Positions 1 through 64,000 of a DNA stretch of 64,000 nucleotides are shown in pieces. The notes under the pieces were generated by a model. That model searched no databases and was not told the DNA's origin. It saw only the letters and a program-made list of their open reading frames with translations. This DNA comes from Takakia lepidozioides (lineage: Eukaryota > Plantae > Bryophyta): positions 27,156,001-27,220,000 of the forward strand of contig CM060733.1 in assembly GCA_030704615.1 (NCBI GenBank), read 5' to 3'. The number at the start of each line of letters is the position of its first letter. Position 1 is the stretch's first letter. A program made the translations under genes and the position numbers.

Positions 1-420
1 ACACAAACTAGAATAGAAGTACTTCTCAACTTTTTTCCAAAACAACTCGATGCCTTTTAGGCTTTCATTGCAGGTTTATATACCCTTCACAATATGATTA
101 TTTATAAAGGTTTGACTTGAGAGCCTCAAGTCAAAGCTCCAAAAGTCAACCTTCCTAGGTTTGACATATTCTCCACAATACGACTTTATCAAAGATACTT
201 GCTAAAGTCAACCTTCACAGGTTTGCCATATTCTCTACAATATGACTTTATCAAAGATTTGACCTACTCTCCATAATATGGATATCTTAGAGGTTTGACT
301 TGAGAGCCTCAAGTCAAACTTCCTTAAGTCAAACTTCTTAGGATCTTTCCTAGTTATTCTAGAAACTTTTAGGGAACTTTCCTCCTCTATCTAGAACCTT
401 CTAGATTCTACCTTGTTACA
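1..420 (-). mobile_element. 3' LTR (runs off the window edge) of a minus-strand Ty3/gypsy element
   Basis: Ends ...gttaca at 420, followed by attctcccctc (reverse complement of a polypurine tract) and then by integrase/chromodomain remnants. Confidence 0.7.
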
Positions 421-439
421 ATTCTCCCCTCTTTCAAGA

Positions 440-1700
440 AGCAACATCCTTGTTGTTCGAATTTTCAAAAGCTTGAATTGCCAATTGAGCATTTGCGAGA
501 TTTTGCACCGGTTCTAAGTAGCTTCATATAATGGAAATCCTTTCCATAAAACCAAATACTCCAACACCTCATGTCGCCCTCGTTTGTATGTGCGTTTTTT
601 CAGAACACAGTCGACCTCTCACTCTTCATTTCCGTCTATCAACTCTGGTAAATGTTATAGTTCTTGATTATATTTTAATATTGATGGTCGAGGTTCGTAA
701 CGACGTAGTAGAGAAACGTGAAACACCGGGTGGATCTTCATATGTGGTGGTAACTCCAGCTTGTATGCTACTGCTCCAATGCGTTTAATGATCGAAAAAA
801 GACCAATGAACCGTGCCCCTAGTTTTCGCGATCCAATGATGTGTAAATTGGTTGTAGACAACTACACTTGATCCCCAACTACAAACTCCTCATCCTGTCG
901 ACGTGCATTTGCATACTGTTTTTGACGATTTTGGGCAACCATCAGCTTCTCTTTAGCTTGACGTACTCCCTGTCGAATTTGTTGCACAAATGCGTTAGTC
1001 GCGGCTACCTTGGATAACTCCTCTTTTGGTAAATTGAACTTCGTAAGAGTTGTTGGCACATTGGGTGTTCACCATACATAAAAAAGAAATGAGTTTCTTT
1101 CGTTGACGCGTTGACCGAGTTATTGTATGAAAATTCTACCAATGGTAATAACCAATCTCACTCTTCTTGTTCTTCTAACGTAAAGGCCCGCAACATGTCT
1201 TCAATTGTACGATTTGCTCGTTCTGTCTGTCCATCTGACTCCGGATGATAGGCTGTTGACATAGCTAATTTGGTTTTAAAAATACCAAATAAGTTTTTTC
1301 AAAACAACCTAGTAAATTGGGTACCCCTATCAGTAATGAGAACTTTAGATAGCCCAAACTCCAACATGTCCTGCTATCGCCGTATCATGAGCTTCAAACA
1401 AGACTTCTGTCTTCAATGCAGGTTTATCAGGGATCCAAAGTTTACCTTATGTGAATACCAACCCTCAAACTTCTGTCACTTTGCCCTTCTTTTAGCGTCC
1501 ACGATCTCCCCATCATCTTTAGAAGCCGTCGTTATCTTGTTCCACCAATCGGGTTGAATGTTGATTTCTATCAATGTGTTCATGCGCGGCATTCTTGTCA
1601 TTGCATCTGCCAGTTGCCGTTTTCCCTCCACATAGACGATCTTCATATTAAATTGTTGTCGTCACTCCGCCCAATGAATCTGTCCCTGCATCGGAGGTCG
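440..1700 (-). pseudogene. Degenerate Ty3/gypsy (chromovirus-like) integrase C-terminus
   Basis: Fragments AQNRQKQYANARR..F.VGDQV and KLGARFIGLF..IKRIGAVAYKLELP..KIHPVFHVSLL, plus a [14 protein letters not shown] motif near 1215-1262; multiple stops. Confidence 0.85.
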
Positions 1701-4673
1701 TGTGCCTAGAAGGATCACAAAATGTAGTTTTAGAAACAATTTGAATTCAACAAAATGTACTCGGGTGCAATTCGGGGAACCCAAAATCATGTCTTATATT
1801 CTGACAAGTGTTGTCTTTCCTATATCACGTGACTGTGGCATGACCAAACTAAAAAGTCGCGAAGGAAATGAATGAAATGGAATTATACGGGGCCGAGACA
1901 TCTATACATCTATACATATTTATAACACTGATGCATATTAATATGTCATGTTGACTTAGAAATTTATGGTGGGCGGTATATATTATGGGGATGAACAATT
2001 CTTGCAAAGTGGAGGAGCAAACCCCAGTGGAGGGAGGGATGAGGGGAAGGGTGCAACACTGGGGGGACTTCTTGGGAGGTCACCCACGACAGTACTATTT
2101 CCACCTAAAGGTGCTTTATCTGATGGGATCTGTTGTGGTAGCCTTGGTATGACCACCATCCCTATCTTTTTAGGCGATATTCAGCCTAAAAACATAAAAA
2201 AAGAAGGTTACGCCGACAGTACCCCTCAACACTGACAAACTGAGAATGTGACAACCCAGAGCGCAAGTCCTCAAAAGTCCATAGCTCCATGAAAATCCAT
2301 CTAACTTGCAAAATGATCTTACCAGCATGTAGGTATGGTGAATGGCTATCAATATTCAATCTCTCATTTGGGATGAAGATAAACTTATTTGCACAATGTT
2401 ATAGATTATATGAAGAGCACTCACTAAAAAACTGTAGTGTGACGTCCAATCTGAGCCACCTGATCTTGCACTCACCCAAGCCATACAACAGAGTAAGAGC
2501 CTCCCATTGCATTTTTTCAGAGAATAGCAGTGCTTGCTTAGAAATGCCCATTCTGTCCGAGATATTTTCCACCATATTGAAGACCCAACCAGCCTCGCTG
2601 GTAAGCTTGGCTTACTCACATTCTTCCTTCGCACCGCTCTTTGTTTACTCCTTAGATCCATACAATCCTAGAAAATGCTTTGTGTTGGTAGTCAAGAGTA
2701 TGAAGGAGGATGTGTGATTGCTTCTTTCTCTTCCTCTTCATAGTTTAGTGATTGGATCTGAGGATTTGGAATCACCATTTCCCTCTCTGTCTTGGTTCCT
2801 CGGCTGGCATGTAGCCATTTCTTCTCACTGCAACCCTCTCCTCCCCTCCAGAAAGCAATTTTTTTGTTTAATTATATGATCCATTAGCTCGTTGTGGTTC
2901 TTTAAAGGTGGGTTTTATCCCTCCAGACTGCAGGAATTGCCACCATGACTATTGTTGGATTTCTGTCCTCCCCCCCATGACAGTCCGTGTACCAAGTTCG
3001 CCTTCCTTCCCTCCGGACCATCTCATCTAGCCTTTGGCTGGGGCCTGATCTGGAACCCCCCATGTGAATTTTTCTATTTTCTCCCAAACGTCAGAAGATA
3101 AAGAGATGGGCCTCATCTCTTGCAGGGACTCCCCCGGCAATTATCTTCTTACAAGAGCATAAGCTATCCCTCAACAAAATCTCCTCCTTGGTCAATCAGA
3201 TTTGGCCCTCCTCCAACGCTTGGTGGACTAAAACAATAGAAGACATGGCCGTTTGTCTTGTCAGTGCAGACGTGGCTTAGGGATAGGCTCCGGTGCATCT
3301 TTTTCTCTCTGGCACTTTGGGTGTTATTAATATCCAGTATGCTCTTAATGACACTTCTGACAGACTTGATTTCTGGAATTCCATCCGGCTAAAGATCGTT
3401 GAGAACGATGAGGTTGACAATTTTCTACATATTGGTGAGGTCCAATTTATTGAGTTCCACACAGCAAAGCAAAGCAAAGAAATGGTCGGTAGAGTGAGAG
3501 AAGAGAGAGAATTTATATACTGAGTCAGAGCTGACTTGTTCAAAGCTAAATTAGTGTATGAATTGGGGAGGGCCCGGGGCCACATGTATTTTCTGTACAG
3601 TCTTTTCATTCTTGTTGCCTGCACACAAGACTAGTGTGGTGTGGGACCGGGTGCAGATGCGACCCAGGCGATAAATAAGACAGTGCAGCTGCTGAGGAGG
3701 AGGGGGGAGACTGGAGTGTAGAAGCTGACCCACACTCTGCCATTCTCCGACCAAACAGTCCGCTACCTCAGCTAGCTCCCACCGACTCGGGGTTTCCATG
3801 CATGCAGTAGCTGGTCGATGATTCGCTGTGAGGAGGTGGGTGAAAGTAAAAGTTGGCAGTGGTGAGCTGTCTCGGACGTCCATGGAATGGTAAAGTTTTA
3901 GTTAACGTCCATGGAATGATAGAGAGTAGGGGATACAGAAAGGAAGAAGCGAGGGAGGTCCCATGGCGTGCGCCATGCCCACATCTACTTGCCTGCGATC
4001 CTTCGCCGCCTAACTTGGTCCGCACTCCAAAGGTTGCATGGGATTACTGTGCAGTCTTCAGCATGTGAAGTCTTGGAGACTGTGGCAGCTTGGGGGGTTG
4101 CTCCAGGGAGTGGATGTCGTGACTGGGTCTGTCATGAACTCCGTGTGACTGCCAGGCAGCCTGGGATAATGTCATTTTTGGGTCGCTTGCTCTTGCAGCA
4201 AACCACACCCAGGACATTTCGGTCCTCTTTGCCCTGCAAGGATAGTGAAGTATAGAATTCTCCAAGGCTGCACTCTGACTTAAACTTAAATATTGTTCTC
4301 ACGAAGACTACCATCTGAAGTCACGATTGCGCGTAGCAGACTTTTCTTTGCAGGAGTATTTATGTTCAAGGCCCATTTCCTTCCTCTTGATTCGCTCTCA
4401 CACCTACCACAGCAGAGCTCTACCCTTGGAAATTCAATCTCTCTAGTTTCCATCAACTGACCCTCCTCTTTAGCAACCTTGTACATAGTTCATCCCGGAC
4501 AGATCTCAGTATAACGACGTTGTGGTATTTGAGGACCTGCTTCTGGTACTTTGCATTCTTCAGGCTTGCAAGAAGCCGAGGTCACCAAGTCACAGTTTAG
4601 CTTATACACCTTCACTACATTCAGCACCTTCACACGCAAACCAGCAGGCGTTGAGAAGTGGGTAGTTAGATCG

Positions 4674-8566
<3,893 letters not shown>

Positions 8567-9273
8567 ACACTGACTATTCCTTTCATGAACACTCTGGAAT
8601 CCCAGAGTCGCATCCCCAAGTAGAAATATTGTCTCTCGAACACTACTGCAAGCTGGATGGCAACTGGATGGCTTTTTCCTTTCTTCTGTCGGGATATCTG
8701 CATTTGCCAAGACCCAAACCCCATTTTGGCCTCTTCATTGCCAACCCATCAATTGGTGGGAAGAATGAGGATATATGTATTTGTACAGATACAGATTCAA
8801 AGAGAAGTCAATGTAACCTTCTGACATGAGTCAGTTTGCAGATTACAGTAACCACATCTCTTCTCTGAGAAAATAGAATGTACTCATAAGACGTTGTTTG
8901 GCGTAGCCTTGTGGCCTCTCTGAGAAAATAGAATGGCATAGAAAGGGAAAGAGAAGCAGGATCTTACAAGTAGCGACCAAGGGCTGTGTTACCATGGTAT
9001 GCAGGTCATACCAATGCTACTACGCCAGATCCCATCAGAACTCTAGGTTAGAAACGAAGTCTCTAATAGAAGCCCACTTCTTCTGCTGCCTACAACACAA
9101 TCATCACCCTCACTCCACTCACAGCGACCAGCATCTCGCTTGTAATGACCTTTCCATTTCAATTCAAATTTGCGCCACAAAATAGGGCTTAAAGCTTAAA
9201 CCCTGGACTTCGGATAATTAATATCTTTCTCAGACAATGGATGAATCCACAAAAAATGATTATTTGATCGACA

Positions 9274-10913
9274 CTAAGGGCCACCCAGGATGGCATTTTC
9301 GACATCTTCTCTGCTCAGTGCATAACTGAACTTCCTCTCTACATCCCTCTCCAGGTTCCCAGGTCCACTCTTCTGATATCTGCAATTCATACCGACCCCA
9401 TTATTACTGCACCAAAACAATTTCCTACATTTTCATTCGAGAAACAGTCACAAATGAAACCTATAAAAGGAAAACTGGATCCCTCTAGTCCATCAACAGT
9501 TAAAGGATACAGAAAGAAGATAGCTAGAACATGTATGAATACTGCATGCAAAATAATCACAAAGGAATATGCCAGTAAGCATGTGTCCAGATAGACAGCC
9601 ATTTGACAGCAGGGCATGTGCAACACATGGTAGAGCACAAACTGGAACTGACGACTCCTTGCAAATATGCAAAGAGAGGGGGAGCTGCAGGATTCAATAT
9701 TTCAAATCACATGTTGATGACCAGACAAACCTGGCTATCACCCTTGCTACTGCACAAGCCAGGTTGTCACAGGCCCTTAGCAAAAAGGGTTTGGGCTTTA
9801 GGTTTTAGCTTGGACATTGACATGCTACATAGTGTGTATGCTCTGTGGTTCGCTTGGTGATTCTAACAGAATCGCCAGCCGGAGGATTCATGGGGAAGTA
9901 AATGAGGCCCCTACAGCAAGCTCCTCACCTGCCACAGTGGACCCCACCTGATTTGAGGATTAGGAACAAAAGTGATCTCTCACACAATTTTCAAACTGAG
10001 TGACGCCAAGACAAGGAAGACAGCAGAGCACTGAAAATGTTCATCAATTGCCACATGCTACTGGGTTGGATACAGATAACGTGAGTTGATTACCTGATAT
10101 AGAGTTCTGTGATATCAAGAGAGAGTTGTGCATGCCAGTCAGGCCTCTCCGCTATCCACACCGAGCGGTCATCTTTGCTTTGGAAGAAGTTCAAACTCTT
10201 CAGCCATGCCTCGATGCAAGGGAGACTATGTGAATAGAGTGGCACTTTCTTCTCTGGTAGCTTCTTTGACCACTCTTCCACATCCGTGGTGGTAAGAGCT
10301 GACACTCTGTTATGGTGTCTGCGGGGCCTCACCTTGATATGCCATGGGAGCTTGTAAGCACCTACTGCCTCACCTACAAAGGAGACTAAATTATGAACTC
10401 GATAAAACTTCCATGGCTTGCCTGGACAACGCCTCTCCGACAAAAGTGGCAACCCTAAGGCTCATCCTCCCTCTGCCCCACTTCGATAGATCTACAACCT
10501 TCACACTTACCCGTAACGTGCAGTAAAGCAACCCTGCATTAAAGAAAAACTGACAGACCGTCACAGCAACCTGTCTAGCGATTCTGCGGTCGCATATCGC
10601 CACCCGATAAGCTATGCTCAACTTGCCAACAACAGAGGCAGGAGGAAGAAGAATCAAAACCACAGCCTGGCAATTGAAATTCAATAGGGCACAGAAAGCA
10701 GACACCTCTTAAACCTCCCACCAGACTCCTGGCTTGAGTTGTATACGTGCTGGGTGGTTGGCGAAAGGCGCAGAAGGAAGGAAATGGTGCTGAAGAAACG
10801 GAAGCCTCCTCCACAATGCTGGATTGCCCTCCTTGCCTACATTGCGAATTCCGCCATTGCAAGCTCGCGGCAGCTTGGCAGGGGACCCCTGCCAGCGCCG
10901 TCCGAAAGGACAT
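9274..10913 (-). CDS. DUF3143-family plastid protein (cyanobacterial origin); 3 exons: 10913-10715, 10373-10094, 9379-9274
   Basis: Transit-peptide-like exon 1, then PLYSHSLPCIEAWL..WIAERPDWHAQLSLDITELYIR|YQKSGPGNLERDVERKFSYALSREDVENAILGGP*. GT-AG junctions are in phase. Confidence 0.85.
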
Positions 10914-11946
10914 GACAACGTTGTGTATATCTCGAACCCAAAGACCACAACCTTTGCAGGCACTTGGTAGAGAAACCCACAGAGATGCGTCTTCAGCTTC
11001 TTAAAGCCGAACGAATCTGTGCAACTCGTCTCTGTCTGTGTCGTCTGTGCAATGATACAAGAGAAATCTCTTACACTTTGCAAACGAGCAAAATCGAGGA
11101 CAGTTTGGATAGACGGTACCCATCGCCCATTCGTCACCATTCAACTCGCCCCGGTCCACGTGGCCCACATGTGGCCCGAGAGAGACGGTCGAGTATAGTA
11201 TACCTACACGACAGTTTAGCATGAAGGTCCCAGTGATCCTTGTCGATGGATATTTTTGTTCGGAACTCCTCTCGAAGTATTCCCTGATATCCGAAGTTAC
11301 TTGCCCTCAGTTCTTTCTGCAATTGATTTGTGATGAAGAGGTATCCGGGCTACTTACTAAAGAAGCTTATCGATAACTTCTCCATCTTGGCTTTACGATT
11401 GTTTCTCTCCGTAATGCGAGTATCTGACTCTTTCAAAAATGGATCAAACTACAGTCTTGGAGTTTGGAGTGCTGCTTCAAAGAAAGTCAGTCTTCTGGAC
11501 TCACTTTTTGTACGACTACAATTGGATAGTAAAGGCTCGAGGATCTTCATTTGATCCATGAAAGGTGCAACTCAACATAGAGTGAGAGCATTAGTAATGA
11601 GCTTAGGACCTGCATGTGTTAAAAAGAGGACAACAATCTTCAACAGCAGAACCTGTAATGTGCAACTCTTTTTGGTTTAGACTACATCAGACTGGATTGT
11701 CGTGGCCCAATTGGGGGAAACAGTTACACCTTCAATTTCAGTTATGCTCTACAAGAGATTCAATCTCATCAAGCTACATTGCCAACCATCACTGAAATTA
11801 AACCTCTAACAAAGTGGACTGGAATACTGACACTTTCATGCCTGGCAGACAATCTGGGAGACAGTAGAGTGAGTTAAAGACGGCCAGACTGTTACTGCAG
11901 AATCTGCTGACACTATGTGTATATTGGGTGTAACTTGCTAGAGAAA

Positions 11947-13275
11947 TCACACAGTACTGGCTTTCCTATCACAGTATCTCTTTTCCTTTTCCTCCTGAAA
12001 TTTCTTGGCAATCATGATCATAGAGTCAAAAACTTCAAGGAGGGACTCAAGGCCCTTCGTCTGAGGCTCAAGCAGTCTCAGTGCAAACACAATGCTCTCC
12101 ACTGTTGACAAACAACCAGGCCTAGGTTGACGTCGCACATATCCGTACATACTGGGAGAGGATAAAGGTAAACGGTAGTGCGGCAAGGAGTGCAGCCATG
12201 GATGCTCAAAATAAATGCGTTTTGCCTTCGACCAAGTGCCGTCCAACACTATCAAATGTGTGGGGCGCTCCATTCTTTTGCAATCTCCCTTTTCCTCTGT
12301 CTCCTTGCTGTTGACTGTGCCTTCCACATTTCCTTGCTGTGAGGCAAGCAAACTGGATCCAACATCCAAAGAAACTGGCAACAGATCTACTGCCTTTTCA
12401 CTGGGAAAGAGAAGCCCTACACCCTGTGGCAGGCTAATCCAGGCAGGGACAACATATGGGTCTACAGATTCTTCATCACCCTTACTCTGAGCATCACCTC
12501 CATTACCACTTGACTTACCCAGACTAACTCCAGTCCTATCCCATGAGTTTCTGGTACTATCTTCCTCAACTACAGAAGCAGCAACGTCTTCAATTTCAAG
12601 CTCTTTCCTTACTAGCTGACTAGATTCTACAGTTAGTGTTGGAGTCCTGGGGGAAAGAATGGATTCACCTCTTTGCTCTGCAAACACCTCCTTTTCATTG
12701 CGGACAACCTTCGACCATCCCTTCTTTCCTACCCTGCCAGCAAAGCTACGCTTGGACCCAGGAACTTTGCCGCGAATTCGGTAGGAAATTGAGCCTTCCA
12801 CCTCAGGGATAGAGATCACTTCTATGTTACGCAGACTCAGCGCTGCTATCCTGGCACTCCCTAAATGGTGATTCTTCTCTTCTGGATGTTGTAAAATTGT
12901 TATCCCCACCTGGTTATCAATCACAGTCTTGATCTGGGTACAAATACACAGTGATGCAGCTTTATTGCATCTCTTACAGAACGGTCGCCTTGGGCGCTGG
13001 TTTTGCTGACCCGCCACAGAGCCGTTTGTATCATTTGAGCCCTTGGGATCCAAGTTCATCTGCTGGCTAAATTCCTCAGGCAGCTCCATGTGGGATCCTT
13101 TGTGGAAAGCACTCGAATAATCTTCTGGCTTTCTTATTTTAGTCTCCTCTTCACTCTCTGAAGTGTTAGAGCAGTACAAATCCACTGTAGCAGTGCAAGA
13201 CTTCCTTCGCAAAACCTGCTTTGCCCCTGATACTACAGATGGTAAGCGACTGATGCAAATCCGACTTGCATACAT
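11947..13275 (-). CDS. DTW-domain protein (tRNA-uridine aminocarboxypropyltransferase, DTWD2/TapT-like), intronless CDS
   Basis: CxxC..LCIC zinc motif, ILQHPEE..GSA, LLFP, LIVLDGTWSKA, RRQP..CLSTVE. First ATG at 13275; the ORF track starts at an upstream TTG. Confidence 0.9.
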   Translation of the reverse strand: MYASRICISRLPSVVSGAKQVLRRKSCTATVDLYCSNTSESEEETKIRKPEDYSSAFHKGSHMELPEEFSQQMNLDPKGSNDTNGSVAGQQNQRPRRPFCKRCNKAASLCICTQIKTVIDNQVGITILQHPEEKNHHLGSARIAALSLRNIEVISIPEVEGSISYRIRGKVPGSKRSFAGRVGKKGWSKVVRNEKEVFAEQRGESILSPRTPTLTVESSQLVRKELEIEDVAASVVEEDSTRNSWDRTGVSLGKSSGNGGDAQSKGDEESVDPYVVPAWISLPQGVGLLFPSEKAVDLLPVSLDVGSSLLASQQGNVEGTVNSKETEEKGDCKRMERPTHLIVLDGTWSKAKRIYFEHPWLHSLPHYRLPLSSPSMYGYVRRQPRPGCLSTVESIVFALRLLEPQTKGLESLLEVFDSMIMIAKKFQEEKEKRYCDRKASTV

Positions 13276-13796
13276 TGATGCCGCAGGTGATGCAATCTGT
13301 AAATCTGTTTGAAAAACCTGGTTTCTGCCTCCTTGCTTGCAGAAGATGGGCAACAGCTGCAGAATCAGTCTTCTGTCGTTCAAATATCCTATTCATGCTG
13401 AAGCAGGTGCCTAACAAAAAGAAGGGTTCGCCCAAGCACAAGACTTACACATTGGATGCGAGGTCCTTCGACGTCCTATTGCAAGTGCAACTTGCACAGA
13501 GGGCATTTGGGGGCTAAAACCAAGTGGTCTCCCTGGACCCTTATGTCCGCCATCTGCTAAGATGCACACATCACATGTTTATCTGCACACGTTGAACTCT
13601 GGCAGTCCCACTCGCAGGCTCGATGAACGACCATGCTGCATCAAACTGCAACTGCAATGCAAGCAGCATAGGACAGTCATGAGAACTTCACTGGCCACAG
13701 AATGTCAGAGAGCATTTTGTATGAACAGCGAAACGCCCACCCAGTTATGGGAAGGAGCAGAGGAAAAGAATAGCTATCAAGGCATTACCATACACT

Positions 13797-14115
13797 ATGA
13801 TAGGAGAAAGATTGTATAAGCTAGGACCTGATGGAGTTCTTAAACGATGCTTGTACCACAATGAGGTAAATAAAGTTTTGGAAGAAGTTCGTAAGGGAGT
13901 GGCTGGAGGCCATTTTGGAGAAGAGACTACCAGTAGGAAAATATTACTTGCTGGTTACTGGTGGCCTACCTTGTTTAGAGATGTACACAAGTATTGTAAG
14001 AGCTGTGATGAGTGCCAGAGGCTAGGACCCTTGCAAAGATCTGGGAAGATGGCTTTGCATCTTACAATGCCTACTGAACCATTTCAGAAATGGGGATTAG
14101 ACTTTGTTGGACCAA
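13797..14115 (+). mobile_element. Isolated Ty3/gypsy integrase zinc-binding fragment
   Basis: GGHFG..T..KIL.AGYWWPTLFRDV..YCKSCDECQR...PFQKWGLDFVGP. Confidence 0.85.
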
Positions 14116-15387
14116 AACAGACTGGGAAGGTCATAGAAACATCCAACAAGGATGAAGGTCCAGACCACAAAACATCATTGATGCATTGAGACAGCTCCAA
14201 AGAATCTGAAGAAAACCAGAAAAATACAACAACATTGGGCCCTGGTCCAAAGACATCTAACTATGCTATGACTGCCACCCAATGACATCACATAACTGAA
14301 CGTATGCAAGTCCCAATCTAAGACAGGCCCTTGTAGAAAATGTAGAAGCCAATCAAGCTGAAAACTTCCAATAAACCCTCAACGTCATCCCTCCCCTGCT
14401 GCAATCCACTGATAGAGACCTCGAGGGTAACCAGCTCTTGCAGGTGGTCTGATGGGGGGGTCTGGAGCTCCCTAACCTCCAATTTCAATTTTCAGATGCC
14501 TTCCAAACAAGTAACGAGGGTTTGTAAGGATCATCGGAGGTCACTTGACTCTACATTTTTTATGGCTTCCCATGCAAAGAAGAGCACAACCTCACCCACG
14601 TTTAAATTTTACAGTTTGAGGTCTTCCGCCAAGCAAAAAGGCTCCCCCAGATATGACAAGTTCATAACATATGACAGCAACACAAAAACCACCTCGGGTA
14701 CTGACTCTGTTTCATCATGTCTGCAAACAACACGTATAATGAACCATAACGTCCTCATCTAAGCAGACACAGCGGTTGGAGAACACAAAAACAAAGACAC
14801 AGGAACCTTCTTACAGATGATCAAAGACGGGTCTGCTTTTGAAGCTCTTAACTCACCCCACCGACTGACCACCTGAATTCCGGAAGAAAGATGGTCCTGC
14901 ACACTGATAACTATGTCCCCATCCCCTCTACACTTAGAGCAGGCCAATCAGAGCATCAAACGGAACACCGGCAGGCAGCATAAACCCTTCAGTTCCAAGG
15001 AGGGTGCTCAAGCAACGACGGGGTTGGGGTTTTGGGCTCCGTCGAATCCTCAACTGTGCTCGTGGATGCACATATGTCTACAGAGACGGCCATTTTCATC
15101 CGACAAAAGAGAGCCAGTCACGAATGGAAGCAAAATTTCCTTTCCAGACACATTCATGCACTAAAGACGGACTGCGTGGAGTGTTCTCTTAAGACAGCAA
15201 GCTTTATTGATGTGGACCAAAGGCCAATGTCGACCTTGGTGATCACTAAACAAGAAGGCCTACAAAATTTCAGTTTCAGTTGCTACTACAATCACAGGCT
15301 CCAGATTGCCTTTCTACACAGACTATCTCAGAAAGGGCCCTGCCCATTCGATGATTTGTTATGGGGGAACGTTATCTCCGTGCGCTG

Positions 15388-17457
15388 TCATTGTAGGGAG
15401 GCAAGCCTTTCAATCAAGGCATCAACTGCAGGCTGGCGATCCACCAAGCTCACCCTGCAATACTGTGCGGAGACACCAAAAGCTTCTCCACCTCGTGCGA
15501 GAACGCCTGCTCGGAGGAGGGCCTTCCGGCAGTCTTCCTCCTCCTCGCTCTTCAGCCATAGAAATGCTGCCAGCAGACATCACCGCACGGTGTAAGAGTT
15601 ACTCATTTCTTATTAGACTGCAATTTAAAACAGAAAAGTTTCACTCTGTGTTCCAAACTTGTACCTGGATTGGTGAAGTACGTCGTCCCCGTGAAGGTGC
15701 AGTAAGCAGGCGATGAGAAGTCAGGGATGGTAAACTTTGCGTTGCCATGTAACGCAGATCGAACTGCCTTCCAACGAGCCTCCATCACCTCCTTGCCGAA
15801 ATGAAAAAATAGCTTTTTCTTTGTCAAGCCATTGACTGAAGAAGCTGAGTCTCCGCTGTCCACAGTGAGGTTCTCGTAAGGAGGCCCGCTTAAGCTTGAC
15901 TGCTTGTAACCACTCAGAACAGCTCGAATCATAATAGTCGCACGAATCTGAGAGTCTTGAGATACACCAATGGTAGTCATCTCAATAAACTTCGCCATCT
16001 TCTGAGCCACCTGAGGGGATTTCACGATAGCCCACCTGCAAACGAAAAACGAACAAACGTATCTCAGAGATATGTCATGTTGTCCATGGAGCGTATAACC
16101 AAGACCTGTAACTGGTAATACAAATGATGTCAACTGTTGAGGAAAGTCCTGTACATCTGATCTAGGCATATCTAGACTTATGTAAGCAGACTAGAATCAG
16201 ACAGACGAATTGTTGAGATCATACCCAATGCGCGATCCAGCATGTCCTGTGCACTTGGAAAGTGTGAAAAGCATCACGTCGTGATCTTTTGCACCTGTGA
16301 TTGGTGTGAATGTTGGCCAGTAATAAGCGAGGTCATGAATCACTGATCGGCCAGAAGCGTTCACCTTCAAAGCTTCGCGTATTGTTCCATCGGGATTGTT
16401 GGGTGATGTAACCACCTCAATGTACGCATCATCCTCTGACTTCCTCGAAAAGGTTCTTGCATCGCCGCCCCACTTAAAAAGACCAGACCTCAGAAAGTCC
16501 ACCTGTGCGGGATACGCCTGCTTGATGGGACGATCAACAGCACATGAAATACCGTTAGATCACAAATTGACAAACTAGAGCCACCGTTCTAAGGATCCAT
16601 TTACTGCAAGACTGGTAGCAAAAAACATGTTGAGTCTCGCATGAAGACCGAACGAAAAGTTACTTAGATAGAGAACTGCCTGAACCTCACTGAACCTCAC
16701 TAAGCAGGAGAATTGATAACAGATCTTTAATCACTGCAATCAGTAGTAGGTCAGAGGTCAGCACTTTGAAGTACATTAAGTTACAAAGAAATAAATCGAT
16801 GAAATAAGCACGAAGATTCATACGGAGTAATATGGAGCAGCGGCAATCACTGGTGTTGGAGACGCTTCCTCTGGATTGGACAAAGAATAAACTGCAGCTA
16901 GGAAAAGGTTTGTCGATCCTGTGCCCACGATGACAAAGCGATCTTTCACAATCGCGTTGCCAACAAGATCATGCAAATCCCTCACTGCATCGTCAAGATC
17001 TGCATGGACAAACCAGATGCCTGCAGTATTGTATCCCTTGTTTTCCACAAAGTAGCTCATGCGATCATTGGCTCTGGTCAGATGCTCGTGCTCGACTCCT
17101 GCATAATCCCAGTAGGACTCGAACATAGTTGGATCCCCACTGCAAAATATAAACACGATCATGCGAGTGTCATTGTCTATCTTACTGAAAAGAGCCCAAT
17201 TAAACAATGCATTGAGCTGCTGTAGTTCAGAAGCAACCTGCAAAGCGAGACAGTGCAAAACGGACAGGTGCATGAGGCAAGCCAGATCTATATACAACCC
17301 AAGTCATTCATAACTTCAGCTACGAGGGAATGCCAAATCAAACTCAGAGGTGAAGAGAGAGAGTTCTCCTGTCATGAGTAACATACTGATCGCAGTTCAG
17401 CATCGTCGTTGCAGGGTCCGCTGCCGTGGGGCCAATCGCATAGGTTGCTGTTGCCAT
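15388..17457 (-). CDS. TAA1: Tryptophan aminotransferase TAA1/TAR family (alliinase-like PLP enzyme); 5 exons: 17457-17387, 17139-16824, 16517-16225, 16035-15665, 15566-15388
   Basis: LNCDH|GDPTMFE, IVGTGST, AAPYYS, TSPNNPDG, HDLAYYWP, PLP-lysine motif TLSKCTGHAGSRIGWA, IGVSQDSQIRA. Short N-terminus without an EGF domain; reading frame intact. Confidence 0.9.
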
Positions 17458-17911
17458 CGATCGACTGGTTTGAAGGAACGAACTCTTCAGATAGACGCCC
17501 TCTATCTGTAATCACACTACCCTTCAGAACGACGAACTGCGTTCAGTAAGACTCCTCAGGACTGTATATATACTCAGAACAGGCTCAGAACTCTGGTGCT
17601 CTGCTCGAGACTTACGAAGGGCTCTCTACTGCCGAGGCGTGAACTGCCCTGCCACCAACGACGTCAACTATTCGGATATCCATGGGATATTTTATGGGAT
17701 ATTCGGAGAATGTTCCATCCAATCGGCGGCGCGTACCTGACCGAGGAATGCTCTGGACAAAGGGTCGTGCGCAGCCGTCGATGGCGAGCTCCACCCCCGA
17801 GACTCACGCAGGGCTCACTTATATATTATGAGGACATCCTTGACACACTCACACACGTTCTCATTCGCAGTCCTTCCTCTGTCTTTTGTGTGTTGCTTTG
17901 ACGAAGAGGAG
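17458..17911. promoter_or_regulatory. Putative bidirectional promoter/5' UTRs between the divergent TAA and SPH genes
   Basis: 454 bp between the two ATGs; TATA-like gtatatatac (~17564) and cttatatatt (~17818), with similar motifs in the duplicate copy. Confidence 0.5.
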
Positions 17912-18364
17912 ATGAAGGCAATCCCAGGGAGTACCGCGGGCGTGGTGGCGCTGCTGTTGGCAACGATGGCGATCAGCGCTGTGGTGGGTGTAGTAGAGAT
18001 TCAGATCGAGGACGGAGTGTTACCCGGGCTGCCCGGTGCTAATCCTGACCCATCGGAGGTGCGAGTTCAATGTGTTTCTGAGACTCTGGGGGATCTCAAA
18101 GGTATCACAAATCTCACCTCCGGCCAGATTTACACCTTGACGTTTAATATCGACTATAATCACCCGCCATCGTGGACGTGCAACTTTGTGTGGAAGACGC
18201 ATACGGCTCATTTCCTTTTGTGGCAGAACTCGTATATTGTTGGAGTCATTACGGATCCGATAATATGTGACACATGCATCTGGAAAGTCATGCCCTCTGG
18301 GTTCTGGTGGAAGGACACTACACTCGGAAAGCCCTACACATTTTACAGAGGTTGGGATGATTAA
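17912..18364 (+). CDS. Secreted S-protein homologue (SPH, plant self-incompatibility S1 family), 150 aa, intronless
   Basis: Signal peptide; V.VQC.S...DL; G..Y...F; W.C.F.W; C..C.W.V...G; terminal W. Four conserved Cys. Confidence 0.8.
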   Translation: MKAIPGSTAGVVALLLATMAISAVVGVVEIQIEDGVLPGLPGANPDPSEVRVQCVSETLGDLKGITNLTSGQIYTLTFNIDYNHPPSWTCNFVWKTHTAHFLLWQNSYIVGVITDPIICDTCIWKVMPSGFWWKDTTLGKPYTFYRGWDD

Positions 18365-21300
18365 GGCTTGGAAAGGTGAATTATTTCTCATCAGCAGCTT
18401 AGTTTCAGGTATCTTCTTATGACCTGCTGTTGATTGACGTTTGTTTCTCAGTGGCAGATCTCAAATACATACCTTCAATGAAAGTATGATCTAGATCGAC
18501 CGTGAAACTAATGTGTTTATAACCACCTAAGCGGAATATTCAGATCATTGAAACCCTGCATCGATCGATTAGTGCTTTGTTTATGGATCGCATGTTGTGG
18601 TCTTCTGTGCAGCAGAGACTGATGGGGAGCTCGTTCCAATAGCAACTGCCCTAAATTCAGAAAATGTGAACTGTCGTGACGGTAGGCATGGCAAAGCTAC
18701 TGCGGTGTACGTTTGATGCTTTCAATATAGTCTTATAGAATTAGGAGCAGCCCTACTATTATTGATGGACCGTCTCCTTGGAATTGTCACGGTTGTGCAC
18801 AGAAGTGTTCGCCACATCGATTCTATTCATGTTTGAGCACTTGTACTATTCCCTTGCTGCATGATCCCCTTGTGATGTTGTTGTGCATTATCCCCTTGTG
18901 TCTCTATCAAGTGACATATACATACCAGAAATTATCTGGAGCCCATTAGAGATTGAGTTTTATGTTGCCACATGTCCCTGCATTCAATGAATTGATAATA
19001 GAACTTTAGGTGGATGAATTTCAAGCCTCGGACCATAGTGCGGGGAGCCATGGGTTTTAGCCTTGTTTCGCATGTGGATTGCTGATTCTATCAATTGACC
19101 ATACAGACTGCTCATGTTCGACCTCATTTCGACTTGAGAACTTGACCTTTGAAACTCCCTTGGAGGTATGTATTATACATATAGCTCTAGAGAAGAAACT
19201 TGTAGTTAACAAAGTGTCAACTGGTCTCACATGTGGCTCTGAAATGAACTCTCCCATTGAAGTGCCGTTGAACTACTCATCACAGAAGTGCGCGTTCTAT
19301 TTTCAGTGAACTAGTTAGTCTGCAAGTCGGGAATCTCATGATAACTCTCGAGGAAGGCCTACCGAGAATCTTACAGGTCCACCGGCCCTCATGTGTTGAC
19401 CCCTCGTAATTGACGGCCTTTCCACAAATTAGTAGGTGTAGATGCAGTACAGTTTGTACAATTCATTATCCATATATAGAAAAGGGCAAGCTCAGTGAAA
19501 CCAATCGCTCTGGAGCTGTGGACCCAGAGCCGACAATCACTCCTGCAGACTGGCATGTACTCTAGCCACACGCTAGACATCTCGAAGGGTGGCAAAAGAA
19601 AAAAGTTGGCCCGGTCAAATGGAATGGCCTGTGAAAGAAAATTGGCAACGGATATACATGTATTCTTCTTCAACGTGCAGTCAGATAGGGATGCCCATAT
19701 GACCCCCTCAAGTGCTTAAATTCGTCTTAATAAGTGATTATACCCTGGGCTACATGCAAAACCAAGGAGTGAGCACATCATAGGATTACCGAGGAACCCC
19801 CTTCCCATGAAAGCTTCAACGCTAAAATGCTTAGACGTGATACTTTCGTGATGCTGCATGTAATAGCTTAAAACTTGGAACGGTCTGGATACGACTACGA
19901 TCCTCCGCACAGCTACGAAGGATCACAGTGAACTGGGCAATAGCAATTTACATAGTTGGCCCAAGGAGATTAATCAATGTCTGATGTACGTGTCCAGAAC
20001 CCTCGGGCCAAGTAAGCTAATTTGTGTGTGTAAGTTTCACAAGTCCAGGCCCAAATCGCTCATGCAGGGAGTCGTAAGGCTACAACTGAAAGGGTATGTT
20101 AATTCTGATTAGAAGGTTTGTTGGTTAGACCCAGTTGTCCAGACTTCATGAATATGAAGGCATCGAGATCACCATGGCTGGTCATAGCGGCCTGGCAGCA
20201 AATCAAGTGCTGATGGCGTGAATTCGGTGCCTCCACAAATATCAATGCGCATGGGCGCCTGCAGACCTTGGAAATACAAATTATCAAGGCTCCGATCAAA
20301 AATATTATGAATTTCCCTTGAGCAATTTGAAAGTGCTTGGTATTTTGGGCACAAGTCCGACCATATGGAAGCTAGTTGGAAGTCTGAAAGACCATATCAC
20401 ATAGAAGTAGGCCTTCTAGAAGGCTCCACGACAGCTGCTTGAGACACTATAAAGAGGGTAAGGGGTACATTTTACACGGTTTCTTCCACCTCCACCTCAC
20501 TATGGTGATTTGGAACCTAATTCATCTTGACCTTGAATTGTGTCCCGAGATGGATGGACAGAATATATATTCATATGACATCGTAATGGAATATATAACA
20601 AACTCTCTTGCAAATGTAATTTTGGGCCCAAAAATCATAGTCACATAGGCATCCTACAACATTATAATAAAAATATATGCTAACATATAATTCGTCACTC
20701 CGCATAGGTATAACACAAACTTTTACACCCTCTACCCTCCTCGGCATGCCCAACCAGTACTGGTGTGTTAAAAATGGTGCAGTATGCCACCTCATGCAAA
20801 CCTCTGGGCTGATTGATAGCAGTTAGCATGTGAAGATTCCTATAACTAGGAAATGGTAATGGTGACACAGATAAATAAGGAGAGATATCAGGGAAGTTAG
20901 GGTGACCAGTAGCGGTCACTCCTTGTATTTAATTGCTACTGCTTGCAACCAAATGTGTGCGCTCCTGTTACACAATCCAATGTGCCTTCTCATGCATTCT
21001 CTTCACACTCTTTCTCTTTTACCCGTTGCGTTACACTGTGGACATAAAGAATAAATTGTATATTCAACCTTTGAGGCTCCTTGAAGCCTTCTTGCTCTTA
21101 CTAGTCCTAGTTGCCACCAGCCCCAGCCAGCCTCTACCACGAACACCCCATAATGTCCCATAGTGATCAGCCTCCCCTACCACCTCTTTCCCCCTGCTAG
21201 TCCTTGTTGCCGGCCTCGCGTCCTCTTATATTAGTTAGTCCTCACTGCAAAGTTACTCGAGTACCGTGACTTCAACTAGCGAGGCACTACCTGATCTTAC

Positions 21301-22431
21301 CTCCATTCCACTAGCCTCTCTCCATTCTAGAACATTCGGTCCCTCCAGACGCCTTCGCCAGCCATACTAGCCAAGTGTGATGCACTCAGCCATGTGGGGC
21401 AACCAGCCACCCTAGGTCAGACAAGGTGCTAGACGGCATGGGGCTTTTATTTTACTTTTACTTTTAGATGTATTGGGGGTACATATTGGTAGGCTCTGCA
21501 TTCAAGCAGGTCCCTTACAAAAAGTAAATAATTTGAAAAGGTCTAAATCATCTTCAAATAAATAGAAATGGACATCAATATCCTTTATTGTGGGCTCAAA
21601 GTTACATGATTAAAAATATGATGCCTGAGAAGCGTAAATTATGTTGTCTCTTTAACACTAAAGGGCTACTGCCTTACAGCCGGAAGGTGGACACCTTTGT
21701 GACACCAATCCGTGGATCAAACCACAACCACTTCCGATGTGGCCACTAGGCTACAACTTGGTTGTCATCCAAGCAGAGTTGCACTCATGTTGGTGTCTGT
21801 GGATGTCCAAAGTGTACCCAACTATTTTTCTTTTTTTTCTCAGAGTCGATGGGTGCCAAATTCAAAACTTAAACCGAGCTTAGACCACACTTATGCCCCC
21901 ACTGCACTGCTAACACATGTTAGGTTAGTGCTAACTATTGCTAACTAGGAAATCACAAGTGCATGTTGGGCAGCATGCCTCATTCAATTAGAACCGGAAC
22001 CGACTGTTCTTTGTTTACATAAATAACCGCCCAATACTGGAAATCATTGCCGCACCAACCGGCTTTACATATTTTAGCTCTAACTATTGCTATCTACTCT
22101 CAAATAGTCATTCATAATTTGTGACAACTTTAGTAGTACCTCCCCTAGTGCTAAATCTAAACTGGCATGCCATTTTTGGGCACCTGCCGGCGCCATTTTC
22201 ACCATTTTTGCCAGATCACCTTTTTGCTTTCTCTTGCTCATTCTCTATAGTTCTCTTTGTGCTTCTATAGTTCTTTGTAGTTCCTTTTGGGTGTCACAGA
22301 CAAAGGAGGAACAATCAACGAGAATATCTTCCCTCTTACATATCCCTTACATTTGGGTCTCTATGGTTCTACTGCGTTATTCTACGTATACCCCTAAGGC
22401 CCTTGAGCCTCCCATGGGCTTAATATGTTTT

Positions 22432-24598
22432 TGTTAGAATCTAATCATTTTATAAACTCAGTGTGTAAGCATACAAGCGAAAGAGAGTTGAGACAGAATG
22501 GAAGCATTGTATTGAAGTCTCTGAATGAGCTAGCCTCATATATCAACAATTGTGTCTCTTGAGTATGAGATATCTACAATAGTGTCCCTTGAGTGTGAGA
22601 CATGAAAGGGTTTTTAACTATTAGACTTACCTTGTGGATGTTACTATCCTGCTAACACCCCTACTTAAGTCTAATGTCTGTTAGAATCTAATCATTCTAT
22701 AGACTCAGTGGCGTTGTATTGAAGTCTCTGAATGAACCTTATATATCTACAATAGTGTCTCGTGAGTATGTAACATGTCTCTTGAGTATGAGATATGAAA
22801 GAGTTTTCTAACTACTAGACGTACTATCCTAGTGGATATTACTATCCCACTAACACCCCACTTAAGTCTAATAATGTATATTAAAGATAAAGTCTACATT
22901 AACACTTCATTGTTACTTTTAACACTCGTGTCGTCATTTGTTGAGTTAAAGTCTTAAACTTTGGTACACCCCTCTGAGTTGTTCTTCATCTCCTCACTGT
23001 CACAGCTGCCTCGATGCTTCCACTCTTCTCCTTGTAGCACTGACTGCTTTCTGGGAATTGACTGTGGCATTAACTCCAAGAATTACACACTTGGATAAAT
23101 TGGCCGTTAGTAAGACTTACTTGAGGTAATAATGATATGTGATGTCTTATATACAAGACCTAAAATGAAAATTTACTAATATTTGGAGATACAATTTTTC
23201 AAAATAACTTGTATTCCTCTGGGACTTGTGCAAAGAAACTCTCAGTTTTGATCTTTCCAGAGGCTATATTTGCCAAGACCTGCCAGCACTCCTTTTTTAT
23301 GTGCCCCATCTTTTTGCAATAATTGCAAGGTCCTTTCCTCCTCTTACCATCTGGTGTATAGACGTCTGAGGGTTGATTGGGAGTTGGTGAGCTAATTCCA
23401 CTCCGCTGACCTTGGTTGCGAGGATAACTAGGTGATCCACCTTGAGATCCAGTTATCTGCCTATTGGATTCATACACCTGAATTCGTGTACAAGGAGTTA
23501 GTTTTGTAGGTACAGCCCCTTTAGTTTAGGTAGGTCTGTAGTTCAACGGAAGGGTCAATGATGTGACTCCATCTGTTGGAGATAAATCGTCATTCTTCCT
23601 TCTACGAATGTCGTCAGTCAATAATTTGGCTGCAACATCCTGAAGGGTTAAACCGGGTTGACTACTCAAGGTCATAATCATGGGCTGGTATGATTTTGGA
23701 AGACTACTTAAGAGTATCTCTATGTTGTCTTCATCTGAATATATGACCCCCACTAACGTTCTAAGAGAAGTCTAAATTCATGAATGTGAATTTTAATATC
23801 ACTCCCTTCTCTCAAACTGTAATTTACATATTGTTTTCTAAGATGACATTTATTCATCATGTCATTTGTATGATAAACTCTTTGTAATGCTACCCAATTC
23901 CCACTTGATGTGAGTGTAGAGGTCGCATGACCGAGACAAGTGTTTTTAACACTATCTATGATTATCAATTGTGTTGTCATCTCTCTATCTTCCCAGTTGA
24001 CTATGGAACCTACACCATTGCCGGGTGGATTTGTGACTCTTCCACCCTGGGGGGGTAAGTACTTGTGTCAGGTTTGATTTCAGTACCTATGACTAAATCC
24101 TCCAGTCTTTCTTTTTAAAAAGATAGGATAATCTAATCTTCCAGGTTTGATAGTTAGAACCATCTAATTTCTCTACGGTTCTATTAGTCGAGGAGGATGG
24201 CGTTATTGCACTTTTCTTAGGATTGACTCATCCTATAGAATTTTAGGACCTTATGTTTTCTGAAGGCATACATTTGCTATGGTTTAGCAAACTCATGATA
24301 GATATCTACGTTCAGTTTTAAACAAGTAGTCTTGTCCCATCTAATTGTTCTATGTTAGCCATCATAGTGGCTCTGATACCATGTTAGAATCTAATCAATC
24401 TATAGACTCATTGTGTAAGCATATAAATGAGAGAAAGTTGAGACAGAATGGAAGCGTTGTATTGAAGTCTCTGAATGAACCTTATATATCTACAATAGTG
24501 TTTCTTGAGTATGGGATATGTCTCTTGAGTATGAGATGTGAAAGAGTTTTTTAACTACTAGACTTACTATCCTAGTGGATGTTACTATCTCACTAACA
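22432..24598 (-). mobile_element. Non-autonomous gag-only Ty1/copia (TR-GAG-like) with three LTRs (22432-22657, 22679-22855, 24382-24598)
   Basis: TG...CA LTRs; TSD GTTTT at 22427-22431 and 24599-24603; PBS tRNA-iMet (gctctgatacca 24370-24381); PPT adjacent to both left LTRs. Confidence 0.9.
23199..24205 (-). pseudogene. Copia gag (UBN2-type plus CCHC knuckle), frameshifted
   Basis: EKLDGSNYQTWK; LLSSLPKSY; CNYCKKMGHIKKEC. No pol follows. Confidence 0.85.
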
Positions 24599-24952
24599 GT
24601 TTTGGTTCCAAAATTGAGATATTGAACTGAGATGAAGAAAACATGGGTTCACTCTTGTTGAGGCTTTTGGCTTGTTTGAGATCAGCAGCTCACTTGTTGA
24701 CAACACTGGGAGTCATGCTAGCAATGAGCACATGCTTCCGCGGACACTAGTAATATCTCCAATCCTTGCATGGAAGGTTCACTGCTCTACAATTGTTAGG
24801 TACATGCTCCAAAATGGTCTCCAACCAATTGCGCCCTGTAGTGGGTGGAGTAGGTGGATTTTGTCCCACCCTTGAGGCTTGAACTCCAACATGCACAAAC
24901 CAATGTTTAAGTGTGAGGAAGTCATGCAAATCCAGCGGCACCACTAAGCAAT

Positions 24953-26445
24953 AGAGAGAGAGAGAAGACTCCGGCCGAGGCCGGTGTAACTAGCAACTTC
25001 ACCTTGCAGCTACTGCCCCTTTTTGGGGGTGGGCCCTATAACAAAAAAGTGTCCGGGGGGCACCAGGTGACCGCTAAGAATAGAGGGGGCGAGGGTACCC
25101 CTAGGTACCCAGGGGTATCCTGGGGGACCTGAGGTGCGTTTGAAGTGTCGGATTCCAGTTGGCGTTTGTTGGTGATAATAGCTGTGAGTGAACGGAGTGC
25201 CGTGAGAGGGATTTCTTTGAAACATTTGTGGATGGGAAGAATGGAAATTTGGAAGTTATCGTGTATGTCCGTGATACTGGCGTTATGAATGCCATCTCGA
25301 GTGCCGGCTGTGATGACGGTTAACAGGCCGGTTTTCCAGCCACGCCTTAAGAGTGCAAGGATAAGCGGGGCATATTTTTGACGTTTTTCTAAGATTGAAT
25401 CGTTTGGATAACGATCATGGCAAAATGTGAATTCAATGAAATGGATGGTGAGTCGTGGGGATGGTGAGGTGGGGGGTAAAGTGTTGATAGGTAGACCTTG
25501 GACGAGGAGTATGTTCGGGCAAAGTCAAGCGGGGCACGAGCATGGTGATCGGGTACATATGCATGGTAGTAGCCATGGTGGTACTGTGTGGTCGGGTGGC
25601 CGTCCCTAGTAGGTGCTTGCATTCATGAGCGAGAACCAACGGGTTTCAGCACGTTTTAGAAAGAGCTTATGGAGGTGTCAGACTGCCTGGTTATGACGCG
25701 TGATATGCAAGCCATGTATAACTGGGTGTGTACATTGGCTGAGGAGATGTGGCCAAGTGTCACGAGCTTGGTGGGTGGTTGCACATAACGGGCAGTATGG
25801 GGATGGGAACAGATGTGGCCAGAAGATGTGTTTGCGTTGGTGGCCCATGTATTGGGCATATCGGAATTTGAGTGTTTGTCGGATTTGTGCGTCGGTGGTG
25901 GCTTTGGTTAGCCGAAATCTGATTATAGAGTTTATGGTGCAGAACATTAGATTGAGTCCATTTTTGGATGTGTACTTTGGTTTGGCTGATGGAGGTTACC
26001 GCTTGTTTATTTGCTTCTCTGGTTAGAGTGGTCAAGAGGTTTTGGACTGGTCTGGGTACAGGGGGGTCCGGAACGGGATGTATGAACCAAGGGATGGGTG
26101 TGGGCGATGTGAATAGGGTCGATCAAGGGTTCAACTATGGGTTGGGAGGCACCGAGTTGGGCGAGTAGGTCTGCTTCTTCATTACCATGGATGTCAGTAT
26201 GCGAACGGACTTTGAGTATATGGACTGGGTGGCCTAGGGAGATGGCCCTCTGGACAATAGTGGCAATGAGATTGCGGTCGGGGTGATGATGATGGGCAGA
26301 GGGGTGGGAGATGTGGTTGCGAATGAGGAATAGTGAGGTAAGGCTGTCGGTGAAGATGTAGTGTGTGGGGGGGGGGGGGGGGGGGGAGGTGTCAAGTAGA
26401 GAGAGGGCGTCATAAATGGCCATGAGCTCAGCTCGGAGGATGGTG
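24953..26445 (-). mobile_element. 5'-truncated non-LTR retrotransposon with RNase H, CCHC and restriction-like endonuclease (Dualen/RandI-like)
   Basis: AELMAI..IFTDSL..KVRSH..GNEEAD (RNase H); CPLC..HLL..C..RHN; degenerate RLE (PNILLVQG, IEFTFCHD); 3' hairpin ccggcc-tc-ggccgg and (CT)n tail. Confidence 0.75.
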
Positions 26446-26910
26446 GCAACAAATTATTAGGTTTGGAAGGTTGATATGCGAGAGGAAATGCCCTCAACAA
26501 CACATCATAACCAATGTTCTCAGAAAATGGTGGATGAATCAAATAGCTATGCAGATGAATGAATGAAGCAATATACGTAAACCTTTCCAACAACATATTG
26601 TTTGACCAGTAATCCCACAAGAACAAACCCCATCTTTGAAGTGGTGAAAGCAATTAACATCCCGTACAACAATTGCTCGGCCAACAATCTTTCAGATAAA
26701 CTTGGTGGCAGTGTGGCAGTCACCATAAGCCCCAAAGATTTTTTTATGACACAGAGAGGCGTCCCAAGGGCCATACTGATTAGCCCAAAACCAATGGCCA
26801 GCTTCTCACTATGGTGGCAAAGAGAAAGTTCATTTTGCTCCTCCCCCACATCATGCAAAACAATGTGTGTGTCAAGTATATACCCTACCTCCTTCATCTG
26901 GCCAGACAAC

Positions 26911-27157
26911 TGTTGGAAAACCATCGAGAAACCCAGATCACTAGTACGAGATCATCAGATGTTGAGGAATGAAGAAGAAGATATGAAATGATTCTACTGA
27001 TAGAAATATATACATGAGTCTCGATCCACTTCGGAAGGAAGTCTACTATTTTAATCTCCGCTGATATCTCTAGATAGTTACCACCGCTACCACCGTCATG
27101 CAGTGATAATGTTGCACCGCTAAACTAGTTGACGAGGAGGAAATCTGATATCTAACA
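26911..27157. mobile_element. Solo LTR (247 bp) inserted in the PPR E+/DYW region
   Basis: TGTTGG...CTAACA termini with 5-bp TSD ACAAC (26906-26910 and 27158-27162). Confidence 0.85.
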
Positions 27158-27963
27158 ACAACATTCTCAGCTCAGCATGGACTTCCTCAATTTTTGGAGT
27201 CATCTACAGCAAAGGTGTGCACCCTATTGCCAACCTCAACGGTGCAGCAACCTTGACCTTTTCTAACCCCTCTGACCTTCATCACTTCTCCACCTTCAAA
27301 CTGAGGCGTAGATGTTTGATAGTAACATATAAATTGCGGCATCATGTTCATTCCACTTGAGAATAGATGTCGCGCGTTTAGCCGTCTCCACATTGCAATG
27401 AATTTTGCGGGCACTAAGCAAGGCCCTCCACACCACAACATTTGGATTAATTGGCATTTTGTTAATGAAGTCCTCTGCCTCATCCAATCGCCCTACACTG
27501 CCAAGAAGGTCCACCATGTAGGCAAAGTGCTCCACTCCTGGAGTAATTCCATGATCTTTACTCATGGCAAAGTAGGATCTGTCTTCCACTAACATTTCTT
27601 CCATTAGTTGCAGGGCCTCCATATCACAACCATGCTAGGCATATCCTACGATAATCACGTTCCACAACACCACATCTCGTTCAGCTTTGATGACGTCACC
27701 ATGGACCTCTTTTGCCCTTTTCCAAAGCTGCCAATCTTGCGTGCACACGCATTGCAAACGCAAGCAAACATGATGTGGTTGGGTTTCACCCCTTCCCGCA
27801 TCATTTGCTCGTATGTCTCCAAAGAATTCATAACACACCGATGTTTCATAAAGCCTGCCATCATATATTACATGAGATCAAACCTCATTGAGGCATTTCA
27901 TTGAACACTTGGTGTGCATCCACAATGCTCCCACATTTAGCATACATGTTGATAAGGGTGATG

Positions 27964-27965
<2 letters not shown>

Positions 27966-28025
<60 letters not shown>
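27966..28025. repeat. (GA)30 microsatellite
   Basis: Perfect dinucleotide run inside the PPR pseudogene. Confidence 0.95.
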
Positions 28026-28028
<3 letters not shown>

Positions 28029-28296
28029 TACCTCTGGCACTATCCGATTGGTTCGATCAATGGCCTGAAAGGACCCAGCATTGCACAACCCCAAAAGAAG
28101 CATCACCTTTCACAGCCTTTAGCTACAAATCTCCGGAAACTATAGACCCACATACTGCTTTGCAATGATGACATAGAGATGACAAGATGCACAAGATATG
28201 TTTGTACTCTGAATTCTAACCTCGTCAACGTGACCAGCCATAAACACCTCCTAAATCTCTGTTACCATTCCAGCACAAAAGCAATATTATAGAACA

Positions 28297-28326
28297 AACC
28301 CTATTTTAACTAATTCTGGACTTTTG
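28297..28326 (+). repeat. Left TIR AACCCTATTTTAACTAATTCTGGACTTTTG
   Basis: Reverse complement of 51304-51333 at 29/30 positions. Confidence 0.9.
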
Positions 28327-28849
28327 GCTTAAATCCGGACCAAACTTAATATGTATTTGAATTCAAATTAATTCAAATTTTGTTAATAATATCTTGGATA
28401 GTAATGTGTGATTGAACTTTGTGAAATTACAAGTTTTGTCATACTTGCTTCAAAATGTAACATATAAGATGTCCATTTGACATTGAAGTGCTTGTGAAGT
28501 TGCAGTGTAACTCAACAATTCATTGAACGTCGATTGGGAAGTCGAATGATGTAATATTACATTATGTTACAATCACGATAAACAAATGTGTCGAATCGAA
28601 CATGGGATAGACTCATATTACTCTACCATACTTGATATAAGTTGATAGTAATTTTGATTGAATCTTCATGTTGACAAGCACAATATTCATAGACAATGCC
28701 ATTGGAATGATGTTTTGGGTGTGAGAAGGGTAGTAAAATATTAAAATAGCGTGAACATTAGGAAGATGACCTACTAGGGCAGTAAAATAAGGTTTGGGGT
28801 GTAACTAGATATATTAAGTGCAATAAGGTCCAAGTTTGTGGTGACTCGG

Positions 28850-29990
28850 AGAAGGGTTTAGGGTTTTAAAGGGTTTAGGATAGAAAGAGAGAAATAAATA
28901 TGGACGACTCTAAACCTCTGTAGAATGTAAAAATGTAAGGGGAATTTGATATCCATGTAATCATTCTATCATACGTTATCCAACTTGAAAATTAAAGAAA
29001 ACTTCAAGAGAATGATACAAATTTTACAAGAGATAACATGGTAGTACAATAAGGTTTGGAGTTTATTATAAGTAGGGTACTACACTAAGGTTTTGGGTAT
29101 ATGGTAAAAGTAATGGTTTAGGGTGCTAAGGGTCACGCTTAAGCTTGGGTAAAGGATTATTAAGGGAAGGGTAAAGGGAAGGGTAAGGGTTTAGGGTTTG
29201 GATTTAGGGTAGAAAGGGACAAACAAATATGGAAGACTCACACTTGGTAGTACAATATCTTGGTTTGGAGTGTAAGTAGGGTAGTTACACACTAACCTGG
29301 TTTTTGGTATGTTATGGTAAAGAGTACTAATGGTTTAGGGTAGTAAGTGTCAGGCTTAAGCTTAGGGTAAGGATTAAGGCCAGGGTAAAGGAAAGGGTAA
29401 GGGTTTAGGGTTTGGATTTAGGGTAGAAAGGGACAAACAAATATGGAAGACTCACATATGGTAGTACAATAACTTGGTTTGGAGTGTAAGTAGGGTAGTT
29501 ACACACTAACCTGGTTTTTGGTATATTATAGTAAGAGTACTAATGGTTTAGGGTAGTAAGTGTCAGGCTTAAGCTTAGGGTAAGGATTAAGGCCAGGGTA
29601 AAGGAATGGGTAAGGATATAGGGTTTGGATTTAGGGTAGTTCAAAGGGACAAACAAATATAGAAGACTCACACATGATAGTACAATAACTTGGTTTGGAG
29701 TGTAAGTAGGGTAGTACACTAACCTGATTTTTGGTATATGGTAAGAGTAATGGTTTAAGGTAGTAAGTGTCAGGCTTAATCTTAGGGTAAGGATTAAGGC
29801 CAGGGTAAGGGTTTAGGGTTGGATTTATGAGAGTACACAAAGGTTTTTGGTATATGGTAAGAGTAATAGTTTAGGGTACTAAGTGTCCGGCTTAAGCCTA
29901 TGGAAGGGTTAAGGGAAGGGTAAAACGAAGGGTAAGGATTTAGAGGTGATGGTAAAGGTATAAATGGACAAACAAATAGAGAAGACTCGC
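28850..29990 (+). repeat. Subterminal tandem array (~214-216-bp unit, ~4-5 degenerate copies) rich in TTTAGGG-like motifs
   Basis: Anchor gggacaaacaaatat recurs at 29216, 29430 and 29646, degenerate at ~28885 and ~29966; contains gggtttagggtttggatttaggg tracts. Confidence 0.85.
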
Positions 29991-30371
29991 ACTCACTAGA
30001 ACGAGACATTGCAAAAAAACATTTAGACCGGATTGGAAAAGAAGAATCCAGGGGTTGTGCCAGCATTTTTTTTTTTTGTGCATTGTCTGTTTTGTAAGCC
30101 AGAATCCCCCATGTCACGAATATATGTAGATGAACAGAATGTACAGCAGTGCAGAGTCCAACACGGCAGAAAGAAAATAGATGAACGTCCACTGCCCACT
30201 CGAGGTTCATTGCGACAGAAAAAGAAGACGGGAAGGATCACCCAAAGCAAACACGAAGGGAAAGAAGCGTAAAGAAATTTTTATATCTTAAAATGAAAGA
30301 CCGGAAATAACCTCAACATTTAGTCCATGGATGGAAAATGGTTCGCAAGAAGAAAACCTTCAGGTATCTGG

Positions 30372-33300
30372 CTAAAGGTTAGCAACCTCCAAATTCGCGC
30401 GCGCCTTCACTGCTTCCACCGCTGTAATTGTCTTGGTGCTATTTCTTGTCGTATTTTTTTGTGGCGGCATTGTCCACACGACATTGTTCACGTGGATCCA
30501 TTGAGCAGGATCTGGCGGGTTGTACTCCCAAACTTTTGACCAACAGTCCTTGTACCTCTCAAAGTCTGAGGGGTTACCTCCTTTCTTCGGTCTCCACCAC
30601 TCCACCTTCACTTTCTTAAAATTGGGATCTTCCCTTTCTCGGATGACATCTGAAATTGCCATTCCCATCCAGACCGGGCACGTCGTTGGGTCATGAGGGC
30701 GAACGAGCACAAAATACCCTTTCTCAATATCTTTGAACGGATTCAAGGGTATCCTTGGACGCTCACACCTAGGGCCACAGTAAGGTTCTGGAACTTCATC
30801 CTCATCTTCCATATCTTCCAGTATCTGTGGCTGGATGTCATCCCTCCGATGTTTTGAGGACCAATTTGTTTTCGGCCAAAATCCCTCAAGAAACTGAATA
30901 CGATCCGGAATGTCCTGCATTGGCTTATCAAGTTCGGCGAGAATATTTCCCCAGTATTGGTCATATTGTTCCATCACACCCCGGTAATGATCGTCAAGCA
31001 ACATTCCTTTGGTCCAAAAATCTCTGTATTTCTTAATACATTTTTTATGAATGATTGTTTTTCTGAGGAGTCGTCCCTAACTCCCCATATCGGTCTTCTT
31101 GGAACAACATCTGGTTCTCCTTCAGGGAGATATGGAGTCCCATCAGGATTGGACTTCCACATCTTAACGCTGGAGTTTGTAGGAAGCCACTCCGAATCAG
31201 TAGCTGACTTCTTGTACTTCATAACGGGCCAACCATCCGCATCCTTAAAAAATCGAAAGACGTGCATCTCTGAGATCCCGACCAAAGCCTCATTTCCATC
31301 ATGAATACAACCCTTAACAAACTTCTTGAAGTCGCGAACCTCCTGTGTGATTTGAGGAATGAATTGCATATCTTGGGAGATCATGAATGACCTCATCAAA
31401 TCCGGAAGAATGTAGGTGTTGCGTTCCTTTAGCTTCGAGAGAGATAGCTAAAGAATCCGTCAATATCCTCATGGGTGTGCCCGACCATGAGAAAACCAAG
31501 CTGGATCTCTTCAAAGACATCTTTGGCAGTGAGGAGGGATATGAAAGCAAGCATCCATCTGTTCTTATTGTCCTTGGAGGAGTTGTCCATCTGCAAATAA
31601 AGTCGTCTAGGAAGTGGTCGAGCACCACGTTTATCGTGTGGCCTGCAGGGTTTCAGAGCCTCCAAACATCTCGATTTACCTCTCATGAGCGTTTCAAAAA
31701 AATCATTTTGAACTTCAGTGTCGAAAATGTTCCTGGATTCCCGGCATGTCGGCTTTTCCAGTTGGCGCAGGCACCGAGCCAGCAACCCAATTGTGAAGTT
31801 TGAATTGTCTTTCCAGAACTCAAGGGAAAATTGAGCGTAAGCTCCATCTCCGTGTCCGTGCGTAACCATTCCTGTCAATGAGACATGCAACTGACCCAAT
31901 CCGGAGACCATCTTGTTCGTCGTCTGTAGCCTCGGAATAGCCGTTTTCCTATGATCCATCTTATCATGAATAATACATAGGAACTCCTCCGGAACCATAA
32001 CGGACTCATTCCTCCAGCTATGGTACAGCCTTCTGCATGACTCTTGATGCCTCAAGTGCAAATCAAGCGTCCGCTTATGTGCGACCTGTTCGGAACTCCT
32101 CTTAATCGACTTCTTGATCAAGTCCTTGAACATCTCGCATTCTGTGCACTTAGCAAAGGTGCTTCCTGTTTTCCGAACCTCCACGTTAGGAAATATTCGA
32201 TTCCGTATACGGCTTATAGCTGGCTTCGAGACTCCTTTCAAACCGAGCAGTCTGTTTGTCTGCACCCCAACTCCCCAACAATGTCAACGTCCACTGGGCA
32301 GTGGAGGTTTTACAAAGTGGAAGAACCTCCACTTTGAAAAACGAAAGGAGACAACGAATAAAAGTCACCTCGTTGGACTCCTCTCGAATTCTCTTCCAGT
32401 TCATTTCGGGTGGCAAAATTCTCAAAGTATCCCGACGTCCCTCTCCAATGCAACGTGTTTTGTGAGGCATAAGGTCAGTATTGGCATTGATAATGGACAT
32501 AATGTTCCCCTCTGCCTGGAGTGTCCCTGGTCGCGGCCGCTTGACGCCACGAATTCCGTGGAAAGATGACAAACAGCCCTCTTTACTGAGCTTTTTGTAC
32601 TCCATGTAAGTTGACCTTCCAATTCTGTATATTATCCACCATGCTTTCTCACAAACATCAACACCTTCTATCGTAACATACGACCTGCGCGATGACCCAT
32701 CCATAATGTGAAGTCGTTTTGAAACATTCAATCCAAGTTCTCTCCTCTCATCGAATGACGAACCCCAAAATGCAGTACAAATTGCCAAGGTTTTTCTCCA
32801 ATCAAAATACTGGCAGCACTGAAGCTTGCAGCAAGGTTTGCTGCTCACCGACCTCACTTCATCCAAAGTAAGATTTTTCTTGCACTTTTTTTAGTCCTCC
32901 ATATTGGATGGATTTTTCTTCTTAGTAAAATGCCTGTATGCTGCTTTCAATACGCCTGTACCATGGTCGTCATTCTCCATGTCACTGCATGATCGTAGGA
33001 AATTTTCGAGATCAACGGAGAGTATCCGACCATTTTCAAGAAGTCTTGTTTTTGTTAACGGCCATTTCACAATCGACATCAGTGAACCGGACTCTCCAGA
33101 AATTGTTCTAGTGACCAGAACCCCAACATCGTTCTCTCCGAGTTTGTCATTCAGAATGATCTCGTTAGGAATGCATGCTTGAATTCAGCCTTCGAACAGG
33201 GCGTTTCCGTCCTCCCCAAGAAGAAGACACTGCAAGTTTCTCCAATATTCTCTCCCCAGACCTGCAGGCAGATCCCCCCCAGTCTCACCGTTGGACGGAA

Positions 33301-33658
33301 TATCATTGCTTTCAGTGCTTTGTCCTTGATAATCACTACCTTCTGTGATGGAATGACATCCTGGGTTTCTCGGGGATGATGAATCCACAGTTTCATGCGT
33401 GCGAACACAGGACACGTCCCACACAACTGGAGTCCCAATCGCCTCCTTCAATGTGTCAGCATCCATGTGTCGATAAGGCAGAGGACATGAGCCAAATGCG
33501 TCATCACAAAATATCAAGGTAACTGAAATGGTGGACGAACACAAGTGGTGTTTGTGGCAAGTTCCATCCCCAGAAACATTCAGGCAATCTCCTGAGGCAA
33601 CAACTGAAGGAGATCCAGGAAGCGACAGAAACACCCTTTGGCCTATTTGGAACCCCAT
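30372..33658 (-). pseudogene. Sola-like (DUF7869-type) DDE transposase; intron 32260-32368, two in-frame stops and two frameshifts
   Basis: CC..QCC; FAKCTEC; IIHDKMD; LYLQMDNSSKDNKN; FLMVGHTHEDID. Probable start MGFQIG at 33658; stops at 33185 and 32891; frameshifts near 31435 and 31030. Confidence 0.85.
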
Positions 33659-36600
33659 GAAGTTAGTAACCTCCACTGGGCAGTGGAGGTCCAGTAAAAT
33701 CCTATTACTGGACTGAAGATTAACTGAAGGAAAGAATGACTTGCCACCGAAAGGAGAAACTTTAAGTATAACTTTTTTGACGGTTTTGAATGAGAAAACA
33801 ATATGGATTAAAAAAGTAAAGTCAATGTTTGGATCTACACTGGGACTGATAAAAAACAATTGGAATTAAATTGGAGTATGAGGGCGGAGTATAGACTACA
33901 TCTATCGGAACTGTCAGATGAAGTCACAATTGCCAACCTCCACTGGGCAGTGGAGGTTGGATGATATCTGTTGATGAAATAAACCACATGGATGAACAAT
34001 GGATAATGAAGAGGCCCTCTGTAGATGACAAAGTGATTCTATGGATGGATGAATAATAATGTGGCGATTGCCCAGTGGAGGTTTGGGAGTAACTTTAGAC
34101 AAACAAAAGCAAGTTTAGTTGGTGCATATGGAGAGTACACAAAAAATTGAGTATCATACTATCCTACGTGAGAAATGTGCAGTTGACACCTGAGACTAAG
34201 GAAGCAGGGAGAGACTCAGAGGTTGCTTCAGAAGTACCCTATGGGCAGAGTGGTGCAGGATAGGCAAAGAGGTACAGGTTGTCCAGAGAGGTGCACGATG
34301 TCCAGAGAGGTGCGTGAGAGAAAAGAAGCAAGTGAGAGGTTCAAAGTGGGAAGTTGGTGTTGTGTGGATATGGACGTTATATAGAGGTGACATGTAACTT
34401 TCATCTTTGAATCGCTCCAATGGCAGTGTGGTATGCTTTCTCTCTCGGATCGATTTGTGGCCACCGTGGATTAAGGCGGAATCGAACGGCTTATTTCAAC
34501 TCGCAAAATCTTGGCTTCATTGAAAGTGTGCACAATTTTCCATTTATTGACAGCAGCCACTGTCACATTAATTATGGAACAAACGATAACGGCCGCAATC
34601 AGACTGAATTCTATCGTACTTGTAGGTTAGTAGGACTACAAGTCTGGCATCATTATCGTGCGGCTCTGACAGCAGACTGTGGAATAAGTGTGAAGGATGT
34701 CGATTCTGACAAGTGGCCTGGAGAAATGAAGTCAGGCGGCTAATCGCCACAACTAATTCGGGACTGCACATTAACAATCGATCATTATAATTAGCTGGGA
34801 GGAATCCGGAGGTGAACCATAAAGCACTTTGAGATTGTTCTGTTTATATTTATCGTGCTATTACAGTGAATAAAACACTTGGGCAGGGCGGTTCATTATA
34901 TGCCGGCGCATTGCATTGGACAGCGAGGGCGGTGCATTACAGGTGTGCGGAATGCTCTGTCGTGCCTTGCTTGCTTGCACATGTTTAAAGTAGGGATGGA
35001 CCCCTCGTGTTGGGTATCCCTCGATAAATGGGCAGTCCCTATGGTGGCTCTGGACCTTAAATCGAGGAATGCCCGACACGAGGGGCCATCTACTATCCTT
35101 AAAGCCGTATGTCTATCAGGGAATATTGACGCCTGGAGGCTAACAGCCAAAAGTTATTGTGGACGGCTCAATATGAGACAATGATTATACAGTGTGACGA
35201 ATCCGTAGGTACAGCGTTGTGTCCTTTGTTGGCTTCAAATCTATTTTAAGATTTTTGTAAGCGTGAGGGTTGCAGAGTCTGACCAATGGCGTCATTACAA
35301 TCATTTCGTCCTTTTTCATTCGTCTATCCAGTCGTCTGTCCAAACGTGTGTGCATTCGTGGAACAAAAGTTGAACTAATTTCATGTGTGGATGCACAATA
35401 TTAATGATAGTTTGCGTGGATGGGGCAGAACATCCATTTGGACCGCGCGACCGTTCGATTTCGGACGGAGGCGATGGTTCAGATCATCCGCTTATAAGGG
35501 GTGCGCTCTTTGAGCCCGGCCTTTGGGCTTCCCATTTTCTACACGTAAGCGCTGCGCGAGTGAGAGCTTAACAGTTGAGAGAGGAGAGCGTGAAAAGAAG
35601 AGTTTTGGAGCTCATTTTGCAGCGACTGGACACTGGAGCGTGGAGAGAAAGAGCAGACTTGGCCGAGTGCAGAGAGAGGAGAGGGTGAAAGGTGAGAGAG
35701 TGAAATAGGCGAAATTTGAAGAGCGGGGAGGAGAGACCGGACACTGGCGAGTGGAGATTGACGAGTGTAGAGGCGAGAGCATAGTGCAATTACCGGCAGG
35801 CGGAGGTGCGGAAGAGAGTATCAAATGAAGGACTGTGGTTGCAGGGGCACCAAAATGGCCGGCACAAGCAGGTACAACATAAAAAACTCCCTCTTTTCGT
35901 CTTCTATTTCACGTTTTGTGTTGGCCTGTTCTCAGTTTTGTGTTGGCCCGCTCTCGATTCATGTGGCATGTTCAAGATTCAATTCGTTTCGATCTTGCTT
36001 CATTCTCTGCTGCACTGCACTGTCTTCAGTGCTTCAGTCCGTGCTTTAGTGCACATTAGGTTTTTGTTTCATTGTTTGCTTCGTTGTTTGCTTCAATGCT
36101 GTTTCATTCTCTGTCAATTTATTTCACTCCTGCTCCATTCTGTGCTTCAGTGCATTCCCGAGTCATTGCTTCACTGTTGTTTTTCAATTCACCAATGGTT
36201 TGTAGGGTGGTTTTGTGTGGTGGTTTTGTGTGCAATTGGGTTTGTGTGTGCTTGTTCTGGTCGATTAGGGTAATGGTTTAGGGTGGCGGGAGATTACCGT
36301 GCTGGTTGTATTGCTTGTTTTGTTCATTGTGGTGGTTTATTGAGGACAGTGGTTTAGGAAATGCCCGGATGTTTATTTCTCAACCGTTTTCTTGATCCCC
36401 AAATCCAGCGTTAGTTGATGCATTTCTTCCCATTCACGATTCTGAAAGGAAATTTTCATTTCTTATCCAATTATATCGAATTCGGCAATTCTGAAAAACC
36501 ACGATAGCCTAGTCTACTTGTATTCTACAGTAGACATATGCTAACAGGAGGCTTCGTGCAGGCCAGAGTAGAGTATTCGTAGACCCATGTCATACACATG

Positions 36601-36885
36601 AGCAACCAGAAACTGGAACCTCCACTGCCCAGTGGAGGTTCGTGTGAATTCTGTATGTGGAAGCTGAAAGACATTTATTTAAAGTAAGGACGAAATCGGA
36701 TAATTACGGGAAAATTGAAATCAGTTTGAGACGATGTGGGAACGAGTGATGGAATCATATGTGTAACATTGTAAGTGTGACACATACTTTTCAACGAGAC
36801 CGGGATACGATAATTGGGAACCTCCACTAGTTCGATATTTCTTTGGGTCAGCCAGTTACACACTCTGATTAGTTTTTATGTCAGA

Positions 36886-37538
36886 ATGAGAAAGAGGAAC
36901 GAGGGTGGGGAACCGGTGTCTGACGATGAGTACAAGACAGCCAGATTAAATTGGAGCAAGAGACGGTGTTTGGTAGACGTGATAGAAGCGGACCGTCCAG
37001 ATCAAAAACATGGTGTTTCGGAACCAGATGAAAAATCCAGTTGGGGGTCTACTGAGCCGAACAAAGTGTCTATCAATGACGAAAATGTGACTGTAGAATC
37101 CCCGCGGAACGCATCCGAATCTCCGAGCAATACACCTGAAGTCATCTGTAAGGATACCCTGGCGGAAATAAGAGAAAGCGTTCATGTAAACAATGATATC
37201 AACGGATCTCCTGCCCACTCCCAAGATTATCCGACATACACCCCTTCAGACTATTCCCCAGACACATTGGCGGCGATACGAGTGACCGTTTTTGGATATC
37301 CAACATCTCCGGGTTCCTCGCCAGCATCTTCTGAATCCAATCAGGATCTGAAGGATATTATCCTCCAAACTTCCTCCTGGACACTGAAACGAGCGGGGGA
37401 GTCCTGGAACTATTGGACGTCTCCGGATCTCCAGGATACTCCCCTGCGTCTCCTGATAGTATCACCGGATCCCCAAAATATACCCCTCCAGACTATTCGC
37501 CTGATACACTCAGAGAGATAAGAATGAGCATTCTGTAG
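36886..37538 (+). pseudogene. Cargo exon encoding S/P/Y-rich repeats (YSPDTL.EIR, YSPASPD); frameshift near 37340
   Basis: Acceptor tcag at ~36884; repeats NTPEVICKDTLAEIR / YTPSDYSPDTLAAIR / YTPPDYSPDTLREIR. Confidence 0.5.
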
Positions 37539-37983
37539 TTCTTGGGTATATAATCTAGAATCGTCTGAATATAGTGCGAGAAGTTCCTTAGTATATTTTG
37601 GACGAATTAGGTTCGAAGATTTCTATTGTAGATTAGTCATGTTTGAGGATGATGTACTCAATGGCTCCTTAGCCTCATTTTCATTAAAGTTTTTTTCTTC
37701 AACATCTGAAAAAAATGGAGGATTTCTCATTTCATGTAGAAAGAGTCGTACATACGAACCTCCACTGTCCAGTGGAGGTTTCTCATTTCTGGAATGATGG
37801 ATGCTAGTAAGAGAGATCTTGTTATTTGATTATCTAATAAATTTGTGTTTGGTTGTAACAGAAGACATCCTACACCACCAGATTGCGTCCCGGGATTGAT
37901 TGGAGATATTTGTGGCGCATTCGTATGCTGGAAGTCCTCACATTTCAAAACTGAGCATACCACTATTTTTTAGTTTAACCCAG

Positions 37984-40900
37984 AGGTGACAGATTGGGGC
38001 ATCGTGTCTGTCGGTACACCTCCTGATCACAAACTGTCTTTTCATTACAGAAGTCTTGGAGTAATAACAGACTTAAAATACGCAGAAGCTCTCGATATAG
38101 AGCTTGAATCTGAAGAGGAAAACCCGATGTTGGTTTTGTTCCTGCATGAGGATGCGAGAACCCCCAGGACGTTTGGTTTCAAAGTGGAGGTGGGTCGTCT
38201 GAACAAGTCGTTGATGAGTGAATGCGTTGCACTGGGTTTTAGATTTCCAGACGAGAGCTCTGTATTTACAGACGTAGGTTTGTCGAGGGCCTGGAGTATT
38301 TTTCTGGATCTTCTGCACGCAATGGGGAACGACATTCGCAAGAAACGAGCACTAGAGAAAGCATCAAAGCCGAAGAGGGGAAAACGCAAGTTGTCGACAG
38401 CCGGCAATGATGACAATGAGGCCGGGACTTCCGCAGGAAAGAAGAAACAGAAGGAGGATCAGGATCCAGCATTGATGTCAGATAACAAGAGACCTAAAGC
38501 TGGGGAGATTTTTGACAAGGAAAAATGCGAGAAGATGGAGGAGAGGCTCACGAAGGAATACAATGATGTATTTCCATTCGGATTCAAGAGTACCTTCCTT
38601 GTGAAGGTTTCCATGATGGAACTAGCTCCAAGGAGCATGGTTTACAGGCCGTTAAATATCAAGCATAAGGACGAAGTGAAAGCGCGACTCTTCCAACTTC
38701 ATTTGTTCGACTCCAAACATCCGGTGTATCTTGCGCCAATCAACCCTTCCAATCCCGAGAAGATTGCTTCATCGCGACCGAAACAATGGAAGGAGATGGA
38801 CGTATCAAGGTTCTTCGTAATTGGTGGACAACACACCATCGTGGCAGCAAAGGTAATGGACTTCATTTCCTCCCAGACCTCTCTTTTAACGAACCTCCAC
38901 TGGGCAATGCAGGTCCGTGTTGAACTACAAAATTGGATATGTCCCCACACTTTCAACTCTCTCACCCATTTTACATTAACTGTAGCATGAACTTCTCGAG
39001 GATCTTTCCGACAGCGAACTGAAGGAGTACTACCGGGAGTGGCCTACGAAGATTGCATGGTCTACCGATGAACAAAGACTCCTGAAGTTGTCAAAGCTCC
39101 TCAACGATCCCAATAAGGCGCAAAAATTTGATACAACAATGCCGGAGAAAGTTGCGCATGCGTGAATGCTATTCAACCTGAGGGGGAAGCCAAGGAAATA
39201 CAATGATCACACCACAAAGTCCGAGATGAAACAATGGAAGGTATGCATTTATGGAATCAAAATCTACTATTCACATTCATTTTATGCTAAAGAATACTTC
39301 TGTTGTCGGAGTGACAACTAATTTATCCCTGAATGAATGTGCAGGAGTTCATGTTTGCCTGTCATTTGATACTAGAAATGGGTAGCATTAAGGAGGCAAT
39401 GGTCCTGGTACTTTGCGACGACGACGTTTGGAAGATCTGGGAAGATGTTTTCAAAAACTAGGAGCAGGGAAAGCTACTTGACCCGCTTGGGATACAGTAC
39501 AAGGGTGAACAGCAACAGCTCACGAAATCTGCTATCGCAAAGCTGCAAGGGTTGAACAGATGGTAGCTGATAAAAGTTGCGCAGAAAATCCTGGACCTGA
39601 AATTGACCATTCGAGATTACAAAGGTCAAGACAAATCAATTCAAGGCATGAACAAGTACATAGACGACATGAAAATGCGCCGGTTTATTGTCGACGATGT
39701 GATGGAAGTGTTGGGGTGGCCTCGGAGGAGAAACAGTGTACAGAACCGTACACTAAGGACGAGTGGCGTAAAGTGAAGAGAAAGTACCACTGCAATAAGA
39801 CAGAGTTATCAACATTTAAAGACAAACTGGGGACGGATTACATCCAAAGCAAGATCAAGATGAACATGGAGACAAAATCACTCACGGCCGTTTTTGTTAA
39901 GTACGTCTCCTCCATCAAGAAAGCTTATGAGGATAGAGAGGATGCCATGGCAATTATTTCAGCGAGTTTCAAGACTCATTACGCTATCATGGGTGGAGAA
40001 ACAAAATTCGCCGATGCCAAGTCCCGTCTGCGACTCGCACCGAAGAAACGGTTTGACAACATAGCGATGGTGTTCGTCAATACAGTTTCTGAAGACGACT
40101 CTGTCGTATTTGAGTCCAATGATTACGTGAACATACTGGAGGCCTTTGTGGCTCAGAAAATGAACACGAGTGCTTTTGTTTTCTTCTCGACGCAACCGTC
40201 CTCGGCCAATCTGGTCTCCTACATCCGAAATGGTCCCGGAAGAACATCGTATCTTGTCCATCAGGGATTTTATGTTCCGGGAGAGTATGAAAATATTGTG
40301 CTGTTTTTCCAGCGACACCTGAGGAGATGCAAAATCCGGACAAGCACATCTCCACCGTACTGTTAATCGAGCCAATACAACCCGATTCTGGAAGGGCCCT
40401 CTGAGAAGCCATCAGCTTTTGAAGAAGAGTGCAAGACTTATAATCATGAGCTACGAGCTGACACATACGACTATTTGGCCTCCATGTTTTGTCGAGACGG
40501 GATGTCCGCTGTCAACATCTTCGGAGGCGTGATGTTGACGTACGCCCTTCATGTAAGTGTAAAACCTTTTTGCATTTTAAATACGAATTTTACATTTTTG
40601 ATCCAACAAGTCCTCTGTTTTACTGACTGGGTTTATCTGCGGGCAAGAAACATTCGAGTGCTTGACATCAACCACTCAACCAAGAAAAAGTTTTGCAAAG
40701 GAAAAGTTGAAGCTAATTTTAAGAAGCTTCAAATTGAGAATGACAATGTTGCTGAAGAGGTTGACGGCGGAGACGATGATGAGGATGAGGAGGAGGAAGA
40801 TGAAGACTTGGAAGAAGGAGGCGGACATTTCGAATACGTAGAGGAGGACGAGGGCATCAATGGTAACGGGGACAACGAGGGCCACAATGGTGACAATGCA

Positions 40901-41410
40901 GACTGTTGGGAGGCTGGACACCTGTATGTGATTCATGACTTCAGAACTCAGTCACAGGATGGTATTGAGAACATCACCCAAGACGTTGCGGTCCACAATG
41001 TCGTGATTCTAGATGGGGATTCCTCGAGTTCAAGTGAGAGAACTAAGAGTAATCCTGCTTCACCATCAAGGGGTGCGGAGGCGAGCTCAATCGAGGTGCG
41101 CGGCAATTTGATTGGGAGTGTAGACGATTGGTTCAAACCTGTAGAAGGGGACGAGCCGGCGCCAATGTCCCCGTCTCCCGCCAAAGAGAGGGTAGAGAGA
41201 GCGAGGACAAAGAGCCCGTGTCCCACAAAAGACAGTGGATACAGAGGGAGGACTAAGAGCCCGTCCCATGCAAAAATGGACAGTGGTGACAGAGGCAGGA
41301 CTAAAAGCCCGTCTCCAAGAAAAAACAGCGGAGGCAGAGGCCGAACTCAGAGCCCAACTCGCTCTCAAAGTGTCTCCCAGTATGTCAATTTGGATGTAGG
41401 TAACGAATGA
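37984..41410 (+). pseudogene. Multi-exon cargo gene: NLS, ParB/Srx-like domain, degenerate beta-class methyltransferase-like region, acidic tract, RGRTKSP repeats
   Basis: Exons ~37984-38852, 38986-39240, 39345-40552, ~40642-41410. Motifs RPLN..H..E, FFVIGGQHTIVAA and ELR..Y..L...FCRDG..AVNIFGG; premature stops at 39163 and 39459. Confidence 0.6.
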
Positions 41411-41540
41411 TACCTGGAGATTTATGGTGTCTTCAAGCATTATAAATGGAACAAATTGTGTGTATTGCATCTGGTTGTGTTCTGGTTGTGTTTTTGGCAA
41501 TACCTGATCTGTATCTTAATATTTCCCACATTCTTGAAAT

Positions 41541-44500
41541 CACTACAACAGATCGTGGTATATGTGACTGTATATATGACTATCCCGTAGTCATAAATGG
41601 TACATATGACTTCTATGACTTAAAGTCGTGCAAACCAAGTCAATTCAATGAGTACAGTATGGTCGGTCATGGATGACTGCAGTCAGATGAACCAAGTGAT
41701 ACATCTCACTGTCATGTGGCAGTCATACGTACTTCTACCATACATGACTTAGTGTGCTGCTGCAAACTGTACACGTGTCTATTTCTAATAAGTCCAGGAG
41801 GTTTTGTGGATGTGTGCCATATGGCGTCTCCCGAAACTGCCACGTGGTATATCCATGAGGAGGATCTGCAGTCATTATCCTGACTACAACCATGCTAATA
41901 TATGGATACGTGACATATAATGAGGAGGTCTTGCAGTCATTGTCATGACTACAAACATCCTGATATGTGGACACGTGGCATGTATTGAGGAGGTCTTGCA
42001 GTCATGATCCTGACTATGACATGCTGATATATGGACACGTGGTGTCATATGAGGGGTTGTTTTGAACTTTTAAATGTATTGGACAAGCAGAGCCACGACT
42101 ATGCTTATCTCATTAGGGTTAGTAGAGATTAGGGTTAGTATTATTCAATACTAAACAAAGAGAAGAACAAAGGGAAGAACAAAGACACAAAAAATGACTC
42201 TGCAAAATGAATGTTTTATTCATAGGCAAGAATCACAGGAAAGAACATAAAGACAACAGTAGATGTAAGAGCTTCTCTTAAACTGCTGCCAGTCAAATTT
42301 ACAATATAGCACCTGAGTCCCAAAATCTGCTCCTCAAACAATAGTATGACAAAGTGCAAAGGACACTACATATGCACTGAAGATAACAACAGATGTAAAA
42401 TGCGTATGTCTTTCTACATTTGCTACTGTTCCAGCATAACAACAAATCAGCATGATAGGGTGCACCCACATTTTGCATGTACATGTCCACAAGGGTACTG
42501 TTCAGAATGACATTTGGTAAAATTCCAGCTCTGACAATGTTGCGATGGACTTATGTGCCCTTTCCAGAGCTGTCAGGCTTGCACATGCATCGCAAATGCA
42601 CAAAAATATGATGTGGTCAGGCTTCACCCCTTCCCCCATCATTTGATCATAGGTCTCCAAAGCCTCCATACCACGTCCGCCCTGCTGTGCATACCCTGCA
42701 AGCATCGCGTCCCATGACACCACATCTCGTTCAGCCATAGTGTTGAAAACTCCCTTTGCATCCTTAATGCACCCACATTTGGCATATATGTCACCAGGGC
42801 AGTGTTCAGAATGACATCCGGTACAATTCCAGCTTTGGCGATGTCACCATGGACCTCTTTCTGGCCCTCTTGGATGAATCTGGACCCACACTCTATCCCT
42901 GCTCCTTCAGCTATCCATGCCTATGCATAAATCATGCATACATCCTTGCCTTGCTGCTAGCAGCTGACGATGACAGCCTAGATTTATTCTAGGAAACACC
43001 CAACTCAACTTATCACACTAGTTCCTATGCTCAATTGCATATGCTACTCTCTATAATCAGACAGACATTCACCTTCTTGCCTGGATTGTCCCACCATTGA
43101 CTGGGTAAGAAAAGTATTCATTCCACAGCTTCTCCTCATCTCTGTTACATGTTTCTGGATGCTTTCCTGTTGTCACATTCGCAGTATCATGTCAAATCAC
43201 TCCAAACTATCAAAGGTTCACTCAACCAGCTAGCATGCAGAATTCAACATGGAAACTTAGGGTCAATTATGATAAGAAGGAAAAACAGGGTGAAATGTGT
43301 TGAAGAAGGTGCCTTCATTAGTAGTGCCTGATTTATCAATTCCACCGCTACTGCTGCAGCTTCCAATTGACCATCTATCCATGCAGGTTGCTAGTAGCTA
43401 TTGATCCACAGGGAATCATAGGAGCTTGAAGTCCGGCCCTCTTCGATGAATCTGGACCCACACTCTATCCCTGCTCCTTCAGCTATCCATGCCTCTACCA
43501 AAATCATGCATTCACCCTTGCCTTGCTGCTAGCAACTGATAATGAAAGCCTTGATTTGTTCTAGGAAACACCCAACTCAACTTATCACACTAGTTCCTAT
43601 GCTCAATTGCATCTTCTACTCTCTGTAATCCAACAGGAATTCATCTTTTTGCCTTGATTGTCCCACCGTTGACTCGGGTCAGAAAAGTATTCACTACAAC
43701 AGAACGCTCCCAGGCTTGCACACGCATTGCAAACACAAACAAATATGATGCGGTTGGGCTTCAACCCTTCGCGCAACATTTGCTCATAGGTCTCTAAAGC
43801 ATTCCTACCAACCCATGCTTGGTAAATCCTGCCAACATTATATTCCACATGATCAAAGATCGTTGAGGGATTCTATTGAACACTTGGTGAGCATAGATGT
43901 ACACCAGGGGAATGTTCAGAATGACATCTGGTACAATTCCAACTTTGATAATGTCACCATGAACCTCTTTGACCATTCCCAGGGCTGCTAAGCTCGCATA
44001 TGCATATTATAAACACAAATGAACATGACCCGGTCTGCCTTCATCCCTTCCCATATCATTTGCTCTTAGGTTTCCAAAGCCTTAATCCCATACCCATGCT
44101 GCACATACCTTGCAATCATGGCATTCCAAAACACCACATCTTGTTCAGCCATATTGTCGAACTCCCCCTTTGCATCAGGCTTGCTGCACCCACATTTGGC
44201 ATACATGTCCACCAGGGCAGTGTTCATAATGACATCTGGTACAAATTCAGCTTTGATGATGTCACCATGAACCTCTTTCCCCTTTCCTAGAGCTCCTAGG
44301 CTTACACACACATTGCAAACACAAACGAATGTAAAGTGGTTGGGCTTCTCCCTTTCGCACATCATTTGGTCATAGTTCTCAAAAGCCTCCATCCACACCG
44401 TAACTGTGCATATCCTGCAATCATCGCACTCCATGACACCCACATCTTGTTCAGGCATACTGTCAAACACTCCCTTCATACATGTCCACGAGGGTATTGT

Positions 44501-46032
44501 TAAGAATGACATGTGGTATATTGCAACTCTGACAATGTCGCCATGGACCTCTTTGCCCTTCTCCAGAGCTGCCAGGCTTGCACACACTACAAACTATCAA
44601 AGGTTCACTCAACCAGTAACTTACAGAAATTCAACCTGAAAATTTAGGGCCAATTTTGATAAGAGGGGAAAATAGGGTGAAATGTGTTGAAGAAGGTTGC
44701 CTTCATTAGCAGTGCCTAATTTATCAATTGTGCCGCTGCTGCTGCGGCTTCTAGTTCACCATCTACCCATGCAGGTTTCTTGTAGCAATGGATCCACAGG
44801 GAATCATAGGTAGTCTTGTGCTTGAAATCCGGCCCTCTTCCAGCAAACACCCCAACCCTAATGATGAGAGGGAAAAACAGACTAAAACAGGTTGAAGAAA
44901 AGGTGCCCTCACCAATTTAGGGCCGATTCTGATAAGAGGAGAAAACAGGGTGAAATGTGTTGAAGAAGGTGCCTTGAGTAGCAGTGCCAGATTTTATCAA
45001 TTGTGCCGCTGCTGCAATTTCCACAACTGAACTGACAGAGATTGAAACGCAGCTTGCTAAGACCAAGCTGACTCTCCCAAGAACCTTGTAAACATTAGGA
45101 AGAATACCAAATCATAACAAGAGCCCAAGAGCCCACATTTGCAGGATGGACTAACTTAGAACTTTACATGGTACATTAAGAAAAAGCCACACCTTGTGAT
45201 TGCGGTTGTCCTACCATCGTGAAGAAATTCAGGACCGAGTCTGATGAGAGGTCAAAACAGGCTGAAATAGGTCGAAGAAGAAGGTGCCCTCACCACATTG
45301 TCCTCGACCTTGTGTCATGACCCATGGAGGATTTGACTGACCATGAACACAATAGGACCTCTTAAGTGTGTTGCTTGTGTCTGTAGTCAGGTAATGTCGT
45401 ATTGGTCTGTGAGAACCACCACGGTGCAGCTGAGCGGGCATCGATTGAAACACGGACTGCTAAGACCAAGTTGTCTCTCCCAATAACCATCAGGAAGAAT
45501 ACCAAATCATGGTACTAACAGGAGCCAAGAGCCCATTGCGATTGCGGTGCAGGTTGCGCTTCGCCCCTTCCTCCATCAGTAGCTCAAGAATAGGTCTGCA
45601 AAGCCTTCATCTCGTGCCCCTATCCAGCGATCATTGCGTTCCATAACAGCTCGATACTAAGAAACCGCGCAGGAGAAAAAGAGAAAGAAAAACTAAGTCC
45701 CAACCCTCTCATGCGCAACCCTATAAGTAATTTTTTTTTTAAAATTAACCTTTTGGCTACCAGGCTTGCACTAGAAGTCATTCTGGCGACTATTTGGTGG
45801 TGAGCTCGCGCTGGTCAACCATCGTTGACCAACCATCCCTCTAGTGCGGAGCCATGCAGTCATGACAACGTCTACCAAAGTAGTCGCCCAGAGGACTACG
45901 TAGTCACATAGTCATTTCAACGACTACGTGAAGCCCCATTTGATCCAAAAATACAGGGAAGTCATGGTCAAAGTCAGAAAAACCATGACTACCACGGCTC
46001 GGCAGTCAGATATACCGCGATCTGTTGTAGTG
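41541..46032. mobile_element. Nested non-autonomous CACTA (Pack-CACTA, 4492 bp) carrying PPR fragments
   Basis: TIR CACTACAACAGATCGTGGTATATGTGACTG (41541-41570) matches 46003-46032 at 28/30; TSD AAT; subterminal AGTCA-N6-YGACT repeats at both ends. Confidence 0.92.
42440..45650 (-). pseudogene. Mosaic of PLS-class PPR motif fragments captured in the CACTA
   Basis: DVVSWDAMLAGYAQQG..EALETYDQM..EGVKPD; NTALVDMYAKCG; interspersed with internally duplicated non-coding blocks. Confidence 0.85.
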
Positions 46033-46400
46033 AATTTACATGTGACTGACGGTAAGAAAACTCGTATAGATCCATGAACGGAAATTGGAGGAAATCACAC
46101 AAACCCGGACAGAATCCATCGCGACTCAAACAGTGAGGAGGCAGGTGGACTTCAATAAGGGCCAGCCCAACTGATCCGGTCAAACAAACAACCTCCACTG
46201 CCCAGTCGACGTTGCGAGATGGAGGAGATGAGCCGGAGATGGTCGTTGCTCACCGCGAAGGAAAAGAGAGCGAGCAGCACCATCAGCAAATTCGGAACCC
46301 CTCCCCGAAACATGTATACACCTCATAACCATCTTAGCTATGTTCTTCTTTGTCCTTCTTCTAGTTTTCAAAATAAATTAATTGTTCTGTTATTCCACAG

Positions 46401-47133
46401 GATGATATGATTCACCCTCCAATCGACTATCACAAATCTGTGAACCCACAGGATTGGTATCGCCTCTCTGAGGGACCGAAAGGATCTCGACCACGATACT
46501 ACGTCCTGGTTCTTGACGTCGACTACCTTGGTGAGGTTTACATCCGAGATGCCCTCCCGCAACCCATCCTTGTGTGTGCGCTGGAAAATTCAAGCTTGCA
46601 GTCCGAAATGGGTTGGACGACTTCCTGAAATGGGTCCTTAAGCATTTTGAGGTCTACTTTTGGAACACTGGACCGTTAGAAAATGTCTTGGATATAGGGC
46701 TGGCTTTGTTTGGAAGAAGGTTTTACAAGGTCAGGGAATTCAACAATGAGAACTGCGTGAAGCATAGACAGACGTTCAGTGCCGAATGGCCCAAATATCC
46801 GAAAGCGCCAATATATCTTAAACGTCTCTACGACCTTTTCACTGTAGACGACCCTGTAGCGTACAAATCAAACACACTTCTTATCGACACTGTAGAAAAT
46901 ATGTATAAGTCGTACTTGAACCCAAAGTCGCTCGGTATCATCCTTCCAAAATATAAAGCGCTCGTCGACCCATACAAGGACAGGTTTCTTCTTGATGAAC
47001 TCAAACCGCACCTGGAAGAGTTGCGGTTATCCGGAAAAGACGCTGATATATTCAACGTGGAAAAACCCATAGGATGTCCACCGTATAATGACCAAAGGTC
47101 AAATGCCTCTTGCTATGGGATTTGCAGTGACAG
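46401..47133 (+). pseudogene. FCP1/NIF (HAD-fold CTD-phosphatase-like) domain 1
   Basis: VLVLDVD..; VRNGLDDFL..VLKHFEVYFWNTG; YLKRL; NTLLIDT; frameshift near 46580. Confidence 0.7.
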
Positions 47134-47307
47134 GTTTATCTTAGAAAACAAAAATTTCCTGACGCTTCATTGGAACAGTTTGAAACGTAAATAGCTGCTC
47201 TAGATTTTCATGAACCTCGACTGTCAAGTGGACGTTTCTCCCAATGTCAATCTTGTCCTTGGTTTATCTTGATTACCACCTGAGTGGATGTATGAATTTC
47301 TCACAGA

Positions 47308-48037
47308 TTGCAGCACCAGTTTCTCCAGTTGCGAAAGGATTGTGCTTGATAATTTTTGACCTGAATGGAGTTTTGTGCAAAGTCTTGAAGCACCAGAAGA
47401 GCTACCGTGTCCCCGAATGTCCGAGACAGACTACAGAATACCAGCTCTTGTTGGATTTCGACTTGTCTTTATGCAGGAAAAATATCGTGAGATGTGGACA
47501 GAGTTGAACAAACATTTCCGTCTAGGTATATGGAGCTGCATGATGTACAAGAACTTGCAGCCTATACTGGACTTTATGCTTTGGGGTCTTCCTCAGCCAA
47601 CATTCGTTATGTCTTAGGAAGATTGTATCTCCTGTCCTACTTCTGTCCACCCTCAATTTATATCAGGATACGACCCGCTGAGTCTGTTCTTGAAGCCATT
47701 GATGACTGTCTGGCAAAGATTTGGTGGTCAGTACAACCTGAGTAACACTCTACTTATTGACGATTCAGCTATTAAGTGTGTGTTGAACCCGCCTGAATCC
47801 TGCCTGATTCTAAAATCGTTTGAATCCGTTGAGACGGACTCTTGCTATCTCCAGAAGGTTCTTCAGAAATATTTGCTTGGAATAAAGAAATCTCACACGG
47901 TTTCCAGTTATCTCAAGGAAAAGAGGATAGGACTTAAGCCTTGTCAGAATGTTTCCACCGATCCCAAGTTTAAGCCTCTCCTGGATTATGTTGATGATTC
48001 TAATTACGGGAATCTCCGATATGATGCTTCAAAATAA
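47308..48037 (+). pseudogene. FCP1/NIF-like domain 2
   Basis: LIIFDLNGVL; FRLGIWSC; S*EDC; FLKPL..VW; NTLLIDDS..K..LNP. Confidence 0.8.
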
Positions 48038-49669
48038 AGATTTTATTGATCAACCACGTCTGTGATTCAATGTTTATTTTTTATTGGTTTTTTTTATAGG
48101 TTGTATTGTTTTTCCAGAAAAACTGTTGTGTACTGTGATTTCCTTTTCAATCTGAATTGACATGGAATTGTTTGGTATTTCCTAGTCTCATCCAAGCGTT
48201 TCTCCACCCCATACCATCCCGATCCTCTGAGATACAGGCCTTCTCCGAAACTCGTCTCGGGGGCTTTTTCAAATCCGACAACCTCCACTGTGCAGTGGAG
48301 GTTATCCTGTGTCTGTACATTGACCTTGTAAGTTCGTTTCTGCATGTTCATGGCGATGCTGTTGATGCCAACTTCTTGTCGGGACTTCCATTGGAATCCT
48401 CCATATCATAAATTCGTCTACAGAGGGACAACATTCACACTACTGTTGAGATTTCTGTCATCGACGGTGAAGCATCATCCAGGCACTTGGCTTCCCTTCA
48501 ATTGCACGACCCTCTTCTTCAGTCCATTCCTGAAAAGGATGTTCTGTCGCAGGATTGTTTAGGATTGAATGTCGAAGATGGAAGCCAACTTGTCAAATGT
48601 GTAGGGGATTTCGTGGACCTCACTCTACAATCCTCACCCTTCGTGTTAAGTGTCAATGGTGTGAAATCTACCTCGAGAATGTCATCCGTTGAGGACGCGG
48701 CTGAGGCTGTGGCTCCACAGCACAATGTTGCATCTCTTCCCTCCTTCTCTCCCCAGCACGAAGGTTGGACAGCCCAAATCAGAAGAAGTCAGGTAAAATT
48801 ACTTATATCTGAATTCTAACTCGTCATTTTGTTTTCCTTAGTACTGGGTCTGATGTTCTTGTTTTACTCCAGACCAGAAAATATGCGGATTGTGACCTTC
48901 CTGTCAAACGACGTCTTCATTGGAAATCTGTTCCGAGGTAATCCCTTCGTTACGTGTGAATTCCATTCAGGATGTGGAGTGCTCAAGGGACAATTTCCAT
49001 TCCGTTCCCCTTCTCCGAAACCCTTTCGACGAGGACAAGGACGAAACTTCAATTACAACTTCTGGGCTTCCCGACCCTGCGGTGTTGGCGCAATGTTCTG
49101 CACCGAGGAAGTGGAATAGGGCCCCCAAACCATTTCCATCTCTTCTACAAATCGATTACACCGGAGAGAAGCCCTTCGTCAGAGACAAAGCAGACTCGAG
49201 GAAGAAAAGGAATACCTCGGACATACCGGGGTCTCGTCAAAACACGTCCATTAGGATGTCAAGCCCGCCAGCGAGACTTTCCAATAAGGCGACATCAGTA
49301 TTATTCGATATCATTTCTCCACTTTCTTCTTTTTTCTGTTCGTTTGGTTATGCACTAATTAACTCCATCTTTTCTCAACAGGCGGGGATGCAGCACGATA
49401 CCTTCATCAATTTCCCTCCGTACAAGGTACTTTCCTGAACCTCCGCTTGGCAGTCGACGTTCATCTTCTTAGCAATATTAACCCTCCTCTTTAAACATTC
49501 CAAGCCCATAACATTGTGCAGTATTTTGCCATTTTCTGCACAATCGTGTTGATCTTCCATACACTCAATCATTCTGGGTCGTGGGTATTTTTCATGGCAG
49601 AAACACTAATGTCAGTGTGTGATTAACCTGCTCAGGATAACTTTGTCTCTCATCCTTTACATGCAACAG

Positions 49670-50400
49670 CGGGGAAGAGGAAACGGATGTTGTTAATTTT
49701 AAGTGTCAACGGACTCCTCTACTACCGGCCACCCCCAACCGGCGGTGAACTATTTAAGGAGAAATTTCGTTTCAGGAATGTGACACTTCAAGTTCCTGAC
49801 AGACCGTTTGTGGTGCCTCGGCCTGGAGTCTTGGAGTTTCTGGACCTTGCATTGAAGCATTTTCACGTGGCCATTTGGTCATGTGCTGATAGAGGTGTTC
49901 TTTGTAGGATGTTGGAGAGCTTCGTCCCCACGAAAATAGCGAAGAAGTTTTGCTTCATATGGTCTGCTGAGGATTGTAAGGATACCACCGGTTATATGAG
50001 GCCCGGGATGAAATATCTCGTGAAGGATATCCGAAGTGTTATTGTCAGGTACCTGGTAGACCATTTGCTACGCAGGGGCAAATAATTCTTGTAGATGATG
50101 AGCCATCAAAAGGCCTGCGAAACCCACAAAATATTGGATTCTTCCCTTTCTCATTCAAGCCTTCACCAAACGGATTGCATGACCGGGATGATATGACAAA
50201 AGCAGTGTGGCCATATATATCAGAGATGGTTGGAGCTTCAACAGTCGTTGATTACATTAGCGAGAACCGAGCAAAGTGTTCTCATAAGCCTATTGGTCGA
50301 GACCATGCCTGCTGGGCCTAGTATGGAAGATATCTTGATCCTCGTATTTGGATCCCACAACAAAAGGAACCTGATTACCTTGGTAGGCACGTGGATCCCA
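49670..50400 (+). pseudogene. FCP1/NIF-like domain 3
   Basis: LLILSVNGLL; PRPGVLEFL..FHVAIWS; FIWSAEDC; after a frameshift IILVDDEPSKGLRNP. Confidence 0.75.
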
Positions 50401-51303
50401 CTCTTCTCTTCTTTGTTCATAATTTGATTTTCCAATTCTTTTGCAGCTGCATTTGCACTCTTACCTCAACATATCCATATGCAAACTTCCACTTTGGGCC
50501 TAACATTTGTCATTTCCATCGCCTCTCCCCAGTTACATTCAAGGAACGAATTCTAAAAGAGGAACAAGAGTTGCGTGATTGGGAAGAATGGCGGGCGTGC
50601 CGGGAGGCTTCAAGGGCATCAAGTAGAGTTGGCAGTAACATTTCAGATGACAATGTCAGCCGGTTTCACCTTCTTGAAAGTATCTCCGTGTCATCTGGAG
50701 CGGAGACCGTTGCAAGTGGCTGTGGTAACCGGACGCGTCTTCGGACACATGCCTTGACTGTGAGCCGTTTGGGAGGCTCAGTATTATTAATGAGTTAGTA
50801 TAAGCCGTAACGGTTCTATGCCTTCAGCATCAATGGTTTGTATGGCATTAAGTCCATGAACGGATGGACAGTTGACATTCATTTTTCTGTTGGTCCATCG
50901 TCTTGAATGATATAATCTCAAATAAAATATGAATGTTTCATATTATCAATGAACTCCCGACAGACTCGTTTTTCCATGTTGTCCTCTTAATCACATCCCA
51001 TCATTGTTTCATATTTGGTTCTGCCATTATTCCATGTTTGTTTCTGGATGTCATTTTGGATATCGGAGCTCTCATCATTGTTTGATTCATTGCATCCTCC
51101 CATTCCTTTTAATGAACGTCAACTTGGCAGTGGATGTTCATCTAAGACCACAATACATACTTGTATTTTTGCGTAGAATGTGTGGAGGATTACATAATTT
51201 GTTGTTATATAGTGCACAAATAGTCAAATAATTATAGATATATCTCTTTATTTCTATTATAGATTATAATTATTCATATATCTTGTATTATTTCTAGACC
51301 AAA

Positions 51304-51333
51304 CAAAAGTCCAGAATTAGTTAAAATAGTGTT
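51304..51333 (-). repeat. Right TIR of the giant element
   Basis: caaaagtccagaattagttaaaatagtgtt followed by TSD aaca. Confidence 0.9.
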
Positions 51334-53020
51334 AACACCGACTTCTCTGTAAACATGCTTGATATTGGGTACACAAAGAGAAAGAGATAGCATGCGACAG
51401 ACAACACATCAAGAGATAGGAAGACGCGAACTTAAGGCCACAAGGTCATTGACATATGAGCCCAATCACTCACTGACCCAGCGATTAATGGATTTTGGGA
51501 AGCATACTATGGCAGCAGAGGCTATGGAACTCAATTAGGGATATGACCAATACCCAACACAATGGAAAAATAAAAGATAATGTGAGCATGAACCTGCTTT
51601 CCAGCTTCCAGGCCTTTTATCATGATGCATTTATGCAAGAGACAGACATAAGTATCTGAATCTGCTGAAAAGCCTCCTTCATTTGCCCTGCCTCACATAT
51701 ATAGCATCCTCACAAGCCCAGAAGTGCCAGAAGAGGTATTGTGGGCTCCCTCCCTTGGTCCCTGTCCAGAAGCTGTGGTCATGGTGGAGGTGCCTGACTT
51801 TATCAACTGCTCCAAAAGCATCAACATTTATGGAGGGGTGTAAGTCACTGTGGGCTCCATTGAAATACGCAATGAAGAACATATGAACACATCCAAACTT
51901 ACACAAATGCTATACAAGCTTGTGCATGACAAGGCTGCCCCTCTTATCAGGTCACTGTGAGCCGCACTCACTTTTATCTGCAAGCTTTGAAGGAGCTGCA
52001 CCATCTAGACTAGAATTAGAAGAGTAACCTGATATCTTTCCACCGTCATCTTTCCTTGGTTCAACAGACTTCTCGAAGTTGTGGCATGGCAATTTCTTTT
52101 CCTTTCACCCAGTAAGGCTTGAACCAACCATCAATCCACAAGCCCTCTTGTGTGCGCTGCTTATGATTGTAGTCTGGAGATTTTCGAGTGGTCCGAGAAA
52201 ATGACCAGGGGCAGCTGAGCAGCCACAGTCTCAATTCTGCCAAGTACCTTACAAACTCTGGGGAAAAGACTTCGCACATCTCTCACATTCCTCGGTCTTT
52301 CAACTCCTACAGGCTCAAATAGCCCTTCGTAGTTCAGGTCTATTTGATTTTTCTTTTCTTCTTCTCTGCACACCGTCTGTCTCCAACTAATTCTTGGCCC
52401 AATCAACAATGCAAAAGCTCATAGACTTTAGGCAGATTATCACACAGTGCCAAGTAGAGCCCACAGTGGCTCTTGCCACATTCCTGTCACACGCTTAGTG
52501 CTCACAATACCTTTCTTCATTCCAGGCATGTACAATTACACGATAGCAACTCACGCCAAACATCCGCTCGAGTCCCAACAATCTAAAACTCCCTGGACAG
52601 GTACAGTATGAATTCACAATGATGGCACATGGTATTGGAACATATCCAGTCCTCCCAGCCTCCACACCATGCACGATTCTCCCCCGTTCCAGCTCTGTTC
52701 TTTAATCTCACGGCACTTTCTCGATGCCTTTTTCTCTATCCCTGTTCACAACTCATATCTACGACTTTTCACACCAGGGAGAGAGAGAGAGAGAGAGAAT
52801 CCCTAATCTTTTCTATATCACATCCTATTCACATGTAGCCATGATCACATAGAGCCTGCCACCTCCTGCTTCATCACATGACAGCCCCATTCTTCTCGCC
52901 AGACAGTTGTTGAACCGAGATGAACGCTTCAACGCCCCGCCAAACCTGTCACAGGTTCGAGTTCACATGGACGTTATATCACCTCCCCTCCTATAAGGGA
53001 GTATTGTCCTCAATATTGAA

Positions 53021-56000
53021 CTAGGGAAAGTTCTTACGAAGATCATCTTTGCTCTCCCATGTAGATTCTTCTACAGGGTAATTCTTCCACTTGATCAAGA
53101 ATTCATTCCAAGAACGAGATCTCAAGGTTTTCACCTCTATCTTAAGAATCTCTTCTGGTTCTGCCACAATTTCTCCTTCAGTTGTGACCTTTGGCAAGTC
53201 TGGGAGAACATGACTGGGATCTGAAACATATTTCCTTAAGAGGCTCACATGAAATACGTCATGTATCTTCCACGTAACAGGCAGTTCCAGCTGGTAGGCG
53301 ACTTTGCCAATCTTTTTGATAATCTTGAAAGGTCCACAGTACCTTGGGGAGAGCTTGTAACACTTTCCTAGGCTCAACTGGCTCTTCTTAGGGATCACTT
53401 TAAAAAATACTTGATCTCCAATCTCAAATTCCCTAAAAGACCTTTTCTGATCAGCATAGGTCTTTGCCCTTTCCTGAGCTCTCCTCATGCTATCCTTCAT
53501 CAAGTCTATCTCTTGTTGCATCCTTGCTATCATCTGATTGACACTTTCGACCTTAGTATTTGAAACGTGCCAAGATGCTGGTGTCAAGCAATCTTGCCCG
53601 TAGACAGCTTCGAATGGGCTTACCCCAATAGCTGTATGTATGTTCTTATTATAGGCAAACTCACAAAAATGCAAATATTGCTCCCAAGAGCTTTGCCTTT
53701 GCCCCACATACATTCGGAGCATGTCTTCTAAGGTTCTATTTGTCCTCTCTGTCTGAGCATCAGATTCTGGGTGGTAAGCACTGCTAAAACATAATCTGGT
53801 ATTCAAAGCTTTGAACAAAGCAGTCCAAAATCCACTTGTAAACTTCGAATCCCTGTCAAACACAATTTCTCCTGGCAATCCATGCAATCTGTATATCTCT
53901 TTTACAAAGAGATTAGCTGTGTCTATAGCAGTTGCACTCATCTTTGTGGGTATGAAATGCGCCTACTTTGACAAGCGATCAATTACCACAAAGATGGCAT
54001 CATGTCCATTTCTTGTCTTAGGCAATGAGACCATGAAATCCATACTTATAGATTCCCACTTTGCCCTAGGCACATTCAGAGGTTGCAAAAGTCCATGAGT
54101 CTTGATCTGTTCTGTCTTGGTTACCTGACAATGGTAACACCTTTCAACATAATCTCGTATGTTCTTCTTCATCCTAGGCCAGAAAAACTGTTTCCTGATT
54201 GCAAGATACGTTTTCTGAAAGCCAGGATGACCTGCAATGGGTATGTTATGACTGTCGTACATGATCTTTAGTCTAAAGTGTGCAACCTGAGGGATGCATA
54301 GACGCCCGTCATAGTACAACAACCCATCCTTCAACAAATAAGGAAGATACTTGCCAATTTCATCAGGATTCTTAACCCCACGAGACAGGCTTTCAAACGG
54401 GCCAGCAAAATATGCGTCTTTAGCATACTGACCTCTTATCTCAGCTATCATAGTGCTTCTTATCATTGAAATAGCAGTTGCCCACTTTCTTCTGGACAAC
54501 GCATCTGCCACCACGTTCTCTTTCCCCTTCACATAATGCATTTCAAAGAAGAACTGTTGGAGGAACTCTACCTAACGACATTGTCTGCGACTGAGGTTGG
54601 GTTGTGTGGCCAGATACTTCAAGCTTTCATGGTCTGTCTCAATCTTAAATTCCCTTCCCAACAGATAATGCTGCCGAACCTTTAAGGCATGTATGATGGC
54701 TAGCAATTCTTTTTCATGCACTGGGTAGTTTAGCTCTGCTAGGCTTAGTTTTCTAGACTCATAAGCTATTACCTGTCCGTGTTGCATTAACACAGCTCCT
54801 ATGGCCAGGTCACTTGCATCTGTGCAAAGTACTAGACCACCTATCTTGTAATCCATTAATTTCAAGACATGAGCATGTGTTAACATATCTTTAAGCTTTT
54901 CAAAGCTTTCATTACAATCCTCGGTCCAGGTAATCGCTCCTATGCCTTTCAGCAGGCTAGTGAGAGGGGTTGCAATCTTGGAGAATGCCTTTATAAATCT
55001 TCTATAAAAGCTTGCAAGTCCCAAGAATGCTCTCACATCTGTTCTATCCTTCGGGACTGGCCATTCTGCCACAGTCTTTACCTTCTTGGGATCAACTAAA
55101 ATGCCATCTTTTGACACTATAAATCCCAAGTATTCCATTTGGGAAACAAAAAACTCACACTTGCTCTTCTTAGCATAGAGTTTATTCTCTCTCAAAATCT
55201 CAAGGACACTTTTCAAGTGTTCTATGTGTTCTTCTTCAGACTTCGAATAGATTAAATGTCATCCATGAAGACTAACAAAAATTCCCCAGATACTTTCTGA
55301 ACAAGGTATTCATTAAGCACATGAAAGTGGCTGGTGCATTTGTGAGTCCAAAAGACATTACTGTATATTCATAGTGGCCAAATCTAGTTCTGAAGGCCGT
55401 CTTAAACGTGTCCGAGTCTTTGACACTGATCTGATGGTATCCACTTCGTAGGTCTATCTTTGAAAATACTTGCGCACCATGCAAGTAATCAAATAAGTCA
55501 TCTATCCTCGGAAGTGGAAACTTGTTCTTTATAGTTAGTTTATTCAACCATCTGTAGTCCGCACACAACCTTAAAGTCCCGTTTTTTTTTTTTTTTGAAC
55601 AACACTAGTGCTCCCCAAGGAGACTTGTTAGGCTTAATATAACCTTTCTCTAGCTAATCAGCCAGCTGTCTCTCCAATTCTTCATTCTCCACCAAAGAAT
55701 GCCTATAAGGAATCCTCGAGACAGGAACTACTTCAGGAACCAACTCAATGGCATGATCTACATCCCTTTCAGGAGATAGTCCAGGCAAATCACTAGGAAA
55801 CACATCTGAAAATTCAAATAGGACCTTATCTGCTCTGTTGAGATTGTTCAACTCCACTTCAATGCCTTCATCATCATTCTCATGAATGCTTACGAAGAAC
55901 AGCTGACCAGCCGTCTTCCGTATGCATCGCTTCATTTGAAGGGCTGACAACAAGGGAACATTGGGTAGGGCTCTCGTACCTGTAAGCTTGAATCGCTTAC

Positions 56001-56229
56001 CACTAGGCAACACCCCTTCCATTGAGCAATTTCGGCATGCCACTTGAGCGCCCACAGCTACCAGTCACTGCATTCCCAAGATGATGTCGTACCTTGCGCC
56101 ATCCCAAACCTCAAAATCTACCTCAGTGATGATCCCTTGCATTGTAACAGGGATCTCCAAGCTTCTGTTGTTGGTAGATCATGCATCTCCATTGGGCAAT
56201 AGAATGGTACTGGTGCCAACCTCCTTCAA
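53021..56229 (-). pseudogene. Gypsy pol (PR end, RT, RNase H, integrase, chromodomain), disrupted
   Basis: [23 protein letters not shown]; CTDASDLAIGAVL; GHPG..FFWP; DRDSKFTS; GPFKI; EFLIKWKNYP..STWE. Stops and frameshifts present. Confidence 0.92.
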
Positions 56230-57612
56230 CTACAGCTTGCACTTGTTTGCAAAATTTTGAGACAAGAAGTTATGGCTGCTTCCTGGGTCAATCAAAACAG
56301 TCGTGGTTTCTCTTCCCACCTGACCATTGAATCGTATGACTGTGGGATTATGGTCTATCTTCTCACCCATCACAGCTGCTGAGATCCTCAGCTGTTTACC
56401 TTTGTTTGTCCCAGGTGCATCCACATCCATCTTATCCTTAACCTCTTGCATAATCACAGCTGCAGCTGCGCGTTGTACACGTCTGGGACACTCGAACGCC
56501 CAATGGCCTTTCTCATGACAGATAAAACACTGACCCAACCGTCGGTGTTCTTCCTGTTCCTTCTTTGATAGGCGTTTGGTCGCTGAGGCTCCAAACTTCT
56601 GATTACCCCGAGGATCAGTCTTCGTTGTCTTCTTATTGAACCTTTTCCAGTTCTTTCTTTTCTGACCTCCACCAAAAGGGAGTGACCTCGGCTTGAAATC
56701 CCTATCAGTAGGTGCACTTGCGCCCAGATGTGCTCTGTGCTGGCTCTCAAAATTGATAGCTAGTCTATATGCATCAGCCTTTGTCTTCGGCTCATATGCC
56801 TGAACCAAAAATCTGATTGCTTTGTCTAGCCCAGTCAGGAAGAAATCCACCCTGTCAGACTCCTTCAAGGAATAGAAGTATGAAGCGTGTTCGTGAAACT
56901 TCACCTTGTAGTCTGCCACACTCATTCTTCCCTGGCTAAGTTCCATCAAACCCATCTTCATCTTGTGCGCATAATCCTCTGGCAGGTACTGTTCTTTGAA
57001 GACCCGCTTGAACTTAGCCCATGTGGTGATCGGGTCCACTCTCCCTTCCAGACCCGGCTTCTCTTTCATTCTAATCCACCATTCTTTAGATTTGCCTCTC
57101 ATTTGCAATGAGGTTGTGCGGATCTTATCTGCATCCGTATAGTCCTCACTGAAGAACTCTTCCAGAGTCTTCAGAAAAGACAACACCTCAGTGCAAGGCT
57201 CATTTGGGCGACCATGGAATTCAGGAAGATGCGTCATCTTCCTAATTTCCTTGTCAACCGTTCTTCTCTTAGAATCCCTTGCCATCATGGAGCGGCTATC
57301 CTGCGAGGATGCACCAGAGGCAGAATCACCTCTAGCCTCTTTTCTTTTTGTCCTAGTTCTTGCATGTAGATCATTATGGGGAGCACTTACTGGTTGGTCT
57401 ACTGCTTGCTGGTCGGGTAGCACCGCCGGTGGAGTTGGATTTGCTGTAGGTCTCTTGCCAACAGCGGCTATGCCCTCCTTCACTCCACTAGCCACCGCCT
57501 CGCAAATGACCTGAGCTAGATCTCCCGCTTTCATAGTGATAAGTTCTTCTGGTACAACAATTTCTTGTGTTTTCTCAATTGCAGCCTGTGTATGGCTTGT
57601 CTGTCCTTCCAT
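56230..57612 (-). CDS. Gypsy gag plus protease start
   Basis: Retrotrans_gag-like W..FK..F; CFICHEKGHWAFEC; LIDPGSSHNF. Confidence 0.9.
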   Translation of the reverse strand: MEGQTSHTQAAIEKTQEIVVPEELITMKAGDLAQVICEAVASGVKEGIAAVGKRPTANPTPPAVLPDQQAVDQPVSAPHNDLHARTRTKRKEARGDSASGASSQDSRSMMARDSKRRTVDKEIRKMTHLPEFHGRPNEPCTEVLSFLKTLEEFFSEDYTDADKIRTTSLQMRGKSKEWWIRMKEKPGLEGRVDPITTWAKFKRVFKEQYLPEDYAHKMKMGLMELSQGRMSVADYKVKFHEHASYFYSLKESDRVDFFLTGLDKAIRFLVQAYEPKTKADAYRLAINFESQHRAHLGASAPTDRDFKPRSLPFGGGQKRKNWKRFNKKTTKTDPRGNQKFGASATKRLSKKEQEEHRRLGQCFICHEKGHWAFECPRRVQRAAAAVIMQEVKDKMDVDAPGTNKGKQLRISAAVMGEKIDHNPTVIRFNGQVGRETTTVLIDPGSSHNFLSQNFANKCKL

Positions 57613-59934
57613 CGACTCTGGATGTGCTACACCTACCTTTAGAGATTATATTCCATTGAAGCAACGAGCTTCCAGAGCCGAATGTCAATTGGCTCATAAA
57701 CCACAAATCCCAAAAAGGTCGAAATCTGCTCTGATACCAAGATCTCACATTCCTTAGTCTTTCAACTAGTTTAGGTCTATTTGATTTTTCTTTTCTTCTC
57801 TTTCGTGGTCTATTTGATTTTTCTTTTCTTCTTCTCTGCACACCATCTGTCTCCAACTAATTCTTGGCCCAATCAACAATGCAAAGCTCATAGACTTTAG
57901 GCATTATCACAGTGCCAAGTAGAGCCCACAGTGGCTCTTGCCACGTTCCTGTCACACGCTTAGTGCTCACAATACCTTTCTTCATTCCAGGCATGTACAA
58001 TTACACGATAGCAACTCACGCCAAACATCCGCTCGGGTCCCAACAATCTAAAAGTCCCTGGACAGGTACAGTATGAATTCACAACGATGGCACATGGTAC
58101 TGGAACATATCCAGCCCTCCCAGCCTCCACACCATGCACGATTCTCCCTCGTTCCAGCTCTGTTCTTTAATCTCGCGGCACTTTCTCGATGCATTTTTCT
58201 CTATCCCTGTTCACAGCTCATATCTACGACTTTTCACACCAGGGAGAGAGAGAGAGAGAGAGAATCCCTAATCTTTTCTATATCACATCCTATTCACATA
58301 TAGCCATGATCACATAGAGCCTGCCACCTCCTGCTTCATCACATGACAGCCCCATTCTTCTCGCCAGACAGTTGTTGAACCGAGATGAACGCTTCAACGC
58401 CCCGCCAAACCTGTCATAGGTTCGAGTTCACAGGGATGTTATAACATCCTAATTTCATACCAGATACCGATAGTAAAAGCAGTTTGCCTTTACTTCACTC
58501 AGCAACTAGGGTTCCAATCCAGTCCACACAATATTACTGCACCATAGTTCAGTCAAAGTCCCTCGGACTCCAAATGAAGAAAGCTCGCAGGTCCCAACAT
58601 TGTGAAGGATCTTAAGGAAATCCTGCCAGCGGTGTTCCATGCAAAACAAATGAAGGTTGCCTGCTGCCTCTTCAACAATTACCCAACACAAAGTTCTACC
58701 TCATTCGCTCCTTCAATCGCTCCAACATTCTCCACGGACCACCTCCTGTTCAGTCAGCTTATCTTTCCTGCATTAAATGTTTCAGCCAAAGTGTTCGTGC
58801 AGATCGACACACGACCCACGACCTTCGGCTATGGCGTAGAGGAAGGAGGAGAGCCAGGAAAATTGGCGAGCAAAATCAAGGGAAATCGGGCAGGGGCAGG
58901 GTTCAACAATGGTTTAAAACTTAAATTGCGCGCTTAATAGTTTTGTGGCATAGTAAATAACCCTGCTCATCACTCCGTTGCCTCTCGCGTTCCCAGTTTG
59001 CCACAGAGAGTACTTGCACGATGATCTCTTGCGTTCTGGTAGTTTTGCAGCTCTATTCACTGATGATACATGGTTCAGATCATTGGCCAAATCTTCCGAG
59101 CTCAGTATATGAGATTCATGATAGAGCTCGATGACCCTACTTCATGCCGTTCGGTACTTTGCAGCTTGTCAGGATCCACTTTACCAAGCAAATTTCAAGT
59201 TCAACATGCCTCTAGAGCTATGGCTCCCTCCCATTTCCTTTGCGCAGACTTGTGCCCAAAAGACCGACCACTTCTAAATTGCTAACGTGAAACACATAAT
59301 GGTTCTTTGACCTCCTTGATAATTTGTGTTTTCAAGGTCTGGCGACCTTGTGGAGGCGATGTACCGAATTCCCGCCATCAACACTTGATTTGCAAGCAGG
59401 CCGCTACGTCCGCCGTGGTGAGATGCCTCCAGACCCAGTGAGCTAATTTGTGCGTGTGAATTTCACAATTCCAGGCCCCAATCGCTGGTCATTAGGTTAG
59501 AATTACTGGTATCTTAGAGGGTTTGTTGGTTAGACCCAGCTGGCTTCTGAATTATATGGAAGGGGTGTTATGGACATGTATGTACATCAGCTTTTGATTG
59601 ATCATCACCTCCAGGGGGCCTACTATATAAACTGCTTTTGCCCAGTTCATCCTACACGAGTAGAGCACGAGTAGGTGTACGGAGGATCGTATTCGTGGAC
59701 CGTTCCAAGTTGTAAGAGCTCTAAATTACATATGATGCATCTGCAAGAAAGTGTCGTCTGCGTCAATTCAACGTTGAAGCTTTCATGGGAAAGCGGGCCC
59801 CTAATCCTGAATCCATGATGTGCACAATCCTGGGTTTTGCATGTATAGGGTGTCACTTACTAGTAAGAAAGAAAGGGGTTGACCAACATTCGAGCATCCC
59901 TGTCTGATTGCAGGTTGAAGAAGGAAAAGTTTGC

Positions 59935-60298
59935 TTATACATGTATACAAATTATCGGATCCGTGATGAATCTGGACCACCATATACGAATTCTGCGACA
60001 AAAGCAAATGAGCCGTATGCGTCTTCCACACAAAGTTGCACGTCCACGATGGCGGGTGATTATAGTCGATATAAAACGTGAAGGTGTAAATCCGGCCGGA
60101 GGTGGTTGTGATGATACCTTTGGGATCCCCCAGAGTCTCAGAAACGCATTGAACTCGCACCTCCGATGGGTCAGGATTTGCACCGGGCAGCCCGGGTAAC
60201 ACCGTCCTCGATCTGAATCTCAACACCCACCACAGCGCTGATCGCCATCGCTGCCAACAGCAGCGCCACCACGCAGTACTGAGGATTGCCTTCGTCAT
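59935..60298 (-). pseudogene. SPH duplicate, pseudogene
   Basis: Inverted paralog of 17912-18364; compensating deletions scramble the signal peptide and a later frameshift removes the C-terminal Cys pair. Confidence 0.85.
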
Positions 60299-60816
60299 AC
60301 TCAAAGCAACTCACACGCGACAGAGGAACGACTGCAAAAGAGCACGTTTTGTGTGAGGATGTCTTACAATATATAGTCCGGCCCTGCGTGAGTCTCGGGG
60401 GTACGACCCTTTGTCCAAGTTGGTCGATCAGACGGGTATGGAATGGACCACCAATTAGACAGAATATGCTCCGAATATCTCATCGGTATGGTTGGGTCGG
60501 TTTATCGATAGATTATGCCTCAGGGACAGCCTCGAGCACAGCACTTCAGGCCTAGGCTCGGGACCCTCGAGCAGAGCTGTTCAGGCCTAGGCAGTCCCGA
60601 GCGGCACCGGAGCCTCGAGCAGAGCAGTTCAGGCCTCGGCAGTCCCGAGCGGCACCGGAGTTCTGAGTATATATACAGGAGGTCATCTTCATGAATGCAG
60701 TTCACATTTCTGAAGGTAGTGAAGAGATAGAGGGCCGTCAAGGTCAGGATCCAATCGACTTTGTTCTTCAAACCAGTCCATCAAATCGGCTTCGCTCTTC
60801 AAACCAGTCTCGATCG

Positions 60817-63056
60817 ATGGCAACAGCAACGATGATGCTGAACTGCGATCAGTTAAGTTATTCATGACAGGAAGAGTCTCTCTCTTCACCTCCGATTTTC
60901 ATTTGACAATCCTTTGACATAGCTGGAGTTATGACTTGGGCAATGGGTCGTGTACAGATCTGGCTAGCGTTTAGCACCTATAGGCTTAGACTCTTTTTGG
61001 AATTCTCAAGTGCATGACCAACTGTTAAGTGTACTCCTTGAGCTTTTCTATCTACTTGAAATCTTAGATACTGTGTGCTTGCCTGAAACTGCACGATGAT
61101 CAATGCCTTAGAGATATCGCCTTGGAACTGTAATTTGCAACGTAGTATTGTGACACAAGAGTAGCTCGGATTGCTCAGGCTTGCCTCCTGCACCTGTCAG
61201 TTTTTCACTGTCTCGATTGCTTGCTTCTGAACTACAGTGGCTCAAACATGCACTAGTTACAATTTCTCAATTTAATATCCTTCTATTCGGTGAGACTGAC
61301 AATGACCACTCGCATGATTGTGAATTCATATTGCAGTGGGGATCCCACTATGTTCGAGTCCTACTGGGATTATGCAGGAGTTGAGCACGAACATTTGACC
61401 CGTGCCAACGATCGCATGAGCTACTTTGTGGAAAACAAGAGATACAACAATGCAGGCATCTGGTTTGTCCATGGAGATCTTCACGTTGCAATCAGGGATT
61501 TGCATGATCTTGTTGGCAACGCGATTGTGAAAGATCGCTTTCTCATCGTCGGCACAGGATCGACCCACCCTCTCCTAGCTGCAGTTTATGCTTTGTCGAA
61601 TCCAGAAGAAGCGTCTCCAACACCAGTGATTTCCGCTGCTCCATATTACTCCGTATGATTCATTCTTATTTCATCGATTAATTTACTCCCTCATACCTTA
61701 ACGTACTCGAAATGCTGACCTCTGACCTACATTAACTGCTTGCAGTGATTAAAGATCTGTTATCCTGCTTAGTGAGGTTGAGGGAATTCTCTATCTTAAC
61801 TTATCGTTCGATCTTCATGCGACTCAAAATGTTTTTTACTACCGCAGTAAATGTATCTTCAGAACAGTGGCTCTAGTTCGTCAATTCAGGTGATCTAACG
61901 GTATTTCATGTGCTGTTGATCGACCCATCAAGCAGGCGTATCCAGCACAGGTCCACTTTCTGAGGTCTGGTCTCTTTAAGTGGGGCGGCGATGCAAGAAC
62001 CTTTTCGAGGAAGTCATCTGATGATGCGTACATTGAGGTGGTTACATCTCCCAACGATCCCGACGGAACAATCCGCGAAGTTTTGGAGGTGAACGCTTCT
62101 GGCCGGTCAGTGATTCATGACCTGGCTTATTACTGGCCAACGTTCACACCAATCACGGGTGCGAAAGATCACGACGTAACTTTTCACACTTTCCAAGTGC
62201 ACAGGACATGCTGGATCGCGCATTGGGTATGACCTTTAAACAATTCGTCTGTTTGATTCTAGTCTGCTTACACAAGTTTAATATGCCTAGATTGGATGAA
62301 GTCCTGAACAACATGGGTTAAATAGAATTTCTTCGTTATGTACGCTCCGTGGACAACATACATATCTCTCATCTCCAGAGGTTTGTTCGTTTTGTAGGTG
62401 GGCTATTGTGAAATCCCCTGAGATGGCTAAAAAGATGGCGAAGTTTATTGAGATGACTACCATTGGTGTATCTCAAGATTCTCAGATTCGTGCGACTATT
62501 ATGATTCGAGCTGTTGTGAGTGGTTACAAGCGGTCAACCTTAAGCAGGCCTCCTTCCGAGAACCTCACTTTGGACAGCGGAGACTCAGCTTCTTCAGTCC
62601 ATATTGAATTGATGAAGAAAAAGCTATTTTTTCATTTTGGCAAGGAGGTGATGGAGGCTCGTTGGAAAGCAGTTCGATCTGCGTTACATGGCAACGCAAA
62701 TTTTACCATCCCTGACTTCTCATCGCCTGCTTACTGCACCTTCATGGGGACGACGTACTTTACCAATCCAGGTAGGGTCCAGGTACTTGCATGAGAGTTC
62801 ACGAAACTTTTTTGTTTTAAATTGCATTCTATAATAGATAAGTAACTCTTACATCGTACTGTGATGTCTGCTGGCAGCATTTCTATGGCTGAAGAGCAAG
62901 GAGGAGGAAGACTGCCGGAAGGCCCTCCTCCGAGCAGGCATTCTTGCACGAGGTGGAGAAGCTTTTGGTGACTCCGCACAGTATTGCAGGGTGAGCTTGG
63001 TGGATCGCCAGCCTGCAGTTGATGCCTTGATTGAAAGGCTTGCCTCCCTACAATGA
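60817..63056 (+). pseudogene. TAA1/TAR duplicate, pseudogene
   Basis: Same 5-exon layout; in-frame deletion in exon 1; 2-bp deletion near 62178 (gtaacttttc vs gtgatgcttttc) shifts the frame just before the PLP lysine. Confidence 0.88.
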
Positions 63057-63716
63057 CAGAGCAGGCAGATAACGTTCCCTCATGAAAAAATTATTAATGG
63101 GCAGGGGCCTTTTTCAGGTAGTCATGAGTCTAGAAATAGTCATGCCAAGTTCCAGGCAATGTCGATCCAGATTTAACTTGATCAGCCTATGATTGTTACT
63201 ACATTACAGTAGCTGAAACAGAAACTTTGTTGGCCGTCTTGTTTAGTTTCGACATCATTGGCATTTGGTCCACTTCAATAAAGCTTGCTTTCATTGAAGA
63301 GAACACTCCACACAGTCCGTTTTTAGTGCAGGTATTTTCTGGACAGGAAAAATTGCTTCCATGCGTGACTAGCTCTGAATGCACAGGTTGTGAAGGCGTT
63401 GTGAAATGCATTTTCTTCACAGAACTTTTGTCGACTGGATGAAAACACCCGTCTCTGTAGACATATGTGTCATCCTGCACGAGAATAGTTGGGAGGCCAA
63501 AACCCCAACCCCGTCTTTACTTGAGCAGACCCTGCTTGCAGCTCAAGAGTTTATGCTGCCTTCCGGTGTTCCGTTTGATGGCTTTGATTGGCCAGCTTTA
63601 GGTGTGGAGAGGATGGGGAAGTAGTTAGTATGCAGAACCGTCTTCCTTCCGGAATTCAGGTGGTCAGTCGGTGGACGGGTGAAGTGAGAGCTTCAAAAGC
63701 AGATCCGTCCTTGATC

Positions 63717-64000
63717 GACCTGCTCGATGAACTCCCCAGGAAGTTATCCTTGAAAGTCATCATCGCCGTCGTCAAGCTCCATCTCCATGTTGATAGGTTC
63801 GGTCAACCTCATTTTTTATCTTTTTATCATCTCCCACTGAAGAACCAAGGTCTACTGAACTTTAAATTGGGATATCTTCATTGAATACCACATCCCGGCT
63901 GATTCTGAGCCTTCCGTTGCTTCCTCAATCAGCCGGTAAGCTTTAGAATCCAGACTATACCCCACAAAAACACAGTTAGTGCTTTTAGCTTCAAGTTTGT
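63717..64000 (-). mobile_element. Ty1/copia pol fragment (post-integrase SH3-like region)
   Basis: KLEAKSTNCVFVGYSLDSKAYRL...ISRDVVFNE on the minus strand. Confidence 0.85.

Follow-up and report, generated by a model that had tools for sequence, protein, structure and literature searches.

Demonstrations that transposons can counter their silencing in a sequence-specific way come mainly from VANDAL/VANC and from the Spm/Mutator regulators. The basic design considered here was already proposed for algae in 2025, in papers where the binding of ParB-type accessory proteins to the element that encodes them was no more than a guess. One such element, Sola1-1_Ec32 of Ectocarpus, has as its best match the Repbase entry Sola1-1_PPa of a moss (PMC12477816). 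Sola1-1_Ec32 departs from the AWWT target that has been called a hallmark of Sola1 (PMC3845634), and is still filed as Sola1; thus, AWWT is a preference and not a rule.

We analyzed a 64,000-nt stretch of Takakia lepidozioides DNA (GCA_030704615.1, contig CM060733.1, positions 27,156,001-27,220,000 of the forward strand), referred to as the window; all coordinates are positions within it. The element (28297-51333) spans 23,037 bp including a nested CACTA transposon, and 18,542 bp without it, in agreement with the approximately 18.5 kb of the initial annotation. Both ends were re-read, and the boundaries reported there were confirmed: 30-bp terminal inverted repeats (TIRs) matching at 29/30 positions (28297-28326, plus strand, beginning with 5'-AAC, and 51304-51333, minus strand), with a perfect target site duplication (TSD) AACA directly outside (28293-28296 and 51334-51337). 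The left TIR fits the lineage-wide TIR profile. Assignment of the two TIRs to separate short elements was ruled out because they are the only profile matches in the window and have the TSD in common. The right TIR contains CACTA; reading the ends as those of a CACTA element was rejected, since that register lacks a 3-bp TSD and the relatives begin with AAC. At 29081-30011 (plus strand), there are subterminal tandem repeats of 214 bp in which telobox-like TTTAGGG is abundant. The nested CACTA (41541-46032; 34-nt arms, 3-bp TSD AAT) is non-autonomous, carries PPR fragments, lies inside intron 5 of cargo gene A and is not part of the transposon's own system. Inside the element, read contigs are stacked tens of times deeper than over the unique flank, and one of them, at 98% identity, covers 28642-29057. 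The element is real, multi-copy and Sola-type, and the copy in the window is decayed and dead, with many stops and frameshifts.

The Sola1-type DDD transposase gene is on the minus strand (30372-33600, 5' end approximate, intron at about 32368-32261). The initial annotation had recognized it by D..DN.(K)NKN..GHTHEDID motifs, and a profile search corroborated this with a match to DUF7869 (E=2.6e-34); the acidic motifs IHDKMD, QMDN..KDNKN and GHTHEDID are all intact in a gene interrupted by two or more premature stops and two or more frameshifts. In a by-eye comparison, the order CC..CC, MPH, C..C, MD, DN..NKN is that of the Sola1-1_Ec32 transposase. Perfect 4-bp TSDs were found in four elements (AACA in the window, TCAT in L014, ATAT in L049 and CAAA in ctg130200) and mismatched TSDs in L048 and L055, and the 5'-AAC TIR is common to related metagenome loci. 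The combination of DDD transposase, TIRs and 4-bp TSDs upholds placement in the Sola superfamily. The AACA target is not AWWT, and the flanks of the relatives are AT-rich and only partly AWWT. The usual patterns of Sola2 (5'-GRG termini) and Sola3 (TTAA target) do not apply to the element, with its AAC termini and the varying target sequences; the ends of Sola2-1_Ec32 are GGCGG (PMC12477816). The proposal of a distinct lineage outside Sola1 was not supported by comparison with Sola1-1_Ec32, whose termini are AACCG, whose 4-bp TSD tends to end in A, and which has a length of 21.5 kb and a divergent ParB-methyltransferase gene. As judged from its sequence, the element fits the Sola1-1_Ec32/Sola1-1_PPa branch as a giant cut-and-paste Sola1 transposon of land plants, having AAC termini, a length over 10 kb and a divergent ParB-methyltransferase gene, the methyltransferase part of which is weakly supported; the transposase tree took in close relatives only.

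Transcribed divergently from the transposase, ParB-like, methyltransferase-like and three FCP1-like coding regions had been noted. The ParB and FCP1 matches stood and the methyltransferase match stood weakly, but the regions are not separate genes: in spliced models searched exon by exon, ParB, methyltransferase and the first FCP1 domain are exons of one gene. The multi-gene cargo is therefore about three genes and not five, probably a spliced CTD-like/ParB/pseudo-methyltransferase/FCP1 fusion (gene A) and two FCP1-only genes (B and C), all on the plus strand. Exon 1 of gene A (36886-37534, frameshifted) is Ser/Pro-rich and contains motifs similar to those of the RNA polymerase II CTD (YSPASP, YTPxDYSPDT twice, YPTSP); these motifs are few in number, some of them are internal repeats, and ctg130200, L003 and L091 lack them. 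Intron 1 (37535-37861) precedes the ParB-like exons 2-3 (37862-39240, intron 38853-38985) and the methyltransferase-like exon 4 (39345-40552), followed by an acidic and Ser-Pro/Arg-rich linker in exon 5 (40640-41399), exon 6 (about 46050-46313) and FCP1/NIF-like domain 1 in exon 7 (46401-47194, motif DVDYL, frameshifted).

A 24-bp palindrome is dispersed through the element, with ten matches at up to three mismatches versus 0.00 expected. At up to four mismatches there are 12 copies, all confined to the element (P about 3e-7) and absent from the nested CACTA, and 11 of the 12 are non-coding (P about 5e-4). Palindrome 1 (30184-30207) is about 170 nt past the transposase stop, where relatives have a palindrome of their own; palindrome 2 (32286-32309) is in the intron that precedes the catalytic exon of the transposase, and L001, L002, L008, L087, L089 and L093 carry their family palindrome in the homologous intron; palindromes 3 (33668-33691) and 4 (33935-33958) are in the 5' region or an intron of the transposase gene and upstream of it, respectively. 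Palindrome 5 (36617-36640) is upstream of gene A, 6 (37757-37780) and 7 (38892-38915) are in its introns 1 and 2, and 8 (46190-46213) is probably within exon 6. The remaining copies are between FCP1-like domains 1 and 2 (palindrome 9, 47213-47236), between genes B and C (10, 48280-48303), in the intron 49427-49669 (11, 49438-49461) and downstream of gene C (12, 51115-51138). This amounts to about one palindrome per intron or intergenic gap. Related families have their own palindromes at the same positions, a result that rests on family-motif scans; an unbiased best-hairpin test in the transposase intron was significant for some loci only, and not for most degraded Sphagnum-type copies. Deviations from the palindrome comprise 20 uncompensated and no compensated changes, as expected for DNA half-sites and not for RNA hairpins; thus, a role as RNA hairpins was rejected. 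The palindrome is probably a tag that lets a helper protein recognize the DNA of its family and keep the element switched on.

Another candidate for the reader of the palindromes is the transposase itself, for which they could be internal enhancers or self-activation sites, with the cargo doing something else. Consistent with this, the palindrome sequence follows the transposase clades, in L001, L047, L048, L082 and L093 palindromes are clustered immediately 5' of the transposase, and no cargo was detected between the TIR-like ends of L048, in which palindromes are present; it is also the case that transposases can activate their own copies in a sequence-specific manner (bioRxiv 10.64898/2026.08.24.746577). 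However, the TIR, at which the transposase cuts, is nearly constant across the lineage, whereas the palindromes differ completely and also fill the cargo introns. Moreover, the ParB fold is a natural reader of a dyad site, and in Bostrychia ParB and inverted repeats are paired with an unrelated transposase. We consider it unlikely that the transposase is the reader.

The preferred reader is the product of gene A. A predicted ParB/Srx fold in exons 2-3 is supported by a structure model (pLDDT 66): of the 48,161 chains in the structure search, five reached Z>=2, and every one of these is a ParB/Srx protein (KorB, sulfiredoxin, SerK, SbnI and PadC; Z 2.5-3.4; VIA, 5/5), the scores being low and the set consistent. 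The Atlas matches of this region are DUF6551, DUF3723 and ParB_N. An exhaustive search with the ParB exon gave 17 matches and a word-index search gave none; Pfam, PHROGs and NCBIfam gave no match for the ParB-like or the methyltransferase-like exons, and the alignment of ParB homologues was too variable for a locus scan. The arginine of the GxxR box II is missing in the homologues, which have GGQHT (as in the window), GQHS, GQHI or GQYT. The canonical role of ParB is bridging or spreading on DNA, and a ParB-like protein on the palindromes could be a mechanical aid, either compacting the element for synapsis of its ends or tethering the excised piece to chromatin, with no role in silencing. The spacing of about 1.0-1.2 kb between sites over much of its length, and the unusual length of a 16-19 kb element, would agree with such an aid. 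It is nonetheless quite improbable, since the arginine needed for nucleotide binding is absent, and a mechanical role does not account for the conservation of three FCP1-like domains, for palindromes keeping out of exons or for the retention of CpG.

Exon 4 is degenerate, with stops and frameshifts, and the evidence for its fold is weak. The motif order is that of beta-class amino-methyltransferases (motif IV, FVNTV, before motif I, NIFGG). An active N4-cytosine or N6-adenine methyltransferase marking the element's own DNA was proposed for Ectocarpus on the basis of prediction (PMC12477816); weak structural matches of the region include RlmJ, CcrM and M.PvuII, and the palindrome cores of relatives resemble restriction-modification sites (AGATCT, GGCC, CGCG). 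Against activity, the DPPY-type sequence of motif IV is replaced by VNTV here and by DTTS in P0155 and P0156, which are intact homologues, motif I is NIFGG, NIWGG or DAYSG across gene A and its homologues, and neither the catalytic (D/N/S)PP(Y/F) motif nor FxGxG is found in the region or its homologues. The model of a homologue has pLDDT 39, its matches are not significant (best Foldseek E 0.045), and BLASTP could not align the exon to its homologue. An active enzyme is thus very unlikely.

Gene B (47292-48037, broken) contains FCP1/NIF-like domain 2 (motif DLNGV). The probable gene C (48424-50798, exon joins uncertain) consists of linker exons, domain 3 (49670-50320, motif SVNGL) and a final exon; plus-strand GT-AG exons were preferred over a minus-strand gene at 48100-49430, which was rejected. 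The three domains match PF03031 with E=5.6e-8, 2.6e-4 and 7.1e-6, and the nearest NCBIfam model of a homologue is HAD_IIID1; PDB sequence searches with these domains gave no match. The DxDx(T/V) motif is degenerate in 7/7 FCP1-like motifs examined, the forms in relatives being DMNGL, EIDGL, CVRGL and DLNGV. The nearly intact 21.9-kb relative ctg130200, which comes from another assembly and begins with AACCG, has the same cargo order (ParB, methyltransferase-like, NIF, NIF, NIF) and identical intron phases at the introns common to both elements, and its domain 3 best matches domain 3 of the window. L003 encodes ParB, methyltransferase-like and NIF regions, and L014, L049 and L065 have a divergent ParB and/or NIF arrangement. 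Together with the family-specific palindromes, these observations bear out the earlier claim that the cargo is dedicated machinery and not a random capture of host genes. From their sequences, the helper genes are conserved, and the bacterial-type and phosphatase-type parts of which they are built are apparently disabled. A Pack-type chance capture, with the palindromes as relics of small insertions, would account for the host-type FCP1/NIF domains and for a window copy full of lesions, but is largely refuted and extremely unlikely, given that domain order, triple FCP1 and intron phases recur in an element whose transposase is only ~50% identical, that the palindromes lack TSDs, and that the palindromes in homologous introns differ in sequence.

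The CpG observed/expected ratio of the element is 0.76 (0.70-0.82), equal to that of host genes, compared to 0.40 for the nested CACTA, which is younger, and 0.44 for a young Gypsy. In ctg130200, it is 0.8-1.1 over most of the length, versus 0.5-0.6 in its insertion. It should be noted that Sphagnum-type relatives are CpG-depleted inside (0.2-0.4), as are their flanks, which counts against an anti-silencing model.

In the mechanism that we propose, the transposase would move the element, and the gene A protein would bind the 24-bp palindrome of its family as a dimer, as ParB binds parS. Given the degeneracy of the ParB arginine, of the methyltransferase motifs and of DxDxT, this protein would serve as a scaffold and not as an enzyme. 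The FCP1-like domains and the CTD-like tail of the scaffold, aided by the FCP1-only genes B and C, may engage RNA polymerase II CTD chemistry, and this engagement would keep the element transcribed and poorly methylated. The family-specific motifs in non-coding DNA are those of a VANDAL/VANC-like arrangement, and we see roughly even chances that the element carries a self-recognition and anti-silencing system of that kind, built from unrelated parts. The full version is more tentative, and we hold it to be possible at well short of even chances: land-plant Sola1 would have a second, independently evolved sequence-specific anti-silencing system, in which a catalytically dead ParB-methyltransferase scaffold reads a family-specific, parS-like palindrome present in almost all introns and recruits a CTD mimic together with pseudo-CTD-phosphatases to co-opt Pol II CTD signaling, so that the element stays unmethylated, the protein-palindrome pairs forming an orthogonal code across families. 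If this is true, bacterial partition and restriction-modification parts have been recycled as a eukaryotic epigenetic self-tag, the polymerase II CTD is a target of transposons, and the pairs are possible orthogonal protein-DNA tools for targeted activation in plants. The plant version supplies test material: a 24-bp site that is sharply delimited, several families whose sites differ, the nearly intact ctg130200, and relatives in moss samples.

Bacterial ParB/parS and the ParB-N6/N4-methyltransferase fusions of phages and plasmids (10.1101/2025.10.10.680097) likewise combine a ParB/Srx fold, an amino-methyltransferase-like fusion and dyad DNA sites; unlike them, the Takakia element has a spliced eukaryotic gene without ParA and without the GxxR arginine, and a helix-turn-helix DNA-binding domain was not identified in gene A. 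VANDAL/VANC of Arabidopsis (PMC5735166) is similar in combining a large DNA transposon, an accessory gene carried by it, and family-specific motifs in intronic, intergenic and terminal non-coding DNA that change between families; its transposase is of the MULE type, the VANC protein is unrelated, the motifs are 8-9 bp long, non-palindromic and in tandem repeats, and binding was demonstrated by ChIP and EMSA, whereas the Takakia system is known from sequence. The Bostrychia Plavaka elements with PAG2/PAG3 (bioRxiv 10.1101/2025.02.11.637652) are also giant DNA transposons (17-19 kb) with a ParB-like accessory protein, whose inverted-repeat units were proposed as its own binding sites; they differ in the EnSpm/Plavaka transposase, the fusion of ParB to a 2OG oxygenase, the arrangement of the repeats in tandem arrays beside the gene, and the lack of FCP1 domains. 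In the accessible part of PMC12477816, dispersed intronic palindromes are not mentioned for Sola1-1_Ec32, and its TIR is 282 bp, compared to 30 bp here. Sola1-1_Ec32 resembles the Takakia element in size, termini and a 4-bp TSD that tends to end in A, and in a ParB plus amino-methyltransferase accessory gene on the strand opposite the transposase; the Takakia element differs in its degenerate methyltransferase motifs and in the three FCP1-like domains and the CTD-like repeats that its cargo has in addition.

The terminal inverted repeats (TIRs) of the Sola element lie at 28297-28326 and 51304-51333 and are identical at 29 of 30 positions; AACA directly flanks both arms, and the total length is 23,037 bp, all as claimed in the initial annotation. 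The left end, including the target-site duplication (TSD), also reads AAACCCTA. Subtraction of the nested CACTA (41541-46032; 34-nt arms, AAT duplication) leaves 18,542 bp, in agreement with the approximately 18.5 kb proposed earlier. The minus-strand transposase gene (~30372-33600), recognized from the outset as Sola-like, matches DUF7869 (E=2.6e-34) and retains all three acidic motifs. Compared to an intact relative, it contains at least two premature stops and at least two frameshifts; the frameshift near 31038 is unique to this copy because most family contigs (read contigs under the same species label) have one additional base there. The cargo carries ~12 more lesions, and this copy is dead. 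Its left subterminal part contains 214-bp tandem repeats (29081-30011) with TTTAGGG/CCCTAAA motifs; the element has 11 such telobox-type motifs over its first 1.8 kb vs 1 over the next 11.4 kb, and recruitment of telobox-binding proteins by these repeats is conceivable.

The nested CACTA, a Pack-type element, is packed with PPR fragments; pieces resembling these also occur to the left of the Sola element (~27600-27900), and their extremely deep read coverage suggests that PPR sequences have expanded very greatly in the Takakia genome. A chromodomain Gypsy retrotransposon with 97% identical LTRs occupies 52443-58270, and the transposon cluster is bracketed by an inverted duplication of host genes (14800-20400 and 59200-63700; alliinase/TAR-like and S1-like, ~91% identical). 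The genes of the window and their homologues suggest a non-seed plant, probably a bryophyte.

The Sola element is real and present in multiple copies. Read contigs under the same species label cover it at tens of times the depth of the unique flank 27987-28185, and a deep one aligns to 28642-29057 with six substitutions and one gap; contig depth is not copy number, so that "tens of copies" is what we infer. From metagenome contigs, we recovered 80 loci with a transposase alignment, taken from the sample ids to be mostly Sphagnum-type moss samples. A TIR profile built from 11 ends identified a 5'-AAC(A/T).. end in ~40 loci, which include the same element sampled more than once. This end usually lies a short way beyond the transposase; within the window, the profile matched only the two known ends. 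Perfect 4-bp TSDs flank three related full elements, L014 (TCAT), L049 (ATAT) and ctg130200 (CAAA), the latter from another assembly; none was found at the ends of L048 and L055. The target sites are AT-rich and do not follow strict AWWT. The initial annotation took the AAC termini and the departure from AWWT as marks of a new lineage, a reading that we abandon. According to its description (PMC12477816), the curated Ectocarpus family Sola1-1_Ec32 (21,549 bp) has AACCG termini and a 4-bp TSD biased toward a final A, best matches the moss Sola1-1_PPa, and encodes a ParB and N4C/N6A-methyltransferase gene on the strand opposite the transposase. The ctg130200 element likewise starts with AACCG; therefore, both features belong to an already named Sola1 branch, and by these shared features the window element probably belongs there.

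The family palindrome consists of two inverted 11-bp half-sites separated by 2 bp. All 12 copies are within the Sola element and none in the nested CACTA, with none expected by chance; 11 are non-coding, and several are spaced ~1.0-1.2 kb apart. Deviations fall repeatedly on the same positions of the half-site, 20 of them uncompensated and 0 compensated, a pattern that fits a protein-bound DNA site and not a folded RNA. A different hairpin (32313-32336; common core GTGGAGGTT) adjoins the second palindrome in the transposase intron. Other families have their own palindromes, alike inside a transposase clade and unlike across clades, and recognizable family motifs recur at two places, the intron preceding the catalytic exon and just beyond the transposase stop. 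The ctg130200 element has one palindrome per cargo intron or gap examined. The palindrome cores of L002, L092, L093, L089, L082 and L050 resemble type II restriction-modification sites (AGATCT, AGGCCT/GAGCTC, CGCG, GGCC), and the idea was therefore raised that the dead methyltransferase domain might read the palindrome. At L089:1600-8400, a Sola piece that carries its own palindrome 46 times, in tandem arrays, adjoins a bacterial mraZ/mur operon; this contig is probably chimeric and does not count as evidence for a bacterial host. Reading of the palindromes by the transposase itself is unlikely, but is favored by L048:1782-8904, a 7.1-kb TIR-bounded relative with palindromes, no detectable cargo and an unmatched TSD; this locus may be a deletion derivative or a collapsed assembly, or it may point to such reading.

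The CpG observed/expected ratio is 0.76 inside the Sola element (block bootstrap 0.70-0.82), 0.40 in the later-inserted CACTA, 0.44 in the Gypsy element and 0.71-0.74 in nearby host genes. For the ctg130200 element, it is 0.8-1.1 over most of the length vs 0.5-0.6 in an AT-rich insertion. This signal is indirect and not universal because degraded Sphagnum-type copies are depleted to flank level, and L002 has lower CpG within the element than outside.

Cargo exons were searched one by one, and GT-AG junctions read by hand, with intron phases fitting the reading frames, link those of gene A (36886-47194); this copy has a mutated or uncertain acceptor at intron 4 and at intron 5. The gene includes a Ser/Pro-rich exon with CTD-like motifs (five matches within 260 nt, not found in the relatives examined), ParB-like and methyltransferase-like regions, and an acidic/SP-rich linker, with FCP1-like domain 1 at its end; a stop precedes each of FCP1-like domains 2 and 3, which appear to form genes of their own (B and C). 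Thus, the ParB-, methyltransferase- and FCP1-like regions of the initial annotation are all present, but the first three are not separate: junctions and phases join them as one gene. The ParB-like model (pLDDT 66) matched five of 48,161 chains at Z>=2 (Z 2.5-3.4), all of the ParB/Srx fold (KorB, sulfiredoxin, SerK, SbnI, PadC), and Atlas features indicate DUF6551, DUF3723 and ParB_N. The box II arginine, required for nucleotide binding in ParB, is absent family-wide; that the ParB-like protein is a mechanical clamp seems quite improbable. For the methyltransferase-like region, motif order and collinear alignment to intact homologues (E 0.08 and 0.016) are compatible with a beta-class amino-methyltransferase; a poor model of a homologue had RlmJ, CcrM and M.PvuII among its matches, all non-significant. 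The catalytic motifs are degenerate, intact homologues included, and we consider an active methylase very unlikely. The FCP1-like (NIF) domains match PF03031, with DxDx(T/V) in none of seven.

In the 21,851-bp ctg130200 element, whose transposase is ~50% identical, the cargo order is the same (ParB, methyltransferase-like, linker, NIF, NIF, NIF), common introns have identical phase, and the third NIF best matches the third FCP1-like domain of the window. L003 carries ParB, methyltransferase-like and NIF regions, and L014, L049 and L065 contain divergently arranged ParB and/or NIF. Because of these correspondences, the cargo is dedicated, inherited machinery, as proposed initially, and chance capture of host genes is barely credible. 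Separately, L003 and L091 have intact ParB and methyltransferase-like frames with low CpG (0.38 in L003); neither repeated palindromes nor a transposase are present in these short contigs, which are possibly domesticated copies.

Beside the directly observed ends, TSD, transposase, conserved cargo, palindrome distribution and CpG retention, we set a model to which, as a whole, we give about an even chance. The gene A protein would bind, as a dimer, to the family palindrome and serve as a non-catalytic scaffold, its FCP1-like and CTD-like parts engaging polymerase II, which would keep cognate copies transcribed and unmethylated. For algae, published work already describes a giant Sola1 whose ParB-methyltransferase gene is divergent (PMC12477816); our literature search, of incomplete coverage, found no description of the land-plant form, with its three degenerate FCP1 domains, palindromes that are dispersed and family-specific, and retained CpG. 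The idea that ParB binds inverted repeats of its own element has also been published for algae, and the proposal for the Bostrychia ParB-like accessory PAG3 and its inverted repeats is close to our model (10.1101/2025.02.11.637652). The proposed mode resembles that of VANDAL elements, in which the anti-silencing protein VANC operates this way through intronic and intergenic motifs (PMC5735166).

Follow-up and report, generated by a model that had tools for sequence, protein, structure and literature searches.

The window analyzed here is a stretch of 64,000 nucleotides from Takakia lepidozioides (contig CM060733.1) that harbors an element of ~23 kb bounded by terminal inverted repeats (TIRs) and flanked by the target-site duplication (TSD) AACA. 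By its sequence, the element is a defective Sola1-like (DUF7869) transposon. DUF7869 is taken here to be equivalent to Sola1, given the likeness to Sola1-1 of Ectocarpus, and members of the Sola1 superfamily generate 4-bp TSDs. The transposase matches the Pfam family DUF7869 at 2.6e-34, and its reading frame is shifted by +2 near 31435, where the sequence is a (CT)n run. Because the transposase is frameshifted and a CACTA element is nested in the cargo region, this copy would be acted on in trans. The features of the element are as follows.

28297-51333: the complete element, TIR-bounded, with TSD AACA
28297-28326, plus strand: left TIR (30 nt, 97% complementary), TSD AACA at 28293-28296
29081-29962, plus strand: left subterminal tandem repeats of ~214 bp, rich in the plant telomere-like TTTAGGG
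30390-33184, minus strand: Sola1-like (DUF7869) transposase gene, with homology-supported exons at about 30390-31046, 31100-31441, 31435-32265, 32368-32887, and 33017-33184
37974-38852, plus strand: candidate exon for a ParB/Srx-like domain (core 38496-38852), which ends in ...FFVIGGQHTIVAAK followed by gt; the next exon starts from 38986
39509-41407, plus strand: cargo ORFs of no assigned fold, with an acidic C-terminal part followed by an SP-rich repeat
41541-46032: nested CACTA insertion (TSD AAT) that interrupts the cargo region and is free of palindromes
46535-50318, plus strand: three FCP1/NIF-like phosphatase domains (46583-47032, 47522-47941, and 49807-50306)
51304-51333, minus strand: right TIR, TSD AACA at 51334-51337

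Outside of the transposase, the ParB-like exon, and the NIF-like parts, similarity was too low for gene models to be transferred from relatives. A methyltransferase in 39509-41407 was not supported: there was no Pfam match at E ≤ 10, no homologue in a word-based search, an Atlas score of 0.81, and a pLDDT of 34 in single-sequence AF2 prediction.

The body of the element is interspersed with 12 copies of a 24-bp palindrome and one palindrome of flipped arrangement, located at the following positions.

30184-30207: palindrome 1 (three arm mismatches), downstream of the transposase gene
32286-32309: palindrome 2, within the conserved transposase intron (~32266-32367)
32313-32336: flipped-arrangement palindrome GTGGAAG-A-ACCTCCAC, also within this transposase intron
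33668-33691: palindrome 3, 9 nt 5′ of the minus-strand ATG at 33658, the putative transposase start
33935-33958: palindrome 4 (perfect), in the divergent intergenic region, with a solo half-site at 34073-34083
36617-36640: palindrome 5 (perfect), between ORFs, with a solo half-site at 36819-36829
37757-37780: palindrome 6 (perfect), ~195 bp 5′ of the ParB-like ORF
38892-38915: palindrome 7 (three mismatches), in the intron 38853-38985, immediately 3′ of the ParB-like exon
46190-46213: palindrome 8, 5 nt upstream of the ATG at 46219 of the first NIF-like ORF
47213-47236: palindrome 9 (three mismatches), shortly past the end of a NIF-like ORF at 47191
48280-48303: palindrome 10 (perfect), between ORFs
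49438-49461: palindrome 11 (four mismatches), 11 nt past a GT donor at 49427
51115-51138: palindrome 12 (three mismatches), 195 bp short of the element's right end

The copies are described by the pattern AACSTCSACTG-NN-CAGTSGASGTT, which in a scan of the window is matched exactly at 6 sites and with ≤3 mismatches at 12 sites, while shuffled sequences yield 0 matches (12 observed vs 0 expected). When scored with a half-site position weight matrix (PWM), the 12 dyads reach 27.6 to 39.7 bits, compared to 12.6 bits for the next-best match and 3 to 16 bits for shuffles. The spacer measures 2 bp in 12/12 palindromes. Solo half-sites (≤1 mismatch) are present at 32324, 36819, and 34073, every one of them within the element. 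Neither palindromes nor solo half-sites occur outside of the TIRs (the other 41 kb of the window) or in the nested CACTA. The initial annotation of this DNA had reported the 12 full copies, their constant spacer, and their absence from these two regions, all of which the pattern, PWM, and window scans reproduce at identical coordinates. It had additionally placed a degenerate partner ~230 bp from the left; the corresponding dyad at 28526 scores 4.8 bits, which amounts to noise. As this partner is noise and the sites are not concentrated at the element ends, the role in synapsis that had been suggested for them is left without support. A bacterial parS or a common motif was rejected on the basis of 0 matches across the genomes of 185,579 prokaryotic species (596 Gb) and 1 match in JGI metagenomes.

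The palindromes span 21 kb, beginning 1.9 kb inward of the left end, and are found about every 1 to 2.7 kb in almost every noncoding segment (promoter regions, introns, and 3′ regions). Every homology-supported exon is free of them. The intervals between sites vary less than expected by chance (CV 0.51, P~0.01), with 5 of the 11 measuring 1023 to 1158 bp (P~0.02). A tandem duplication behind the ~1.1-kb spacing was rejected, since the inter-site units have no DNA similarity and share protein similarity only at E~0.01 to 0.06; the palindromes are the sole DNA common to these units. Four sites had been assigned to introns. Homology supports this placement for 32286 and 38892, while for 47213 and 49438 it is indicated by ORF ends and a GT donor only. 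The proposed proximity of a site to the transposase ATG holds for 33668 relative to the minus-strand ATG, in a first exon that is without homology support.

The ParB-like gene is separate from the transposase gene and lies on the opposite strand. A word-based search with the ParB-like ORF returned no homologues, and an exhaustive HMMER search with the exon part 38496-38852 returned 21 relatives that share the same exon boundary. Exons were searched and folded singly, and the model of the domain comprises its first exon only. In a structure search with this model among 48,161 chains, 6/6 chains with Z ≥ 2 are ParB/Srx folds at Z scores of just 2.2 to 3.5, with KorB as the second-best match (Z 3.1). 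The weak Foldseek list (E > 2) and the Atlas look-alikes are in agreement with this. Pfam gave no match for the fold, and a profile search against PDB sequences gave chance matches only. In agreement with the ParB-like cargo annotated initially, the model thus provides a weak but specific indication that the conserved exon encodes a ParB/Srx-type fold. A difference from ParB and DGQHR proteins concerns the conserved arginine of the P motif (GxxR): the window protein reads GGQHT, and its homologues read GQH with S, T, M, or I as the next residue. Neither an HTH nor a dimerization domain was detected among the ORFs, which were scanned singly (by Pfam in the case of the HTH), and no ParA-type family was found in the ORFs scanned. 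ParB folds without an HTH (SerK, SbnI, and Srx) are enzymes rather than DNA clamps (PMC12704722).

Related Sola1-like families elsewhere each possess their own palindrome, the sequence of which differs between families. The orthologous transposase intron carries such family-specific palindromes in L001, L002, L003, L005, and L013 to L015. L014, which has a transposase of 47% identity as well as ParB-like and NIF-like ORFs, contains 28 copies of a different 21-bp palindrome (GTATCGGCGG-N-CCGCCGATAC); a 13-copy array stops just short of the ParB-like ORF. Inverted-repeat arrays are likewise located upstream of the ParB-like homologues of L009 and L006, while L015 has a ParB-like ORF without adjoining palindromes. 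In L001, L002, and L003, palindromes lie in and beside the transposase gene, and no ParB-like ORF is present in the DNA fetched (±10 kb or less). Between the sister subfamilies L013, L014, and L015, which are 10 to 23% diverged, palindromes are kept at orthologous positions with 80% identity vs 71% in other noncoding DNA, and several are retained between unalignable flanks. Among the sister families, the one whose transposase is closest (61% identity) also has the half-site core that is most similar, CCTCC(CC)AC.

A mobile short-palindrome unit of the MITE type is rejected, as the flanks of the palindromes are unrelated and TSDs are missing: no direct repeats of 2 to 4 bp flank them as TSD (2 bp: 1/12, chance level). 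RNA hairpins with a role in splicing, translation, or small RNA, or else DNA cruciforms, are suggested by the perfect copies, which fold at about −22 kcal/mol (z −4), and by the location of many sites in transcribed noncoding segments, three of them 2 to 9 nt before candidate start codons. The arm changes, however, include 0 compensated and 20 uncompensated cases, with C↔G at positions 4 and 7 predominating, as described in the initial annotation, and the covariation score (0.032) is no better than that of shuffles (mean 0.045). In diverged copies the fold is gone (z 0.3 and −0.85) but the half-sites are retained, Rfam yields no match for the palindromes, some sites are intergenic or 3′, and the strand relation is inconsistent. 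Structured nucleic acid is therefore an improbable explanation, and the earlier preference for a dimeric-protein site over an RNA hairpin is supported by the absent compensation and by half-sites that outlast the fold. Judged from sequence, the motif behaves as the site of a dimeric protein, and within the window it is confined to the element. An explanation of comparably low probability is that the palindromes are functionless selfish or mechanistic by-products that proliferate through template switching or gene conversion, comparable to palindromic repeats known from some organelle genomes. Near-identical 24-mers amid wholly unrelated flanks and without TSDs do call for a copy mechanism, and they are tolerated in noncoding DNA only. 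By-products would fit poorly with positions that are retained across the diverged sister subfamilies while the flanks turn unalignable, with a private sequence per family, the reuse of the same intron, and the even spacing. Mutational decay would also not be expected to produce the same C/G alternatives repeatedly at two fixed positions.

The palindromes are instead predicted to be selected, cis-acting docking sites for a sequence-specific dimeric protein encoded by the element family, most likely the ParB/Srx-fold accessory protein, a prediction that we hold with about equal belief and doubt. Each 11-bp arm would be read by one subunit of the dimer. Because sites are present in almost every noncoding segment, the bound protein would act on the whole element body rather than on the ends, and it may mark or regulate the element through its transcription, chromatin, or silencing state, possibly in cooperation with the co-carried FCP1/NIF-like phosphatases. 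We infer the binding by a protein, the identity of the binder, and the effect of binding. A real rival for the binder, albeit a distinctly less probable one, is the transposase, which would bind through its N-terminal Cys-rich, HTH-like region and use the palindromes for autoregulation via promoter and intron sites or as internal transposition enhancers. Palindromes in the transposase intron and just upstream of the gene are the one feature common to all Sola1-like loci examined, including those without a detected ParB-like ORF. Furthermore, the closest transposase goes together with the most similar half-site core, and palindrome 3 directly precedes the putative transposase ATG. The distribution of sites away from the ends and the noise at the left end speak against the transposase, as does a TIR sequence that is unrelated to the half-site. 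Five sites are moreover found in the distant NIF-like cargo region, and the loci without a ParB-like gene, given the limited DNA that they cover, may be truncated or deletion derivatives. Capture of the binding sites of a host transcription factor or chromatin protein is very improbable. Such sites would likewise be palindromic and noncoding, and nothing specific favors them, but neither the nested CACTA nor the 41 kb of flanking sequence, host or other TE, contains a single site. In other genomes, sister families also have quite different palindromes at the same positions, which fits a co-evolving, element-encoded binder better.

For algal DNA transposons, self-binding ParB-like accessory proteins with inverted-repeat arrays have been proposed (bioRxiv 10.1101/2025.02.11.637652; PMC12477816). 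In Ectocarpus, Sola1-1_Ec32 has a gene with a ParB-like domain on the strand opposite to the transposase (PMC12477816). In the algal systems, which comprise Plavaka PAG3 of Bostrychia and this Sola1-1_Ec32, element-specific inverted repeats near the accessory gene are read as predicted self-binding sites (bioRxiv 10.1101/2025.02.11.637652). The concept was thus already put forward in 2025 for red-algal Plavaka and brown-algal Sola1 elements, and the element described here adds a land plant to this previously predicted kind. Common to both are a large DNA transposon, an extra ParB-like gene, and element-specific inverted repeats nearby, which in the window lie upstream of the ParB-like gene (36617 and 37757) and in the intron right after its exon (38892). 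In contrast to the algal systems, the palindromes of the land-plant element are single sites dispersed at even intervals through introns and intergenic DNA and not only tandem arrays, and they recur in the conserved transposase intron across families. For a fused DNA-modifying domain of the algal type (N6/N4 methyltransferase or 2OG oxygenase), no Pfam match at E ≤ 10 was obtained here, and the cargo also includes three FCP1/NIF-like phosphatase domains.

KorB of the IncP plasmid RK2 is a ParB-family protein that acts at several palindromic operators (OB) and controls distant genes via CTP-dependent sliding (PMC11790492). As in RK2, a mobile element would combine a ParB-family protein with a short palindromic operator at several positions. 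KorB, however, has an HTH, a dimerization domain, and an intact CTP-binding motif, while the window protein is without the arginine; RK2 belongs to bacteria, where introns and chromatin play no part, and OB has no sequence similarity to the palindrome. The ParB-parS systems share the dimer-symmetric palindromes, their presence in several copies per replicon, and the putative ParB/Srx-type N-terminal fold. They differ in an unrelated parS sequence, and the chromosomal transposon has no segregation role and no ParA in the scanned ORFs.

A functional parallel among plant transposons is VANC, an accessory protein encoded by the Arabidopsis VANDAL elements (Mutator-like), which recognizes short motifs that accumulate in the noncoding DNA of its own family and alters the epigenetic state. 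VANC is unrelated to ParB, belongs to another transposon superfamily, and its motifs are short, nonpalindromic, and in tandem. TnpA, encoded by En/Spm, binds repeated 12-bp motifs, partly as inverted pairs, and regulates promoter and methylation. Its motifs do not reach beyond a few hundred subterminal bp, whereas the palindromes here extend over the element body and are rare at the ends.

A more elaborate and rather unlikely version of the docking-site prediction is a KorB/ParB-like operator network. An arginine-less ParB/Srx-fold protein on about a dozen private palindromes ~1 kb apart would recruit the FCP1/NIF-like CTD phosphatases (together with the SP-rich, CTD-like tail) and thereby place the whole element under polymerase or silencing control. 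The module would be conserved across the Sola1-like families of different plants, with its binding specificity shifting between families. Should the element's own ParB-like protein bind the palindromes, plant DNA transposons would contain a bacterial-style operator system through which a family recognizes and regulates its own copies only. This would bear on the ways in which giant transposons evade or modulate silencing. Concrete material for testing is provided by the family-specific palindromes that recur in the same transposase intron and by the retention of sites amid diverging flanks. Within this intron, the flipped palindrome at 32313-32336 resembles the arrangement in the closest sister family, L003.

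The palindromes are carried by a Sola1-like (DUF7869) transposon. The host element, its cargo and its surroundings comprise the following features:

11950-13392, 15606-16190 and 17741-18361: DTW-domain, alliinase-like and S1 self-incompatibility-like ORFs, left of the element
28297-51333: host element with 30-bp terminal inverted repeats (TIRs, 29/30 complementary) and a 4-bp target duplication, AACA
Within the element, minus strand: multi-exon transposase (Pfam DUF7869, 2.6e-34; relatives up to 61% identical)
Within the element, plus strand: cargo ORFs, the first without assigned function, then the ParB-like exon 37974-38852, ending ...FFVIGGQHTIVAAK directly before gt
After the ParB-like exon, plus strand: later cargo ORFs that include an acidic stretch and a tail rich in SP
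41541-46032: nested CACTA (target duplication AAT), inserted in the cargo region
46535-50318, plus strand: three FCP1/NIF-like phosphatase domains in tandem, beyond the CACTA
53024-57645, minus strand: Ty3/chromovirus-type retrotransposon (gag, protease, RT-RNase H, integrase, chromodomain), right of the element

The TIRs suggest that this copy is fairly young. It is defective and no intact transposase is possible, since 2 nt inserted into a (CT)n run at ~31435 (31430-31445, minus strand) shift a frame through which all relatives read. The neighboring genes are plant-like, which fits a plant genome.

A pattern search of the window with AACSTCSACTG-NN-CAGTSGASGTT returned the 12 copies of the initial annotation at identical positions, six of them as exact matches and all 12 at ≤3 mismatches; dinucleotide-preserving shuffles gave none. 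With a half-site weight matrix trained on the 24 arms, the 12 dyads score 27.6 to 39.7 bits, and the next-best dyad in the 64-kb window reaches 12.6 bits, which is within the range of shuffled sequence (3–16 bits). The spacer is 2 bp in 12/12 copies, as had been claimed, and solo half-sites (≤1 mismatch) occur at 32324, 36819 and 34073, all within the host element. A degenerate partner proposed near the left end (28526) did not hold up, scoring 4.8 bits and being indistinguishable from chance. Departures from the consensus are chiefly C↔G exchanges at arm positions 4 and 7 that recur independently in either arm, a variation that looks like two tolerated bases in a protein site rather than decay. 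The consensus itself contains no CpG, and the transversion variants create one.

Homology-supported coding segments of the host element contain no palindrome. Site 32286 and a neighboring flipped palindrome (32313-32336) lie inside a transposase intron (~32266 to ~32367, delimited by lost similarity to relatives), and site 38892 lies inside the intron after the ParB-like exon, whose end is common to 21/21 relatives. The intron locations put forward for these two sites are thus backed by similarity to relatives. Sites 33668, 33935 and 46190 stand 2 to 9 nt 5′ of candidate start codons (predicted starts). With the nested insertion removed, inter-site intervals vary less than expected at random (CV 0.51, P about 0.01), and 5/11 fall within 1023 to 1158 bp (P about 0.02). 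The sites do not cluster at the ends, with 1.9 kb separating the left end from the first site; the last site stands 195 bp short of the right end, close to the ~200 bp originally noted.

Public-assembly loci encoding related transposases were used for comparison. The intron orthologous to 32266-32367 harbors family-specific palindromes in each family compared: the CGTGAGATCTCACG type in L001, three of the CATCGGGAGATCTCCCGATG type in L002, several of the GTGGGGAG-NN-CTCCCCAC type in each of L003 and L005, and GTATCGGCGG-N-CCGCCGATAC in L013, L014 and L015. L003, whose transposase is 61% identical, has 17 copies with a variable 2-bp spacer, distributed over tandem arrays and two transposase introns. 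Its arm core CCTCCCCAC resembles CCTCCAC of the window with the order flipped, and the flipped palindrome of the window's transposase intron has the L003 arm order. L014 (transposase 47% identical) encodes a partial ParB-like ORF (HMM 3.5e-5) and a NIF-like ORF and bears 28 palindrome copies within 21 kb, 13 of them in an array of 59-bp period that ends just 5′ of the ParB-like ORF. L013, L014 and L015 are mutually 10 to 23% diverged, and 8/10 sites occupy orthologous positions, the flanks of several being unalignable. The sites are 80% identical, compared with 71% for other noncoding DNA, even though they are rich in CpG and many differences are CpG transitions. Most between-copy palindrome differences in these three loci are CpG-to-TpG/CpA transitions, a pattern that methylated DNA would be expected to show.

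The ParB-like exon had no match in Pfam, a word-based homolog search or PDB sequence searches. An exhaustive HMMER search with its core (38496-38852) yielded 21 relatives (best 5.5e-15), most of them ORFs the size of an exon. The AlphaFold model from their alignment reached pLDDT 74 and covers the first exon of the ParB-like domain, exons being treated singly. Foldseek gave no significant match with this model; KorB, Noc, ParB and sulfiredoxin made up most of its weak list. In an independent structure search of 48,161 chains, all six with Z ≥ 2 have ParB/Srx folds (SerK 3.5, KorB 3.1, SbnI, sulfiredoxin, pNOB8 ParB-N and PadC), and language-model look-alikes belong to the same clan (DUF6551, ParB_N). 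Of the ParB-like cargo claimed by the initial annotation, the fold thus stands as probably ParB/Srx, with weak scores and without a conserved arginine. The family carries GQH[T/S] in place of the arginine conserved in ParB/DGQHR proteins; all aligned relatives end at GGQHxxxxxK, a motif lacking the arginine of the ParB GxxR and DndB DGQHR motifs, followed by intron-like read-through. Because they all end at one position, the intron position is conserved. ParB folds that lack a helix-turn-helix (HTH) serve as enzymes, not as DNA clamps (PMC12704722). A claimed methyltransferase part of the cargo found no support in this analysis.

From these sequence comparisons, the palindromes are most likely under selection as binding sites for a dimeric protein that the element encodes and that would mark or regulate the element body. 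Hairpins are a less likely explanation. Perfect copies are predicted to fold at −22 kcal/mol, diverged copies lose the fold with their arms still recognizable, and an Rfam search of the palindromes gave no match. None of 20 departures is compensated on the other arm, as the initial annotation had observed, and shuffled controls average a higher covariation score; compensatory covariation, sought as evidence against a protein site, is absent. Selfish insertion of the palindromes themselves is also less likely. The sites are not MITEs: the 12 copies share no flank likeness, and target duplications were looked for around them and are absent. Duplicated blocks were likewise rejected. The inter-site segments have no mutual DNA similarity and the three NIF-like domains are barely alike (E 0.01–0.06), so the ~1.1-kb spacing is not a relic of recent tandem duplication. 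Recognition by a host factor is a further, less likely reading; in agreement with the confinement claimed earlier, both the nested CACTA and the 41 kb beyond the ends of the host element are free of palindromes and solo half-sites.

Among element-encoded proteins, the ParB-like accessory protein ranks first as candidate binder, with the transposase as a serious rival. ParB-like homologs of L009 and L006 adjoin their own inverted-repeat arrays, with a NIF-like ORF downstream of the homolog in L009 and a CACTA transposase nearby in L006. Since ParB-like and NIF-like ORFs are linked in two unrelated public loci (L009:4508-5221; L014:19675-20391), the two seem to form a conserved cargo module. The fetched DNA of L001 to L003 yielded no ParB-like ORF, and the one in L015 has no palindromes next to it, which speaks against a simple link between palindromes and the ParB-like gene.

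Comparable proteins have been described in algae. In red-algal Plavaka elements, the N-terminal domain of the accessory protein PAG3 is ParB-like and its gene adjoins tandem arrays of inverted repeats; Petroll et al. proposed self-binding (bioRxiv 10.1101/2025.02.11.637652). Dinatale et al. made the same suggestion for Ectocarpus Sola1-1_Ec32, in which a ParB-like plus methyltransferase gene lies opposite the transposase and palindromes go unmentioned (PMC12477816). ParB-HTH-methylase fusions were reported in chlorophytes and chytrids by Iyer et al. (PMC4738411). The best functional analog of the proposed system is KorB of RK2, a clamp of the ParB family, which loads at palindromic operators and silences distant promoters (PMC11790492). 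No land-plant report of such ParB-like genes with palindromes was found in the literature searched; judged by its sequence, the window element is a land-plant member of the kind already predicted in algae. New here are the findings that the intron location is conserved, that sites keep their positions in sister families, that NIF-like cargo is linked and that the arginine is lacking.

Metagenome contigs (L003:1-17593, L005:1-21137) carry the relatives closest to the transposase (58–61% amino acid identity, same palindrome-bearing intron) alongside clusters of typical bacterial genes, mraZ-rsmH-ftsI-mur-mraY in L003 and flagellar genes in L005. At the joins, GC content changes abruptly (55–60% against 70% and more), and in L005 it then falls to 31 to 38%. 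Both contigs are probably chimeric assemblies; the alternative would be that very different genomes share the element.

The ORF preceding the NIF-like domains, which are of the RNA polymerase II CTD-phosphatase type, ends in an SP-rich, CTD-like repeat tail (41100-41407). The nested CACTA contains internally repeated units (42477-44600) and PPR-repeat coding fragments (44069-44593, minus strand) and looks like a gene-fragment-carrying CACTA; a related stretch lies at 27630-27919, outside the host element. The TIR begins AACCCTA, and the left subterminal region (29081-29962) consists of a tandem repeat of ~214 bp, rich in plant telomere-like TTTAGGG units. A 1.7-kb array of a TTTAGGG-like motif in both orientations is also present at the ParB-like homolog locus of another organism (L006:4317-6050).
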